A stretch of DNA of 64,000 nucleotides from a bacterium (GCA_963674595.2 CAXXFV010000006.1:160001-224000), one strand, 5' to 3'; positions 1 through 64,000 are shown, counted from the first letter of the stretch. Numbers and translations are program-made. The notes: a model not told the origin generated them from the sequence alone.

Positions 1-2
1 TT

Positions 3-1364
3 ACCGACGGCGGATTAATAAAACGCGGATTTAACAAAGAACTGGACGAAATTCGTGAGATAGCCTATTCCGGTAAGGACTGGATTGCCAAGCTGCAAAC
101 CTCTGAACGGGAAAAGACCGGAATATCTTCGTTAAAGGTTAGTTTTAATAAAGTTTTCGGCTATTATATAGAAATTACCCGGCCTCACTTGTCCAAAGTA
201 CCGCCACACTATGTTCGTAAACAAACCCTTGTTAACTCGGAACGTTTTATCGTTCAGGAACTTAAGGAATACGAAGAAAAAGTCCTGGGCGCTGAAGAGA
301 AAATTTTCACTCTTGAATACGAGTTGTTTAACAAAATCAGACAGGACATTCTGGAAGACGCTTTAACCATACAAAAAAACGCCAGGGTATTGGCGAAAAT
401 AGATTGTTTGAACAATTTGGCGCGAGTTGCCATTGAAAATGATTATATAAGACCGGATGTTCACAATGATGATTATATTGAGATACATGAAGGCCGCCAT
501 CCGGTTGTTGAAAAACTCTTACCACCTGGAGAGCAGTTTGTTGTTAACGATACATTTATTGACAACAAGGCTGATCAGGTTTTAATCATAACCGGTCCGA
601 ATATGGCCGGCAAGTCAACCTATCTGCGTCAAATCGGTCTTATTTGTATTATGGCGCAAATGGGTGGGTATATTCCGGCAAAAAAAGCGAAAATCGGTAT
701 TATCGACCGTGTGTTTACCCGTGTGGGCGCTTCCGACAATCTGGCAGCCGGTGAAAGTACTTTTTTAACCGAAATGAACGAAACAGCCAACATATTAAAC
801 AATGCAACTCTAAACAGTTTAATTATTTTAGACGAAATCGGCCGGGGAACAAGCACATTCGATGGTTTGTCCATTGCCTGGTCGGTAGTTGAATATATTC
901 ATAACACACCTCATCTTGCAGCAAAAACTGTTTTTGCCACACATTATCACGAATTAACGGAACTTGAACTGATCTTGCCGCGTGTAAAAAACTATAATGT
1001 CGCTGTGAAAGAGTGGGGTGATCACATCGTATTTTTGAGAAAAATTGTTACAGGAGGTTGTGATCATAGTTATGGAATTCATGTGGCCCAACTGGCCGGA
1101 CTACCGAAACCGGTAATAAACAGGGCTTATGAAGTTTTGTCCAATCTTGAGTCTGAAGCGTTGAACCAGAAAAAAGAACCAAAACTGGCAGAACATAGAG
1201 ATACACAATCTGATAAAATTCAACAGATGAGTCTGTTTGAAGAATTGGAAAAATCACTGCGTGAGGAAATAAACAATATTGATCCGAATAAATTGACGCC
1301 AATTGAGGCATTAAATAAATTGGACCAGTTAAAACAACTTGTGAGTAATGAAAATAAAAATTAA
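3..1364 (+). CDS. mutS: DNA mismatch repair protein MutS (5'-truncated by window edge)
   Basis: Frame is open from nt 3 (TDGGLIKRGFNKELD...FNKVFGYYIE). Walker A TGPNMAGKST, GESTF, DEIGRGTST, ATHYHEL and SYGIHVA motifs are present. Confidence 0.97.
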   Translation, partial: TDGGLIKRGFNKELDEIREIAYSGKDWIAKLQTSEREKTGISSLKVSFNKVFGYYIEITRPHLSKVPPHYVRKQTLVNSERFIVQELKEYEEKVLGAEEKIFTLEYELFNKIRQDILEDALTIQKNARVLAKIDCLNNLARVAIENDYIRPDVHNDDYIEIHEGRHPVVEKLLPPGEQFVVNDTFIDNKADQVLIITGPNMAGKSTYLRQIGLICIMAQMGGYIPAKKAKIGIIDRVFTRVGASDNLAAGESTFLTEMNETANILNNATLNSLIILDEIGRGTSTFDGLSIAWSVVEYIHNTPHLAAKTVFATHYHELTELELILPRVKNYNVAVKEWGDHIVFLRKIVTGGCDHSYGIHVAQLAGLPKPVINRAYEVLSNLESEALNQKKEPKLAEHRDTQSDKIQQMSLFEELEKSLREEINNIDPNKLTPIEALNKLDQLKQLVSNENKN

Positions 1365-1422
1365 ATTTAATTTGTTAATAACATTAAGCTTTTAATCGGT
1401 TTCATTTTTTAATGAGGATATC

Positions 1423-2448
1423 TTGCTGCGAAAAATAAAATATATGCTGGGGTTTATACTGCTTTTTACAATGGCCGGAAATGCCGCTGAAATTATGAAA
1501 TATGCTGGTGAAGTTCTAAGTATAGGTGTCGGGGCGCGTGCCCTGGGTATGGGCGGAGCCTATGTTGCTGTTAAAGGGGACGTTACTTCCGGTTACTGGA
1601 ACCCTGCCGGCTTGTCTGAAATTTCTTATCCGGAAATATCAGCCATGCACTCCCGACGGTTTGAAGGTCTGGTAAACTATGATTATGGCGCTATTGCCGC
1701 CCCGTTTCGTGATAACCAAAGTTTATCGTTAAGCTTTATTCGTACGGCTGTTGATGACATTCCTTTTACCACATTGCCCAGAAAAGACTTGCCTCAGGAC
1801 GCTTCATATTATGATACCAGTGGTCGTCTGGTACATAATATACCATATATTGAGCGTATAGAAAATTATGCTGATTATGCTTTTTTCTTTAGTTATGCCA
1901 AAAAGAAATCCAGTCGTTTTTCTTATGGCGCCAATGTAAAATTTATCCGTAAAGGGGTAGGGGACAATTCTGCCTGGGGTTTTGGGTTTGATTTGGGTGC
2001 CATCTGGAACGCATATAATGATCTGAACATTGGTGTCAATTTCCAGGATGTCACAACAACGGTTATTGCCTGGGATACAGGGACGAAAGAACTTGTTTCT
2101 CCGACACTCAAGCTCGGTATGGCTTATCCGTTATGGATCAAATGGATTCAAAGTCAATTGCTGATTGCGGCTGATACGGATATGCATTTTGAGGGAAGAG
2201 ACTTTGCCGCTGATTTTAGCGCCGGTCCTGTTAGTAACGATTTTCGTTTGGGCACGGAACTGTTACTGCGCCAGGTTGTCGCTCTTCGATTGGGAAGAAG
2301 TGATATAGGCTCTTTTTCGGCTGGTGCCGGTATTCGTCTTCCCAAACTTGATATTGATTATGCGTTCATGGATCATGACGATCTCGGCAGCACCCATCGT
2401 ATCTCTCTAAGGTTGCGATTCGAAGAAGACCGGTTCGCACGTAAATAA
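1423..2448 (+). CDS. PorV/PorQ-like (UPF0164) outer-membrane beta-barrel protein
   Basis: Signal peptide followed by GARALGMGGAY...YWNPAGL. C-terminal beta strands end in DYAF...LGSTHRISL. Confidence 0.8.
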   Translation: MLRKIKYMLGFILLFTMAGNAAEIMKYAGEVLSIGVGARALGMGGAYVAVKGDVTSGYWNPAGLSEISYPEISAMHSRRFEGLVNYDYGAIAAPFRDNQSLSLSFIRTAVDDIPFTTLPRKDLPQDASYYDTSGRLVHNIPYIERIENYADYAFFFSYAKKKSSRFSYGANVKFIRKGVGDNSAWGFGFDLGAIWNAYNDLNIGVNFQDVTTTVIAWDTGTKELVSPTLKLGMAYPLWIKWIQSQLLIAADTDMHFEGRDFAADFSAGPVSNDFRLGTELLLRQVVALRLGRSDIGSFSAGAGIRLPKLDIDYAFMDHDDLGSTHRISLRLRFEEDRFARK

Positions 2449-2518
2449 TAATTATTACAAAACAGTGTTGACGGAATTTTTTTATAATTGCAATGTGTTC
2501 TAAGTGGAAAAATTTCAG

Positions 2519-2547
2519 TTGACTATATTCAAAAAAATTATTAAAAT
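2519..2547 (+). promoter_or_regulatory. sigma70-type promoter of the yicC-gmk-rpoZ-coaBC operon
   Basis: TTGACT-17 nt-TAAAAT, 46 nt upstream of the yicC ATG. Confidence 0.65.
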
Positions 2548-2593
2548 ATACGTCTTTGGCAGATAGAAATTTAAAATTAGCTTCAGGACAATT

Positions 2594-3472
2594 ATGATCA
2601 CGAGTATGACCGGATACGGTAGGGGTTCACATAAAGCAAATGATTTGGAAATTGCTGTTGAAATTCGTTCCGTTAACAATCGTTTTTTAGATGTTGTTGC
2701 AAAAATTCCCAGGTTCCTTTCAAATTTTGAACAAAAATTTCGTAACGTTATCGGGCAATATGTTAAACGCGGACGTATTAATGTGTGGGTTTCCTTATCC
2801 AATGGCAATGGAAAATTTCAAAAATTTTCCTATAACAAAGCCCTGGCTGAAGGATATATGAGCATTCAAAATGAATTGCAAAAAGAATTTGGCCTAAACG
2901 GGGAATTGGACATTAATCAACTTTTATCGTTACCCGATTTAGTGGAAGTTGATAATTCTGAAACAGCGGACGAAGCAGCATGGGAATGTGCAAAAAAAGC
3001 TTTGGAAAACGCTCTTGTAAATTTGAATGAAATGCGTTTGCAGGAAGGGCATGAGCTTTTAAAAGACCTGGAGATGCGAATTAACAATATTGAAAATTTG
3101 GTATCTGAAATTGAAACGGTATCAAAAGATGCACCGGTAGAAGAGTTGGACAAGTTACGTTCCCGTGTTCAGAAACTTGTTGCCAATCATAAAATTGATG
3201 AAGGTCGATTGGAACTTGAATTGGCGCTTATATCAGACCGTATAGATATTACCGAAGAGTGTGTTCGCTTTCATAGCCATAACAAGCTGTTTAAAGAAAC
3301 GCTCCTGTCTGATGATTCTGAGGGCAGAAGGCTTAATTTTATTTTGCAGGAAATGAATCGGGAAGCCAATACCATCGGTGCAAAAACAGCATCATCTACT
3401 GTGTCCCATTTTGTCGTTCAGATAAAGGAAGAAGTTGAGCGCATCCGGGAACAGGTACAAAATATTGAGTAA
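2594..3472 (+). CDS. yicC: YicC/YloC family endoribonuclease
   Basis: MITSMTGYG, SVNNRFLD, DITEECVR and GRRLNFILQEMNREANTIGAK motifs; lies directly upstream of gmk as usual. Confidence 0.95.
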   Translation: MITSMTGYGRGSHKANDLEIAVEIRSVNNRFLDVVAKIPRFLSNFEQKFRNVIGQYVKRGRINVWVSLSNGNGKFQKFSYNKALAEGYMSIQNELQKEFGLNGELDINQLLSLPDLVEVDNSETADEAAWECAKKALENALVNLNEMRLQEGHELLKDLEMRINNIENLVSEIETVSKDAPVEELDKLRSRVQKLVANHKIDEGRLELELALISDRIDITEECVRFHSHNKLFKETLLSDDSEGRRLNFILQEMNREANTIGAKTASSTVSHFVVQIKEEVERIREQVQNIE

Positions 3473-4069
3473 GTGAAAGGATTTAGTTCAAGTTTGAATA
3501 TAAATAAGAGAGGATTAATTGTAGCAGTTTCTTCACCATCAGGCGGGGGGAAAACGACAATTATCAAGAAAATTCTGAAAAAAGATGGACCGTTTATATA
3601 TTCTGTATCTCTGACAACAAGAGAAAAAAGACTTGGTGATGTTGAAGGAAGAGATTATTGGTTTGTTGATCAAGACACCTTTGTAGGAAAAATTAAATCC
3701 GGAGAATTTTTAGAATATGAAAAAGTACATGGCAATTATTATGGAACTCCGGTTAAACCCATTAAACAATGGTTAACAAAAGGCCTGATCATACTGTTGG
3801 ACATTGATGTTCATGGTGCGTTTTCTGTGCGAAACCAGTTTCCAAACGACTCTTTGTTGGTATTTCTCAAGCCGCCATCTATTAAAGAATTGGAAAAAAG
3901 ACTAACCGGACGCGATACGGAAAGCCAAGAACAGGTGCAAACCCGGCTTGAACGTGTTCCGGAAGAAATGGAACTTGCAAAAGATTTTGATCACATTGTA
4001 GTAAATGACAGTATTGACACAACTGTTGATAACATTCTACAAATAATAAAGTCCAGGCAAAATATTTAA
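3473..4069 (+). CDS. gmk: Guanylate kinase
   Basis: P-loop SSPSGGGKTT, SVSLTTR, HGNYYGT and DIDVHGA motifs. Confidence 0.96.
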   Translation: MKGFSSSLNINKRGLIVAVSSPSGGGKTTIIKKILKKDGPFIYSVSLTTREKRLGDVEGRDYWFVDQDTFVGKIKSGEFLEYEKVHGNYYGTPVKPIKQWLTKGLIILLDIDVHGAFSVRNQFPNDSLLVFLKPPSIKELEKRLTGRDTESQEQVQTRLERVPEEMELAKDFDHIVVNDSIDTTVDNILQIIKSRQNI

Positions 4070-4096
4070 TTTTTATTATAAATTGGAGGTTACAAT

Positions 4097-4381
4097 ATGA
4101 TAAAAACCTTACCTTTAGACGAATTGTTAAAAAATGCAGATAATATTTATGAAGCCATTGTAATTATGGCTAAAAGAGCAAGACAGATCAACGAACTGCA
4201 AAAGAAAATTATAGATAAAGAAACAGAAGCATTAGCACAAACAAATGACATGGATGATGATGTCATTAATACCGATTTAGTTGAAGGTCAGTTTTTAAAA
4301 CTTCCAAAGCCGACTACAACGGCCCTGGAAGAAATGCTGGAAGGTAAGCTCACTCGTGAATACCTGGAAAAATCGGAATAA
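4097..4381 (+). CDS. rpoZ: RNA polymerase omega subunit
   Basis: NIYEAIVIMAKRARQIN and KPTTTALEE motifs; sits between gmk and coaBC; GGAGG RBS. Confidence 0.9.
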   Translation: MIKTLPLDELLKNADNIYEAIVIMAKRARQINELQKKIIDKETEALAQTNDMDDDVINTDLVEGQFLKLPKPTTTALEEMLEGKLTREYLEKSE

Positions 4382-4397
4382 AATGTGTTTGGTATAA

Positions 4398-5594
4398 ATG
4401 TTTTCCAATAAAAATATACTAGTTGGTATTACCGGGGGGATTGCCGTCTATAAAATTGCCGGATTGGTTAGAGAGTTTAAAAAAATGAACGCCAACGTGC
4501 GTGTTATGATGACCAATGCTGCGACAAAATTTGTTGCACCGTTGACTTTTGAAACTCTTTCTGAAAATCCGGTTTTGCTTGATATTTTCCCTGAGCAGGG
4601 GGGAAGTGGGACAGCACATATTGATTGGGCACGATGGGCTGATGTTATTGTAATAGCACCGGCAACGGCCAATTCTATCGGCAAAATAGCCAATGGCATT
4701 GCCGATAATGCGCTGACGACAACCTTGTTGGCGACTACTGCGCCTGTTGTTCTGTGTCCGGCAATGAATAAGCAAATGTATCAAAATGATATTTTTCAGT
4801 CAAATTTGACAAAATTGAAAAATTTAAATTTCCATATTGTGGACCCCGGCGTCGGCACATTGGCTTGCGGTGAAGAAGGATGGGGTCGTCTGGCTGAAAT
4901 AGATATCATTGTTGATGGTGTTAAAAATATACTGGTTGAAAACAGAGATTTTACCGGAAAGAGGGTGCTGGTAACCGCCGGTCCCACTGAAGAACCTCTT
5001 GACCCTGTGCGTTACATCTCTAATCGTTCTTCAGGAAAAATGGGTTACGCTATTGCTGAAAGGGCCTCTGTTAGAGGCGCTGATGTGACTCTTGTTTCCG
5101 GGCCGGGTGTTTTGCAATGTTCTGATGCTGTGAAATGTATTAAAATCAGAACGGCTGTTGAAATGTATAATGCCATTATTGAGCAGTATAATGATATTGA
5201 CATTTTAATCATGGCGGCGGCTGTCAGTGATTTTCGCCCGAAAACAGTATCCTCTGAAAAAATTAAAAAAGCAGCAACGCAGCCCAAAATAGATTTGGTT
5301 GAAAATCCTGATATTTTAAAACAATTTGCTGAAAAAAAAGATCACAGAGTGCATGTTGGCTTTGCTGTTGAAACGACAAATGAAATTGAACATGCCGTTA
5401 AAAAAATTAAAAGTAAGAATCTGGACTTTATTATAGTCAATAATCCTCTTAATAAAGGTGCCGGTTTTCAAACCGATACAAATCAAGTTACTATTATAGA
5501 CCCTAAAGGGAATATAAAAGAGTATCCACTTATGTCCAAACATGCTTTGGCGGATATTATTCTTGATTTAATTATCGAAACAAAACGAATTTAA
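4398..5594 (+). CDS. coaBC: Phosphopantothenoylcysteine decarboxylase/ligase CoaBC
   Basis: GITGGIAVYK, PAMN, LACGEEGWGR, TAGPTEEPLDPVRYISNRSSGKMG and GFAVET motifs. Confidence 0.97.
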   Translation: MFSNKNILVGITGGIAVYKIAGLVREFKKMNANVRVMMTNAATKFVAPLTFETLSENPVLLDIFPEQGGSGTAHIDWARWADVIVIAPATANSIGKIANGIADNALTTTLLATTAPVVLCPAMNKQMYQNDIFQSNLTKLKNLNFHIVDPGVGTLACGEEGWGRLAEIDIIVDGVKNILVENRDFTGKRVLVTAGPTEEPLDPVRYISNRSSGKMGYAIAERASVRGADVTLVSGPGVLQCSDAVKCIKIRTAVEMYNAIIEQYNDIDILIMAAAVSDFRPKTVSSEKIKKAATQPKIDLVENPDILKQFAEKKDHRVHVGFAVETTNEIEHAVKKIKSKNLDFIIVNNPLNKGAGFQTDTNQVTIIDPKGNIKEYPLMSKHALADIILDLIIETKRI

Positions 5595-5595
5595 A

Positions 5596-6291
5596 ATGAC
5601 AGAGAGCCCATTTGAAAATATACAAGATTTTATTAAACAGGAAATTGAAATTTATGGAGATCAGCTTGCTGTCAACATGTCGTTTGTTCCAGAAAAAGAA
5701 CCAATAAATCACAACGTCCTTCCAGAATCAGACAATCCTGCAACTTTAGCCTCACTTGAAGAAAATATTTCCCAATGTTTAAATTGTTCAATTTCAAATA
5801 ACCGAACATCCGTAGTTTTGGGTGAAGGAAAGACAGATTCATCTATTGCCGTTATCAATAGTCTCTATCTTTCTCAAGATCAGGATAATAAGACCATACT
5901 TGGTGGAAAAGAAGGCGAGTTATTTGATCAAATTTTAAAGGCTATTAAATTAAAACGAAATGATGTATATCTTTTATCATTATTAAAATGTCCTTTATCA
6001 CCTGATTTAAATAATATTGCGGAATATTTTAAAAATTGTAAAGGTTTTTTCAAGAAACAATTGCATTTGATTAAACCAAAATTTATATTAGGGTTAGGGG
6101 AGAATGCAACGTTGTTACTGGATACTGACAAACCGTTTTCTGAAGTTCGTGGAAAGTGGTTTGAATATGAAGGATATCAGACCATGTTTACTCACCATCC
6201 ATCTGTTCTTTTGAACAATGTTGATAAAAAACGTGAAACATGGCATGATGTAAAAATATTTAAAAGCGCGATTGATAATTATTCCAAATAG
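5596..6291 (+). CDS. Family-4 uracil-DNA glycosylase-like protein with degenerate active site
   Basis: CLNC...RTSVVLGEG, KC, C and HPS, plus C-terminal KRETWHD, align with family-4 UDG. The GE(A/G)PG motif is replaced by NSLYL. Confidence 0.8.
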   Translation: MTESPFENIQDFIKQEIEIYGDQLAVNMSFVPEKEPINHNVLPESDNPATLASLEENISQCLNCSISNNRTSVVLGEGKTDSSIAVINSLYLSQDQDNKTILGGKEGELFDQILKAIKLKRNDVYLLSLLKCPLSPDLNNIAEYFKNCKGFFKKQLHLIKPKFILGLGENATLLLDTDKPFSEVRGKWFEYEGYQTMFTHHPSVLLNNVDKKRETWHDVKIFKSAIDNYSK

Positions 6292-6311
6292 GAAATAAAA
6301 TATTCGATAAT

Positions 6312-7685
6312 ATGGAAAACAGTGAACAAATAACAAGAATGCCGCCCCATTCAATCGAAGCAGAAATGGCCGTACTGGGTTCTATTATGCTTGAACCTCA
6401 TGCTGCAAGTATTGTGATGGAAGCTCTTGATGATGATAGTTTTTATAAAGAAGCTCACAGAAAGATATTTTTATCCGCCAGAAATCTGTATGAGAAAAGT
6501 GAACCCATTGATGTTTTGACGCTGTCAAATGAATTGGAGAAACATAAAGAACTGGAAGCTGTTGGCGGAAGTTTTTATTTAACAGAACTTGTTGAACGAA
6601 TACCTTCGGCTGCCAATGTTGAATATTATTGTAACATCGTTAATGACAAGTCCATGCTTCGAAGATTAATTTATATAGCTTCTGAAGTTCAACAGGAATG
6701 TTATGAAACATCTGAAGACGCAACCGAGCTGGTTGATAAAGCAGAACAAAAAATATTTGCATTATCTGAAAAAAGAGTAAAAAAAGATTTTCAACATATC
6801 GGCCCCATAGCCATGGAAACTATGGAGAAAATAGAAGGTTTTCATGGTAATGCCGGTGGAATTACCGGTGTGCCTACAGGATTTAAGGACCTTGATAATT
6901 TATTGTCCGGTTTGCAAAAATCGGAACTTGTAATCCTTGCCGCCCGCCCTTCAATGGGAAAAACAGCTTTTTCCTTAAATTTGGCGAGAAATGCGGCGCT
7001 TTCGGGTGTTCCTGTCGGCTATTTTAGCCTGGAAATGGCTTCCTATCAGCTTGTTATGAGGCTGTTATGTGCTGAAGCCAGAGTGGATTCACACAAAGTA
7101 AGAACCGGCCGTCTCCCGGAAGATGAATGGATGAAATTAAGTATGTCTGTCGGACGGTTGGCTGAAGCCCCAATTTATATTGATGATACACCTGGCCTGA
7201 ATATTATTGAGTTACGCTCAAAAGCCAGACGGCTCAAGGCTGAAAAAGATATCGGCCTTATTGTTATCGATTATTTACAATTGTTACATGGTGTCGGTCG
7301 TATTGAAAGCCGCCAAATAGAAATATCAATGATTTCACAGTCATTAAAAAATTTGGCCAAAGAGCTGGACGTCCCTGTTGTTTCGTTATCACAGTTATCC
7401 CGAGCTGTTGAAACAAGAGGCGGCGATAAACGACCCTTGTTATCTGATTTACGTGAGTCCGGAGCAATTGAACAGGATGCGGATGTTGTCATGTTCTTAT
7501 ATCGTCCTGCTGCTTACCCTCCGGTCGAACCTGAATTGGAAAATGTTGCTGAAGTCATTGTTGCCAAACAGCGAAACGGTCCTACAGATACAGTTGAATT
7601 GGTATTCTTGCGTGATTATGTTCAGTTTGCCAATAAAGAAGCTTTTGCAGAAGAAATACCAACAATTTCAGCAGATTTATTCTAG
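6312..7685 (+). CDS. dnaB: Replicative DNA helicase DnaB
   Basis: PPHSIEAEMAVLG, AARPSMGKT, IDYLQL, LSQLSR and DLRESGAIEQDAD motifs; no intein. Confidence 0.98.
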   Translation: MENSEQITRMPPHSIEAEMAVLGSIMLEPHAASIVMEALDDDSFYKEAHRKIFLSARNLYEKSEPIDVLTLSNELEKHKELEAVGGSFYLTELVERIPSAANVEYYCNIVNDKSMLRRLIYIASEVQQECYETSEDATELVDKAEQKIFALSEKRVKKDFQHIGPIAMETMEKIEGFHGNAGGITGVPTGFKDLDNLLSGLQKSELVILAARPSMGKTAFSLNLARNAALSGVPVGYFSLEMASYQLVMRLLCAEARVDSHKVRTGRLPEDEWMKLSMSVGRLAEAPIYIDDTPGLNIIELRSKARRLKAEKDIGLIVIDYLQLLHGVGRIESRQIEISMISQSLKNLAKELDVPVVSLSQLSRAVETRGGDKRPLLSDLRESGAIEQDADVVMFLYRPAAYPPVEPELENVAEVIVAKQRNGPTDTVELVFLRDYVQFANKEAFAEEIPTISADLF

Positions 7686-7702
7686 TATTTTTTGTGGGTG
7701 AT

Positions 7703-9862
7703 ATGAAAGAAGACCAAACACAACAAGCATATCACAAGATTTTCGAAGGACTCTTGCAGCGTATTAAAAGGTATCATCAGGCTGTTGATACCCAGGTATT
7801 ACGTCATGCATTTGAATTCAGCTATAAAGCGCATAGTAATCAGTTGCGAAAATCCGGTGAGCCCTATTTTGAACATCCTATGGAGGTTGCAAAAATACTT
7901 ACCGGATTAAAGATGGACTATGAGACCATAGCGGCCGGAATGTTGCATGATGTTGCTGAAGATACGGATATTTCTATTGAACTCGTGGAAAAAGAGTTTG
8001 GAAGTAATATTGCGCAGTTGGTTGATGGTGTTACAAAAATATCGGAATTAAAACTTTTAGGCCTGGAAACACAACAATCTGAGAATTTTAGAAAAATGCT
8101 GCTTTCTATGGTTCGGGATATTCGGGTCATATTGATAAAGTTTGCAGACAGACTGCATAATATGCGAACCTTGCAGCATCTTCCGGAAAAGAAACGCCAG
8201 CGCATTGCACTGGAAACCCGTGAGGTTTATGCGCCTTTAGCTAACAGACTTGGTTTGGCAAAAATTAAATGGGAACTGGAAGACCTTGCACTAAAATATT
8301 TGGACCCTGATATTTATAATGATCTTGTCCGAAGAGTTCAGGATACACGTGAAGAGCGTGAAAACAGTCTGCGCCGTGTTACTCGTCCTGTTCGAAAGTC
8401 GTTAGCGGAATCAAAAATTAAAGCGAGGTTTGAAGGACGGGCCAAACATTTTTACAGTATTTATAATAAAATAACCAAACGTGGCGTTCCGTTTGATGAA
8501 ATTTTTGATCTTTTAGCCATACGAATAATCGTTGAACAAATTGAAGACTGTTACCATGCACTGGGTATTGTGCATTCTCTGTTTAATCCAATTCATGAAC
8601 GATTTAAAGATTATATTGCCACGCCAAAATCAAACGGCTATCAATCGCTTCATACCACGGTAATTGGTCCGGATGGCCGTAAGGTTGAAATTCAAATTCG
8701 AACCGAGCAAATGCACCGCACCGCAGAAGACGGAATTGCAGCCCATTGGCGTTATAAAGAAGGCAGACTTCGGGAAGATGATCTTGACCGACATTTGGTT
8801 TGGTTAAGACAGGTACTGGACTGGAGTGATGCAGACATTGATGATGGTGCTTTTATGGAGCACCTGAAAATTAATTTATTTCAGGATGAAGTATTTGTTT
8901 TTACTCCAAAAGGTGACTTGCATCGGCTGCCTGTACGTTCTACTCCGGTAGATTTTGCTTTTGCTGTACACACGGATGTTGGTGTTCATTGTCTGGCTGC
9001 CAAAGTAAACGGCAGAATTGTGCCGCTAAGCTATGAACTTAAAAGCGGTGACACAATACAAATTTTAACCTCTGCGAATCAAAGTCCAAATGAAGATTGG
9101 TTAAAATTTGTTGCAACAAGTAAAGCTAAAGGCAGGATTAAAAAATGGATAAAAGATTCGGAACTTGACGCCAGTATGCAGTTAGGTGAAGAACTGTTAT
9201 CCCGCGCCCTGAATAAATATAAAATCAAGATTAAAGATGTTGATCTTGATTCTATTGCACATAAAATGAAAATTAAGGATAAAATACAGCTTTTGGCTGG
9301 TTTGGGACGTGGAGATGTCAAGCTGGATACAATTGTCCGAAAAATAATTCCTGATGACCAAACCAAGGATACGGATCAGTCCTTGTTTTCCCGGTTTATT
9401 GAAAAAGCCCGTAAATCAAGTCATGGCATTCGTGTAGCCGGGCTTGATAATATTATGATTAATTTTGGAAAATGCTGCAACCCTGTGCCGGGTGAACCAA
9501 TCACAGGTATTGTCACCCGTGGCCGCGGGATTGTTGTCCACGCAAACAGTTGTAAAAATTTATTACGGCTCATGCAGGAGCAGGATAGAATTGTTGATGT
9601 TTCATGGGACGTTGAAAAGAGTAATCGTTTTTTAACGGCAATTTTTATTCTCGGTGAACGTAGAAATAAATTTTTGGCTGAAATAACAGATGCACTCGCC
9701 TCAGCGGATTGTAATATTATAAGTGTTAATCTTAATTCTGAAGATTCTTTAATGAATTGTATGTTAAGTATTGAAGTTCATGATCTGGACCATTTAAAAA
9801 AAGCAATGAATAAAGTTAAAAATATTCCAGGCGTTATTTCTGTTGAACGTATAACAGAATAA
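7703..9862 (+). CDS. rel: Bifunctional (p)ppGpp synthetase/hydrolase (long RSH, Rel)
   Basis: Intact HD hydrolase motif (LHDVAED). Synthetase motifs RFKD, YQSLHT and EIQIRT. TGS, CC-type ZFD and ACT domains follow. ATG 7703 chosen; GTG 7694 is possible. Confidence 0.95.
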   Translation: MKEDQTQQAYHKIFEGLLQRIKRYHQAVDTQVLRHAFEFSYKAHSNQLRKSGEPYFEHPMEVAKILTGLKMDYETIAAGMLHDVAEDTDISIELVEKEFGSNIAQLVDGVTKISELKLLGLETQQSENFRKMLLSMVRDIRVILIKFADRLHNMRTLQHLPEKKRQRIALETREVYAPLANRLGLAKIKWELEDLALKYLDPDIYNDLVRRVQDTREERENSLRRVTRPVRKSLAESKIKARFEGRAKHFYSIYNKITKRGVPFDEIFDLLAIRIIVEQIEDCYHALGIVHSLFNPIHERFKDYIATPKSNGYQSLHTTVIGPDGRKVEIQIRTEQMHRTAEDGIAAHWRYKEGRLREDDLDRHLVWLRQVLDWSDADIDDGAFMEHLKINLFQDEVFVFTPKGDLHRLPVRSTPVDFAFAVHTDVGVHCLAAKVNGRIVPLSYELKSGDTIQILTSANQSPNEDWLKFVATSKAKGRIKKWIKDSELDASMQLGEELLSRALNKYKIKIKDVDLDSIAHKMKIKDKIQLLAGLGRGDVKLDTIVRKIIPDDQTKDTDQSLFSRFIEKARKSSHGIRVAGLDNIMINFGKCCNPVPGEPITGIVTRGRGIVVHANSCKNLLRLMQEQDRIVDVSWDVEKSNRFLTAIFILGERRNKFLAEITDALASADCNIISVNLNSEDSLMNCMLSIEVHDLDHLKKAMNKVKNIPGVISVERITE

Positions 9863-9869
9863 AATATTA

Positions 9870-9898
9870 TTGACTAGAATATTTTTTTATTTTATTTT
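9870..9898 (+). promoter_or_regulatory. Probable sigma70-type promoter upstream of the HU/IHF gene
   Basis: TTGACT-17 nt-TATTTT, just after the rel stop. Confidence 0.5.
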
Positions 9899-9988
9899 TC
9901 TTTTGATAGTTGTATATTTCAAAAAAACAAAACCATCGGATATGTAAAAATAGAAAATAATTTATAACCTAATCAGAGGAGTCTGTTT

Positions 9989-10321
9989 ATGGCTACAGAA
10001 GAAAAAACAAGTACAATAACTAAAAAAGACGTTTCCAAGCGAACTGCTAAAATCGTTGGCGAAAAAATATATCTAACAGAAAAAGTTGTCGATGGTGTTT
10101 TCCAAGCTCTTCGTGAATTTATGTCTGAGGCAGATCCTGAAGTTCGAATTGAAATTCGTGATTTTGGTGTTTTTGAAGTCAAAAAAACAAAACCAAAACC
10201 AAAAGCAAGAAATCCTAAAACCGGTGAAATCATTTATGTTCCGGCACGACGCAAAACTCATTTTAAAGCAGGAAAACTGTTAAAAGAAGTTTTGAAACAG
10301 CCGCTTTCTGAATTAGAATAA
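9989..10321 (+). CDS. HU/IHF family DNA-binding protein
   Basis: IEIRDFGVF...ARNPKTGEIIYVPARR..HFKAGK signature; GAGGAG RBS. Confidence 0.92.
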   Translation: MATEEKTSTITKKDVSKRTAKIVGEKIYLTEKVVDGVFQALREFMSEADPEVRIEIRDFGVFEVKKTKPKPKARNPKTGEIIYVPARRKTHFKAGKLLKEVLKQPLSELE

Positions 10322-10332
10322 TTTTTTGAAAA

Positions 10333-10824
10333 GTGATGGAATTGGATATTTCAACACAAGTAGAGTTACATAGCGTTCCTTGTGGACGGTTGTTAGGAAT
10401 TGATTATGGTCAGCGTCGTATTGGATTAGCTTTAAGTGACCCGTCACAATTTTTATCTTCAACGTATAAAACAATTGAGAATAAGAAATCCAAAACTGCA
10501 TTGAAAGAAATTTCAGACATTGCTGTATCTCAAAATATATCTGCGATAGTTATTGGTTTACCATTACATATGAATGGCTCCGTTGGAGAGCGTGCACAAC
10601 AAGTTATACAATTTCAGGTTGATTTGGCTAAGCAGATAGATGTTCCGTATTTTTTTTGGGATGAACGATGGAGTACAGCCAGTGCTGAAAAATCAATGTT
10701 GGAAACCGGAAAGTCTCCCTCTCGAAACCGGGATAAAATTGATCAGGTCGCAGCAGCTTTTATTCTGCAGAGCTTTCTCGATAGAATTAATTATATGCGC
10801 CGTAATCAAGAGACACAAAAATAA
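10333..10824 (+). CDS. yqgF: Pre-16S rRNA nuclease YqgF (RuvX)
   Basis: LGIDYGQRRIGLALSD, VIGLP, DERWST and IDQVAAAFILQ motifs. Confidence 0.95.
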   Translation: MMELDISTQVELHSVPCGRLLGIDYGQRRIGLALSDPSQFLSSTYKTIENKKSKTALKEISDIAVSQNISAIVIGLPLHMNGSVGERAQQVIQFQVDLAKQIDVPYFFWDERWSTASAEKSMLETGKSPSRNRDKIDQVAAAFILQSFLDRINYMRRNQETQK

Positions 10825-10888
10825 GAATTTATGGCTTTAAATGCCAAGAGGAAAAACCTAAACTAAAATACAGAAATTTAAATAATAC

Positions 10889-12424
10889 ATGCGACGAAAT
10901 TTAGCGCTTGGATTAATAACCGGGATCTTGTTAGCCCTGTCATTTCCACCATTAAAAAGTGGTTTTTTAGCTTATGGGGCTTTGATCCCTTTCTTTTTTA
11001 TTCTCGAAAAAGAAAAAGGATTTCAAGCCTTTCGTTATGGCTATTTCACTGGACTGTTCATTGACATTGCTACACTTTATTGGATCGGATGGGTAACCAT
11101 TCCAGGGTGTATTGGCGCCCTTCTTGTATTGCCATTATTTATTGGTTTATATGCATGGTTACATACAATGCTCATTCACTCCAAAAAAATGTATTCCTAT
11201 TTTGCCCTGCCGTTTTTATGGACAGCAATAGAGTACTTGCAGTCATTTGGTGAAACAGCTTTTCCCTGGAATTATATTGGTTATACACAATCCTATTATT
11301 TGCCGTTGATTCAAAACGTCGAATATTTATCTGTTTATGGAACAAGTTTTTGGATTGTTTTGCTGAATATTTTATTGTTTTTATTATGGAAACACAGACA
11401 TAATAGAAAAAATGTTCTCGTTTTTGCTTTTGTTTTTTTAGCCGCTTTTATTATTCCGCTAGTGCATGGATTTTATGCATTAAAAAAACAACCTTCACAT
11501 AACACAATGTTAACGATTGCGCTGATTCAGGGAAATATAGATCCTTTTGAAAAGTGGGATAAAAATCTGAATAAACGAAATCTTGAGGCTTATGAAAAAT
11601 TAAGTCACACTGTTCTTGAGGATCACCCGGACTTGATTATTTGGCCTGAAACAGCAATGCCCTTTGCTTTACGATATGAACCTGCTTTTTTAAATCAAAT
11701 AAGAAATTTTGTAGATTCTACAAATACACCAATCATGACGGGCACAATTGATTACGAGTTTTTTAAAGACGGCAGTTATAAATACTTTAATGCCGCTATG
11801 ATAATTCGTCCTCATGATTTCGCTATCGATAATTATAGAAAAATGAAGCTGGTACCCTTTTCAGAAAGAGTGCCTTATAGAAATTATTTTCCGTTTAATT
11901 TCCTCAAGAATTTTTTATATGACCTTGAATTAGGTGTTGGTGATTATTCTTTAGGACAGGAATCTAATGTTTTTCTATTTGAAAATAAAAGTGCGACTAC
12001 AGATTCAATAGTTGGTTTTTCAGTACCGATATGTTATGAATCTGTATTTCCTTCAAGTGTTAGAAATTTTGTTAAAAACGGTGCCCGGTTTTTAACTATT
12101 ATTACAAATGATGCATGGTTTGGTAAAACATCAGCGCCATTTCAACATGCCCAAATTGCTGTTTTCCGTGCTATTGAAAACCGTACCTCTATTGCCAGGT
12201 GTGCCAATACAGGGATAAGCTGTTTTATTGATTCATTTGGACGTGTAACAAAATCAACACCGATATTTACTGAAACTGTTGTTACAGGTTCTTTAACTAC
12301 AAATACATATAAAACATTCTATACAAAATATGGAAATGTTTTTGCGCAAATTGTTACTCTAGTCACTTTGCTGTTTATTTTATTTAATGTTGCAGGCATT
12401 TTTCTTTTTAAGAGAAAAATTTGA
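10889..12424 (+). CDS. lnt: Apolipoprotein N-acyltransferase
   Basis: Multiple TM helices; nitrilase triad in WPET, KLVPFSE and ICYES; TNDAWFG. Confidence 0.96.
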   Translation: MRRNLALGLITGILLALSFPPLKSGFLAYGALIPFFFILEKEKGFQAFRYGYFTGLFIDIATLYWIGWVTIPGCIGALLVLPLFIGLYAWLHTMLIHSKKMYSYFALPFLWTAIEYLQSFGETAFPWNYIGYTQSYYLPLIQNVEYLSVYGTSFWIVLLNILLFLLWKHRHNRKNVLVFAFVFLAAFIIPLVHGFYALKKQPSHNTMLTIALIQGNIDPFEKWDKNLNKRNLEAYEKLSHTVLEDHPDLIIWPETAMPFALRYEPAFLNQIRNFVDSTNTPIMTGTIDYEFFKDGSYKYFNAAMIIRPHDFAIDNYRKMKLVPFSERVPYRNYFPFNFLKNFLYDLELGVGDYSLGQESNVFLFENKSATTDSIVGFSVPICYESVFPSSVRNFVKNGARFLTIITNDAWFGKTSAPFQHAQIAVFRAIENRTSIARCANTGISCFIDSFGRVTKSTPIFTETVVTGSLTTNTYKTFYTKYGNVFAQIVTLVTLLFILFNVAGIFLFKRKI

Positions 12425-13461
12425 ATATTACAGGTCCTTTGAAAATTTTTTGCAAGCAGACGTACATGATAGCTGTTTTGGTTATTATGTTTATTATTAC
12501 ATTTGGTAATAATGCTTTTCCCGACGAACGTTATTCAGCAAACAGTCCTGCTGGAATTCGGGCCCTGGGAATGGGTGGGGCTTGTACTGCGGTCTATGAT
12601 GATTTGGCTGCTTCGATTCACAATCCCGCATTTTTGGGATTAAATAACAGAGATTACAATGGATTTTCATTTTTTGTAAATCCGTTGGGCATTGCCGCTG
12701 TAATTACTGATTCTGATGATTTAAAACATAATTCTATTGATATAATAGATGCCGTTCATCTTTTTGGATCAGCAGTAAAAGGAATTTCTTTTTCGCAGCA
12801 GTTTATAACATCAACATTGATTTTGTCCGAATCGTTAACTGATTTTTCCGAACCATCAGGCAAATTTTTTTCATCTGATAAGCTTTTGGACTGGAATTTT
12901 GATGTTTTTTCAACACAGTTTAAATTTGCCGAACAGTTTTCTATCGGTGCTTCCGGTTTTTTATTTACAACTTGTTTTGATAAAACGGAGCGAAAAGGCG
13001 GTTTAGGCTATGGAATAAGGCTTGCTCCTAATCCAAATTTTATCATCGGAGTATCTTATTTTGATATTCCGAATGAAATAGTGCCGTTTTTTATTACAGA
13101 TTTTCGCATTCTTGATGAAACAATAAATGTTGGAATTACCTATTTATATAAAAAGAATATTTTAGTATCTTTAGATATTAAAAACGTAACCGAAGAAAAT
13201 GAAGTGCTGACCAAAGAGATGCACGTAGGAACTGAATTTTATTTTTCAAAATATTTTACAGCACGATCCGGATATTATTATGATCAATATAGAAAACAAA
13301 ATGTGTTTTCATGTGGATTTGGTCTTTTTTCAAACTCTATGTATGAAAAAGAGTTTTTTAACCTTTTTTCAATTAATTTAAATTATGGTTTAGAAATTAA
13401 AAAAAGTGAATATAGAATAAACCAATATCACCATTTATTGTCATTATTAATAAAAATTTAG
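12421..13461 (+). CDS. PorV/FadL-like outer-membrane barrel protein (divergent)
   Basis: Hydrophobic N-terminus, then GIRALGMGGA...HNPA and alternating beta-strand pattern; overlaps the lnt stop by 4 nt. Confidence 0.6.
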   Translation: MNITGPLKIFCKQTYMIAVLVIMFIITFGNNAFPDERYSANSPAGIRALGMGGACTAVYDDLAASIHNPAFLGLNNRDYNGFSFFVNPLGIAAVITDSDDLKHNSIDIIDAVHLFGSAVKGISFSQQFITSTLILSESLTDFSEPSGKFFSSDKLLDWNFDVFSTQFKFAEQFSIGASGFLFTTCFDKTERKGGLGYGIRLAPNPNFIIGVSYFDIPNEIVPFFITDFRILDETINVGITYLYKKNILVSLDIKNVTEENEVLTKEMHVGTEFYFSKYFTARSGYYYDQYRKQNVFSCGFGLFSNSMYEKEFFNLFSINLNYGLEIKKSEYRINQYHHLLSLLIKI

Positions 13462-13495
13462 GAACCTTGGTCATTATAATAGGTTAAACTCAAAC

Positions 13496-14125
13496 GTGGT
13501 TAATGCTTTAAGAAAAATTTTTATTTGCTTTTTTCTAACCTGTTTTATTTCATTGACATTTGCAGATGTTCCTGAAACCAGTACCAACTGGCAAATTTTA
13601 AATAAACTTTGTTATGAACTTTATGTGGATGTTTTTTCTGCCATTTCAATCAACGATTCGACTGCTTATATTATTCAAATAATGAATAGTAATGATGATG
13701 TTAAAAAAATACTCGAGATTCAGTTAGCACGGTATCAGAAAGATAAATCAATTAGCAATTTTTTTATCGGCCAACCATCCGGTTTTAGTAGTTATAACAT
13801 CATTCAAATTGTTCCTGAAGCAATTCCAGTCAAATATTCCAAAGTGAAGAACGATAATAAAGACAGTATTAAAAGAACCATTGATATTAAAGCTTATGCT
13901 AAAGTTACAGATCAGCAAAGCCGTTTGTTTTACGCACAAACATTTGAGAAAAACTATCATGATTTTTTAAATAATGATAATTTTAAAGATATAGAGGATG
14001 AGCAATACCCTGTTACTATTGGTAAGGGAAACAAAAATATTTTTTTAAAATCGTTTGAACCCGTGTTTATCTCTGTAATCACAGCAAGTATAATTTATTT
14101 CTTTTATTCATTTCGTAGTAAATAA
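13496..14125 (+). CDS. Hypothetical exported protein with C-terminal membrane anchor
   Basis: Signal peptide ending TFA; hydrophobic C-terminus EPVFISVITASIIYFFYSFRSK; operonic with bamD. Confidence 0.6.
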   Translation: MVNALRKIFICFFLTCFISLTFADVPETSTNWQILNKLCYELYVDVFSAISINDSTAYIIQIMNSNDDVKKILEIQLARYQKDKSISNFFIGQPSGFSSYNIIQIVPEAIPVKYSKVKNDNKDSIKRTIDIKAYAKVTDQQSRLFYAQTFEKNYHDFLNNDNFKDIEDEQYPVTIGKGNKNIFLKSFEPVFISVITASIIYFFYSFRSK

Positions 14126-14137
14126 ACAGGAAGATTT

Positions 14138-14947
14138 ATGAAATTTCAACGCATCTTAATCGTTTCACTATTCGTAATTTCCACCTTTTTAGTAATGTCT
14201 TGTAGTTCAAAAAAAATCAAACCAAACATTCCTGCCGAAGAGCGTATGAAAATTGCCTTAAAGATGTTTAATGATAAAGATTATTATAATGCGCGTCAGC
14301 AATTCAAGATTATAACATTTAGTCACAGTGGCCTTGCCATGGCAGATAAGGCCCAGTTTTATCTGTCCGAATGTCATTTTTTTATGAAAGAATATATCCT
14401 GGCAGCCAGCGAATACGAACGTTTGACTAAAATTTTTCCAAATTCCGAATATGTCGATGACGCTAAATTCAAACTTGGCGTTTGTTATTATAAATTATCA
14501 CCAAAAGCATCTCTTGATCAGGAATATAATATTAAAGCGATATCTGTTTTTCAAGAGTTCCTTGAGGACTTTTATTCCAGTGACCTTGTGCCTCAAGTAG
14601 AAAAAATGCTTCTCGAATCTCAGACCAAATTGGCCAAAAAGTTATACAGTTCTGCGGAATTATATCGAAAAATGAGCGCTTACGAAGCAGCTATTTTGTA
14701 TTATAACAAAGTCCTTGAAAGATATTATGATACAATCTATGCCCCCAAGGCACAATATTGGATAGGCGAGTGTAATTTAAAAATTAAAAATTATTCTCAG
14801 GCCCTGGAAGCCTACCAGCTTTTTGTAAATAAATATCAGGATGAAAAGCTTGTTAAAAAGGCAAAAAATCGCATTGCCGATATTCAAAAGAAAATCGATA
14901 AAAATAAAGATAAAGAATCAGATAATACAACATCTGAAAATTCATAA
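14138..14947 (+). CDS. bamD: Outer membrane protein assembly factor BamD
   Basis: Lipoprotein signal (VMSC), TPR-like helices, FPNSEY, LDQEY and KLAKKLY motifs. Confidence 0.9.
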   Translation: MKFQRILIVSLFVISTFLVMSCSSKKIKPNIPAEERMKIALKMFNDKDYYNARQQFKIITFSHSGLAMADKAQFYLSECHFFMKEYILAASEYERLTKIFPNSEYVDDAKFKLGVCYYKLSPKASLDQEYNIKAISVFQEFLEDFYSSDLVPQVEKMLLESQTKLAKKLYSSAELYRKMSAYEAAILYYNKVLERYYDTIYAPKAQYWIGECNLKIKNYSQALEAYQLFVNKYQDEKLVKKAKNRIADIQKKIDKNKDKESDNTTSENS

Positions 14948-14952
14948 AATTA

Positions 14953-15552
14953 TTGGATTGTACTTTGAAACTTGGATTATATGGTGGAACTTTTGATCCT
15001 ATTCACATAGCCCATTTGATCCTCGCCGATAAGGCGGTTGAATCTTTAGGCCTTGATAAATTAATTATAATGCCTTGTGCTAATCCACCTCACAAATCAT
15101 CCAAAAATATCAGCAATCCCAAACACCGATTGGAAATGGTAAAACGTGCCGTGGCAGGGCATGAAAAACTGCAAGTGTCTGATTGGGAAATTCAACAGGA
15201 CAATACTTCTTTTACCGTATATACATTGGAAATGCTTACAAAGCAGTACCAGTTAACTAGAGAAAATCTGTACCTTATTCTTGGCGGTGACAACTTGTTT
15301 GATATATCTTTATGGAAAAGTCCTGAGAAAATATATCAATTAGCCCAACTTGCTGTTGCTGCACGGCCTGGTGTTAAACAAGATGCGAATTTACCGGAAT
15401 TTATCAAGTCTTTTTTAAAAATTGAAATGCCGCTTATGGATATATCTTCCAAGGAAATTCGCAAAATGATATCACTTGGTAAAAGTGTCCGATACCTATT
15501 GCAACCCGATGTTTTGCAATATATTAAAACGCATAATCTATATAAAGATTAA
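14953..15552 (+). CDS. nadD: Nicotinate-nucleotide adenylyltransferase
   Basis: GGTFDPIHIAH, PPHK, GGDN and ISSKEIR motifs. Confidence 0.95.
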   Translation: MDCTLKLGLYGGTFDPIHIAHLILADKAVESLGLDKLIIMPCANPPHKSSKNISNPKHRLEMVKRAVAGHEKLQVSDWEIQQDNTSFTVYTLEMLTKQYQLTRENLYLILGGDNLFDISLWKSPEKIYQLAQLAVAARPGVKQDANLPEFIKSFLKIEMPLMDISSKEIRKMISLGKSVRYLLQPDVLQYIKTHNLYKD

Positions 15553-15630
15553 CATAAAAAACAGATTAACCGATCTTTTTTTAACTTTTTTTCTTACCGT
15601 ATTTTAAATATCACTAAAATTGTGTTACCT

Positions 15631-16773
15631 ATGAAAGTTGCTCAAATATGTTCCTCAACATCCTGGGGCGGAATGGAAATGCATGTCAATTTATTGGCTG
15701 AAAAACTTGCAAAACGAGGACATGAGTGCACTATTTTTGGGGCTCCTGAAAGTGCTCTTTTTAAGGATGCCCAAAATCGGTCATTAAATTTTAAATATTT
15801 CAAACCCAACGGATATTTTGATCCGATCAGCATATATAAATATTCACAAATTTTAAAAAATTCTGTTGATCTGGTGCATGTACATTATTCAAAAGATTTA
15901 TGGACCATTGTACCGGTTTTAATGCCCTTGCATAATGTACCGCTTGTCTTTATTAAACATGTTGGAACCGGCAAAGCTAAAAAAGATATTTTCCATCGAT
16001 TTTTATATCATCGTGTTGATCATACTATTGCGATTTCTCAGGTGATTAAAAATAATTTGATTGCAACTCATCCGATAAGCCCGGAAAAAATTTCCATCGT
16101 GCATCACGGAATTGACATGGAAGAATACCGATACGATGTAAATGCGCGTGAGCAAATTCGTCGCGAGCTGCAAATTGCAAATGATGAAATAGTTATCGGC
16201 ACGATTGGAAGATTACAGATTGGTAAAGGACACCTCGAGTTTTTAGAGATGGCAGGTCGTATTACAACTCTATTTAAAAATATCAAATTTTTAATTATTG
16301 GCGATCCCACCCATGGTGAAGAAGACAAAGCTCAACCCATTTATCAAAAGGCCAAAGATTTGAAACTGGAAGATAACGTGCTGTTTCTTGGATTTCGTAA
16401 AGACATTCCCCGTTATTTATCCGCCATGGATATTTTTGCTTTTCCGTCACATGCTGAAGCATTTGGATTGGTTGTTATTGAAGCGATGGCTGCCGTCAGG
16501 CCGGTTGTTTCGAGCAAGTGTGATGGAGTGCTTGATATTATTACAAATGAGCAGGATGGAATGTTGGTCGATCCTAAAAATGTGGATGAGTTGACAAACG
16601 CGGTTAGATTTTTGATAGAAAATCCTGATGAACGATTAAGGCTGGGTGAAAATGCTGTCAAGACCGTTTATAACAGATTTACGACCTCTAAAATGCTCGA
16701 TAAAATTGAAGAAATTTATAAAAATGTTATTAAAGCAAAAACTACAAAATTAAGTGGAGATCAAAATGGCTGA
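15631..16773 (+). CDS. Glycosyltransferase family 4
   Basis: GGME N-terminal motif, GRL...KG, and PSHAEAFGLVVIEAMA (EX7E). Confidence 0.92.
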   Translation: MKVAQICSSTSWGGMEMHVNLLAEKLAKRGHECTIFGAPESALFKDAQNRSLNFKYFKPNGYFDPISIYKYSQILKNSVDLVHVHYSKDLWTIVPVLMPLHNVPLVFIKHVGTGKAKKDIFHRFLYHRVDHTIAISQVIKNNLIATHPISPEKISIVHHGIDMEEYRYDVNAREQIRRELQIANDEIVIGTIGRLQIGKGHLEFLEMAGRITTLFKNIKFLIIGDPTHGEEDKAQPIYQKAKDLKLEDNVLFLGFRKDIPRYLSAMDIFAFPSHAEAFGLVVIEAMAAVRPVVSSKCDGVLDIITNEQDGMLVDPKNVDELTNAVRFLIENPDERLRLGENAVKTVYNRFTTSKMLDKIEEIYKNVIKAKTTKLSGDQNG

Positions 16774-17470
16774 GGAACGAATTGTTCGTTTATTAAAACA
16801 TGTCCCCATGTTCTCGAAATTGAGTGATGATGATGTGGCGCAAATTGTTGACCAATGTGTCCGACGGGAATGTCATAAAGATCAGGTTCTTTTGGTTGAA
16901 GAAGAAGTTGGTCAAACTCTATTCATCATACTAAAGGGTACTGTAAAAATAACGCGAACCAGTGATGAAGGACGTGAGGTCATTTTAACGATGCTAAAAT
17001 CCGGTGATTTTTTTGGAGAATTATCTTTACTGGATGGCAAAGGACGTTCGGCCACTGTTATTGCCATGGAAGATTCGGAACTATTGGCATTACGTCGGGG
17101 TGAATTTTTGCTCATGATTGAAAAACATCCACAACTTTCTATTGAACTTTTAAAAGTTTTGGCTGATCGTATTCGTAGATGTGACACACAAATCGAAAAC
17201 CTGACCTTGCACGATGCTGTTGGACGCGTTGGTGCTACGCTAATTCATGTTGCCGAACAAACAGGATTTTCCCGTGGTTCCAGTAGAATTATCCCCAAAC
17301 TACCGGTGCAACAGGATCTGGCAAATATGGCCGGAACTGCCAGAGAAACAATTTCCCGTGTTATCAGTCTTTTTGAAACAAAAGGATTGCTCGAACGGGA
17401 GGGGCATAGAGTTGTGATTACTAATTTTGATGAATTTCGCGGCGGATATTGGAAAGAAGTTGAAGAGTAA
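16766..17470 (+). CDS. Crp/Fnr family transcriptional regulator (cNMP-binding)
   Basis: FFGELSLL...RSATV cNMP pocket and HTH GTARETISR; no FNR Cys cluster; GGAG RBS before ATG 16766. Confidence 0.92.
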   Translation: MAEERIVRLLKHVPMFSKLSDDDVAQIVDQCVRRECHKDQVLLVEEEVGQTLFIILKGTVKITRTSDEGREVILTMLKSGDFFGELSLLDGKGRSATVIAMEDSELLALRRGEFLLMIEKHPQLSIELLKVLADRIRRCDTQIENLTLHDAVGRVGATLIHVAEQTGFSRGSSRIIPKLPVQQDLANMAGTARETISRVISLFETKGLLEREGHRVVITNFDEFRGGYWKEVEE

Positions 17471-17480
17471 ACCAGTCTTT

Positions 17481-18020
17481 ATGAAAAATATTGAAATAAA
17501 AGCACATTGCCCTAATTTTGATTCTGCCATTAAGGTTTTGAAAACTTTGGATGCTTTATTCCAATGGACCAAAACTCAAAAAGACAGCTATTTTTTATGT
17601 AATACCGGTAAATTAAAACTTCGTCAAGCCGGGGATGTTTGTGATGAATTGATATTCTATAAACGTCCGGATGAATTGATAAAAACGAGTGAATATTTTA
17701 TATATAAATTGAATAACAGTGACGAGTTGTGTCAAGTTTTAGGACCTGCCATTGGAACCGACCTGGTTGTCTTAAAAGAGCGCTCTCTTTATCTATGGGA
17801 AAATGTCCGCATTCATTTGGATGATGTTACAAACCTGGGTAAATTTATTGAATTTGAAGCTGTTGTTTCTGAACAGAATGATGAAAAAATTTCCCGAACG
17901 CGTGTAGAATTTTTAAAAAAGCAATTTAATATAAAAGATAATGAATTAATAACCATTGGATATTATGATATGTTAAATGGAAGAAAGGAGCTTCAGCAAG
18001 CCAATGCCAGATTCTCTTAA
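17481..18020 (+). CDS. CYTH-domain protein (class IV adenylate cyclase/triphosphatase family)
   Basis: NIEIK, QKDSYF, LKLR, KERSLY, RIHLD..LGKFIEFE and terminal Y motifs. Confidence 0.85.
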   Translation: MKNIEIKAHCPNFDSAIKVLKTLDALFQWTKTQKDSYFLCNTGKLKLRQAGDVCDELIFYKRPDELIKTSEYFIYKLNNSDELCQVLGPAIGTDLVVLKERSLYLWENVRIHLDDVTNLGKFIEFEAVVSEQNDEKISRTRVEFLKKQFNIKDNELITIGYYDMLNGRKELQQANARFS

Positions 18021-18960
18021 AGTATTTTCAGGTACCAGTAATCCTCAATTAGTTTCAGAAATTTGTCAATTTTTAGGAATTGAACAGGGTAAGGTTACAA
18101 TTCATCATTTCTCGAACCAAAATATTAAAGTAAAAATAGAAGAAAATGTTAGAAATGATGATGTTTTTGTTATTCAATCCGCTTCTTTGCCGGTTAACGA
18201 TAATTTTATGGAATTATTAATAATGGTGGATGCTCTTCGTTATGCTTCTGCCGGTCGAATCACTGTTGTATCTCCTTATTATTTTTATTCCAGATCAGAT
18301 AAAAAAGATGAACCACGTATTTCCATCACGGCCCGGTTAGTTTCTGACTTGTTACAAACTTCCGGCGCAAACAGAATTTTGACAATGAAATTGCATTCAC
18401 CTCAAATTATGGGATTTTCCAGAATTCCGGTTGACCAGTTATTAGCGACAAATATTATGTTAAAACATTATCAGCAAAAAGATTTGAGTAATGCCGTTGT
18501 TGCTTCTCCCGATGTGGGCAGTGCAAAAAGTTCTCGTGTTATTGCACGACTTTTAAATTTGCCAATGGTTATTTTAGATAAACAACGTGTTGATGATAAT
18601 GAATGTGTAACAATTAATACTATTATCGGTGATGCACGAGATAAAGATGTTCTTATTATCGATGATGAAATTTTATCCGGCGGTTCTGTACTTCAGGCAG
18701 CAAAGGTCTTGAAAGAACATGGCGCCCGCAGAATTTTAACGGGATGCACACATGGATTCTTTACTAAAGATGCTGCTGAAAAATTTGAGGAATCCTGTAT
18801 AGAAGAGATTTTAACAACGAATACAATACCACAAAATCAAATTGAGAATAACGGCAAGTTTCATGTTTTATCTGTTGCCGAAATTTTTGCCAAAGCCATA
18901 AAAGCAATACATTTTGGAGACTCTGTTGGTGCTTTATTCGATGAAAGTTATAAAAGTTAG
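17977..18960 (+). CDS. prs: Ribose-phosphate pyrophosphokinase (divergent Prs)
   Basis: VFSGTSNPQL, MELLIMVDAL, YSRSDKK, VASPDVG and IIDDEILSGGS motifs. The start could be ATG 18004. Confidence 0.88.
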   Translation: MEERSFSKPMPDSLKVFSGTSNPQLVSEICQFLGIEQGKVTIHHFSNQNIKVKIEENVRNDDVFVIQSASLPVNDNFMELLIMVDALRYASAGRITVVSPYYFYSRSDKKDEPRISITARLVSDLLQTSGANRILTMKLHSPQIMGFSRIPVDQLLATNIMLKHYQQKDLSNAVVASPDVGSAKSSRVIARLLNLPMVILDKQRVDDNECVTINTIIGDARDKDVLIIDDEILSGGSVLQAAKVLKEHGARRILTGCTHGFFTKDAAEKFEESCIEEILTTNTIPQNQIENNGKFHVLSVAEIFAKAIKAIHFGDSVGALFDESYKS

Positions 18961-18983
18961 ATAAAAAAACAAATTATTCAGTC

Positions 18984-19012
18984 TTGACTTCTCTAATATT
19001 CTTTTGTAAATT
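18984..19012 (+). promoter_or_regulatory. sigma70-type promoter of the corrinoid protein operon
   Basis: TTGACT-17 nt-TAAATT; GAGGAGG RBS before ATG 19078. Confidence 0.62.
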
Positions 19013-19077
19013 GTCTAACTTTAATTATATTCGACCCAAAAACTTTTTAAAGTAATTATCTTGACGAGGAGGAAATA

Positions 19078-19710
19078 ATGGCTGTATTGGAAGATTTGGC
19101 CGCCAGTGTAATTTCTGGAAATGCCCCAAAAACCGAAGAACTGACCAAAAGTGCACTTGAGGGTGGTATTAACCCTGGTGAAGTCCTTAATAATGGACTG
19201 GTTGCAGGAATGGAAGTTGTCGGTAAAAAATTTAAAAACAATGAATTCTACGTCCCAGAGGTTTTGATTGCCGCAAGAGCAATGAAAGCCGGTATGACCA
19301 TCTTACGGCCAAAACTTGCGGAAACCGGAATTGAACCGATTGGAAAATTTGCCATTGGAACAGTAAAAGGTGATTTGCACGATATCGGAAAAAATCTTGT
19401 TGCTATGATGATGGAAGGTGCCGGATTTGAAGTTGTTGATTTGGGCGTTGATGTTGCACCTGAAAAATTTGTTAATGCCGTAAAAGAGAATAATGTAAGC
19501 TACATTGGTATGTCCGCTCTTTTAACAACAACTATGGTAAATATGAAATCCGTTATTGAAACATTGGTATCCAGTGGTGTCAGAAACGATGTTAAAGTTG
19601 TTGTTGGTGGCGCTCCATTAACACAAAATTTTGCCGATGAAATTGGTGCCGATGGTTATGCAGCAGATGCAGCAAGCGCAGTAGATTTGGTTAAAGGTAT
19701 GTTAAATTAA
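19078..19710 (+). CDS. Stand-alone corrinoid (B12-binding) protein, MtbC/MttC/MetH-cap type
   Basis: Cap domain (EFYVPEVLIAARAM), base-off His-on motif DLHDIGKNLV, SALLTTT and GGAP. Confidence 0.95.
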   Translation: MAVLEDLAASVISGNAPKTEELTKSALEGGINPGEVLNNGLVAGMEVVGKKFKNNEFYVPEVLIAARAMKAGMTILRPKLAETGIEPIGKFAIGTVKGDLHDIGKNLVAMMMEGAGFEVVDLGVDVAPEKFVNAVKENNVSYIGMSALLTTTMVNMKSVIETLVSSGVRNDVKVVVGGAPLTQNFADEIGADGYAADAASAVDLVKGMLN

Positions 19711-19748
19711 TCGAATATATTTTAATTTTTAAAATGAGTTGAGGAAAA

Positions 19749-20828
19749 ATGGGAGTTGTTGAACTTTTTGTACCCGGCAGGCTATGTCTTTTTGGAGAAC
19801 ATTCTGATTGGGCAGGCGGGTATCGTCGAATCGACTCCTCAGTTCATAAGGGTTACTGTTTAGTGGTTGGCACAGATCAGGGTATTTATGCCACCGCTAA
19901 ACAACATCCGACTAAATTAATTATAAATACTACGTTACCTGATGGCAAGGTTTTAGGCCCTCATGAAATTGACATGAAGCCTAAAAAACTTTTACAAATT
20001 GCTCAGGAAGGTGGCTTTTACAGTTATTCTGCTGGTGTCGCTTATCATACACTTTGTCATTATAACGTTAAAGGATTAGAGATTAATTGTTATAAAATGG
20101 ATCTCCCAATCCGTAAGGGTTTATCTTCTTCTGCTGCCAACAATGTGCTGGTTGCCAGGGCCTTTAACAAACTTTATGATCTTAAATTGACAAAACGCGG
20201 GGAGATGGAAATAGCCTATCAGGGCGAGATATTAACACCTTCACGCTGTGGCCGTATGGATCAGGCTTGTGCCTATGGTACAACACCTGTTTTTCTCACC
20301 TTTGACGGTGAAAGAATGGATGTAGAGGAAAGTTTCCCCAAACATGATATTTATATGGTTGTAACCGATCTAAAAGCCGGTAAAAATACCCAAAAAATAT
20401 TAGCCGACCTGAATGCCTGTTATCCAAAAAGCGGCGGAAAAGTAGGAGAAGATGCAAGATATTATCTTGGCCCGGTAAATAAGGATATATTGTTCCGTGC
20501 CAGGGAAATATTAAAAAACGGAGATGCGGAAAGATTGGGGACGTTAATGACGGAAGCCCAACGATTTTTTGATCATTTTATGGCTCCCGCATGTCCTGAA
20601 GAACTTTTATCTCCTAAACTTCATTTTGTTCTTAGCAATCCGGAGCTTTCAGAGTTGTCCTATGGAGGAAAAGGTGTCGGATCTCAGGGTGATGGATGTA
20701 TTCAGCTTGTAGCAAAAGGAAAAAATGAACAAACCAAATTAATTGAAAAGTTAGCCCATATGAAATTAGATCCTTATCCGTTAACAATTCGCGCAAATAG
20801 TATAGGGCAAACCACTAATAATGAATAA
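19749..20828 (+). CDS. GHMP family sugar kinase (galactokinase/mevalonate kinase-like)
   Basis: PGRLCLFGEHSD, PIRKGLSSSAA, CGRMDQ and GKGVGSQGDG motifs. Confidence 0.88.
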   Translation: MGVVELFVPGRLCLFGEHSDWAGGYRRIDSSVHKGYCLVVGTDQGIYATAKQHPTKLIINTTLPDGKVLGPHEIDMKPKKLLQIAQEGGFYSYSAGVAYHTLCHYNVKGLEINCYKMDLPIRKGLSSSAANNVLVARAFNKLYDLKLTKRGEMEIAYQGEILTPSRCGRMDQACAYGTTPVFLTFDGERMDVEESFPKHDIYMVVTDLKAGKNTQKILADLNACYPKSGGKVGEDARYYLGPVNKDILFRAREILKNGDAERLGTLMTEAQRFFDHFMAPACPEELLSPKLHFVLSNPELSELSYGGKGVGSQGDGCIQLVAKGKNEQTKLIEKLAHMKLDPYPLTIRANSIGQTTNNE

Positions 20829-20845
20829 CAATATTTTTATTACTA

Positions 20846-21451
20846 ATGAATATTAAGGTTGTATATTTTGATCTCGGCGGTGTTGTTGTCCGGGTGCATA
20901 TCGAAAAATTTTTTAATAAACTTTCTGAAATTTCCGGGAATTCTTTACAACAAATATCTGATAAAGTAAAATTAATAGAACCATATTATCAAAAATTTGA
21001 ATTAGGGCTTGTTTCCGAAAATGAATTCTATAATAGTATTCATCAAATTTTTGACAATATGAGTTTCGAACAATTTTGCTCTCATTATGTAAATATTTTC
21101 GAACTGGATCTCAAAGTTGCTGATATTATTGAAAAGCTGAGCCCAAATTACCGTCTGTCGGTTATCAGTAACACAGATTCATTACATTTTAATTATATAT
21201 TACAAAATTATTCGGTTTTAAAATTGTTTGAAAAACCTGTCGCATCATACCAGGTGCAAATCAGAAAGCCAGATTTGGCAATCTATCAATATGCGTTAGA
21301 ATCCATGCAATGCAAAGCCTCGGAAAGTATTTTTATTGATGACCGACCTGAGAATGTTGTTGCCGCACAAAAACTTGGTATGAATGCAGTCCTATTTAAA
21401 AATGCCGAAAAATTAATTCAGGATTTTGATTCATTTAATATTATTTTATAA
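20846..21451 (+). CDS. HAD-family phosphatase (YihX-like)
   Basis: FDLGGV, ISNT, RKP and FIDDRPENV motifs. Confidence 0.9.
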   Translation: MNIKVVYFDLGGVVVRVHIEKFFNKLSEISGNSLQQISDKVKLIEPYYQKFELGLVSENEFYNSIHQIFDNMSFEQFCSHYVNIFELDLKVADIIEKLSPNYRLSVISNTDSLHFNYILQNYSVLKLFEKPVASYQVQIRKPDLAIYQYALESMQCKASESIFIDDRPENVVAAQKLGMNAVLFKNAEKLIQDFDSFNIIL

Positions 21452-21465
21452 AACTGGAGGCATAT

Positions 21466-22689
21466 ATGTCCAACTTGGCAATAAACGGCGGCAGCGCCAT
21501 CCGATCTGAAAAATTTCCTGTATGGCCTGTTTGGGGAGACGAAGAGATTGAAAATTTAACACAAGTGATTAAAAGTGGTAAATGGGGTCGTTTACACGGT
21601 ACTGTTACGTCCGAATTTGAAAAAAAATATGCAGAATTTCAACAGGCAAAACATTGTATATGTATTAACAGTGGTACAACAGCTTTAAAAATAGCCTTGT
21701 TGGCTGCTGATGTTGATCCCGGAACAGAGGTAATTGTACCTGCTTATACATTTATTGCAACAGCATCAGCCGTTGTTGAAATGGGCGGAATTCCTGTGTT
21801 TGTTGATATTGATCCAAATACGTATAATATCGATCCTGCAAAGATTGAAGCAGCCATTACCGATAAAACGTCTGCTATTATGCCGGTCCATTTTGCCGGT
21901 CGTCCTGCAGACATGGATGCCATCCTGGCTATTGCTAAAAAACATAATTTAAAAGTTGTTGAAGATGCAGCCCAGGCATGGGGTGCAGAATGGAAAGGCA
22001 CCCGTATGGGCGCTATTGGCGATGCCGGTTGTTTCAGTTTTCAGTCTTCTAAAAATATTAATTCCGGTGAAGGCGGTGCGATTGTAACAAATGATGATGA
22101 AATTGCCCGCATGTCTCATTCTCATTCAAACTGTGGTCGAAGTGAAGATGGTATGTGGTATGAACATTTTTATTTCGGCGGCAATTACCGCATTACCGAA
22201 TTGCAGGCTGCTGTTTTAATGGCACAATTAGGCCGTTATGAAGAGCAGTTAAAAATTCGTCAGGAAAATCATAAATATCTCGATGAAAAATTAGCTAAAA
22301 TCGATGGTATAGAGCCGTTAATTACCGATGATCGTATAACAAGTCATGCCTGCCATATCTATATTTTTAGATATAAAAAGGATGGATTTAATGGTGCTGA
22401 AAAGAAACGTTTTATTGAAGCTTTAAATAAAGAGGGCATTCCTGCAAGTCCCGGATATTCCATACCTCTTTATAATCAACCTGTATTTGAAAAACTGGCT
22501 TTTGGCCCAAGAGGTAAATCAGTTGAACTGGATATTGATTATTCAACTTTTAAATGTCCTGAAACTGAAGTTGCCTGTTATGATGAATCGATTTGGTTGA
22601 CACAAAATGTTTTATTAGGTACAACAGAAGATATGGATGATATTGTTGCTGCCATTTCAAAAATAAAGGAAAATTCTACAGAATTATAG
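21466..22689 (+). CDS. DegT/DnrJ/EryC1/StrS PLP-dependent sugar aminotransferase (RifK/BtrR-like)
   Basis: LAINGG...FPVWP..SGKW N-terminus, NSGT, EDAAQAWG, SFQSSK (PLP Lys) and GGNYRITELQAA. Confidence 0.92.
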   Translation: MSNLAINGGSAIRSEKFPVWPVWGDEEIENLTQVIKSGKWGRLHGTVTSEFEKKYAEFQQAKHCICINSGTTALKIALLAADVDPGTEVIVPAYTFIATASAVVEMGGIPVFVDIDPNTYNIDPAKIEAAITDKTSAIMPVHFAGRPADMDAILAIAKKHNLKVVEDAAQAWGAEWKGTRMGAIGDAGCFSFQSSKNINSGEGGAIVTNDDEIARMSHSHSNCGRSEDGMWYEHFYFGGNYRITELQAAVLMAQLGRYEEQLKIRQENHKYLDEKLAKIDGIEPLITDDRITSHACHIYIFRYKKDGFNGAEKKRFIEALNKEGIPASPGYSIPLYNQPVFEKLAFGPRGKSVELDIDYSTFKCPETEVACYDESIWLTQNVLLGTTEDMDDIVAAISKIKENSTEL

Positions 22690-22701
22690 GTTTGATAAGC
22701 A

Positions 22702-22998
22702 ATGTTTAAATTATGCAACGTATGTAGAAGGTATTTTTTTCCAAGTATCAGTTTAATTTTTAAAAGAATGAAATTTGTTTTTCGATGCCCTTATTGTGGA
22801 ACCGAGTATAGTATAGTGAAACATTTAAAACATTGGATTTTTGTTTTTTTCTATGCATTGGTAATTTTTGTTTTATTATTACAGTTAAGTTGTATGCATA
22901 ATTTTGTTCTTAAAGTATTTTTAACTTTTATTTTACTTTTTATTTTTCTTTTTAATTTTTTTTATATTGGAAAACTGGAAAAAATATCGAGATTATAA
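22702..22998 (+). CDS. CxxC-x20-CxxC zinc-ribbon membrane protein
   Basis: CNVC, exactly 20 aa, then CPYC, followed by two hydrophobic helices (cxxc_20_cxxc pattern). Confidence 0.65.
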   Translation: MFKLCNVCRRYFFPSISLIFKRMKFVFRCPYCGTEYSIVKHLKHWIFVFFYALVIFVLLLQLSCMHNFVLKVFLTFILLFIFLFNFFYIGKLEKISRL

Positions 22999-23006
22999 AC
23001 TTTTTG

Positions 23007-23032
23007 CAGGGACAATTTTTTGTCCCTGTTTT
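23007..23032 (+). terminator. Intrinsic terminator
   Basis: CAGGGACA-attttt-TGTCCCTG stem followed by TTTT. Confidence 0.75.
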
Positions 23033-23115
23033 CATTTTAACCGATTCCTCTAAAATTTAGTATATTTTAGTTATACATATATAATATTATAATGCAAGAG
23101 AGGAGGCGTATAATA

Positions 23116-24261
23116 ATGGAATTTAATACAGCTATTATTGGTGCCGGATTTATGGGACCGGCCCATACTGAGGCGCTACGCAGAATTGGTGTAAATGTCA
23201 GAGGTATTCTTGGGGTTGACGCACAGGAAACAAAAAAAGCTGCTGAAGCACTAAGGATTCCTGTCTCTTATGACAATTTTGAGAGCGTATTAAAGGATAA
23301 TGCCGTTAATGTTATCCACATTACCACACCCAACAAGCTTCATTATAAAATGGCAAAGGCCGCTCTTGAAGCAGGTAAACATGTGATGTGTGAAAAGCCT
23401 TTGGCAATGACAACAGATGAAACTAGAGAGCTGGTTAAAGTTGCTGAAAAATCCGGCAAGGTCGCTGCTGTTAACCACAATATGCGGTTTTATCCGTTGT
23501 GCATTCAACTAAAAGAAATGATCAAAGCCGGTGATGTTGGTGATTTTTTTGCCGTCAATGGGAGCTATGTTCAAGATTGGCTATTATATGATACCGATTA
23601 TAACTGGCGGGTTTTGGCTGAAGAGGGTGGGGCCGTACGTGCTATTGGTGACATTGGAACGCACTGGCTCGATCTTGTGCAAATGATTACTAAAACCAAA
23701 GTTATAAAAGTTTGTGCGGACTTGAAAACTCTTCACCCGATACGGAAACGACCCACAGGAGAAGTGGAAACTTTTTCAGGTAAAGTGGCAGATGTTCAGG
23801 CCAACCAGGATGTAAAAATTAATACGGAAGATTGTGGAGCTGTCCTTTTACGATTTGAGAATGGAGCAAAAGGCTGTTTATGGGTTTCTCAGGCAACGGC
23901 AGGTCGTAAAAATTGCCTGCGTTTTGAAATATCCGGGACTCAAAAATCGGCTTATTGGGACAGTGAGTCACCAAATGAAATCTGGGTTGGTTATCGCAAT
24001 AAAGCTAATGAACGGCTGCTGAAAGACCCGGGTTTGGCTTTGGATAATGTACGTACATATATCGGTTATCCAGGCGGACACAACGAGGGTTACCCGGATA
24101 GTTTTAAAAATTGTTTCAAGGCTTTTTATTCCTATATTGAAAAGGGCGACTTAAATGCTGAACCTGATTTTGCAACATTTCAGGATGGTCACCATGAGGT
24201 TGCTCTTTGTGAGGCGATATTGAAAAGTCATCAGCAGGAAAAATGGATAGATGTCTTGTAG
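23116..24261 (+). CDS. Gfo/Idh/MocA family oxidoreductase (cytoplasmic)
   Basis: IIGAGFMG, CEKPLA, DIGTH and GHNEGY motifs; AGGAGG RBS supports ATG 23116. Confidence 0.92.
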   Translation: MEFNTAIIGAGFMGPAHTEALRRIGVNVRGILGVDAQETKKAAEALRIPVSYDNFESVLKDNAVNVIHITTPNKLHYKMAKAALEAGKHVMCEKPLAMTTDETRELVKVAEKSGKVAAVNHNMRFYPLCIQLKEMIKAGDVGDFFAVNGSYVQDWLLYDTDYNWRVLAEEGGAVRAIGDIGTHWLDLVQMITKTKVIKVCADLKTLHPIRKRPTGEVETFSGKVADVQANQDVKINTEDCGAVLLRFENGAKGCLWVSQATAGRKNCLRFEISGTQKSAYWDSESPNEIWVGYRNKANERLLKDPGLALDNVRTYIGYPGGHNEGYPDSFKNCFKAFYSYIEKGDLNAEPDFATFQDGHHEVALCEAILKSHQQEKWIDVL

Positions 24262-24294
24262 ATAATTTTTCATAAAAATTCTAATAAATATCAT

Positions 24295-24329
24295 AAAGGA
24301 TTGGTTGTTATCTACCAATCCTTTTTTTT
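24295..24329 (+). terminator. Intrinsic terminator
   Basis: AAAGGATTGGT-tgttatct-ACCAATCCTTT followed by a T tract. Confidence 0.85.
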
Positions 24330-24399
24330 AAATAGAAAATATTGTTCTCTTTTTATGAAACAAATGATTTTATAAAATAGATTGTCGATTTTTTTTTTA

Positions 24400-24428
24400 T
24401 TGTAGAAATGGATTTTTATGATTATAAT
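24400..24428 (+). promoter_or_regulatory. sigma70-type promoter upstream of the DUF3467 gene
   Basis: TTGTAG-17 nt-TATAAT; GGAGG RBS before ATG 24464. Confidence 0.55.
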
Positions 24429-24463
24429 TAGAGTTATATTTTTATTTATACGGAGGTTTATTC

Positions 24464-24787
24464 ATGAACCAACAAATGCCATCACAACAGCTTAACATTG
24501 AACTTGGAGAAAAAGAAGCAGAAGGAATCTATTCTAATCTCGCATTAATTTCCCATTCTGCTGCAGAATTTGTACTGGATTTTACAAGGGTTGTACCTGG
24601 TGTTCCTAAAACAAAGGTATACGCACGAATTATTACAACACCCCAACACGCAAAATCCTTATTAAATGCACTTAAGGAAAACATAGACCGATATGAAAAG
24701 CAGTTCGGTGAAATTAAAATAGTCAAAGACGCCGATAAAAATGTACGTCCACTTGGTTTTCACCAGGATGCCCAGAATCAATCTTGA
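24464..24787 (+). CDS. DUF3467 domain protein
   Basis: GIYSNLALISHS..EFVLDF and RIITTPQHAK...YEKQFGEI signature. Confidence 0.88.
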   Translation: MNQQMPSQQLNIELGEKEAEGIYSNLALISHSAAEFVLDFTRVVPGVPKTKVYARIITTPQHAKSLLNALKENIDRYEKQFGEIKIVKDADKNVRPLGFHQDAQNQS

Positions 24788-25407
24788 TGGATTACATGTT
24801 TAGAATTTATAAAAAAATTATATTTATAATCATCATCATCTGTTTTTTCTTCAATACACATGCAATTGCAGACGAAGAGCATAGTCTTTTAAACGGCAGT
24901 ATTGGACTTGAGATTGGTATATGGAAACCAAGCTCTCTTGATGACAATCCGACAAAGCCTTTTAAAAATATTGAAGGTGCTGATCCTTGTTTTGGCCTGT
25001 CACTTGTATCTCCGGCTTTTCAGAATTGGGCGGTTTTTGTCACGCTTTTTCAATGGAAACAGCAAGATGTTTTTGAAAAAACAAACATTGAATCCATTAA
25101 CTTGCGCCATATTTCTGCGGGTCTGAAAAATTATGTTCTATCCAATGCACCCATTAGTCCGTTTGTCTGTTTTGGAATGAGTTGTATATGGTCTCAGGAA
25201 AAAACTTTTGAGAGTGATAAAAAAACATCTCTCGATCGTGCCGGTTATGGTTTTAAAGCAGGTGCCGGAATAGATTTTCAACTTTTTTCCCATTCTTCTA
25301 TCAGCACGGAATTTGAATACCATTATGCCCGGTTTAATAAAACCGTTGGTTTAACCGACAATTATAACGGCCCCAAGTTTTCTCTGCGATGGAATTATTT
25401 ATTTTAA
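24787..25407 (+). CDS. Outer membrane beta-barrel protein (OmpA/OmpW-like, 8-stranded)
   Basis: Signal peptide, SPFV..G, GFKAGAGIDF and terminal YLF; TGATG coupling to the upstream gene. Confidence 0.75.
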   Translation: MDYMFRIYKKIIFIIIIICFFFNTHAIADEEHSLLNGSIGLEIGIWKPSSLDDNPTKPFKNIEGADPCFGLSLVSPAFQNWAVFVTLFQWKQQDVFEKTNIESINLRHISAGLKNYVLSNAPISPFVCFGMSCIWSQEKTFESDKKTSLDRAGYGFKAGAGIDFQLFSHSSISTEFEYHYARFNKTVGLTDNYNGPKFSLRWNYLF

Positions 25408-25638
25408 TATTTCACCTTTGTAATTGCAATGTATTGTTTTGAACCAAATTTGTTTTAGGGCAATACAGTGAAATTTTACAAAAAAGTCACTTTTTAGATT
25501 TAAGTGTTTAACTAATAGTTTTTTTTATAGATATACATTTTCATAGATGTTTTTGCACATATTTATCTAGTTTATTTAATAACAATATATTAGGTCGATT
25601 TGTTCGAATGTGTTTCATACTTTTTTTTATTAAATTCG

Positions 25639-25654
25639 GGGTACAATCTTTGCT
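25639..25654 (+). promoter_or_regulatory. Putative sigma54 (-24/-12) promoter
   Basis: gGGTACAATCTTTGCt has GG-10 nt-GC spacing with TTGC at -12; it lies ~40-55 nt upstream of the giant gene. Confidence 0.55.
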
Positions 25655-25692
25655 CGTCATTGGTCATTTATTTCTGGATTTTGATATTTTAG

Positions 25693-28600
25693 TTGATGGA
25701 GGATTTTTTGAGTTTTAAGAAAGGGTATTTCCTGCCTTACCTGGGTTTGCTATTAATCATTACAACCTTTTCTTCAAGTCTTTTTGCGGGGACATGGAAG
25801 ATTATGCCGATTGGTAATTCAATAACAGACGGTGTTGGAAGTTCTGATGGTTTGGGTTTTCGCCAAAAACTTTATACTAAATTGAATAACGGCGGTGTTG
25901 ATTTTCAGTTTGTCGGCGGTGACGGTGCTTCACCTTATAATGGCCACTTTTTAAAGGGTGCAAAAATTGATGTTTTCCTGGCAGGCGGCACCAAGGATGT
26001 AACACCTGCATTAAATAGTTATCAACCGAATATGGTGCTTATTCATTTAGGTACGAACAATATCAACAATGGCGCCATAGCAGCCGGTCCCTATACGAAT
26101 CCTGCAAGTGCTGCCGGAGAATTATATGAGCTGTTAAAACTCGTTTCCTCCAATCAATATGTAACAAAGATTTTATTATGTAAAATAGTACCACGTGTGG
26201 TAAATGGCTCTATTGAAGACTCTAAAACAGATGATTTTAATGCAGAAATATTAAATTTGTTTTTTGAAAGGCCGTCCGGTATTTCTTATAACAAGATCAC
26301 CATTGTGGACATGAATTCCATTATGGGCCTGGAAGATTATTCTGATGATGATCTTCACCCGGATGATTCCGGTTATGAAAAAATGGCCGGTAAATATTAC
26401 AACACAATTAAAGGACTTGATGTTCCTGATAATACCAATCCTTCAAAAATTGCTTTTCAGAACATTCATGTATTGGATGCTGAAAAAGGGACCGTGCAGC
26501 TAACCTGGAGAGCTCCCGGAGATGATGGTTATAGCGGTACATCCAATTTATATGAGTTACGATACGCGACATTTCAACTGGATAATTTTTCCGACGGAAA
26601 ACTGGAAGCAGATATAGATGCTCCTCAAAGTTATAATTCTGTTGAATCAAAAATAATTTACGGTCTTGTTCCCGGGTTACCATATCATTTTCGTATCCGT
26701 GCTTATGATGAACATAACAATGCCGGTCCAATTTCCGATGAAATTACCGTTCAATTACCTGATGTGGTTGTGCCCGAATATGAGGATGATTTTGCCGACG
26801 CCGATGCTTTTGAAGAGAATTGGAACGCTCATCCGTCCTATCAAGTTGTGAACGGAGAACTTTCCAATACCAGCACTGTAGCTGGATGGGAATATCTCGC
26901 TACATTTAAACATGCGATTTATAATGACGATGCGGATTATGTTGAAACGCAGCTCCGGTATTCTTTTTCTGCTGATGATGAAGGAATCAACAGCACTGGT
27001 ATTGCCATGCTGCTTGATGATTCGACTTCAACAGCAAACGGTTACCTGATTTTTTATCGATATGGAAAGATCAATCTTTATGAAATCATAGACGGTGAGG
27101 CTCAAGTTAACAAAATTGACTCAGATGATGTAGATGCCAGCTCTGCACCTTCGAGAGGCGATTTATTGGTTGTCAACTATAATCCTGCCTATATTGGCGG
27201 GCGCTATTTTAGTGTATTTGTTTATAAAGAAGATGTCGGATTATTAGCCCTTGGAAGTGTCGTTGACCCTGGTTCGAGCCAGGGTGGTGGTTCCAGTTTG
27301 TTTTCAGGTGCAATGCTTTTTGGGAATGTGGATAATAATGTAGATGATTTTAAAGTAAGAGTACCGGCGTTACCCGCACATAATATGGAGATTTATGCCG
27401 GAAACGGTCTGCATGCCAAAGTAACAAAAAAACTGGCTGAGCCTTTAACCGTCAAAGTAACAGATGTAAACGGCAATGGCGCTGCTAATGTTCCTGTTGA
27501 TTTTACGGTTACATCCGGGAATGCCTACCTGAGCACTCATCCGGATTCTATTCAGGCGGAATTTAATGGAAATATATGGATAGAAGCTGAAGATGGTGAT
27601 CTGGAACTGCCTATGATAAAAAAACAGGATGTATTAGCGTCTGAAAACAATTACATTGTCACAACCAGTGATGATCCTGATGTTAGTAGTAAAGCTACAT
27701 ATCAGGTTTATATCCCTGTTTCAGGCACATATACTTTATGGATACGTGTTTTAGCGCCGGATGGTTTGTCAAATTCATGTTTCGTATCAATCAGAAATAC
27801 TGCTGATCGGGAATATAAATTTAATACAAGTACCTCATGGAATTGGGGACCGCCTGTAAATGATCGCTTGAGCATTAATCTCGATCGGGGTTTTACCACA
27901 CTGGTGATTAGAAACCGTGAAAAAGGAACCCAAATCGATAAAATATTGCTGACAAGCAATTCAAGTTATGTTCCAACCCAGTTGGGTAAGACAACGCAAC
28001 GTTTCTCCTATATTTCAGATGCTTCCGGTTATGCCAATACGGAACTTACTTTTGACAGTGAAGCAGGTGTTGTCGAAGTAGAGGCTGTTTCCAGTGTGCC
28101 TAATGGCAGTCCGCAAACATTTCAGGTTTATGCAGACGCTTTTGATCCGTCCGTGTTTGTGAGAAACTCAAATGCACAGGTTCCCGGAAGTGCCGGTCAG
28201 GAATTGTCCGAAGCTTTTTCCGTACAATTATCCGATCAGTATAACAATTTATGCGTGGGCTATCCGGTAGATTTTGTCGTGCAAAGCGGTGACGGGCATT
28301 TTTTAGGAAATGATTCCGTTCGCATCATTACGGACGACCAGGGTATTGCTGAAGCAACGCTTACACTTGGATTTTCGCAGGAAACAATTGTTCATGCAGT
28401 GCTGCCGGATTTTCCAGCTTTCGCACCTATTGAATTTGCAGGCATCATTGGAGAAGGTATTCCAACCAGCATTACCTACGTTCAGGGCAATGGACAGACC
28501 GGTACGGTACATCAAACTTTAAGTCAGGATTTGCAGGTTCAGGTTTTGAATGAAAAAAGCGAGGTTGTCGCTAATTATCCTGTGCCTTTTGAAATTATTA

Positions 28601-31600
28601 AAGGAAACGGCAAGCTCGACGGACAGAGTGTTTCTGTTTTAAATAAAAATACCGATGCAAACGGCATTGCCTCTGTCAGTTTTACCCTTGGTGACACTGC
28701 CGGTGTAGAAAACCAAATTGTTCAGGTTTATGTGGAGGAAATCCAAAATCAACCCATTTTGTTCAAATGTACTGCCACACATGATGTCGCAAATAAGATG
28801 GTTATTGTTTCCGGTAAAGATCAGCAGCAGAGTGCAGGTCTTCGGTTGACCAATCCATTTGTTGTTAAAGTTACGGATTCCTATGATAATCCTGTGGATG
28901 GTTATCAGGTAAAATATTCTGTAATCGCCGGAAATGGTAATTTTAGAAATAGAGACGGTTTTATTCAAACAAGTGCTGATACAACGATTTCTACTGATGA
29001 ACAGGGTTTGGCGAATATATATTATACTGCCGGAAGTATCACCGGTGAAAACCAAATTAAAGTAGATGGGCAGCCAGCTTTATCATCCGGTTCCAAGATT
29101 TTCTATCCGGATATAACAAGTGCCCCCGCATCTGATGTTGCCAAGGTTTCAGGGGATAATCCTGTCCAGCAGGCTGTTGTTAAAAGTACATTGTCAAATC
29201 CGTTTATTGTTCAGATTACGGATCCTTTTGGTAACTCTGCCGGAAGCGGTCATCAGGTTGATTTTACCGTTCTTTCCGGTGGAGGAAATTTGAGCGGAGA
29301 AACCACACTTTCAAAGTCTACAGATTCTAATGGCAGGGCCCAGGTAACATTAACATTGGGCCAAACTTCGGGTACACAAGCTGTTCAGGTTACTCTAACA
29401 GACTATCCCAATTCAAAGGTGTTCTTTTATGCTTATGCCAACCCAGGCAGTGCCGCCAAGATAAGTTCTATCACTGACCGAAATTTTTACGGCACGGCTG
29501 GTGAACATGTAGAAAGATTGGGTGTGCTTGTTACGGATATATACAACAACGCCAAACCGAATCATTCTGTTGCGTTTAATGTTAACACGAATGAAGGTCT
29601 ATTTGATGATAATAGTACTTATAAAGTAGTACAAACAGATACATTGGGCCAGGCTTTTGTTAATTTGCATCTGGGCACGGATGCCGCTGTTACCAATAGA
29701 GTCATGGCTTCCTCATCTAAAAATGCGTCTTCAGATCAATTGGACGGCAGTCCGGTTGAATTTATCGGAACAGTATTACCGGATACTGTTTTTAAAATCG
29801 TTAAATTATCCGGTGATAACCCGATACAGGGCGGACAAATCGGTACAACTTTGCCCGACTCTTTTGTTATTCAGACCAGGGACCAATATGATAACTATGT
29901 ATCAGAAGTGCTGGTCAAATTTTTAGTTGAGAGCGAAGGCGGATTAATTGGTTCTTCAACTCAATATCAAATAGAAACGGATTTTCTGGGTAAAGCTTCC
30001 GTATATTTAACCCTGGGACAAAAAACAGGAGTTAAGAGTGATACGGTATCGGTATCTGCTCCATCTTATCCTGATGTTCAAACCGTTAATTTTTACGCCA
30101 GTGCATTGGCTGGTCAGCCGGTGAAAGTTGCTGCCGTTGGCGATACAACCTGGCAATTGCAATTATTAAGTCAGCCAATTGAACTACAGCCATCTGTTTT
30201 AATCACCGATGAGTTCAATAATCCTGTTATCGGCAATAATGTTTTGTTTAAAGTTATCAAGGGAGACGGCACTGTTAACAGTCAGGATTCTGTAACAGTT
30301 CAAACGAATTCGCAAGGTATTGCCAGTGTGGACTGGCTTTTAAATGCTGATCCGGACACAAACATTGTGGTTGCTTCCGCTAAATATAATAATCAGCCCC
30401 TGAATAACTCCCCAATTGAATTTCAAGCGATTACAACTGCCGGTGAACCAACGAATATTCAAAAAGTTGATCCTGTGCCAGCCAGCGGTATTGCAAATTT
30501 GATACTGGATGACCCGTTGCAGGTCAAAGTAACCGACAGCTTTCGTCATCCCGTTATAAATCATGATGTTCAATTTGAAATAACAAATCCAGCAAGCGGT
30601 ACAAAAGGTCGTTTGGTGAATAATGGTGATTCGTCTTCTACTAATTTAACTGTTAGAACCAATAAACAAGGAATTGCCAGGGTCTATTTTATTCCGGTAG
30701 AAGGTAATAATATTATTAAAGCAACGACAAAAAATAGCAGTGATATTGTTATCGGGTCTCAATCGTTTATTATAAATGCTGAACAAAGTCCGGCTACCAC
30801 GCTTGAAATAGTTACGGATAAAATTTTAACCGTCACTGTAGGAAGCGTTATTCAGCCTGGTTTTTTAATTAAAGATGCTCAAAATAGCAATGTTGCTGAC
30901 TATCCGGTTCAGTTTAATATTCTTAATCAATCCGGTAGCTTGGGAGAATCAAATTCTCAGTGGCTTGTGAAAAATTCTGAAAACAGTGCAACGACTGTTC
31001 TATGGAATGTCAGCCAGCGTCTTGCAAAGAGCCCAAGTTTATTGCAAGTTGTCGCTCTAAATAGTCAGGGACAAAACCTGATCGGTTCACCGGATACTTT
31101 GAAAGCTTTTCTTGTTCCCGGTGCTGTTCATGCCGATTCCAGTAAAATTGAGACTTTTAATCAAGGGTCGGCTGACGGTATTACAGGAGTTGATGTTACA
31201 ATTACACTAAAGGATTTGTTTGGAAATCCAATTTCCGGCAAGAATGTATCATTGGCCTCTGAGCATGATTTTACAAGTTTTACTCAACCGGCCGATACAA
31301 CGAACATTCTCGGTGAAACAACCGGAAAAGTAAAGTCCACAAAAGCCGGAGAGTTTACATTCAAGGCGGTTGTAACCGGCGATCCGGCAACTGAAATTTG
31401 TTGTGGAACCGCTGTTTTTACGGCTGGTCTGGCTGAAAAAGTAATAATTATAAGCGGTGATAATCAAACCGGTAATGCAGGCGCTTTGCTTAAATTACCA
31501 TTCAAGGTACAAACGACTGATAATAACCTGAATCCTGTTGGAAATGCCCGTGTCAGGTTTAAAGTGATGGCCGGAAATGGTGTTTTTATCAGCAATGGTC

Positions 31601-33804
31601 TGGACACCTTATCCCAAAACACGGATTCGGAAGGCTTTGCAGAATGTTTTTACGTCTTGGGACAACAGGCAAATATAACAAATCAGGTGAATGCATCCTT
31701 AATTAGAAATAATAGCGAAATAGATGCCGACACATTCCAGTCACTTTCCAGAACTGGAATTCCGGACAGCCTGATTGTAATTTCCGGTAACAATCAGTCC
31801 GGTTCAGTTGGTGATACCCTTGATTTACCTTTCACTGTTAAAATTGTTGATGCGGATACCATTCCGGTTTGGAATGCATTGGTACAGTTTACGCCTGAAA
31901 ACAGCGGATCAATTGTAGGACAAAGTACGGTAAAAACGGATTCTTTTGGTAATGCTGCTGTTTACTATAAATTAGGATATCACAATGGCGAACAACCGGT
32001 CAGTGTTAAAGTTATCGGCACTGATTTGCAAGACACCTTTACAGCAACGGGCATCTCCGGTCCTGCGACAAATCTGCAATATTATGCCGGCGATACACAG
32101 GTTGATACGGTCGGGCAAATTTTGCCGGAACAAGTCGCTGTCCTGATTTCGGATGAGGATGAAAATCCTGTAGCTGGTGTAACGGTTGATTTTACTATCG
32201 TTGAAGGAGCAGAATATAATTGTCAGATTGTCGGGGCTTCGCAGGTTGTTTCCAATGACGAGGGCATAGCCCAGGTTTCTGTAAAACTGGGAGAAAAAAC
32301 CGGTGAGTACGGTTTTCGGGCAACATCTCCGGCCATTCAAGACCAGTCTGTATATTTTACTGCTCAGGCACAATCTGATAAAGGATATAAATTAAGCAAA
32401 GTGTCCGGTGACTTTCAATATATGACCCGGGGGCGTGAATTGGTTTATCCTGTTGTTGTTAAAGTTACTGATAAATTTGATAATAGTGTAAAAGGAGATT
32501 CCATCTCGTTTAGTGCGACTTTAAATAGTGGATCTGCGGAAAAGCAAAAATGTCCGACTGATAGTCTTGGGTTAGCCGGTGTAATGTGGACCATAGGAGG
32601 GAATGATGATAATGAACTCTGGGCGATTAAGCAGGGATTAACTCCTTCTTATCAGATATTTAGAGCGTATGGTGTTGAAAATGCTTTCCCGGAATTTAAA
32701 AGTGCTCCGCTGGATACTGTTATCGACTATACGAACGGACTTTATGAATTTCAGATTTCTGTTCAGGACGATGATAACGATCCCCTGCAATTTATTATCG
32801 AAAATATGCCTTTTGGCGCTGTTTTTGACACGGCATTGTGTACCTTTAAATGGACGCCCACAGCGCAGCAAAAAACTATCTGGAACATTAATTTTAAAGT
32901 ATATGATAATAAAACCGGGAATGAACAGGGTTTTGATGAGCAGGATATGAAAATAGAGGTTATTGGAAACTCTGCGCCTGTTATTGAGTCCTATTTTCCG
33001 ACCTCCTCATCTGTAAATATCGGCCCTGGTGATGAACAAGTATTTCAAATTACAGCTTTTGACCCGGATGATGATGACTGGTATGCCGTCTGGTATGTTG
33101 ACGGAATTGAACGGGCCAGAAACCAAACCAGTTTTACCATGACGGCTGATGAATACCCTGGTAATCATGGTGTTGAATGCGTTGTCTCTGATGAAACGGC
33201 TCAATCATCCCATGTATGGCTTTCTACTGATGTAAAGCTTGTCAGTTTTTCAGCTTCTCATGTCGCTTATCAAGGTGTTAAAGTCGAATGGGTAACCAGT
33301 CTTGAAGAAAATAATATCGGATTTAATGTTCTTCGTTCTTTAACGGAAAATGGAAAATATATCAAGATTAATGAAAATTTCATTAATTCTCGTACGGAAA
33401 AAATATATAGTTATATAGATTCTACGGCCAGTCAAAAATTGAGTTATTATTATAAACTGGTTGATATTGATAGAAATGGGCGCACCATGGAACATGGCCC
33501 GATTTTTATTCAGCCCGATTTGCCAAAAGATTTTATCGTTCATCAAAATTTCCCAAATCCGTTTAACCCGGAAACCAAAATTCGTTTTGAAACTCCGGAA
33601 ACAGAATATGTAACTATAAATATTTACAATATCACGGGACAACTGGTAAAAAGTCTTGTAAACAATACATTATTTGCCGGGTATCACGAAATTGTTTGGG
33701 ATGCTAAAGATAATTTGGGATACAATGTCGGCTCCGGTGTTTACTATTATCACATCACTGCCGGGTCCCATAAATCAGTTCGCAAAATGGTTTTGTTACG
33801 TTAG
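25693..33804 (+). CDS. Giant secreted protein: SGNH hydrolase, FN3, lectin/CBM-like modules, many Big_1-like Ig repeats and a T9SS-type/FlgD-like C-terminal domain
   Basis: Signal peptide; SGNH blocks GNSIT, GTNN and DDLHP; repeated SGDNQ..G...VxVTDxxxNPV units; C-terminal QNFPNPFNPET...SGVYYY...KMVLLR. The GGAGG at 25698 suggests a TTG 25708 start. Confidence 0.88.
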   Translation: MMEDFLSFKKGYFLPYLGLLLIITTFSSSLFAGTWKIMPIGNSITDGVGSSDGLGFRQKLYTKLNNGGVDFQFVGGDGASPYNGHFLKGAKIDVFLAGGTKDVTPALNSYQPNMVLIHLGTNNINNGAIAAGPYTNPASAAGELYELLKLVSSNQYVTKILLCKIVPRVVNGSIEDSKTDDFNAEILNLFFERPSGISYNKITIVDMNSIMGLEDYSDDDLHPDDSGYEKMAGKYYNTIKGLDVPDNTNPSKIAFQNIHVLDAEKGTVQLTWRAPGDDGYSGTSNLYELRYATFQLDNFSDGKLEADIDAPQSYNSVESKIIYGLVPGLPYHFRIRAYDEHNNAGPISDEITVQLPDVVVPEYEDDFADADAFEENWNAHPSYQVVNGELSNTSTVAGWEYLATFKHAIYNDDADYVETQLRYSFSADDEGINSTGIAMLLDDSTSTANGYLIFYRYGKINLYEIIDGEAQVNKIDSDDVDASSAPSRGDLLVVNYNPAYIGGRYFSVFVYKEDVGLLALGSVVDPGSSQGGGSSLFSGAMLFGNVDNNVDDFKVRVPALPAHNMEIYAGNGLHAKVTKKLAEPLTVKVTDVNGNGAANVPVDFTVTSGNAYLSTHPDSIQAEFNGNIWIEAEDGDLELPMIKKQDVLASENNYIVTTSDDPDVSSKATYQVYIPVSGTYTLWIRVLAPDGLSNSCFVSIRNTADREYKFNTSTSWNWGPPVNDRLSINLDRGFTTLVIRNREKGTQIDKILLTSNSSYVPTQLGKTTQRFSYISDASGYANTELTFDSEAGVVEVEAVSSVPNGSPQTFQVYADAFDPSVFVRNSNAQVPGSAGQELSEAFSVQLSDQYNNLCVGYPVDFVVQSGDGHFLGNDSVRIITDDQGIAEATLTLGFSQETIVHAVLPDFPAFAPIEFAGIIGEGIPTSITYVQGNGQTGTVHQTLSQDLQVQVLNEKSEVVANYPVPFEIIKGNGKLDGQSVSVLNKNTDANGIASVSFTLGDTAGVENQIVQVYVEEIQNQPILFKCTATHDVANKMVIVSGKDQQQSAGLRLTNPFVVKVTDSYDNPVDGYQVKYSVIAGNGNFRNRDGFIQTSADTTISTDEQGLANIYYTAGSITGENQIKVDGQPALSSGSKIFYPDITSAPASDVAKVSGDNPVQQAVVKSTLSNPFIVQITDPFGNSAGSGHQVDFTVLSGGGNLSGETTLSKSTDSNGRAQVTLTLGQTSGTQAVQVTLTDYPNSKVFFYAYANPGSAAKISSITDRNFYGTAGEHVERLGVLVTDIYNNAKPNHSVAFNVNTNEGLFDDNSTYKVVQTDTLGQAFVNLHLGTDAAVTNRVMASSSKNASSDQLDGSPVEFIGTVLPDTVFKIVKLSGDNPIQGGQIGTTLPDSFVIQTRDQYDNYVSEVLVKFLVESEGGLIGSSTQYQIETDFLGKASVYLTLGQKTGVKSDTVSVSAPSYPDVQTVNFYASALAGQPVKVAAVGDTTWQLQLLSQPIELQPSVLITDEFNNPVIGNNVLFKVIKGDGTVNSQDSVTVQTNSQGIASVDWLLNADPDTNIVVASAKYNNQPLNNSPIEFQAITTAGEPTNIQKVDPVPASGIANLILDDPLQVKVTDSFRHPVINHDVQFEITNPASGTKGRLVNNGDSSSTNLTVRTNKQGIARVYFIPVEGNNIIKATTKNSSDIVIGSQSFIINAEQSPATTLEIVTDKILTVTVGSVIQPGFLIKDAQNSNVADYPVQFNILNQSGSLGESNSQWLVKNSENSATTVLWNVSQRLAKSPSLLQVVALNSQGQNLIGSPDTLKAFLVPGAVHADSSKIETFNQGSADGITGVDVTITLKDLFGNPISGKNVSLASEHDFTSFTQPADTTNILGETTGKVKSTKAGEFTFKAVVTGDPATEICCGTAVFTAGLAEKVIIISGDNQTGNAGALLKLPFKVQTTDNNLNPVGNARVRFKVMAGNGVFISNGLDTLSQNTDSEGFAECFYVLGQQANITNQVNASLIRNNSEIDADTFQSLSRTGIPDSLIVISGNNQSGSVGDTLDLPFTVKIVDADTIPVWNALVQFTPENSGSIVGQSTVKTDSFGNAAVYYKLGYHNGEQPVSVKVIGTDLQDTFTATGISGPATNLQYYAGDTQVDTVGQILPEQVAVLISDEDENPVAGVTVDFTIVEGAEYNCQIVGASQVVSNDEGIAQVSVKLGEKTGEYGFRATSPAIQDQSVYFTAQAQSDKGYKLSKVSGDFQYMTRGRELVYPVVVKVTDKFDNSVKGDSISFSATLNSGSAEKQKCPTDSLGLAGVMWTIGGNDDNELWAIKQGLTPSYQIFRAYGVENAFPEFKSAPLDTVIDYTNGLYEFQISVQDDDNDPLQFIIENMPFGAVFDTALCTFKWTPTAQQKTIWNINFKVYDNKTGNEQGFDEQDMKIEVIGNSAPVIESYFPTSSSVNIGPGDEQVFQITAFDPDDDDWYAVWYVDGIERARNQTSFTMTADEYPGNHGVECVVSDETAQSSHVWLSTDVKLVSFSASHVAYQGVKVEWVTSLEENNIGFNVLRSLTENGKYIKINENFINSRTEKIYSYIDSTASQKLSYYYKLVDIDRNGRTMEHGPIFIQPDLPKDFIVHQNFPNPFNPETKIRFETPETEYVTINIYNITGQLVKSLVNNTLFAGYHEIVWDAKDNLGYNVGSGVYYYHITAGSHKSVRKMVLLR
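27370..32690 (+). repeat. Protein-level tandem array of invasin/intimin-like Ig domains
   Basis: Recurrent ~100-aa units (e.g. SGKDQQQSAG, SGDNPVQQA, SGDNQTGNAG, SGNNQSGSVG, AGDTQVDTVG), degenerate at DNA level; boundaries approximate. Confidence 0.75.
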
Positions 33805-33828
33805 ACAAGTGTGAAATACGTTTTTTAT

Positions 33829-33860
33829 AAAGCCTTATTTTTAAATAAGGCTTTTTTATT
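33829..33860 (+). terminator. Intrinsic terminator after the giant gene
   Basis: AAAGCCTTATTT-tt-AAATAAGGCTTT followed by a T-rich tail. Confidence 0.8.
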
Positions 33861-33888
33861 TGTAATAAAAATACTATTTTTATTACAA
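33860..33888. repeat. Perfect 29-bp palindrome (14-bp arms, 1-nt centre)
   Basis: TTGTAATAAAAATA-c-TATTTTTATTACAA. Confidence 0.9.
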
Positions 33889-33970
33889 CAAATATCGTGT
33901 TGTTCCGATATTTTACAAGCCGATCTGTTTATGTTAACTGGTATTAAAATTTTTGGGAGTATTGTTTGAG

Positions 33971-34375
33971 ATGAAAATCGATGAAATTATGACGACCAAA
34001 ATTGTTACTGTTGAGATGGACGATACATTGCAAACTATATCTGATATATTTCAACATGTTGAATTTCACCATCTTCCTGTTGTTGATAATAACAAATTAC
34101 ACGGTATTATTTCTGATCGTGACCTTCTCAAAGCAACAAGCCCCTTTTTGCATACCTTAGCTGAACAATCCAGAGATTATGCCGTGCTAAATAAAAAAGC
34201 ACATCAAATAATGACGCGTAATCCTATTACTGTTTCACCTGATACAGAAATTGATCAGGCTGTAAAAATTTTACTGGAAAATAGTGTTTCCTGTTTACCT
34301 ATTGTTGATGATAATTTCCATATTATCGGCATTGTTACATGGAAAGACCTCGTTCGTATTATTATTAAATACTGA
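33971..34375 (+). CDS. CBS-domain pair protein (AcuB-like)
   Basis: IMT..IVTV, HHLPVVD..GIISDRD, IMTRNPITV and CLPIVD..GIVT motifs. Confidence 0.9.
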   Translation: MKIDEIMTTKIVTVEMDDTLQTISDIFQHVEFHHLPVVDNNKLHGIISDRDLLKATSPFLHTLAEQSRDYAVLNKKAHQIMTRNPITVSPDTEIDQAVKILLENSVSCLPIVDDNFHIIGIVTWKDLVRIIIKY

Positions 34376-34408
34376 TTATTTTTCAATTAAAAAATACAGA
34401 GGAAGGCT

Positions 34409-36626
34409 ATGAAGATTTTTTTAACTACTTTTCTCCTGTTTATGTTATTATGGGGTATTCCTGCACATGCAGTTGAACCCTACCATGATCGTGCGTTTCC
34501 TCAGGAATATCATCAAATTTTTCAGATATCAGGCAAAGACAACTTGAACGCCTGTGCCGTTGTTGTAACCAATGACAATCGTGTTTGGGCTGCGGCTGAG
34601 GATGGTTTATATGTTCTTGCTAAAGATGAACAAATCTGGAAACCCTATGCAAATGAAAAAATTACCGGTCCGTTATTCAGTTTAATTGCGGACTCGACTG
34701 ATAATATATGGGTTGGTGCCTGGAACGGACTTTTACATATTTCCGGCGATCAGGTACGAAAAATGCCTGTTTGCGGAATTATAACCGCTATGACATTTCA
34801 TCAAAATTCCTTATATGCAGCCGGCCCGGATGGTTTTTGGCAAATTACGAACGATAAAGTTGAACAACTTGATATGCCCTTTTCGCGATCTGTTAAAAGT
34901 CTTTTATCCGATAAAAAGGGCGGTTTGTGGATTTCAACAGCGAACGGGCTTTATTATTCAAGTCCTTCGCAGTTCTATATAATTCAGGATCCTGATATAT
35001 TACCGAGTTTGAATGTTTCTGAAGCGGTTTACGATACTAATGGCAAATTGTGGGTTGCCTGTTTGGGAGGTATCGGTGTTTTGAATCACGCTCAACCCGT
35101 ACAAATGTATACAACCAAAGACGGTTTGCCGGGCGTTTACCTGAATTGTGTTGCAAAGGCGCCGGATGGAAAAATCTGGATCGGTACGGATAAGGGTGTT
35201 GTTCAAACAGATGGAAAGGACTGGTCATTGCGTCACAGTCGGCGCTGGCTTTTGAGTGATGATGTGCGGGACATTGCTTTTGATAAGCAGAGTACGGCAT
35301 GGATTGCCACATCCAAAGGAGTCAGTGCGATAAAAACAAAAAATATGACATTGGCTGATAAAGATCAATTTTTTCACCGTATTTGTATGGCACGTCACAG
35401 ACGTGAACCGGGCTTGATAGAAAAATGCCGGTTAACAACTCCCGGAGACACGACCTCATGGCAGCCCATGGATGATGATAATGACGGACAATATACCGGT
35501 ATGTATCTGGTCATGGAAAGTTACCGATTTGCCGCTACCCAGGACCCCCAGGCCAGGTTGAACGCACAAAACGCCTATAATGCTTTGGAACATTTGCAGC
35601 ATGTTACGCAAACAGACGGATTTGTTGCGAGGACTGTCATTCCAAAAGATTGGAACAGGATGGGAGACCCGAACAGAACATATACACCGCAACAGTGGGC
35701 AAAAAGCCGTGTTGAAAATCCCCGTGATAAAAAGGTAGAAAGCTTGTGGCGGTCATCCAAAGACGGGAAATGGCTGTGGAAAGGGGATACCAGCAGTGAT
35801 GAAATGACCGGTCACATGTACGGTTATTTGTTTTATTATGATCTGGTTGCAGATAAAACTGAAAAGAAACGTATTTCCAAACATGTATGCGCGATCATGG
35901 ATTATATTATTGATAACGGTTATGTTCTCACAGATATTGACGGCACCCATACGCAGTGGGGTGTTTGGTCACCGGAAAAACTTAATCATGATCCGGACTG
36001 GCAGGCAGAGCGGGGTATTAATTCTATAGAAATTCTTTCCTATTTAAAACTTGCCTATCACGTCAGCGGAGATGAAAAGTATCAGCGGGAATATAACAAG
36101 CTGTTGTATAAAGAAAATTATATAGTTAATATTCTGATTGCCAAAAGAACAAATCCTGCCTGGCGTACCCATATAGATGATGAGCTACTCGCGCTTGCAT
36201 ATCCGTGTCTTTTACTGTATGAGGATGATCCGGCGCTCCGGGAATTGTATGAAAAAAGTTTTGAGATGTGGTATGAAAATGTTAAATATGATAACAGTCC
36301 GTTTTTTGAATTTACCTATGGCGCTTTTAAAGGCAAGCTGCCCCGTTTTCAGAAAGCCATAGAATTTCTCATTGACACCCCGTTGGACCTGGTAAGATGG
36401 CAGATTGATAATTCCCAGCGTGAAGACATAAATCTTGTTCGTTTTCCTGAAATGGAAAACCTGCAATTGAACCGAATGTTTACCCATCAGCGAACGCAGT
36501 TTTTTTCGCTGGGACAGGAATCCCTGGAATGTTATAGCCGGTGACGGCGGTTATACTGAAAGCGACGGTGTTTTCTGGATGCTCCCATATTGGATGGGGC
36601 GCTATTACGGTTTTATAAAAAATTAA
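34409..36626 (+). CDS. Secreted beta-propeller plus helical-barrel protein, putative glycan-processing enzyme (frameshift at ~36480)
   Basis: Signal peptide, Reg_prop-like repeats (D..G.LW.. T..G), DNDGQYT and WKGDTSSDE. Removing one T at 36479-81 restores the C-terminus LPISERSFFRWDRNPW...LPYWMGRYYGFIKN*. Confidence 0.75.
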
Positions 36627-36653
36627 TGTGAGGAAAGATACAATACGATGCGA

Positions 36654-37363
36654 ATGGTCGATAAATACCGGTTATACTGTTGGATATGTGCAATACCTTT
36701 ATGACGAATTTTGATCGTTTTGGTGCTGAGCAGGATTTTTCGAAAACATATCGAAAGATGGGTGGAAAATTATTTGATGATGATACGATAAATAAGCTTA
36801 TTTCAAGATTATATCATGATGTTGTTGATGTTTATGACCATCAAAAAGGTATAGAAAAATTGGCTCCGCTTGATTATTTCATAAGACAGCGGCAGCAAGA
36901 GTTTGAAATTCCTGAACTGGAAATACCATTGGTCCATCAGGTTTTTGCCGAGCATGAGTGCGGGACCGTGCCACAGGAACATGTGCAGGTGATCCAGTCA
37001 TTGAGTAAAACAAACAAACTGGGAATTGTTTCCAACATTTGGGCGGATAGCGGCCGGTTTCGAAATGAGTTGATTAAGTGCGATATTGAGCAATGTTTTG
37101 ATGTGCTTGTTTTTTCTTCTGATATTGAATTTATCAAACCTTCAAAACAAATATTTGACATAACACTGCAACAGATAACCGAGTCTCCCGACCAAATTTT
37201 GTTTGTCGGTGACAGCCTGTCCCGTGATGTTGCCGGGGCACAGGCTGTTGGTTTAAGAACAGCCTGGCTAAGTTATGGCAAAGATTTTTCCGGTAATGGT
37301 TATGTAAAACCGGATTATACTATACGGGCTTTTACTGATTTGCCGAATCATGTTCCGTCATAA
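36654..37363 (+). CDS. HAD-family hydrolase (frameshift near start, ~36668)
   Basis: LLDMCNT, VSN, KP and VGDSLSRDVAGA motifs. Adding one C joins ATG 36654 (MVDKY) to PVILLDM. Confidence 0.8.
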
Positions 37364-39585
37364 TAATGACGTCTTTTTTACGATGATTTGGTGTTACAAT
37401 CAAGTTTTCAACCTGACCATTAATAAATGAACCCTGTATTATGGTTTGTTCCGGGGCATGCAGTTTAAATTCCACGTTCCAGTCTTTGGGCCATGCCGGA
37501 AATAATAATATCTTGCCATCATCTGTCTGCAAAATCATCCTCTGCAATGCAATCATACTAACCGAACCGTGATCCTGGTCCGGTGTCCAGTCATAATTCG
37601 GACCCCAAAAAGCAGGAAACCTGTACCTGTCATCCTTTGTTGTAAAATTTTTTACAACCATAGATTCTGCTTCTGATACCAAGCCCAGTAGGGCCGCTTG
37701 TATCGGCGTCTGGTACCATCCACCGGTGCCTCTATGAATTCGATGCTCAAATGTTTTGCGTGCATAATCTAAATCAGGTTTTTCTGCTCCATATAAACGA
37801 TAGGGGAAAATTGTATATAATTCCGGATTTTCCTGATTATGTTTTGGTCCGGGTATTTCAGCAAATCCTATAACGGTTTCACCATTTACGATCCGCTGCG
37901 GTATCTCCGGCAACTGTTTTTCAAGCTTTTGACACAGTTTTTTAAAATTTTTATCAATCGTTTTGAGTTTGTACAATTTTGGTAAAATAAACCCGAGTCC
38001 GGCTATTTCCGGAGTCGGATTAACGGAATCCCAATAGGTTTCCAATGACTGTCCCGGCCAGATTTTTAACTTGCCGTTTTCATCGCGTTGATAATGCTGG
38101 TCATAAAAAGTGATAATTTCGTTGGCAACCGGTAACAGATATGTTTTTAAAAACTCTTTATTGGCTGTCATATCATAATAATCGAGCATAAGCGTGACAA
38201 GCTCAATACCATCCTGCCAGTAGTAGCGAATGTATTGATTAAGCGTCGTTCCAAGCGGCAAATTTTCTCTTTCCCAGCCGTAATTGGAATCCGTATAGGT
38301 CCCCCCAAAAGTACATGGTTTCCGGGTAGATGGCCCCGTCATGCTGGTAATAAGTTTTAACCCTGTTTTTTGCAAGAGGAAGCGTATTCAGAAACATATC
38401 AAAAAGCGGTTTCATCAGTGAAAAATCACCGCTGTATAACATGGACCAATAGGGGAGACGTGTGTTTTGCCACCAGTAGGGACCGCCCCAGCGACGGAAA
38501 TCGGCATCATAATGCACACCGTTAAAATAAGTGTCGACTGTAAAAATCGTACCGTTGAATTTAATCGGAGAGTTTCCGCGTCCGGCACAGGCATTAATAA
38601 ACCGCTGCAGCAAATAGCCCTGGGTGATTGTTTTAGATTCTTTAAATCCGTCCAAAAATATCCAGCTTTTGTCCCAGAAATTTTTCCAATATGAATAATG
38701 TTGTTCCTTTGTATCCGTTTCATTTAACTGTTTGGCATTATTTACAGCCGTTTCCAGTTTATTATTCCATTCGGTCAGCGTTTCGGTTTGTGATGTCAGG
38801 GCAACTATTTTTAAACAATGTTTTTTACCCAAAGTGGACAAAAGGGTGGAGGCATCTTGTTTTAGAAAATTTTCTCCAAACATGCGGCAGCCGAATGTTC
38901 TGTTCATTAACGGATCAGTGCCTTTGTTCACCCAGTTGTCCAGTCCCTGTAATTCAAGGTTTGCCTGCCAGATCGATCTGGAATTGCGATGACACCAGCC
39001 CAGTTCGTCTTTTTGCAGGTCTAAAAGAGTATCCGGTTCAACAAAAATGGCGTTGGGTCCATTATTTAAACCATAGGCCGAATGTGCTTCATCACCCTTG
39101 ATCTCACGGGGAAAAGTTCTCCATAATTCCACACTGGCTTTAACCTGAACATCTTTGGCCGCATCGGATTCAACATATATAACAGGATGATTGGCATCAA
39201 CCCGAATGGTTATACGGGCGGCGTTTTCCTTTTCACCGAGTTGTATGGTCATTTCACCTTTTGAAACATCGAGCGTTTGCGAAAATTTTGGATCAGAATA
39301 AAAAGGATTGGGCATAATCTGTATACGGACCCGGCCCAGTTTTAACAAACGTGCATTTTCGCTCCAGGCATCGGTTTTTGAAATATAGAATAAAATGTCA
39401 TCATTTTCAGCGACCCAAACATTCAAGCCGATGTCGCCGTTTCCCAGCGGCATCGAATTTAAAGCCGTATTACCAGGAGTGTCCCACGTTACTTGATATT
39501 CTTGTAAAGCTTTGGTTGCATCAAATGCATAAAGTGTTACATGAGGTAAAATAACAATAAATAGGATATAAATGAATTTTCGCAT
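37332..39585 (-). CDS. DUF5703/GH95-like secreted glycoside hydrolase (frameshift at ~38301-38306)
   Basis: Signal peptide MRKFIYILF with GAGGAG RBS; SMPLGNGDIG, KFNG, WWQNTRLPYW, NQENPELY..FPY, PDQDHG and LFPAWP motifs. One extra C in the C6 run splits MYFWG/TYTDSNYGW. Confidence 0.8.
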
Positions 39586-39607
39586 TTTTTTGCTCCTCAT
39601 AATAGTT

Positions 39608-40705
39608 TTATGGATCTGCATGTCCGGTTTTGTAGAGGTGATCTTTAATTTGACAGGCTCTATCATAATTCCCGGACTGGATTATTATTCTGGAAAATCC
39701 GGTTTTAATCATTTCCTGATGTTTTTTATCAACAGGGACCGTCCACTGGACGATGGGAATTTTACTTTCCCTGCATTTTTCATACATATCATCCAACTGG
39801 TAAAATTCTCCCTGATAGGGATTAATGCCTTTTAAATTCTCCAGTGTTAATAACTCGGGATACCATTGGTGGGCCTTGCCGCAAAAGTGTATCCAACCCT
39901 GCCAATTGTTCAGCAGCATTTCATCAAAAGGTTTGATGAGAGTTTTATATTGTTCTCCACTTAGATTAACGGTAGAGTCGTTTCGTATACATAATCCGCC
40001 CAGATAATTCCATGCGCCATCATGTTCGGAAATATCTTTGCCGTCTATTGTGCGGTGCTTTTTGACAATATCAATAATCGTATTACATATAATCGTCATC
40101 AAATCTTTCAACTTTTCCGGCTCATCAAGTACGGCCAGATAGATGCTGGACCCCCAGATAATACTTGCGTTATCAAAAGGTCCCTGAATGTCCAGGCATT
40201 GTGAACCGACAACCTGATTGAGTTTTTCATAGGGAGCCAATGTTTCTCTGTACCAGGCAACCGTTTCCAACGATTTTTGCACCAGTCCGGATGAAATATC
40301 TACCGTACCTTTTTTTAAAATGGAGTCGATTTCTGACTGTGATATTTCCTTGGAAATGGGCAGCTCTGTTTCAAAAACATGGACCGGGCATCTGAACGCC
40401 GATGCTATAATACCGGTACCATAATTGGCACGAATACCATAAAGTCTGTCGTCCTGAAGTTTGGCCCCCATATAAACCTGCTTTAATTCATTTAATAATA
40501 ATTTTTCGCGGTTATAAAAGATTTCATTAAAGTTAAAGCACGGCCATTCATCTTCCGGTATGTTATAATTTATTACTGTTGGAATGTGATCGATTTCCTT
40601 GAACTGAAAAGCATTCTGTTGCAATGAACGTGTTTTTTCAACATGTTCCAGGTCGATCATCTTTTCGAGTTTTTCGAGATAGGGATGTACATTTATAGCT
40701 GTCAT
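39608..40705 (-). CDS. URO-D/MtaA-like TIM-barrel protein #1
   Basis: RANYGTG, DIQGPFD.A..IWG, D...LS.E.Y and IHFCG (HxC) motifs. Confidence 0.72.
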   Translation of the reverse strand: MTAINVHPYLEKLEKMIDLEHVEKTRSLQQNAFQFKEIDHIPTVINYNIPEDEWPCFNFNEIFYNREKLLLNELKQVYMGAKLQDDRLYGIRANYGTGIIASAFRCPVHVFETELPISKEISQSEIDSILKKGTVDISSGLVQKSLETVAWYRETLAPYEKLNQVVGSQCLDIQGPFDNASIIWGSSIYLAVLDEPEKLKDLMTIICNTIIDIVKKHRTIDGKDISEHDGAWNYLGGLCIRNDSTVNLSGEQYKTLIKPFDEMLLNNWQGWIHFCGKAHQWYPELLTLENLKGINPYQGEFYQLDDMYEKCRESKIPIVQWTVPVDKKHQEMIKTGFSRIIIQSGNYDRACQIKDHLYKTGHADP

Positions 40706-43700
40706 TATCGTTCCATTAATAAACGTTTTGCAAAGATGGAAGCAATTGGATTATCATTCGTTCTGCCGGACAATTCGACCTGGCATATTCGCCACATTCC
40801 TTTTTCATCTGTTTTTTCGGCCGCAGCAAAGACCGGTTTCCATCCGGCGGTCCAGTCTCCGTTACCGCTTTTTAAAATTGCTTGCCAGTTTTTCGTATCA
40901 AACGTTGTATGTAATATGGGAGAAGGGCAATCTGTTTTAGGATCATACCAGAACCAAAAGTCATCCGGATCAAAATCTGCTACCAAATGGTGCCCCGTAT
41001 CTCTTGATACAAAATGGCGGTCACCCATGCCGCACACAGAAACCGTAATTTCAGAATCGGCAATTTTATATTCACCGGGGTCGAGTTCCAGAAAGACGGC
41101 TAGTGCCCCGCGACGAACAGCTTTTTCTATTTCTTCTTTTTGTTTATGAAACGTTTGAAAATTATCTATTAATATGATCAAACTTTCTTTGGGTAATTGC
41201 ACCTTGTTCCTGGACAAACCAAGATCATCAAGCAAACGCCAGGCTTTGTCCTTTGATGAAGAACTTGTTATATAAATCGGCAGATTGGATGTGGTCGTGT
41301 CCTGCGGGAGAATATCAACTGTGATATCACCGGTATTGAAACATTTTTCAGAGGAGACCAGACGGGTTGTTATGTACAGTTTTTCACGATCTGAGCAGGC
41401 CGGTGCTTTAAATTTTATATATCCGCAAAACTGACTGCTGTTCACAGGAATTTTTACCTTTTCATTACCGCTGTAAATAACGCTGCCGTTTTTATTTGAT
41501 ATGGAATAGGATAAAAGAACATCTTTTAAAGATTCATTCGTATCGTTGCAGACCCACGTTTCAATTTGGATTTCATCATTTTCAAAATATATCCATTTAT
41601 CGGTGCGCAAACTTGTCATAACCGGTGATAAGGCATTTCGGTAGGTAAAGTAAGCCGGTTTGGGCTGTCGCTCCACATCCATGATTGTTTTCATCCAACC
41701 GGATGGAAAGGCATCGATGAACAAATGAATGGCAAATGAAACCATTCTGCTGTCCCGGCGAAAAGCTTCGGTTACAAGGCGTGTAATACGCACCTGGTGT
41801 TTTTGAGAGGCATGAATCCAGTTTTGTAATGAATACTGGGAATCATACCACATGTAATGAAACCGGCCCGATTGAGCGTTGACAATGCTGTTTGGGGACC
41901 AGTTTTTTTCTTCTGATTCGGATTGCGGAAGCCACTCTTTTGGATAGTATTTGCGCATAACACTTTCGGACTCTAATCCCTCAGAACCGAATTCTCCACA
42001 GGCATAATACCACCCCTTTTTAACAGGCTGCCAGTAACCTTTGTGCAGTTTTCCCAGGTCAAGACCATGACCGTTGTACCAGCCGTTGTAACAATGATTG
42101 TCCGGCAAGCCCGGTCCGGGCGGATCGTAATCCCCGTCAACAGCCTTGATGACACGGTCCGGATTGTTTAGTTTAACAACCAAATCGGCTGCCTCAAAAA
42201 AGTTTTCCAGTTCCTTGCGTAAAAGGTGCCGGTGCGGCTTGTCCATAGCATTGGGAAAGGGCTCATTTATATACGACATTAATACATTACAGGGATGATT
42301 TCGGACCAGTTTTTCCATTTCTTCGGTTTGACGAACAGCTTCGCAAAACTGGTTTTTCCTTAACACGCCGAATAACGGCAAATCCGTTTGCACCATTAAA
42401 CCCAAACGATCACAATATTCGTAAATTTCCGGTTGAACCGGACGTTGTGTCAACCGCAGAAAATTCATATTACAAATTTTTGCCAAGAGAATATCATCGA
42501 TTAATTGAGACCAGTCTTTTTTAATAACACACTGCTGTAAATGACCCATCGTGTTGGCGCCACGTAGCCGAACGGCTTGTTTATTCAGATAAAACATACC
42601 TTTTGGTTCAGACTCTGTATCCTGAGTAAAAGAGCGGATGCCGAACTGCTTTGCAAATGTATCTATTTTCTGTTGATGGTTGTCCAGCAAACTGATATGC
42701 ATCTGATATAGCCAGGGTTCCGTGAGACTCCAGATTTTCGGATTATCGACGGCAACTGTGAATTTATAAGTATTTACTCCCGGTCCAGCCGGCAGGGGTA
42801 TGTTTTTGTCGTCTCTTTTGGCCACATCTCCCAGTCCCGGCACATGGATGCTGGACGGAACAATGTGATTGTCCTGACAAATACATGTTTTAAAATTTTG
42901 TCCGTAAATAGACAGATTGAATTCTATTTCGCGCGGCTGTATATCGCAGTGAAAGATATCGAGCCAGATTTCAATCTGCTTAGCGTCCATCATCGGGCGT
43001 ACAAAAATATCTTTAATAAAAATTCGCGGCCGGGTTTCCAGAAAAACATCCTGATAGATGCCCATTCCCGGAGGACAGTGGTGCCAGCCAACCTGCGGAT
43101 CATCATAACCGCATCCTGTTGCTGCGTATATTTTATCGCCTTCAAACCGTTCTTCGCTTTCCTGGGTACGGCTTCCCATGCAGATGAAATCATTTTCAAC
43201 TTTTATGAGCAGCGAGTTGGCGCCTTTATTAACATAATCGGTAATTTCAAATTCAAAAGGGGCAAAAAATCCTTCATGGGACCCGATAAAGGAACCGTTT
43301 ATAAAGATATGCGCCTTGTAATCCACACCTTTAAAACAGATGAAAAGAGACTGATCTTTTACCGGTTTTTCCTGAACTTGAAACTCTGTTTTATACCACG
43401 TGGCTGCTTTGCCAAGGGGCGGGCCATAATGAGGAATAGTCACTTTTTCCCAGTTACCTTTTCCTTGCAGGATATTGAGAAAATTGTTTTTATCGGTATC
43501 TGTTTCTATTTTCCAGTCAAATTCCTCAAGATTTTTACGGCTTCGCAAGGACTTGTATTCGGGGGCTAGATTTTGTAAAAACGGCTCATATTGTTTTCGA
43601 AATTTTTCCAGTTCCTGTTGTAATTCCTCTGCCGAATCCATTTGTTTCGGGATTTCCTGTTGGACGCATTTATCTCCAGTGGTTAAAGGTAATATTTTAT

Positions 43701-43806
43701 CCGGCAGTTCAGGTGGTTCGGGTGTATGCAGTTCTTTATTTCGCAGTTGTAAACGTTGAGTTGCAATACCGGCAAAAATATCCGGTTGTTTATTTTTATT
43801 AGTCAT
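40705..43806 (-). CDS. Glycoside hydrolase family 2 (no signal peptide)
   Basis: FKGVDY...HEGFFAPFEF, FGIR, LRGAN, YCDRLGLMV, acid/base NEP and nucleophile GEFG motifs. Confidence 0.87.
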   Translation of the reverse strand: MTNKNKQPDIFAGIATQRLQLRNKELHTPEPPELPDKILPLTTGDKCVQQEIPKQMDSAEELQQELEKFRKQYEPFLQNLAPEYKSLRSRKNLEEFDWKIETDTDKNNFLNILQGKGNWEKVTIPHYGPPLGKAATWYKTEFQVQEKPVKDQSLFICFKGVDYKAHIFINGSFIGSHEGFFAPFEFEITDYVNKGANSLLIKVENDFICMGSRTQESEERFEGDKIYAATGCGYDDPQVGWHHCPPGMGIYQDVFLETRPRIFIKDIFVRPMMDAKQIEIWLDIFHCDIQPREIEFNLSIYGQNFKTCICQDNHIVPSSIHVPGLGDVAKRDDKNIPLPAGPGVNTYKFTVAVDNPKIWSLTEPWLYQMHISLLDNHQQKIDTFAKQFGIRSFTQDTESEPKGMFYLNKQAVRLRGANTMGHLQQCVIKKDWSQLIDDILLAKICNMNFLRLTQRPVQPEIYEYCDRLGLMVQTDLPLFGVLRKNQFCEAVRQTEEMEKLVRNHPCNVLMSYINEPFPNAMDKPHRHLLRKELENFFEAADLVVKLNNPDRVIKAVDGDYDPPGPGLPDNHCYNGWYNGHGLDLGKLHKGYWQPVKKGWYYACGEFGSEGLESESVMRKYYPKEWLPQSESEEKNWSPNSIVNAQSGRFHYMWYDSQYSLQNWIHASQKHQVRITRLVTEAFRRDSRMVSFAIHLFIDAFPSGWMKTIMDVERQPKPAYFTYRNALSPVMTSLRTDKWIYFENDEIQIETWVCNDTNESLKDVLLSYSISNKNGSVIYSGNEKVKIPVNSSQFCGYIKFKAPACSDREKLYITTRLVSSEKCFNTGDITVDILPQDTTTSNLPIYITSSSSKDKAWRLLDDLGLSRNKVQLPKESLIILIDNFQTFHKQKEEIEKAVRRGALAVFLELDPGEYKIADSEITVSVCGMGDRHFVSRDTGHHLVADFDPDDFWFWYDPKTDCPSPILHTTFDTKNWQAILKSGNGDWTAGWKPVFAAAEKTDEKGMWRICQVELSGRTNDNPIASIFAKRLLMER

Positions 43807-43809
43807 GAT

Positions 43810-45992
43810 TTAATTTCCCAAAGTCGCAATTACATAAACCAGGAACAGGATAAATATGCCGCCAATGGTAAAAACGATAATTCCTTTTATATCTGTTTTA
43901 TCCAGTTTTTCAAATTCCCAGTTTGAATTTTTAAACATTTTCAGATGATCAAACCTTTGCGGGTTTTTATAGGAAAGTTCAAGTTCTTTTGCATCGATCT
44001 GTTTATCTGCTTGAACAGGTGTTTTCATTTTAACAAAAAACCGGTCCAGTTGTTTTTTATCATCCGGTTTTGATAAAAGGGAAACGATAATAATGACAAG
44101 AAAGGGGAGAAAGGTGCGGATTAAGGCACGAATGGTTTCATTCATGGCATAGGGATTTTTTGACAAATCAAACCCGGCAAAATCAACAAGCACCAATTCA
44201 AGGCTGAGCATGCCTGAGCCGCGAACTGTTCCATTTTCATCCGTTTTTAATCCCTGGTTCCAAAAGATGGACTTTTGCGGCGTGTTATAGGTTTTACTAA
44301 ATTTTTGTCCTGCTTGCAGTTTTTCAGGCTTTTCTCCGTTTGTAATGCCTGCCTGATTCAACGTTTCCCATTTTTCAATGGCTTTGTTACGTTCTTCAAC
44401 ATCAATATCTCTGGCGGTATAGGTCCTGTTAACCGTAATTGGCCGGACGGTTTTGCACAGATATTTATTGGTCTTAACTCCCGGAATAAGCGGGAGCGCA
44501 ACCTGCAAAACAACAAAGAACACGATGGCACTAACCATGGAAACCCAGGCACCTTTTTTATTGGCACGCCTCCATTTTAAACCCATCCAAAAGCTTGCCG
44601 CCATAACAATGTTGAATTCCCATATCATTTTTAACATTTGAAAAACATTGTCAAACTGACTTGCAATGAGCACACCCCCGATAACGACAAACAAACCGAT
44701 GATACGACCGGCGTATATATAAGTTTTTTCACCATAGCTTGGAAAAAACGGACGAAAAAAGTTGTGCGTCAACAGACTGGAAGAGGTGATCATCATCATA
44801 TCTGCTGTAGACATGAGTGCCGCCATTAAACAGGCGATCATTAAACCGACTAGTCCCATACCTACTGAACCTAACAAGTCCCGGCAAGCATAACCCCATA
44901 GATAATCCGGATTTTTTACAACGCTGCCATATAATATCACAAGCAGGAAAGCGCTGACACCCCACAAAAGTGTGGTGGCTCGTTTTATAAAAATACCGGT
45001 CGTAAATCCGAATCGGGCCGTATATTCATCTTTGGCCGAACCGCATGCCGTCAACTGGTTTGCCTGGATGGCAACATTAATTTGACTCATTACCATAATT
45101 GTAATCATATAATACCATGTAAAATCAACCAGTGCCGGTGAGCCCCAAATTTCAAAGGCTGTTTCAGGTAACCTGGAATGGGCCGTTGCGACGATACCTG
45201 CCAATCCCTGACCGCCATAAACACTGTTGATTTTGAATATGGCAAAAGGAAAAAGGAGGAGGGACAGGATGAGGATAAAAATTCCCTGAATCGTATCGGT
45301 TAGGAAGGCCGCTTCGAGTCCTCCCAAGGCGGCATAGCAAATTACAATTAAAGCAACGATCCACATCAACAAATTTTCGTTAATGTATGAAAATTCTTTT
45401 TGTGGATTTTGTATTCTTAGATATTCCAGTCGTTCAAGCTGTTCTGAATTTAGCAACCGGCTGTCAGCTTGTTCCAGTTTTTCCAGTTCAATTGCTTTAT
45501 TGTATTCTTCCCGTTCAGTAACCGTTAGTTGCTCGACCGGTTTTGCGGTGATACCGGTAATGGTTTTAGTCATAGCTGTAAAACCCAGACCGACAACAAT
45601 CATAAAAAATATTGTGCTGATAATAGCGTATAATCCGGCAAGACCTTTGGAATTAAACCGCTCTTCAAAAAAATCACCAAGAGTTAATAACCGCATTCGC
45701 CGATACCAGATTGAAGTGATCCAGTAAATCGGCAGTCCGAACACACTTGTCAGATTTTGCCAGATTCCGGCAATACCGTTACGGGCTACCAGAACGGACA
45801 TGCCCACAGCGCTCTCTGCTGATGTCCCTTGTCCGAATGCAGCAAAAGTTTGCACAAATTTCCAAAACGTCTGCCGCCAAGAAAATAGTCTTCCTGGTTT
45901 TTGATACGACGGGAGGCCCATATACCTATTATTAGAACAACTGCAAAATATAAAATAATCGTAATAACATCTACAAATGGCAAACCAAACAT
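43810..45992 (-). CDS. Sodium:solute symporter family transporter (frameshift at ~45859)
   Basis: EDYFLGGRRFG, LGGLEAAFLTDTIQG, AALMST and WRRAN motifs; one missing base splits RRFG/KFVQTF. Confidence 0.88.
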
Positions 45993-45995
45993 AAT

Positions 45996-47541
45996 TTACT
46001 CACATTTTTCTATTTCAATTCCGCCTATTAACGTTCTTGCTTTAACGAGTGCATTGGCACGTTTTTCATATTCATCCGGATGCAGCGTTTTGCTATTCCT
46101 TGCTTTTAAAGAATCCATATTTTGTGCGTCCAAAATAAGGCTTTTAGCTTTCAAGGCCTTTTCTTTTAAATTTTCATCCGTACCCCCGGCAATTATTTCA
46201 CATTTTTCCAAAACCAGCGTCTGCTGGGGGCCTAAAATCGTCTGAATCGTTTTTTCAGGATCTGTTTCCAGACGTGAATAATCAACACCCTGCACCAGTT
46301 GTTCGGCTTTTAACAGGTTATCGTAACAATAACGATAATTAAAAGGATGAATGATATGTGGTGATTCCGGCAACGTCGGCGGCCATTGTCCGTCGGAATT
46401 GTAGGAATTGGTCAGATGGTACCAGGCGTTTACTAACGACGGTTTGTCTAAAGAGTCCGCCAAATCGGATAATTTTTCACGAACAAGGTCCTGCCAGGGA
46501 CGTAATAATTGCGCCATCGGCGTACCCGCCCAGGTTGATGCTTTGGCGCCGTGCCATGCTGAATCATCATCAAAGGTAATCACTTCTTGCAGGGCAGGAA
46601 GTTCATTACATGCATAATCAAAAGTTGTAAAGGAGCCGATTTCATTACATCCGGAAATGAGATCGATTAGCTTTTGTCTGGAATCCGGGGTTTCCTCAAA
46701 AACATTATCCGGTTTGTTTTGATATTTCAGGCGGAACCAGCCGTTTGTACCGATATATTCCGCATCATCCGCAAAAATGACTAATGCCGCTTCGGGTTCA
46801 TCCGGATTCTGCTGAGAATATTTTTTGATTATATTCATATATTCTTCAAGAGAATAGCCTTCCATTCCCATAAAGTAACGAACGCCATACTGGGCAATAC
46901 GGTCGGTCCTTAAAAACATTTTCAGGTTATTGCCTTCACATCCTTTAATTTTTAAAAATGGAAAGTGAATTGATTTTTCCGTACCCGGTAAATCGTATTT
47001 GAAACCAAAGTTATAAAACGCCGGTTCTTTACTATACTCTTTTTCATATATTTCCGGGCGTAGCGGATGACCGTTTTCGTCGCAGGAACGGCTGTATGCT
47101 TCAAAATCACCGATCATATTTTTATAACCGCAGGCGCTGACCTGCTGCGGGACATAACTTCTCCAGCCGCATTCCGGGTTCCAAAAACTCTTGGGAATGA
47201 TACCAAGATAATCTTCATACACTTTATTTGAAAATTGAATGGACCACATCCCGTCTTCTTTGGGAAAGTTCGGCAGCATAGGATGGGCATAGGGTGAACC
47301 CATAAATTCACATTGACCGCGTTTAATAGCATCTTTTAGTTTTTCCAAAACATCCGGTGTTTTTTTCGGCCATCTGTTCAATTGTATAACCGGATGCTTC
47401 AAAAACATAGGGTGTACCCGGAAAATAGTCGCGCATCACATCAATCGTCATTTCATAGGCTTTACGTATAACAAATTCATATTTATCCGGGGTTAAATAG
47501 GCATAATTCAGGTTTGCATGAAAAATGGAAATGTACTTCAT
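45996..47541 (-). CDS. GH57-like glycoside hydrolase (frameshift at ~47360-47366)
   Basis: FHANLNYA, E...SPYAHP, nucleophile WNPE, acid/base DDAE, SAW and SDG.WP motifs; one extra base in the T7 run. Confidence 0.78.
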
Positions 47542-47560
47542 ATAAATCCTTTCCTGGGTA

Positions 47561-48610
47561 TTAAAAAAAATGATAATATTTTTCAGATAACATGTTCATT
47601 TCATCATGAGAAATATTAGGGCAAATTATCAGCAAGCCTTTGGGACCGACGTTTTTTATCAAATCATCAATCTCAGACGGTTGGGCATAAACCTGTACAG
47701 ATTTCCCATGATCAATTATTTTTTGTAGCAGCCAATACCACTCGGACAGCCTTTCATGCCCGGCCCCGGGCTGCCATTGAACAGCTTTGATTGTCTCCAC
47801 CGATAATATCGAATCAAGATGGGCTATGGCTCCGATACCGTCCAAATGATAAAATGGATAATCAAGAACCGCTGCCAGGTCAATAATACGTGGCAGGCAA
47901 AACGTATCAAACATTTCAGGTGAGATCATGTATGAAAAATCTTCCTGCAAAGGAAAAGTCGTTCCCGTCGCCCAGATTCCGGCCCAGCCAATGCCGCCCT
48001 CATTATTTGCTGATTTTATTATTTTTTGGATTTCCTGAAAAGACTCAATCCAGATGTTTTTTAAATGGTCCATAGCAAGATGGACTTTTTCCGGTTGTGA
48101 AATCATATCGATCAGGAGGTTTTCAGTTCCGTAAAGATTTGCCAAAGTATCTCCCGGCGCTCCATGAGCAAAGGGGGCTACAAAATGATGATTATTGGAA
48201 CTGGCTGCTGACTGTGTTGTCAGATCAATTATTTTTTTATAAAAAAACGAATCTGTATTTAATTCAATATTCATTATTTGGTCGATTGAATCAAAGCAGG
48301 GATGTGCCCAAATTGTTTCCTTGTCAACATATTCAACTTTTGCCCCTAAAGCACAGGCCATGGCGCTGGCTCCGAAATCAATATAATGATAGGGGAGGGC
48401 CTGACCAAAATATGTTGTAGAATCCATGGTTTCAAGGACACGGTTCATGGTACTTTCCGTATCCATCCAAAAGGATTCCAGATCATCATCCTGCGAAGGA
48501 TCGGTTTGATTTTGTGTCCAAGCGATAATGTACGGATATTTTTGATCTTTATGGTCCCACCAGTCAGTAAGTTTTGGAGCAATATTTTTTATTCTTTTTT
48601 TTAAATCCAT
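47561..48610 (-). CDS. URO-D/MtaA-like protein #2 (HLDG/QW.PG subtype)
   Basis: GQALP..DFG, QEDFSYMISPEMF, YHLDG and VQWQPGAG motifs. Confidence 0.75.
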   Translation of the reverse strand: MDLKKRIKNIAPKLTDWWDHKDQKYPYIIAWTQNQTDPSQDDDLESFWMDTESTMNRVLETMDSTTYFGQALPYHYIDFGASAMACALGAKVEYVDKETIWAHPCFDSIDQIMNIELNTDSFFYKKIIDLTTQSAASSNNHHFVAPFAHGAPGDTLANLYGTENLLIDMISQPEKVHLAMDHLKNIWIESFQEIQKIIKSANNEGGIGWAGIWATGTTFPLQEDFSYMISPEMFDTFCLPRIIDLAAVLDYPFYHLDGIGAIAHLDSILSVETIKAVQWQPGAGHERLSEWYWLLQKIIDHGKSVQVYAQPSEIDDLIKNVGPKGLLIICPNISHDEMNMLSEKYYHFF

Positions 48611-48613
48611 AGA

Positions 48614-49712
48614 TCAAATAACCCGGTATTTTTTCAATAATTCAATCGCTTTTTTCATCTGTGAAATATCGGCATCGATCATATAAACAAGGTTGTTGAT
48701 ACTTCCGACCTGGTCCATGAGAATATCCGGTAGTTCAAATGGATCACCCTGATATTGACTGCTGAAAATTTGCGTGAGTTTCCCGGCTTTATTTATTTTT
48801 CGATAAATATCAGCCCAATTTGAAACGTCAGGAGCACCATCTCCAGGGACCCATTGTATCCCCTTTATATCTTTGCATGCAAGAAGAGAATCAAGATGGG
48901 GGAGTTGACCGGCCCCATCCAGATGATAAAAGGCATTATCCAGTCTTTTGGCTGTCTCTGATAGTTCCGGTAAAACAAACGTATCGAACATTTGCGGACT
49001 GATCATATAGCTGAAATCACATTGCAGCATATAAGAGGATTTTTCACTAAAAATGGGCGCCCATGATGAATAGCCCGGGTTAACACGAGAAAGAATTTGA
49101 TTAAATTGCTGGAAAAATTGCCACCACAAATGATGCGCCTGCCAGGTGAGTTTATTTACACGTTCGGAATGATCATATAAATTAAGTAGTAATTTTTCAG
49201 AAGGGAAAAAAAGTAGAAACGATATCCAGATTACCGCCCAGGTCTGTCATACCAAGTTGTACGGAACCTTCCCATCTTTTTATGGCCGCTTTGTAAATGT
49301 TTTCAATTCTTGAGAACCATTTGTTATAAGGATTTATTTTAAATTCAAAAGATTGAATATCCAGGTCTTTGTCAGGATGAAACCAAACCGTATTTTCTCC
49401 GTTTTCAAGCTTTGCGCCAAGAAATGCCGCAATAACACCTGGTCCAAAATTGGGCCAGACATGAGGGAATGCGTCACCTAAATGGATTGTGTGTTCCAGT
49501 TCATTGTGCCAGTTTTCAATAATCAATTCTTCAGGTATGGACAAATCATAAAATGAGGTAAACTCGTAAGAAGGACAATCAGGTTTTAATTTATCGATTG
49601 ACTTTTGGTCTTTTAAACGAATTTGTATTAACGGACGTTCAAGTTCACCCTGCCACCATAAATTCGAATCATTTTTAATTTTATTCCATTTTTCAGAGCT
49701 AAAAAATTTCAT
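48614..49712 (-). CDS. URO-D/MtaA-like protein #3 (HLDG/QW.PG subtype; frameshift at ~49206-49212)
   Basis: GDAFP..NFGPG, TDLGG, QCDFSYMISPQMF, YHLDG and IQWVPG motifs; one extra base in the A7 run. Confidence 0.75.
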
Positions 49713-49719
49713 GCTTTTT

Positions 49720-50864
49720 TTATCCTCCCAATTCCATACATCGTTTTCGGTAATGTAAATAGTCTTTCCATTTTACTTCAGGGGGGACACCGTGGTCACA
49801 TGTTGGTATATATCCCCCTCGTTTTCGCATAAATGGTAATATCCTGTCCAGTTCGCGGTCAATAGCATCCGGGCCTTGTGCGAGTATCCGTTTATCAATG
49901 CCGCCGCTTATAATCAGATCCGGATGGTTTTTGGCTATTTGTACAACATCACAACCGGAAGCTACTTCAAACGGACTCATTACATCCATTCCAAGCCCTT
50001 TACGGTACACATCAATAACAGAAACAGCAAAGCCGTCTGTGTCGATTTGAACATATAAATGCCTTTTTTTATCAAGTTGACGGTCTTGTGTATTTTTTAA
50101 CAGTTGTTGATAATAGGGCATAAGAAATTCATTGATCATGTCAGGCGAAATAAGCGGACCTACGTTGTAACAAATATCTTCAGCCAGATAAAGTTCGTCA
50201 AGAGTGACATATTGCTGATGTTTTGAAATAACAGCATCAGACAATTCCAGCCAGGTTTTCATACAATCATGGATAAGCTTTGGATTGTCGTAAAAGAAAT
50301 ACAACAGATTCTCAGGACCAATCAGGCTGCGCAAATACATATAGCCGCCGATAAGGTTTTGCTGGATCATCAATCCCTGTGATGCTTTTTGCAAAGCTAT
50401 ATTCATACGGTCATGCAGGTTCAAATAACGATTTTCATCCGCCGGGTTTAAACGCCATTTTACGTTCTCCTCCCAGGTGGCCTGATCTTTTACAGGATGG
50501 TCCAGATATTCCGGCATAAATCCCTGGCGTTTTCCGGTAAAGTAGAGAACATATCGCCCGGCTATATCCTGAACAATTTCCTGGTTGCCCCGTGTTTCAA
50601 TGATCTTTTCTTCAAACCCGGAGAGAACGCGGCTTCACACCAACCCAATTCACCCAGTTCATGGTGTCCGGGAGGATCAAAGTGAAAAAAATCATCAAGG
50701 TTAAGGGCAGGGTCCAGGCCCTGTTCATACCAGGTATCCAGACAAAACCAAAGTCCGAATGTTTTATGGAAAAAGGGAGCATCCGGTTTTTTTGCATAAA
50801 TGTCACGTAATTTTACGCCTGAAGGATGCCATTGTTCTCTTGGTGGAAGACTGTTATTTTTCAT
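49720..50864 (-). CDS. URO-D/MtaA-like protein #4 (frameshift at ~50614-50619)
   Basis: R.LIG.ENL...YD.P, AEDICYN.GPLISP, DTDG, PFEVASG, GGIDKR and GGYIPTCDH motifs. One missing base splits SPG/FEEKIIE. Confidence 0.8.
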
Positions 50865-50873
50865 TTTGCCTCG

Positions 50874-53800
50874 TTATTCGCCCGTAACCGGAAGCTGTGT
50901 GCGGTAATTATCAATGTATAATCCTATTTCATCAAAGGGAATTTTTTGAAAATCAGGAACTTTTTCATAAACAACAGAATCGTCTTTCAATTTGAAATCC
51001 ATATTTTCTGCATCGATAAAACCGGGATCCTCTTTGGTGACATAGTTGTTTTTAAATTTAAATTGTGTGTTTAATCCTACCAGCCGATATGTTTCATCAT
51101 ATTTTACAGAAACATTATTTTCAAAAGTATTTCTGGCCGGCAGCATGCCATAGTAAATATCACTGCCGGGTATAAGGTCCAGCCAGTTTACCAGATTCGG
51201 ATATGCTGACCGATAGGGCTCTTTTTTTATATCAATATGTTTTGTTAATCTGTTTCGATAAATACCGTCGTCGCCAAAATAATATTCTTTTGAATCCAGG
51301 GCAAAGTCCCACCACATGGATTTTTGCTGAAGTACCGGACCATAGCCTTCGATAAAGATATTATTCCGAACGGTTATATCCTGTCCGCCATTACTGTAGA
51401 CGGTGCCGAAAGAACCGGCTTTGTAAAATACGTTTCCTTCTACAAGACCATCACAGGCCGCATCATCAAAATAGACGCACATTGTCCATTTGCGATCAAC
51501 ACGCCCGACATGATGGAAAAAATTATAACGGATGACGTTACCCCTGTCACTTGGATTTCTGCCGATATACCATGCAGAGGCATCGTTTGAATTGAGCGTA
51601 ACATGGTGAATGTGGTTGTATTCAAAAAGGTGCTCATTACCGGCCACCATAATTGCCTGCAGCGCCGCATTAAACACTTCACAATGAGAAACACGATTAC
51701 CACATCCATATACTTTGATTCCGGGCCACTGGGACCTGTTTCTTAACTGAAAGTCATAAACTCTGCAATTTTCTACAAAACAGTTTCCGGGAACCAGCTC
51801 TTTTTTGCTGCCGCCGTCCAATAAAATACCGCCGCTGCCGGTATTATAAACATCACAACTGAGAATACCGTGATTCTTGCCGGGATGCCGGTCCCAAGTC
51901 GTATTCATATAAGAGTAAGACGTTAAGCTGCCTATTTCTCTGGAAACAGGAACACCGGTATAATCGACACCGGTAATGTGCGGAAAAGTTTGCATTGCCC
52001 CTTTTCCCATCATAATACCGATTGTGCCGCAATTTCGAATCGTGCAACCGGCAATCAGGTTATTCTGTCCGCCTTCAATATAGATACCCATTCCCCTGGT
52101 CACCTGGAAAAATACATTTTCAAAATTGACATACGAGGCGTTATCAAGGACAAGCATGGGTGTTTCCAGTTCCGAAACTTCAATCTCTGCATTTTCAAAG
52201 TTTTCAGGCGGCCATATATAAAGCATGCCCGTATTTTTGTCAACATACCATTCACCCGGACTGTCAATTTCAGCCAGAATGTTTAACGCCACATATTGTT
52301 GATAGGGAGCTCCGCTTCCCAAACCATACATGTGCGGTGTGGTCAGTTTTACCTGTCCAGCCTCTGGATTAATCCATTCAACTTTAATTTTATCATCCGC
52401 ATATCCCCATTTAAAAGTGCCCTGGAACCATATATCATCGATTCCGACCCACTTTTCATGGCGTTTGTCCGTGTATTCAAAAATACCGCCGCGTATATTT
52501 TCATAATCTCCCCAACGGGGAATGGAACCGGTATCAATAATTTTACCAATTAATATGGCGCTGTTATTCGGATACCGGGCGAGGGGCATTTTTTCGTTGT
52601 TTATAAATACTTCCAATGGCGCTGTAACAACCGGTAAACCATGACCGAATTTTTTATGCTCTCCGAAATTCGAAATTCCGAAACTTTTCAAATTGACCTG
52701 GTAAAGGTTATTTTGAGCCTCAGTAGAAATTATTTGTTTTAACACATTATTGTCAGATACTTTTTCAAAAGCATTTGTCGGTATTTTTTGTCCGCCGGAA
52801 ATATAGACTTTTTCACCTGGCCAGGCACTGTATATGATGGGAGAGTCTTTCGTGCCGGAATCTTTCTCCAGTAATTCAAAGGATTGTTTTAAAGGATAAT
52901 AACCTCCGCGCAACCATACCGTTAAACTGTCTCGGTGTTGTGCCGGTATAGTTCGAATGGCGTCCCTGGCTTTTTCCAGAGATTTAAACGGTTCTGAAAA
53001 AGTGCCGGGATTATTATCATTACCTTCGGGTGAAATGAAAAATTCACTGGCATAATGTATATCATCTTCCGGCAAGGTGGTACGAAATTCATCTCTATAG
53101 AGTCCCATTTCTTCAAATGGTATTTTTTGAAATTCAGGGATCTTTTTGTAAACAATCGAATTGTCTCTAAGCTGAAAATCCATGGTTTCATAATTGACAA
53201 AACCGGGGTCCTGATTGGTTATATAATTGTTTTTAAAATCAAATTGTGCATGTTCACCTACCAGGCGAAACGTTTCGCCGTATTTATAAATAACATTGTT
53301 TTCAAAAAGATTGTTTTTAGGCCGCATTCCTACATAGGTGACCCCGTCATCCATTAAATCCAGCCAGTTAACGAGTTCCGGATAGGTTGTGCTGTAAGGA
53401 GGTTTTGTTATATCCAGCGATTCCATCAGCCTGGTGCGATAAACACTATTTTCACCGAAATAATAATCAATTTGATACTGTCCAAAATCATACCACATGG
53501 ATTTTAATGTTAGTGCAGGCCCATAGCCTTCAATAAGAATATTATTTCTAACCGTTATATCATGACCGGCATTGCTGTAAATCGTTCCAAAGGATCCGAC
53601 TTTATAAAGAATGTTTCCTTCAACAAGTCCGCCTCCGGCCGCATCATCAAAATAGATACCCATGGTCCATTCCCGGTCCGGGTTCCCGCAATGATGAAAA
53701 AAGTTGTTACGAATAACTAAACCACGATCACTGGGGTCCCGTCCGTTATACCAGGGTGAGGTGTCATTTGAATTTAGTGTCAAATGATGGAGATGATTGT

Positions 53801-55286
53801 ATTCAAAAACATGTTCATTACCATGAACGTATATTCCCTGAAAGTCACTGTTGAAAATTTCATTATGCCGGATTTTGTTACCGCATCCGTCAACAATAAT
53901 ACCGGCCCATAAAAATTTATTACGACGGTTGTAATCATGGACCCGGCAGTTTTCCACAAGGCAATTTCCATTTATCAGATTTTTTTTATCTCCGCCGCTG
54001 AGGTAAATCCCGCCGCAACCGGTATTATAAACATCACAACTGATGATCCAATGATTATTGCCGCCGTCCCTGTCCCATGTTGTGTATTTGTATAATTGAG
54101 GTATTAAAGTACCGATTGTTCGTGAAACAGGTACACCGTCATAATCATCATGGGTAATATGTGGAAAGGTTTGTTTGGCTCCCTTTCCCATTAAAATACC
54201 AATCGTCCCCATATTACGGATCGTACATCCGGCAATGGTATTATAACCGCCACCTTCGATATAGATTCCCATATCGCGGGCATTCTCAAAAATCAGTCCC
54301 TGTATATTTACAAAAGAGACATGATCAAGGACAAACATAGGTTCATCAACAATGGAAATAGAAATTTTAGAATTTGAAATGTCTTCCGGCGGCCAGAAAT
54401 ACAACATTCCGGTATTTTTATCAACATACCATTCGCCGGGTGAATCCAGTTCTTCAAGAATGTTAAGAGCATAATAATGACGATAATTTTTGCCTGTGTC
54501 AATCCCATACATGTGCGGTGTGGCTAGCTTGACAAGGTGTTTATCCGGATCAATCCAATCAACTTTAATTTTGTCATCTGCATAACCCCATTTAAATGTT
54601 CCCTGAAACCACACATCATCCAATCCCTGCCATTTTTCATGACGGTCATCTGTGTATTCAAAAATGCCGCCGCGAATATTTTCATAATCTTTAATTCTTG
54701 GAATAGAACCGGTATCATGCACTTTACCGATCAGCATATAACCATCGTTGGGATAACGGGCAAGTGTCATCACCTCGTTGTTAAAATAAAGCTCCATAGG
54801 CGCTGTAACAACCGGCAGTGCGTGCCCGTATTGCTGGTGTTTGCCGAAATTTGTTACTCCCAGCTTTTTGAGATTTATCTCCAATATATGAGGCCGGGCA
54901 TTTTCTTCCAGCCTTTTTAATATTTTTTTGTCTGTTACCTGAGAAAATAAGGACGGGTTCAGGTCCATACCGCCGCTGATAATTACCTTTTCGTCCGGAT
55001 AATTTCGATAAACAACAGGAAAGCTGTCAACTCCGGAGTCCTGTTCGAGTAATTCAAATGATTTGGATAAATTATAGGTTCCTTCACGCAGCCAAACATT
55101 AACATCGGTTTCAGATGAGAAAGGTTTTTCGGCACGAATCGCATCTCGTGCTTTTTCAAGGGTGGCAAATGGTTCTTCAAACGTTCCCGGGTTATCGTCT
55201 GAACCATTGGGAGAGATGTAATAATCAAGTGAATAGGAGGTGGACGTCAAAAAAAAACAAACAAGAAATAGATATATTTTTTTCAT
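50874..55286 (-). CDS. Secreted right-handed beta-helix protein with two tandem GH141-like modules
   Basis: Signal peptide MKKIYLF; two copies of SP.G.D.NPGT..EPF..LEKARDAIR / ARYPN / E.DSPGEWY / YFDDAA / DPGF...DF.L. Confidence 0.82.
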   Translation of the reverse strand: MKKIYLFLVCFFLTSTSYSLDYYISPNGSDDNPGTFEEPFATLEKARDAIRAEKPFSSETDVNVWLREGTYNLSKSFELLEQDSGVDSFPVVYRNYPDEKVIISGGMDLNPSLFSQVTDKKILKRLEENARPHILEINLKKLGVTNFGKHQQYGHALPVVTAPMELYFNNEVMTLARYPNDGYMLIGKVHDTGSIPRIKDYENIRGGIFEYTDDRHEKWQGLDDVWFQGTFKWGYADDKIKVDWIDPDKHLVKLATPHMYGIDTGKNYRHYYALNILEELDSPGEWYVDKNTGMLYFWPPEDISNSKISISIVDEPMFVLDHVSFVNIQGLIFENARDMGIYIEGGGYNTIAGCTIRNMGTIGILMGKGAKQTFPHITHDDYDGVPVSRTIGTLIPQLYKYTTWDRDGGNNHWIISCDVYNTGCGGIYLSGGDKKNLINGNCLVENCRVHDYNRRNKFLWAGIIVDGCGNKIRHNEIFNSDFQGIYVHGNEHVFEYNHLHHLTLNSNDTSPWYNGRDPSDRGLVIRNNFFHHCGNPDREWTMGIYFDDAAGGGLVEGNILYKVGSFGTIYSNAGHDITVRNNILIEGYGPALTLKSMWYDFGQYQIDYYFGENSVYRTRLMESLDITKPPYSTTYPELVNWLDLMDDGVTYVGMRPKNNLFENNVIYKYGETFRLVGEHAQFDFKNNYITNQDPGFVNYETMDFQLRDNSIVYKKIPEFQKIPFEEMGLYRDEFRTTLPEDDIHYASEFFISPEGNDNNPGTFSEPFKSLEKARDAIRTIPAQHRDSLTVWLRGGYYPLKQSFELLEKDSGTKDSPIIYSAWPGEKVYISGGQKIPTNAFEKVSDNNVLKQIISTEAQNNLYQVNLKSFGISNFGEHKKFGHGLPVVTAPLEVFINNEKMPLARYPNNSAILIGKIIDTGSIPRWGDYENIRGGIFEYTDKRHEKWVGIDDIWFQGTFKWGYADDKIKVEWINPEAGQVKLTTPHMYGLGSGAPYQQYVALNILAEIDSPGEWYVDKNTGMLYIWPPENFENAEIEVSELETPMLVLDNASYVNFENVFFQVTRGMGIYIEGGQNNLIAGCTIRNCGTIGIMMGKGAMQTFPHITGVDYTGVPVSREIGSLTSYSYMNTTWDRHPGKNHGILSCDVYNTGSGGILLDGGSKKELVPGNCFVENCRVYDFQLRNRSQWPGIKVYGCGNRVSHCEVFNAALQAIMVAGNEHLFEYNHIHHVTLNSNDASAWYIGRNPSDRGNVIRYNFFHHVGRVDRKWTMCVYFDDAACDGLVEGNVFYKAGSFGTVYSNGGQDITVRNNIFIEGYGPVLQQKSMWWDFALDSKEYYFGDDGIYRNRLTKHIDIKKEPYRSAYPNLVNWLDLIPGSDIYYGMLPARNTFENNVSVKYDETYRLVGLNTQFKFKNNYVTKEDPGFIDAENMDFKLKDDSVVYEKVPDFQKIPFDEIGLYIDNYRTQLPVTGE
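50880..55230 (-). repeat. Intragenic tandem duplication (~2.18 kb unit)
   Basis: Matching DNA blocks (e.g. ACTTTAATTTT at 52381 and 54562) are offset by 2181 nt (727 codons). Confidence 0.85.
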
Positions 55287-55305
55287 GATATTCCTCAAGT
55301 TAGAT

Positions 55306-56334
55306 TCAAATCAGGGGTGTATAATGTCCAAAGTTTCTGAATGCCCGGCACATAACTCTTAGTTTATCCTGGTCTAAACTAATTGCCTCGGGTGTTGTAT
55401 AGGCCATACTGACCAATCCTCCGTTAAACCCGCCGAGTGTTTTAACCATTTTTTGAACATAATTTTCTATATCCTTAGCAGAACCGTGGACCATTATATT
55501 TTGTATATCAACCGGGCACCAAAAGGCAAGTTTGCCTCCTGCTTTGTCAGCCAGATTTTCGAGTCCCATATTTTGCTGCTGGTCCATTTGCACAACGTTT
55601 AATCCTGCATTAATCAAATCAGGCAACAAGTCTATAATATAGCCACAGGAATGCATCCATACATCCATACCAAGAGAATGGGCAAGTGTCCAGTTTTCCC
55701 TATAGTGAGGAATGAAAAACTCGTTAATGAGTTCTCTGGAAATCATTAACCGGTTTTGCAAACCCCAGTCGTCATAAGCCATAACACCATCGCAACCCAG
55801 TCCGGCGAGCAGTTTTATGGATTGCCGCTGCTGTTCGGCAAACCGGGCAATCAATTCTTTTAAAAAATTCGGATGTTCATAATAACTCATGAACATATTT
55901 TCCAGTCCGATGATGTTATGAATGCCCTCATTCAAAGAACTGAATCCCATGACTCCCAAAACATATTTTGGATTATCGCTGTTTTGGTTTTCCTGTATGG
56001 CTTGTTTTGTATGAATATAATAAGACGGATTATTCCGGTCCGGAAATTTATATAAATGGTGCTGCGTTAAATCGCTGATAGGATAAGACTTTGCCTGGCC
56101 CATGTCTGTTTCGTTTCCTGCCCGGCGTTCCCATGTAACTCCCCAGGCATCTATGCGCTGGTCGATTTGACCTTTGTTTTTCCACGATTGAATATCTGCC
56201 GGACCAAGGTTTTTCCCGGTTGTCCAGGGAGCTGCCCAAAGTACATCGTTTGGTTGACCATCGGGTAAATAATGGGGGACATGGTCGGGATTTTCAAAGT
56301 GGATAGCGCGTTTAACTCGCTCTCGTGATGTCAT
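55306..56334 (-). CDS. URO-D/MtaA/CmuA-like protein #5
   Basis: MTSRERV..AI.F..PD.VP, DAWG, GLEN, YDDWG.Q, MHSCG (HxC) and FWCPVDIQ motifs. Confidence 0.85.
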   Translation of the reverse strand: MTSRERVKRAIHFENPDHVPHYLPDGQPNDVLWAAPWTTGKNLGPADIQSWKNKGQIDQRIDAWGVTWERRAGNETDMGQAKSYPISDLTQHHLYKFPDRNNPSYYIHTKQAIQENQNSDNPKYVLGVMGFSSLNEGIHNIIGLENMFMSYYEHPNFLKELIARFAEQQRQSIKLLAGLGCDGVMAYDDWGLQNRLMISRELINEFFIPHYRENWTLAHSLGMDVWMHSCGYIIDLLPDLINAGLNVVQMDQQQNMGLENLADKAGGKLAFWCPVDIQNIMVHGSAKDIENYVQKMVKTLGGFNGGLVSMAYTTPEAISLDQDKLRVMCRAFRNFGHYTPLI

Positions 56335-56460
56335 GTCGTTTGTATTGGTAATATTTAGATTTCTATTGATTTTAGGTGTATATCAGATAATCATTTTTCA
56401 GGATATTTCCAAGTGTTTTCTATAGAAGTTTGTTGATGGATAATATTATGAAAAGAATTT

Positions 56461-57744
56461 TTAAAATAACGGAAAATGATCCTTGTTCGCTTTTTTTAAT
56501 GCCGCCCACACTTTTTCAAGTTGTGATTCTTTTGGTCCCAAAGGATGGGTGAGCATAGCTTTTTTAATCAGGGATTCATCCCTGTTCATATATCCTTCAA
56601 TCGTCAGCCGTTCAAAGTTTTTAATTGTATGAATCAAACCGAGGGTTGCCTTGTTTGCTCCGCCGATTGATTTTGTAACAGGCCCGCTTTTCGTAAGAAA
56701 GGCCGGAATTTCCAGTACATAATCCGAAGGGATATTGTCAACCGTGTCTTTATTCAACGTATTTATAATATGAATTTTGTTAGCATCTGTTTCAATGTCA
56801 TGAATCAATTCTGTTGCAACGGTTGAATACATAAATCCGCCGCGCTGACTGAGCTGCTCCGGTTTTTCCGTCAGGGTTTCCTGTTTGTACAACTCTAACA
56901 ATTCGTCTTCAATTTTTAATATGACCTGTCCCCGTGTTCCTTTAGAGTCGCGGTCTATGTATTCACTTTCCAGCATTTTGTCGGTCATGTAAAAATAACG
57001 CAAATAGGGATTGGGCAAAAGTCGCAGTTTTTTCAAAAAATCAGGTTCATAATCGGTAGCCGGAATATTTTTCATGTTGAGATTAAAACGCTGCCACATT
57101 TCATCGGTACGGTCTTTTTCGTTAATAAACACCTGTTCGGCCCAGCTTAAATGGTTCAAGCCGTAATATTTTAAAAACACATCATCTCTGGTCACGTCAA
57201 ATGATTTGGCCGATTCAAGAACAAACTCTATAGGCACATTACACAGTCCGATACATTTTTCATAATGGAGATAGTTTAACATGAATTCGGAAAGCATGCC
57301 GGACGGGTTGGAAAAACTGATGATCCAGGGATTGTTGCCATATTTTCGTGCCAGCTCAACATATTTTTCAACAATGGGAAATGCACGAAGACCGCAGGCC
57401 ATTCCTCCCATACCGGTTGTTTCCTGTCCGATTAATCCGAATTCCAGGGGAATTGTTTCATCGTTTATGCGTCCCGGCATAAGCCCGGCCCGGAACTGGA
57501 ACAGCAGATAATCCGCACCCTTGATGGCCTGTTCAGGATCATAACCTGTTTTTAAAACAATAGATGACTTGCTTGAAGTCAACATTCGTTGTGCAAACGC
57601 AGAGACGATTGCAAATTTTTCACGACTCTCCTCAATATCCAGCATATATATTTCATCGATGCGGACTATATTTGAGATATGCACCAGTCCTTCGATTAGT
57701 TCCGGTGTATAGGTGCTGCCGCCGCCAATGATACAAATTTTCAT
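56461..57744 (-). CDS. GH4 6-phospho-beta-glucosidase (NAD+/Mn2+-dependent)
   Basis: IIGGGSTYTPEL, GQETTGMGG, NPSG, GLCNVP, GLNHL and RGGFMYS motifs. Confidence 0.92.
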   Translation of the reverse strand: MKICIIGGGSTYTPELIEGLVHISNIVRIDEIYMLDIEESREKFAIVSAFAQRMLTSSKSSIVLKTGYDPEQAIKGADYLLFQFRAGLMPGRINDETIPLEFGLIGQETTGMGGMACGLRAFPIVEKYVELARKYGNNPWIISFSNPSGMLSEFMLNYLHYEKCIGLCNVPIEFVLESAKSFDVTRDDVFLKYYGLNHLSWAEQVFINEKDRTDEMWQRFNLNMKNIPATDYEPDFLKKLRLLPNPYLRYFYMTDKMLESEYIDRDSKGTRGQVILKIEDELLELYKQETLTEKPEQLSQRGGFMYSTVATELIHDIETDANKIHIINTLNKDTVDNIPSDYVLEIPAFLTKSGPVTKSIGGANKATLGLIHTIKNFERLTIEGYMNRDESLIKKAMLTHPLGPKESQLEKVWAALKKANKDHFPLF

Positions 57745-58724
57745 GACAACTGCTCCGCTGTTTGGTAGGATTGTATAATTTTTTCGGCAAAGGAATCACT
57801 TATGTTGACGCCGCTGCCTTTTAAAGCTAAAAAGACCGCACCAAGGACTGCGTCGTGATCGGGGATAACAATATCAAGATCATATTTTTGATGCAGGGCC
57901 AATTCTATCATCTTGGTAAATGGCTGGTAACGCTCTTTAAAAACCGAACCTTCCAAAACAAGGGTAAATTTTTGATCACGAAACATGGCGTTGTAAAATT
58001 CATTTACAATTTTTAAAACCTCTTTAACCATGTTCCAGCAAATTTCCAGGGCCTTGCCGTCATATTCGAGCGCACAGGAAAATAATATCGGTAATATTTT
58101 GCGGACCTGATTATCGTCGATTTCCATGTTGACAAGCTCGCTCAAACTTTTAACGGAATAAGCTTTACTTATTCTGCTCGTCAGGATGGTCGGTTCGTCG
58201 CGACCGTCTTCCGAACGCATGGCGGCAATGAGGGTATACGAGGCAATAGCATGGCCGCCCAATACGTCTCCTAAAAATTCGCATAATCCTCCAATTCGCA
58301 TGTGTTTACCGGACGGACTCTGAACACAATTTGTATTCGCCGTACCGCATGTTACCACCATACCTGGATTGCCAAAAGTTCCGTTATGAAGGGCTATCCA
58401 GCCGTCATTTTCAAAATCAAAAGGGCGGTCCGGCAGTACCTGGGCAAAACTTTTATTAAGAATTATAAAGTCTTCCGGCGAGTCGGCTCCGGCAGCGCCG
58501 AAATAAATAAAAGAAATTTGTTCTGCAGAAATGTTAAACTTTTTTAACAGTTTTTGGACGGCGGTCTGTAACTGATGACGCATTTCCGCTTCACCGATGT
58601 TTTGATAATTGGTCCCCTTGTCTTTAAGTTTCGCCAGGACCTGACCTGAATGCTCTACAAGCGCATAGGAAGTTTTGGTGTTTCCGATATCAACGCCGAT
58701 GACGTATTGTTTTTCTTTATTCAT
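57741..58724 (-). CDS. BadF/BadG/BcrA/BcrD-type sugar kinase (NagK/MurK-like)
   Basis: GVDIGNTKT, GAAGAD, ENDG, CGT and LEGSV motifs; ATGA overlap with the GH4 gene. Confidence 0.85.
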   Translation of the reverse strand: MNKEKQYVIGVDIGNTKTSYALVEHSGQVLAKLKDKGTNYQNIGEAEMRHQLQTAVQKLLKKFNISAEQISFIYFGAAGADSPEDFIILNKSFAQVLPDRPFDFENDGWIALHNGTFGNPGMVVTCGTANTNCVQSPSGKHMRIGGLCEFLGDVLGGHAIASYTLIAAMRSEDGRDEPTILTSRISKAYSVKSLSELVNMEIDDNQVRKILPILFSCALEYDGKALEICWNMVKEVLKIVNEFYNAMFRDQKFTLVLEGSVFKERYQPFTKMIELALHQKYDLDIVIPDHDAVLGAVFLALKGSGVNISDSFAEKIIQSYQTAEQLS

Positions 58725-58932
58725 TATTTTTCTCCATGTATATTGTAGTTAATTTACAAAATTATCAAAATATATCAAAACCGAAACAACAGGAGATTGT
58801 TTGTTTATCCGAATTATAAGATTAATTATGTTTTTATCCATAAAATTCTGATTATGTATTTACTTTTTTCTGTAAAATTAATATGTTTAATTGAATCAAT
58901 GGTTAATGAATTCCTAAAACAGAGGTGTCATC

Positions 58933-60200
58933 ATGACTGACTGTATAACCCGAAGAGAGTTTATTGCCTCAGCAACTGCCGGAAGCGCCGGCCTGGCCCT
59001 GTCATGTGCTTCCACGCAGCCTGTATCCAGTTACAAACGTATCATCGGTGCAAATGACCGTATTTCCATAGGCATGATCGGCTGCGGCAGCCGGGCCCTT
59101 TATGGGCACATGCCCGGTGTGTATAAACATAATGAAACACAAAATATAGAATTTACCGCCTTGTGTGATCCCTGGTCTGTGGCACGCGACGAAGCAAATG
59201 CCCAGGTTAAAGAGTGGTATGGCCGCGATGCCCGTCAGGCGGTTTCCTACCGGCAATTACTGGAATTTAAAAACCTTGATGCGGTTATGATCGCTTCCTG
59301 CGACCATCAGCATACCACCCACTTACAGGCTGTTGCTCAGGCCGGACTTGATGTTTATGTTGAAAAACCTCTGGGAATGGAACTGGAACGGGCTAAAAAG
59401 GCTGTAAAAGCTGTTAAAGATGCAGGGATCATCTGTCAGGTGGGCACCCAGTTGCGGAGTATGGGGTCTTTTACCGGATGCCGTGATCTTTATAAAACCG
59501 GTATTCTCGGAACAGTCAGCCGGATTGAACAGTGCCGAAATGCCGAAAAACCCTATTGGTATAGTCGTTTAAAAGAAGTCAGAGAGCAGGATGTGGACTG
59601 GAAAGAGTTTCTCATGCACCGGACAATGCGTCCGTTTAATCCGGATGTCTATTCCGGCTGGTATGGCTATCGGGAATTTTCCGACGGCACCATACCCGGA
59701 TGGGGAAGTCATTACATCGATCTGGTGCACTATATCACCGGCGCTCAATTTCCGGATAGCTGCGTTTGCTCAGGAGGGACTTATACATGGCAAGACCAGT
59801 ACAACTTTACCTGTCCGGACCATGTTCAGGCACTGTGGACCTATCCGGAAGGGTTTATGGTGAGTTATTCGACAAACTGCGGCAACAGTTACGGTGATTC
59901 ATTTAAAATGTTCGGCGATCAGGGCGTGTTGAAACTGGACCACTGGAGCCAACCCGTTTTAACAGCAGAAGGAGGGAGCAAAAATAAAGGTGTTATTGGG
60001 GTGAAAACATTGTTGAAGAAGTGCCGCGACCGGACCATTTTCTGAACTGGCTGCAGTGTATCCGCAATCGTAAAACACCCCATGCGCCCATAGAAGCCGG
60101 TTATCAGCATGCTGTGACTGTGATTATGGCCATGCTGGCCTATGATAAAGGACGTAAGGTTTTCTACGATCCGATAAAGCAGAAATTCAATTTGAGCTAG
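58933..60200 (+). CDS. Tat-exported Gfo/Idh/MocA oxidoreductase (frameshift at ~59998-60001)
   Basis: TRREFI Tat motif, IIGANDRI, IGCGSR, VEKP and WGSHYID. One missing G restores GENIVEEVPRPDHFLNWLQCIR...FNLS*. Confidence 0.87.
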
Positions 60201-60211
60201 TTTATATATAA

Positions 60212-60242
60212 AAAAGCCCTGATAAAAATTTTCAGGACTTTT
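60212..60242. terminator. Probable bidirectional terminator between convergent genes
   Basis: AAAAGCCCTGA...TCAGGACTTTT (one mismatch), flanked by A and T tracts. Confidence 0.5.
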
Positions 60243-60270
60243 AATTTTTAATATAGCGTATTGTAAAAAA

Positions 60271-60693
60271 TCAGGATTCCGGAATAACCATAAAAGTTGC
60301 ACTATTGCGGGAAATATTTTTTCCTTTTTCGTTACGAACAATGGTGTCGACGATGATAAGACGGCGTCCTCTTTTAAATACTGTTGCTTCTGCGGTCAGT
60401 CGTCCTTCAGAAGCCATGGAAAGAAAATTGTTTTTAAGCTCAATGGTGGTGACCGTTTCTCCCGGAGAGAGTGTGGTCATAGCTGCATGGGCAGCCGTCT
60501 CGTCGGACAAGGCTACATAGAGACCACCCTGAACAACGCCTGCTTCCTGAAGAAATTCGGGACGAATGTCCATGCCGAAACGGGCATATCCTTCTTTGAG
60601 TTCTTCAACACAAATTCCCATAAAATCAAGAAAGGGATTGGCTACATTTTCCCCGGCCCTAAGTTTTTGTAAATATAAGCTAATATCAACCAT
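60271..60693 (-). CDS. PaaI family hotdog-fold thioesterase
   Basis: NPF...MGI, GVVQGG...LSD and TIELKNNFL...GRR motifs. Confidence 0.88.
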   Translation of the reverse strand: MVDISLYLQKLRAGENVANPFLDFMGICVEELKEGYARFGMDIRPEFLQEAGVVQGGLYVALSDETAAHAAMTTLSPGETVTTIELKNNFLSMASEGRLTAEATVFKRGRRLIIVDTIVRNEKGKNISRNSATFMVIPES

Positions 60694-60778
60694 CGTTTGT
60701 CTCCGTCTGTCTGTTTGTCAAAATACTGGTAGAAAAGATTGTAAGAGAAATTCAGAAAAATATATAAATCCATAACGA

Positions 60779-60811
60779 TTCTATAATACAGATTATAGAA
60801 AACCAAGGCAA
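60779..60811 (-). promoter_or_regulatory. Promoter of the thioesterase gene overlapped by a 22-bp inverted repeat
   Basis: Minus strand TTGCCT-17 nt-TATTAT (60811-60783); palindrome TTCTATAAT-acag-ATTATAGAA at 60779-60800. Confidence 0.55.
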
Positions 60812-60852
60812 GCTATTTTTTAGAGGAAAGGAAGGATTCACAAAATGATTTA

Positions 60853-60881
60853 TACAGGGATTAAAATTTCTAATCCCTGTA
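60853..60881 (-). terminator. Stem-loop downstream of the flavoprotein gene
   Basis: TACAGGGATTA-aaatttc-TAATCCCTGTA, an 11-bp stem; the U tract is weak. Confidence 0.55.
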
Positions 60882-60916
60882 AATAGCAAATAGAAAATAC
60901 TTGAAAGCTAAACGCT

Positions 60917-61759
60917 TTATTTGGCAATTTCAGTTTCAAATGAATTGAGGGGTTCGGCAAACATGGCGGAGAAAGCCTGCGGGCCAACCTTTTTTTTCAT
61001 GACAATTTTTATGATCTTAACCGGCAGTCTGCCAATAAATTTTTTAACAGGATTTATTTTAATCGGGTAAAAGAAATCGTTATTTAACCATCCTTTTTCT
61101 TTCCAATATTCATAGTCATAAGGCAATTTTTCACGATGGATAATAACTTTTGTTTTGAGTTTATTAAAAAATTGTAATGCCGGTACGGAAGGTTCGGGGG
61201 TTGTTTGAGAATTCAGACACTCTAAAAATTTTGAAACACTTTTTTCAACTTTGTGTAATACTTTATCACGATAAGGACCTTTCACTTTGAAAGCATCCGG
61301 GATGATTCCGATTTTATCAATGACATGAAATCCCCAACAGGTAATAGGGAAAGCCATATATTTCATGGTTTCTCCCATACCACTCAATTCTGTAGAACTG
61401 ATGATTAAAGCGGGTTTATTATGAAAAGCCGGACGATGCATGAGAAAAACAAAACGGTCGAAAAAGTTTTTTAGCACGGCTGAAACCTGATGTTCGTAGA
61501 CCGGTGAACAGAAAATCATGCCGTCTGCTGTAAGGATTTTATCTCTAATGATCGGGACATCATCTTTTATCGGGCATTTCTGTTCGCCTTTTTTCATACA
61601 AAGCATACACCCACGGCAAAATTCAATGTTATGCTCACGTAGAAAAATGTATTCAAATTGAATTTCATGCGGGGCCATTTGAGCTTCGATCTCTTTAACG
61701 AATTTTGATGTGTCACCGTTTTTCCTGGGACTTCCTGAAATGACGAATACTTTTTTCAT
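60917..61759 (-). CDS. Flavodoxin-like iron-sulfur flavoprotein (NAD(P)H:FMN reductase family)
   Basis: GSPRKNGDT, Cx2Cx2Cx7C (CRGCMLC...C), SPVY and LKNFFDR motifs. Confidence 0.87.
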   Translation of the reverse strand: MKKVFVISGSPRKNGDTSKFVKEIEAQMAPHEIQFEYIFLREHNIEFCRGCMLCMKKGEQKCPIKDDVPIIRDKILTADGMIFCSPVYEHQVSAVLKNFFDRFVFLMHRPAFHNKPALIISSTELSGMGETMKYMAFPITCWGFHVIDKIGIIPDAFKVKGPYRDKVLHKVEKSVSKFLECLNSQTTPEPSVPALQFFNKLKTKVIIHREKLPYDYEYWKEKGWLNNDFFYPIKINPVKKFIGRLPVKIIKIVMKKKVGPQAFSAMFAEPLNSFETEIAK

Positions 61760-61885
61760 GTTCCACCTTTGGCTTTAAACCGATTTTTTTCTGACTGGTA
61801 ATATTTTTTTTATTGGATTTAATTAGAATAATAAAGCTTTTTCTATTTTGTGGATTTGAAAAATGATTTTATTAATTATAACAAA

Positions 61886-63004
61886 TCAATTATTTATTTC
61901 CAATTCATATATTCTGTAACGCCGTGTTTGTTTAGCGCCCAGCTTTTTGATGGCGTTAACCATTGGTAGATTGTCTTCCAATACATAATTGATCTCCATC
62001 CAAAAGTCCTGAGTATAAAGCGATTCATGTAAGGCCCGGTATAGAAGACTGTCTATTGCCTTGCCCTGAAATTCCGGAATGACTCCCAGGGCAAACATAC
62101 GGTATCGTTTTAATCTGGGTATACCCCATAATAATTTAATGAATCCAAAAGGAAGCAATCGGCCATTCATTCCTTTTAATAAATGATTGATATCTGGTAA
62201 TGCGATGGCAAAACCAACAGGCCGTCCGTTTTTATCTTCAGCAAAAAGCACACCTTTAGGTTGAATGACTGCCTTTAAATCATGCGCCATGGTTTTTACT
62301 TCTTCTCCGGTTACAGGAGAGTAGCCCCAATTTTCAATAATACTGGCATTGGAAAGTTCCATGACTGTCTGTACTTCCTGATCGTATTGTTTCATATTAA
62401 TTTTCCGAATTCGAATACCGTATCTGTCGGCAACTGAGTTGGTCAGCTCTAAAATACGGTCCGGGATTTTGTAATCATCTTTTGCTGATATATTCCAGCA
62501 CAAAAGGTCCTTTGCTTTGTGCATGCCAAAATCAACAAGAAAATTATTGTAATATGAAGGATTATAAGGAGCCATCAGCACCGGTGAAGGTTCAAATCCT
62601 TCCAATACCATACCCCATTCCTGCGATACAAAACTCCAGGGTCCCCGGATTTTCGTGCATCCTGAGGCTTTTAACCAATCTTTTGCCGCCTCAAGTAGTA
62701 AATGTGCCGCTTTTTTATTTTGAATACATTCAAAGTAACCAAACAGGCCGATTGGTTCTTTCCAAAAGTCTATGGCCAGATTATCAATAAAGGCAGCAAT
62801 ACGACCAATAATTTTGCCATTATCTTTTAATAAAAAAAGCTGCCTTTTGCAATGTTTTAAAAAAGGATTGGACCCCGGATAAAACTGTTTTTTCTGTTCT
62901 GTTCGCAGGGGAGGGACCCACATTTTATCATTTTTGTAGAGTTTGTAGGGCAAGTCGATAAAGGCATGTAAATCACGATGTGAGTCTATTGGGAAAATAT
63001 CCAT
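61886..63004 (-). CDS. YghO-like GNAT N-acyltransferase
   Basis: FIDLPYKLY...WVPPL, NPF, GRIAA, FGYFEC, PYNPSYY, NWGY, LGV.PEFQGK and VLEDN motifs. Confidence 0.82.
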   Translation of the reverse strand: MDIFPIDSHRDLHAFIDLPYKLYKNDKMWVPPLRTEQKKQFYPGSNPFLKHCKRQLFLLKDNGKIIGRIAAFIDNLAIDFWKEPIGLFGYFECIQNKKAAHLLLEAAKDWLKASGCTKIRGPWSFVSQEWGMVLEGFEPSPVLMAPYNPSYYNNFLVDFGMHKAKDLLCWNISAKDDYKIPDRILELTNSVADRYGIRIRKINMKQYDQEVQTVMELSNASIIENWGYSPVTGEEVKTMAHDLKAVIQPKGVLFAEDKNGRPVGFAIALPDINHLLKGMNGRLLPFGFIKLLWGIPRLKRYRMFALGVIPEFQGKAIDSLLYRALHESLYTQDFWMEINYVLEDNLPMVNAIKKLGAKQTRRYRIYELEINN

Positions 63005-63152
63005 GGTTTTTTAGATTTCCTGAGTAATAGATTCAGTGTTGATGATAATACAATCAAACAGTCATTTTGTTATTCCCCTTTGGTTGATTTAATATAGTAA
63101 ATTTTGATAATATATCTAAAATAGTTTATCTATTTTTTTTAAGAATCGTAAA

Positions 63153-63998
63153 TTATATAATTTGGATATCTACTTTTTTTTGGGTTTTTTGACCGCTTAT
63201 TTTGTCTCTGACCTCTATAATAATTTCATAATTACCAGAATTTATATTTTGTGTGTCCAGATTATTGAATATTATTTCGTCTCTTATTCTACCCCGGGTT
63301 TCATAACTAAGGGCTATATTTTTTTTATTACTCTTAAAAAGTGATCGTAAAAAACCGGCTTTATCGTTTTTGTCTTTTGGTTGAATTGCATAGGTAATTT
63401 CATATTTTGTTGTTCCGCCTTGATTGTAAGCTAGGTTATATATTTCGAAATAGAGTCCAATAACTGCATTTTTATTAAAAGGAGAGAACATGTGCGGTTC
63501 ATAGGACAAATCACCTTTCCGAAAACGGGCCGTACTGTCGGAGGATTTAATTATATCTGAAACGAGGATATCACTTATTATGAGCTCATCTTGATGGTAA
63601 TTAACCAATTGTGTGGTGCCTTTGTAAGCACCCAATTTATCGGCTACTTTATCATGCAATTGAAACTCTATATGATACTTTCCTGGTAGTATGCTAACCT
63701 GTCTTTTCGCAATAAATGAACTCGAAAGCCACTCTGTTTTAGATAAATGACCCAATGCAATTCTTTCATCATTTTTTTCTTTGGTAATTTGATGCCATGT
63801 GCTGTCATAGATACCTAAAAAAGAGTCAAGTTCTAAGTAACTGCTTTTACCGGAGGTTTCTATTTGTGCCTGGTTCCCGTCAACACCATAATATACTTCA
63901 ACCAAAGTTTTTCTCTGCTTACCTTTAAAACATAGAATATTTAATGGAAATTTTAAAAGTTCTTTTTTTACTTTAAACTCTGTTGTTTCCTTATGCAG
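63153..63998 (-). CDS. C-terminal part of a large protein resembling GWxTD-domain proteins (5'-truncated by window edge)
   Basis: Frame is open to the window edge (LHKETTEF...FKGKQRKTLVEVYYG); ISDILV, LYFEIYNL and G.Y.I.I.V.D..SG Ig-like tail. The GWxTD motif itself is not in the window. Confidence 0.55.
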   Translation of the reverse strand: MHKETTEFKVKKELLKFPLNILCFKGKQRKTLVEVYYGVDGNQAQIETSGKSSYLELDSFLGIYDSTWHQITKEKNDERIALGHLSKTEWLSSSFIAKRQVSILPGKYHIEFQLHDKVADKLGAYKGTTQLVNYHQDELIISDILVSDIIKSSDSTARFRKGDLSYEPHMFSPFNKNAVIGLYFEIYNLAYNQGGTTKYEITYAIQPKDKNDKAGFLRSLFKSNKKNIALSYETRGRIRDEIIFNNLDTQNINSGNYEIIIEVRDKISGQKTQKKVDIQII

Positions 63999-64000
63999 CC

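Follow-up and report, generated by a model that had tools for sequence, protein, structure and literature searches.

What are five proteins with the barrel fold of uroporphyrinogen decarboxylase (URO-D) and of the methyltransferase MtaA doing among glycoside hydrolases and a transporter? The question is raised by a gene cluster at positions 37332-56334 of a 64,000-nucleotide stretch of bacterial DNA (hereafter the window), whose uncultured host, an anaerobic bacterium, probably belongs to candidate division KSB1. An earlier note, made from the sequence alone, had described ten minus-strand genes there and had proposed a B12-dependent system of sugar O-demethylation, with a small corrinoid protein encoded elsewhere in the window. 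The gene order and identities that it gave hold, as do the short intergenic gaps (about 0-22 nt), and a Pfam scan of 47 window ORFs detected neither a haem-pathway family nor SusC/SusD, in agreement with the same note. The genes concerned are the following.

55306..56334, minus strand: UroD5, 342 aa, cytoplasmic; Pfam URO-D 39.9 bits
50874..55298, minus strand: double GH141-like beta-helix protein, 1474 aa, tandem, secreted; Beta_helix 113 bits, GH141_M 40.4 bits
49720..50864, minus strand: UroD4; Pfam URO-D 43.6 bits, from the C-terminal piece
48614..49712, minus strand: UroD3, a UroD2 paralogue without Pfam match
47561..48610, minus strand: UroD2, 349 aa; Pfam URO-D 25.8 bits, barely over the 23.9 cut-off
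45996..about 47553, minus strand: GH57-like protein, cytoplasmic; Glyco_hydro_57 75.6 bits
43810..about 46004, minus strand: sodium:solute symporter (SSS), about 730 aa; SSF 87 bits, TIGR00813 118 bits
40705..43806, minus strand: GH2, 1033 aa, cytoplasmic; GH2 N-terminal, Ig and TIM domains plus Mannosidase_ig
39608..40705, minus strand: UroD1, 365 aa; no Pfam family, fold from the AlphaFold model
37332..39666, minus strand: DUF5703_N protein, secreted; DUF5703_N 262 bits, weak GH95-like C-terminal part
19078..19710, plus strand: small corrinoid protein, 210 aa; B12-binding 99.9 bits, B12-binding_2 76.1 bits
56461..57744, minus strand: GH4 (Pfam), upstream of the cluster
57741..58724, minus strand: BadF/BcrAD-type ATPase, sugar-kinase-like (Pfam), upstream of the cluster

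As the sequence stands, two reading frames share the coding region in five of the cluster's genes (those of the symporter, the GH57-like protein, UroD3, UroD4 and the DUF5703_N protein), a feature absent from the earlier account. The breaks were compared with Logan contigs from four public runs belonging to four studies, one of which (X1) is otherwise identical to the window in the pieces listed. A single-base indel was found at every break: a deleted base at 38301 in the DUF5703_N gene (3/3 covering runs), an indel at 45858/45861, near the start of the symporter gene (4/4), another at 47360 in the GH57-like gene (4/4), a deleted base within a T7 run at 49206 in UroD3 (4/4) and an inserted G at 50619 in UroD4 (3/3 covering runs). 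Since a one-base indel is seen in every covering run, the five breaks are assembly errors and the genes are intact. In the relative G026, the 542-aa orthologue of the GH57-like protein covers both frames, the orthologue of UroD3 extends over its two frames, and the intact orthologue of UroD4 aligns across two frames as well.

Synteny with relatives extends over the whole cluster. Of 27 UroD1 loci, 13 also contain an orthologous GH2 and 10 a UroD5 orthologue, a linkage that spans Chloroflexota, KSB1-type, Armatimonadota and other genomes. That the locus forms one conserved glycan-utilisation operon is part of the best explanation reached here, which as a whole we give slightly less than an even chance. 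The GH4 and ATPase genes, which lie outside the syntenic cluster of G026, may share its transcript in this genome only. A promoter-like site at 58840-58813 scores 10-of-12, which is weak evidence.

The glycan side of the cluster is consistent with extracellular cleavage followed by intracellular trimming. Signal peptides fit the topology put forward previously, with the GH141-like and DUF5703 proteins secreted and the others cytoplasmic; the N-terminus of the GH141-like protein, judged by eye, resembles a signal peptide. Both halves of this protein align to a single 748-aa orthologue of G026 (59% and 56% identity), and its GH141_M match (cut-off 27), in two stretches, corresponds to the GH141 insertion-domain feature. 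The symporter shares 67% identity with its G026 orthologue. The closest PDB relative of the GH2 protein reaches only 78 bits, and the GH57-like protein is distant from solved GH57 structures. The GH95 label proposed for the last gene did not survive, its GH95 catalytic domain scoring 20.7 bits, below the cut-off of 27; its secure family is DUF5703_N. The glycoside hydrolases of the cluster are too divergent for the glycan to be named.

All five UroD proteins have the URO-D/MtaA fold, as had been claimed: three through Pfam, UroD1 and UroD2 through their models, and UroD3 by paralogy to UroD2 (phmmer E 1e-35). The AF2 models of UroD1 (pLDDT 95.8) and UroD2 (pLDDT 94.6) both have MtaA (4ay7_A) as top Foldseek match, with E-values of 3.6e-9 and 1.8e-8, respectively, and TM scores of 0.62-0.66; they also match more than 20 UROD entries with Foldseek probability 1.00 and TM of about 0.6. 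UroD5 scores 26.8 bits against TIGR01463 mtaA_cmuA (cut-off 235.4; E 2.8e-6 with the NCBIfam MtaA/CmuA model), UroD1 to UroD4 have no score with the NCBIfam methyltransferase models, and the profiles of UroD1, UroD2 and UroD5 find no significant sequence match in the PDB. The five proteins fall in four families: UroD1 (119 homologues), UroD2/3, UroD4 and UroD5 (578 homologues at E<=1e-10, spread over many phyla). They belong to a large genomic set of 41 URO-D matches, and the 110 genes beside the other paralogues are heterogeneous, with 188 Pfam families in total (SSF 4, MFS 3, GH38 2).

The zinc site of corrinoid methyltransferases of the UroD superfamily has the motif H-x-C...C, though not in every member (PMC13222342). 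Candidate metal ligands at the mouth of the barrel appear to be conserved within each of the four families, and the set differs from one family to the next. UroD1 relatives have an invariant H273-F-C275-G and a near-invariant C239, and UroD5 a family-invariant H228-S-C230-G with a near-invariant C273. Invariant residues of UroD2 are Q222, D224, H255-L-D257-G and H264, the candidate-ligand positions of UroD2/3 being D224, H255, D257 and H264. In the UroD4 family, DxDG replaces the HxC/HxD of the others and a D-H pair lies near the C-terminus (candidate positions D276, D278, D358 and H359). Zinc is described as present in some O-demethylases and absent from others (PMC13222342).

The small corrinoid protein, encoded where the earlier note had placed it, carries B12-binding and B12-binding_2 domains and a DxHxxG motif (D99-x-H101-x-x-G104); against TIGR02370 it reaches 203 bits (cut-off 215). 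No second small corrinoid protein is encoded in the genome: of nine B12-binding matches, this one alone lies in a frame of about 219 aa. A genome without corrinoid activator or methyl acceptor, which the earlier note had regarded as fatal to its proposal, is not what was found: two RACo_C_ter proteins (343 and 258 bits), MetH and acetyl-CoA synthase are encoded, together with MTHFR and CobS, and the genes of acetyl-CoA synthase and CFeSP adjoin one of the RACo genes. No MttB gene was found in the genome. In distant genomes, the corrinoid protein adjoins a homologue of the second RACo gene at three of seven loci.

Does the cluster really depend on this carrier? Its URO-D-fold proteins could instead be metal-dependent, B12-independent sugar-modifying enzymes that share the barrel (for instance lyases, decarboxylases, isomerases or thiol-dependent alkyl transferases) and have no connection with the corrinoid protein encoded in the window, a reading that we consider unlikely while giving it serious weight. 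The corrinoid gene lies 18 kb from the cluster, amid unrelated genes; it is missing from the cluster itself, from the 10 kb around UroD1 relatives (0/27 loci) and from 78 of the 80 metagenome loci of the UroD2 family, the two corrinoid-bearing loci probably representing one organism. The corrinoid gene is conserved and single-copy, and at 7 of 8 loci its constant companions are genes for a GHMP kinase and a DegT aminotransferase, not for methyltransferases. These observations favour independence from B12. Against it, genes homologous to UroD2, UroD3 and UroD4 stand, in other phyla, in the same strings as genes for a corrinoid protein and for glycoside hydrolases. In the Anaerolineae genome L052, one strand encodes a corrinoid protein, an adjoining UroD3 homologue, another URO-D protein, two unknown genes and GH116; in the metagenome loci L131/L128 the order is GH127, aminotransferase, UroD2-like, URO-D, URO-D, nucleoside hydrolase, UroD4-like and corrinoid protein. 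In a quick tree, these corrinoid-linked members nest in the UroD2/3 clade (support 98) and in the UroD4 clade (99). Elsewhere in the host genome, one URO-D paralogue is located immediately upstream of cobT-cobS-cobC, which also speaks for a B12 connection.

Gene content points both ways. The corrinoid protein is present in all 31 relatives, whose URO-D matches range from 2 to 41, so its presence does not follow the URO-D expansion, and a single small corrinoid protein for 41 URO-D matches likewise favours a B12-independent role. On the other hand, all ten tested genomes with a UroD1 orthologue (among which G187 duplicates G011) have a stand-alone corrinoid protein (191-214 bits). In an Anaerolineae-class sample it is found in 13/13 UroD1-like genomes versus 116/151 overall, which is weak evidence because stand-alone corrinoid proteins are common there (77%). 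Family relationships are similarly divided, MtaA ranking first in Foldseek for both models, whereas no methyltransferase HMM scores above its cut-off and the conserved ligand sets vary among families. HemE, MetE and epoxyalkane:CoM transferase are given as B12-independent members of the superfamily in a published account (PMC10418091), which also lists corrinoid O-, S- and halogen-demethylases among its members.

Structure prediction weighs on the side of B12. For UroD2 and the corrinoid protein a docked complex is predicted with an ipSAE of 0.85, against 0.00 for the best of three controls, a score that expresses model confidence and was obtained with custom alignments and the cofactor left out. 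Among solved complexes 58 of 80 attain that mark, among mismatched pairs 2 of 110. At least 89% of the contacts are common to the runs, and the partner pLDDT is 89 or more. The predicted interface includes 8 of the 18 invariant or near-invariant residues of UroD2 (W101, E163, L166, M228, S230, G258, G282 and G284), and on the corrinoid side the loops at DxHxxG, SALL and GGAP.

If the proteins are corrinoid-dependent methyltransferases, the methyl donor could still be something other than a sugar, which seems to us distinctly improbable. It would then be a methoxylated aromatic aglycone of an imported glycoside, which is the classical kind of O-demethylase substrate, or else methanol or a methyl-sulfur or methyl-nitrogen group freed during glycan breakdown. 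Phenolates are an established type of leaving group, and the characterised UroD-type MT I enzymes covered in two papers (PMC13222342, PMC10418091) all use aryl methyl ethers, methyl halides or thiols; cytoplasmic GH2, GH116 and GH127 near such genes could equally deglycosylate phenolic glycosides. The cluster itself argues otherwise, with its secreted polysaccharide-type enzymes (GH141-like beta-helix, DUF5703) and sugar-type symporter, and no aromatic-catabolic gene was found among the window ORFs scanned with Pfam. Nor do the UroD profiles resemble significantly, in sequence, CdmB, the MT I enzyme of solved structure (UroD1 profile A1 versus 9rui, E 0.29).

The idea that the five are uroporphyrinogen decarboxylases (HemE) of tetrapyrrole synthesis can appeal only to the label of the Pfam family and to naming in public records, and is refuted, with next to no probability left: MRQAGR, which we take to be the N-terminal substrate-binding motif of HemE, is present in 3/3 true HemE genes of relatives and absent from UroD1, UroD2, UroD5 and the G026 orthologues of UroD3 and UroD4; their partial URO-D scores are 26-44 bits versus about 415 bits in the true HemE of G008, G015 and G010; and the quick tree places HemE apart, in a separate clade (support 100) that excludes all five, contrary to the clustering that the earlier note had named as a possible objection. 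At the level of the genome, the best URO-D match reaches 206 bits and is of a 543-aa fused type, CbiC was not found, and the 41 URO-D copies are equally out of keeping with HemE.

Corrinoid-dependent methyl transfer can be compared with known systems. O-demethylases and dehalogenases of acetogens and Methermicoccus consist of an MT I (MtvB, OdmB, VdmB, MtoB or CdmB), a corrinoid protein and an MT II (MtvA, OdmD or MtqA), with a RACE/RamA activator. In PMC13222342, CdmB is described as a UroD-like TIM barrel and one acetogen as having about 20 MT I paralogues. With these the present system has in common its candidate methyltransferases, which are TIM barrels of UroD-like type, a small corrinoid protein with DxHxxG, an activator of RACo type, a tetrahydrofolate/Wood-Ljungdahl sink in the genome, numerous paralogues per genome and, perhaps, zinc that is not always present. 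It differs in that UroD1-5 have no significant sequence similarity to their enzymes, the corrinoid protein and activator are encoded outside the cluster, as many as 41 URO-D matches would depend on a single corrinoid protein, the genes sit in glycoside-hydrolase/transporter operons of non-acetogenic glycan degraders, and the proposed substrate, an aliphatic sugar methyl ether, has no precedent.

The methylcobamide:CoM methyltransferases MtaA/MtbA (4ay7), to which the models of UroD1 and UroD2 are closest in structure, are resembled also in the weak UroD5 matches to MtaA/CmuA HMMs and in the HxC motif ending a barrel strand in UroD1 and UroD5. In contrast, sequence identity is 12-13% with scores far under family cut-offs, the host is a bacterium and not a methanogen, and HxC is replaced by HxD...H in UroD2/3 and by DxD in UroD4. 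A shared carrier is known from Eubacterium limosum, where the corrinoid protein MtqC and the MT II MtqA serve several MttB-family MT I enzymes; the same principle, one carrier for several substrate-specific MT I encoded elsewhere, is proposed here, whereas those enzymes belong to the MttB superfamily, not found here, and act on quaternary amines. Removal of a sugar methyl ether in a glycan-utilisation locus, as proposed here, is known from marine Bacteroidota, in which a cytochrome P450 demethylates 6-O-methyl-D-galactose with release of formaldehyde, but that enzyme is oxygen-dependent and from an unrelated protein family.

The reading that we prefer is a glycan operon with corrinoid-dependent methyltransferases acting on methylated sugars, which as a whole we regard as nearly, though not quite, an even bet. 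The secreted GH141-like beta-helix enzyme and the DUF5703 protein would cleave a polysaccharide, the symporter would bring in the fragments, and the GH2 and GH57-like enzymes would trim them in the cytoplasm. The five cytoplasmic URO-D/MtaA-fold proteins would be methyltransferases depending on the single small corrinoid protein (19078-19710), on which they would dock as a shared methyl carrier kept as Co(I) by a RACo/RamA-type activator. Methyl groups of the imported methylated sugars would pass to cobalt through the UroD proteins and then to tetrahydrofolate, by at least one UroD protein or a canonical MtaA-like paralogue elsewhere in the genome, from where they could feed the acetyl-CoA synthase pathway. 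What we infer are the O-methyl-sugar donor, the way in which the five proteins divide the work, the identity of the metal and the destination of the methyl group.

B12-dependent sugar O-demethylation, as first put forward, thus stands in part: fold, partner genes, linkage and predicted docking favour it, and the position of the corrinoid protein outside the cluster counts against it. It is probable that a vitamin-B12 carrier protein is the partner of the cluster's URO-D-fold proteins, and likely that they form part of a corrinoid-dependent system of methyl transfer in glycan catabolism, for which the O-demethylation of sugars is a plausible role. We know of no characterised precedent for the attack of Co(I) on an aliphatic sugar methyl ether, and none emerged from a literature search. 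The oxygen-free stripping of methyl groups from sugars would, if true, be a reaction not yet described.

The ten minus-strand genes lying between 37332 and 56334, whose order had been proposed in the earlier note from the sequence alone, are borne out by open reading frames and Pfam matches. The genome carrying them (G000) comprises 6.6 Mb in 37 contigs, with an estimated completeness of 97.6%. Public records label close homologues as "candidate division KSB1" or "Zhuqueibacterota", and the organism probably belongs to that lineage. Five of the encoded proteins, termed here UroD1 to UroD5, are assigned to the URO-D/MtaA fold.

Genes of the cluster, with their Pfam matches
55306-56334, minus strand: UroD5 (URO-D, 39.9 bits)
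50874-55298, minus strand: tandem double GH141-like beta-helix protein (Beta_helix, GH141_M)
49720-50864, minus strand: UroD4 (URO-D, 43.6 bits)
48614-49712, minus strand: UroD3 (without Pfam match)
47561-48610, minus strand: UroD2 (URO-D, 25.8 bits)
45996 to about 47553, minus strand: GH57-like protein (Glyco_hydro_57)
43810 to about 46000, minus strand: sodium:solute symporter (SSF)
40705-43806, minus strand: GH2 protein (GH2 domains)
39608-40705, minus strand: UroD1 (without Pfam match)
37332-39666, minus strand: DUF5703_N protein (GH95-type match under the cut-off)

Signal-peptide-like N-termini, read by eye, are restricted within the cluster to the GH141-like and DUF5703 proteins. The GH141-like gene consists of two full copies fused in tandem, the related genome G026 having a single gene of 748 residues. 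Upstream on the same strand lie genes for a GH4 protein and a BadF-type ATPase, neither of which belongs to the cluster conserved in relatives. The GH2, GH141-like and GH57-like proteins have PDB relatives too remote for the glycan to be named. A promoter and terminator scan of 39600-59200 gave counts close to those in shuffled sequence, and a look-up of RNA data sets listed none covering the stretch. Elsewhere in the window (25693-33804), a 2703-residue protein combines an N-terminal GDSL esterase, fn3, four Big_1 repeats and a T9SS Por_Secre_tail sorting domain.

Half of the cluster genes (symporter, GH57, UroD3, UroD4 and DUF5703) are split over two frames in the given sequence, with breaks partly at homopolymers. 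The G026 orthologues are intact and align straight over the frame changes. A one-base deletion or insertion is seen at 38301, 45858/45861, 47360, 49206 and 50619 in every covering run (four public runs from four studies), the evidence consisting of contigs rather than raw reads, at low depths (2-7). In run X1, the same indels are accompanied by zero other letter differences in its listed pieces. The five sites lie within 19 kb; at every one of them a gene is disrupted, and three or four of the public runs have contigs that disagree with the given sequence. Since four assemblies concur at all five sites, the breaks are assembly errors, and in the organism itself all ten genes are intact. Similar errors may affect other frames of this assembly; a genome-wide count of overlapping frames proved too noisy to gauge frameshifts.

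The predicted structures of UroD1 (pLDDT 95.8, pTM 0.92) and UroD2 (pLDDT 94.6, pTM 0.92) share the same best PDB match in Foldseek, namely 4ay7_A, the MtaA of Methanosarcina mazei (E 3.6e-9, TM 0.62/0.66 for UroD1; E 1.8e-8, TM 0.62/0.63 for UroD2), followed in both lists by about twenty uroporphyrinogen decarboxylase entries. None of the NCBIfam methyltransferase models is passed by UroD1-5, and UroD5 gives weak matches to the MtaA/CmuA models only (26.8 bits for a cut-off of 235). PDB sequence searches gave no significant match either (best E 0.24 for UroD5 alone, 0.11 for the UroD1 profile, 0.066 for the UroD5 profile, none for the UroD2 profile), which precludes a residue-level alignment to the zinc ligands of MtaA. 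Possible metal ligands are conserved at strand ends, each family having its own set.

Conserved candidate ligands
UroD1: C239, H273, C275
UroD5: H228, C230, C273
UroD2/3: D224, H255, D257, H264
UroD4: D276, D278, D358, H359

UroD2 and UroD3 are paralogues (E 1e-35). For UroD1, 119 homologues (46-63% identity) come from Chloroflexota, Armatimonadota, Planctomycetota and KSB1-type genomes, a few of them with a precomputed URO-D match. The nearest ESM Atlas clusters of UroD2 are URO-D-like or hypothetical, one being auto-named "Trimethylamine corrinoid protein 2 family", a lead only. Identity with HemE itself can be dismissed: the MRQAGR motif, present in all three true HemE genes of relatives (about 415 bits), is missing from all five window families, and HemE forms a separate clade (SH-aLRT 100) in the quick tree described below.

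Taken together with the genomic evidence detailed below, UroD1-5 are probably corrinoid-protein-dependent methyltransferases. The corresponding carrier would be a small B12-binding protein of 210 residues encoded on the plus strand at 19078-19710, outside the ten-gene cluster. This protein displays the DxHxxG, SALL and GGAP motifs and scores 203 bits against TIGR02370, for a cut-off of 215. Among the nine B12-binding matches of the genome, it is the only small corrinoid protein, the others being radical-SAM-sized or MetH.

Physical links between such carriers and the window families come from distant genomes. In locus L052, from an Anaerolineae genome that also harbours the UroD1 module, a one-strand string (L052:5-8568) contains, in this order, a corrinoid protein, a UroD3 homologue (400 residues, 237 bits, without Pfam match), a URO-D protein, two unknown genes and a GH116. 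The metagenome contig L131 and its near-twin L128 show the order GH127, aminotransferase, UroD2-like, URO-D, 432-residue protein, URO-D fragment, nucleoside-hydrolase-like, UroD4-like and corrinoid protein (L131:3846-15974), the last matching the window corrinoid protein at 259 bits. Both strings are compact and would be good minimal systems for functional study. In a quick maximum-likelihood tree of 62 rows, the corrinoid-linked L052 and L131 members fall within the UroD2/3 (SH-aLRT 98) and UroD4 (99) clades, and UroD1 sits unplaced on a long branch; seven sequences were omitted (four frameshifted window fragments and three short fragments from contig C16), G026 orthologues standing in for the window UroD3 and UroD4. 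In addition, a homologue of the second RACo gene (reductive corrinoid activator) of G000 adjoins a corrinoid protein in three of seven loci of distant genomes.

A cofactor-free predicted complex of UroD2 with the window corrinoid protein points in the same direction. It scores 0.85, to be compared with 0.00 for the best of three controls; this mark is met by 58 of 80 solved complexes and by 2 of 110 mismatched pairs, a calibration which is only rough with custom alignments (here 48 rows for UroD2 and 17 for the corrinoid protein). The runs concur in at least 89% of contacts, with a partner pLDDT of at least 89, and the predicted interface brings the barrel mouth, beside H255/D257/H264, against the cofactor-side loops of the corrinoid protein. 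The score may also reflect a general habit of the model to place B12 domains on TIM barrels, although no sequence relative of the UroD2 family is present in the PDB.

A stand-alone corrinoid protein is present in all ten UroD1-orthologue genomes tested (191-214 bits; two of them, G187 and G011, being the same), but also in 31/31 relatives, irrespective of their URO-D count. In an Anaerolineae-class sample of 151 genomes, it accompanies the UroD1-like gene in 13/13 cases, which is only mildly informative since the base rate is 116/151 and related genomes are not independent. The corrinoid protein was found within 10 kb of UroD1 relatives in 0/27 loci and in 2/80 UroD2-family loci, many of these contigs being short. 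Its fixed neighbours in relatives are instead a GHMP kinase and a DegT aminotransferase (7/8 loci). In the window (19078-22689), it is followed by the GHMP kinase, whose conservation is very high (588-667 bits by phmmer among relatives), and, varying with the locus, by a HAD phosphatase, a DegT aminotransferase or both; the kinase pairing, seen in 7/8 loci of relatives, is missing in the Anaerolineae loci.

This loose neighbourhood would also fit UroD1-5 being B12-independent sugar-modifying enzymes, an explanation considered unlikely when set beside the L052 and L131 strings and the predicted docking. The preferred assignment as corrinoid methyltransferases also finds the required partners in the genome. 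Both the corrinoid activator and the methyl acceptor on which the earlier note made its proposal depend are encoded, so that it does not fall for want of either: there are two RACo_C_ter activators, one adjoining acetyl-CoA synthase and CFeSP genes on contig C14 and the other at C8:283367-285199, as well as MetH, MTHFR and CobS. Searches for CbiC and MttB in G000 found neither; given the lack of CbiC, cobamides are probably salvaged or remodelled. Within the acetyl-CoA synthase/CFeSP cluster with its RACo activator (C14:120485-134048), CODH, two CooC-like genes, a MetE-like gene of 371 residues and a homocysteine-methyltransferase-like gene are recognized by eye, and an MtaA-like URO-D paralogue (C14:139089-140105) lies 5 kb away.

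That paralogue is one of many, G000 having 41 URO-D matches (48 ORF pieces by iterative phmmer). Together with those at C14:65219-66220 and C16:687324-688952 it counts among the canonical paralogues, which are candidate MT II enzymes. Over 31 related genomes the number ranges from 2 to 41, with 25-37 in those bearing the syntenic cluster. The best match (C16:687324-688952, 206 bits) is an open frame of 543 residues, kept at 540-555 in many relatives; its homologue clusters in family-f1 relatives with a second corrinoid protein type, missing from G000, where the downstream gene looks CobW-like by eye. Another paralogue (C15:280882-281877; L147:1929-6996) heads a one-strand string in which DUF3795, cobT, cobS, a cobC-like phosphatase and DUF4405 follow immediately, with a B12-binding radical SAM gene nearby. 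A Pfam census of 110 co-directional neighbours at 35 other paralogue loci gave a heterogeneous set of 188 families; the 25 shown include neither a corrinoid protein nor a RACo gene, and the census neither supports nor excludes a general URO-D/CAZyme link. As for URO-D/B12-domain fusions, three long corrinoid-domain frames (L169-L171) were inspected and none contains a URO-D domain, L169 being an ornithine cyclodeaminase frame running into a corrinoid protein.

The evolutionary core of the cluster emerges from 27 UroD1 loci in Chloroflexota/Anaerolineae, KSB1-type, Armatimonadota and other genomes. The UroD1 orthologue stands beside an orthologue of the window GH2 in at least 13 of these loci and next to one of UroD5 (291 bits or more) in at least 10, both lower bounds because many loci end at contig ends; two of the loci are those of the relatives G026 and G028. 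From this recurrence, the core is therefore a putatively cytoplasmic GH2 with two HxC-type URO-D-fold proteins, to which UroD2, UroD3, UroD4, GH57 and the symporter are the KSB1-type extension (L021, L034, L062, L064).

Sugar methyl ethers occur widely in the polysaccharides of algae, plants and microbes, for example 6-O-methylgalactose, 2-O-methylfucose, 2-O-methylxylose, 4-O-methylglucuronate and 3-O-methyl hexoses. To our knowledge, their sole characterised removal requires oxygen. The full reading, in which O-methyl sugars serve as methyl donors for UroD1-5, is put forward tentatively, its chances being judged slightly less than even. Aliphatic sugar methyl ethers would be cleaved through Co(I) attack, assisted by a barrel-mouth metal, and the methyl groups would enter folate and acetyl-CoA-synthase metabolism. 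The superfamily, as outlined in PMC10418091, includes HemE, MetE, epoxyalkane:CoM transferase and corrinoid O-, S- and halogen-demethylases. That UroD1-5 are corrinoid methyltransferases for non-sugar methyl donors looks quite improbable.

The proposed system would function in the manner of the three-component corrinoid demethylases. According to PMC13222342, the substrate-side methyltransferase (MT I) CdmB is a TIM barrel with human UroD as nearest structural homologue, some O-demethylases contain zinc while others lack it, and one acetogen has about 20 MT I paralogues and 13 MT II paralogues. In contrast to these systems, the window proteins fail sequence-level membership of any curated family, the carrier and the activator, which they would share, are encoded outside the cluster, and the context is one of CAZymes. 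The literature searched yielded no description of corrinoid-dependent sugar demethylation or of URO-D expansions in glycan loci.

On a wider scale, the URO-D paralogues, of which genomes in some KSB1 lineages have 25-41, could possibly, if still rather doubtfully, represent together with their orthologues a large radiation of glycan O-demethylases that depend on corrinoids and have gone unrecognised. It would span Anaerolineae, Armatimonadota, Planctomycetota and other anaerobic glycan degraders, a single housekeeping corrinoid protein and its activator serving all paralogues. The GH2-UroD1-UroD5 module and the L052 and L131 clusters offer small, concrete gene sets for functional work. If true, such a radiation would be the anaerobic equivalent of sugar demethylation by P450 enzymes, and sediments and digesters would have a further supply of C1 units, new to science. 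A corrinoid route would account for the mineralisation of methylated glycans in anoxic sediments, guts and digesters, would explain what hundreds of proteins encoded beside CAZymes do that are now called "uroporphyrinogen decarboxylase family" or hypothetical, and would tie the degradation of polysaccharides to the need for vitamin B12 as well as to C1 and acetogenic metabolism.
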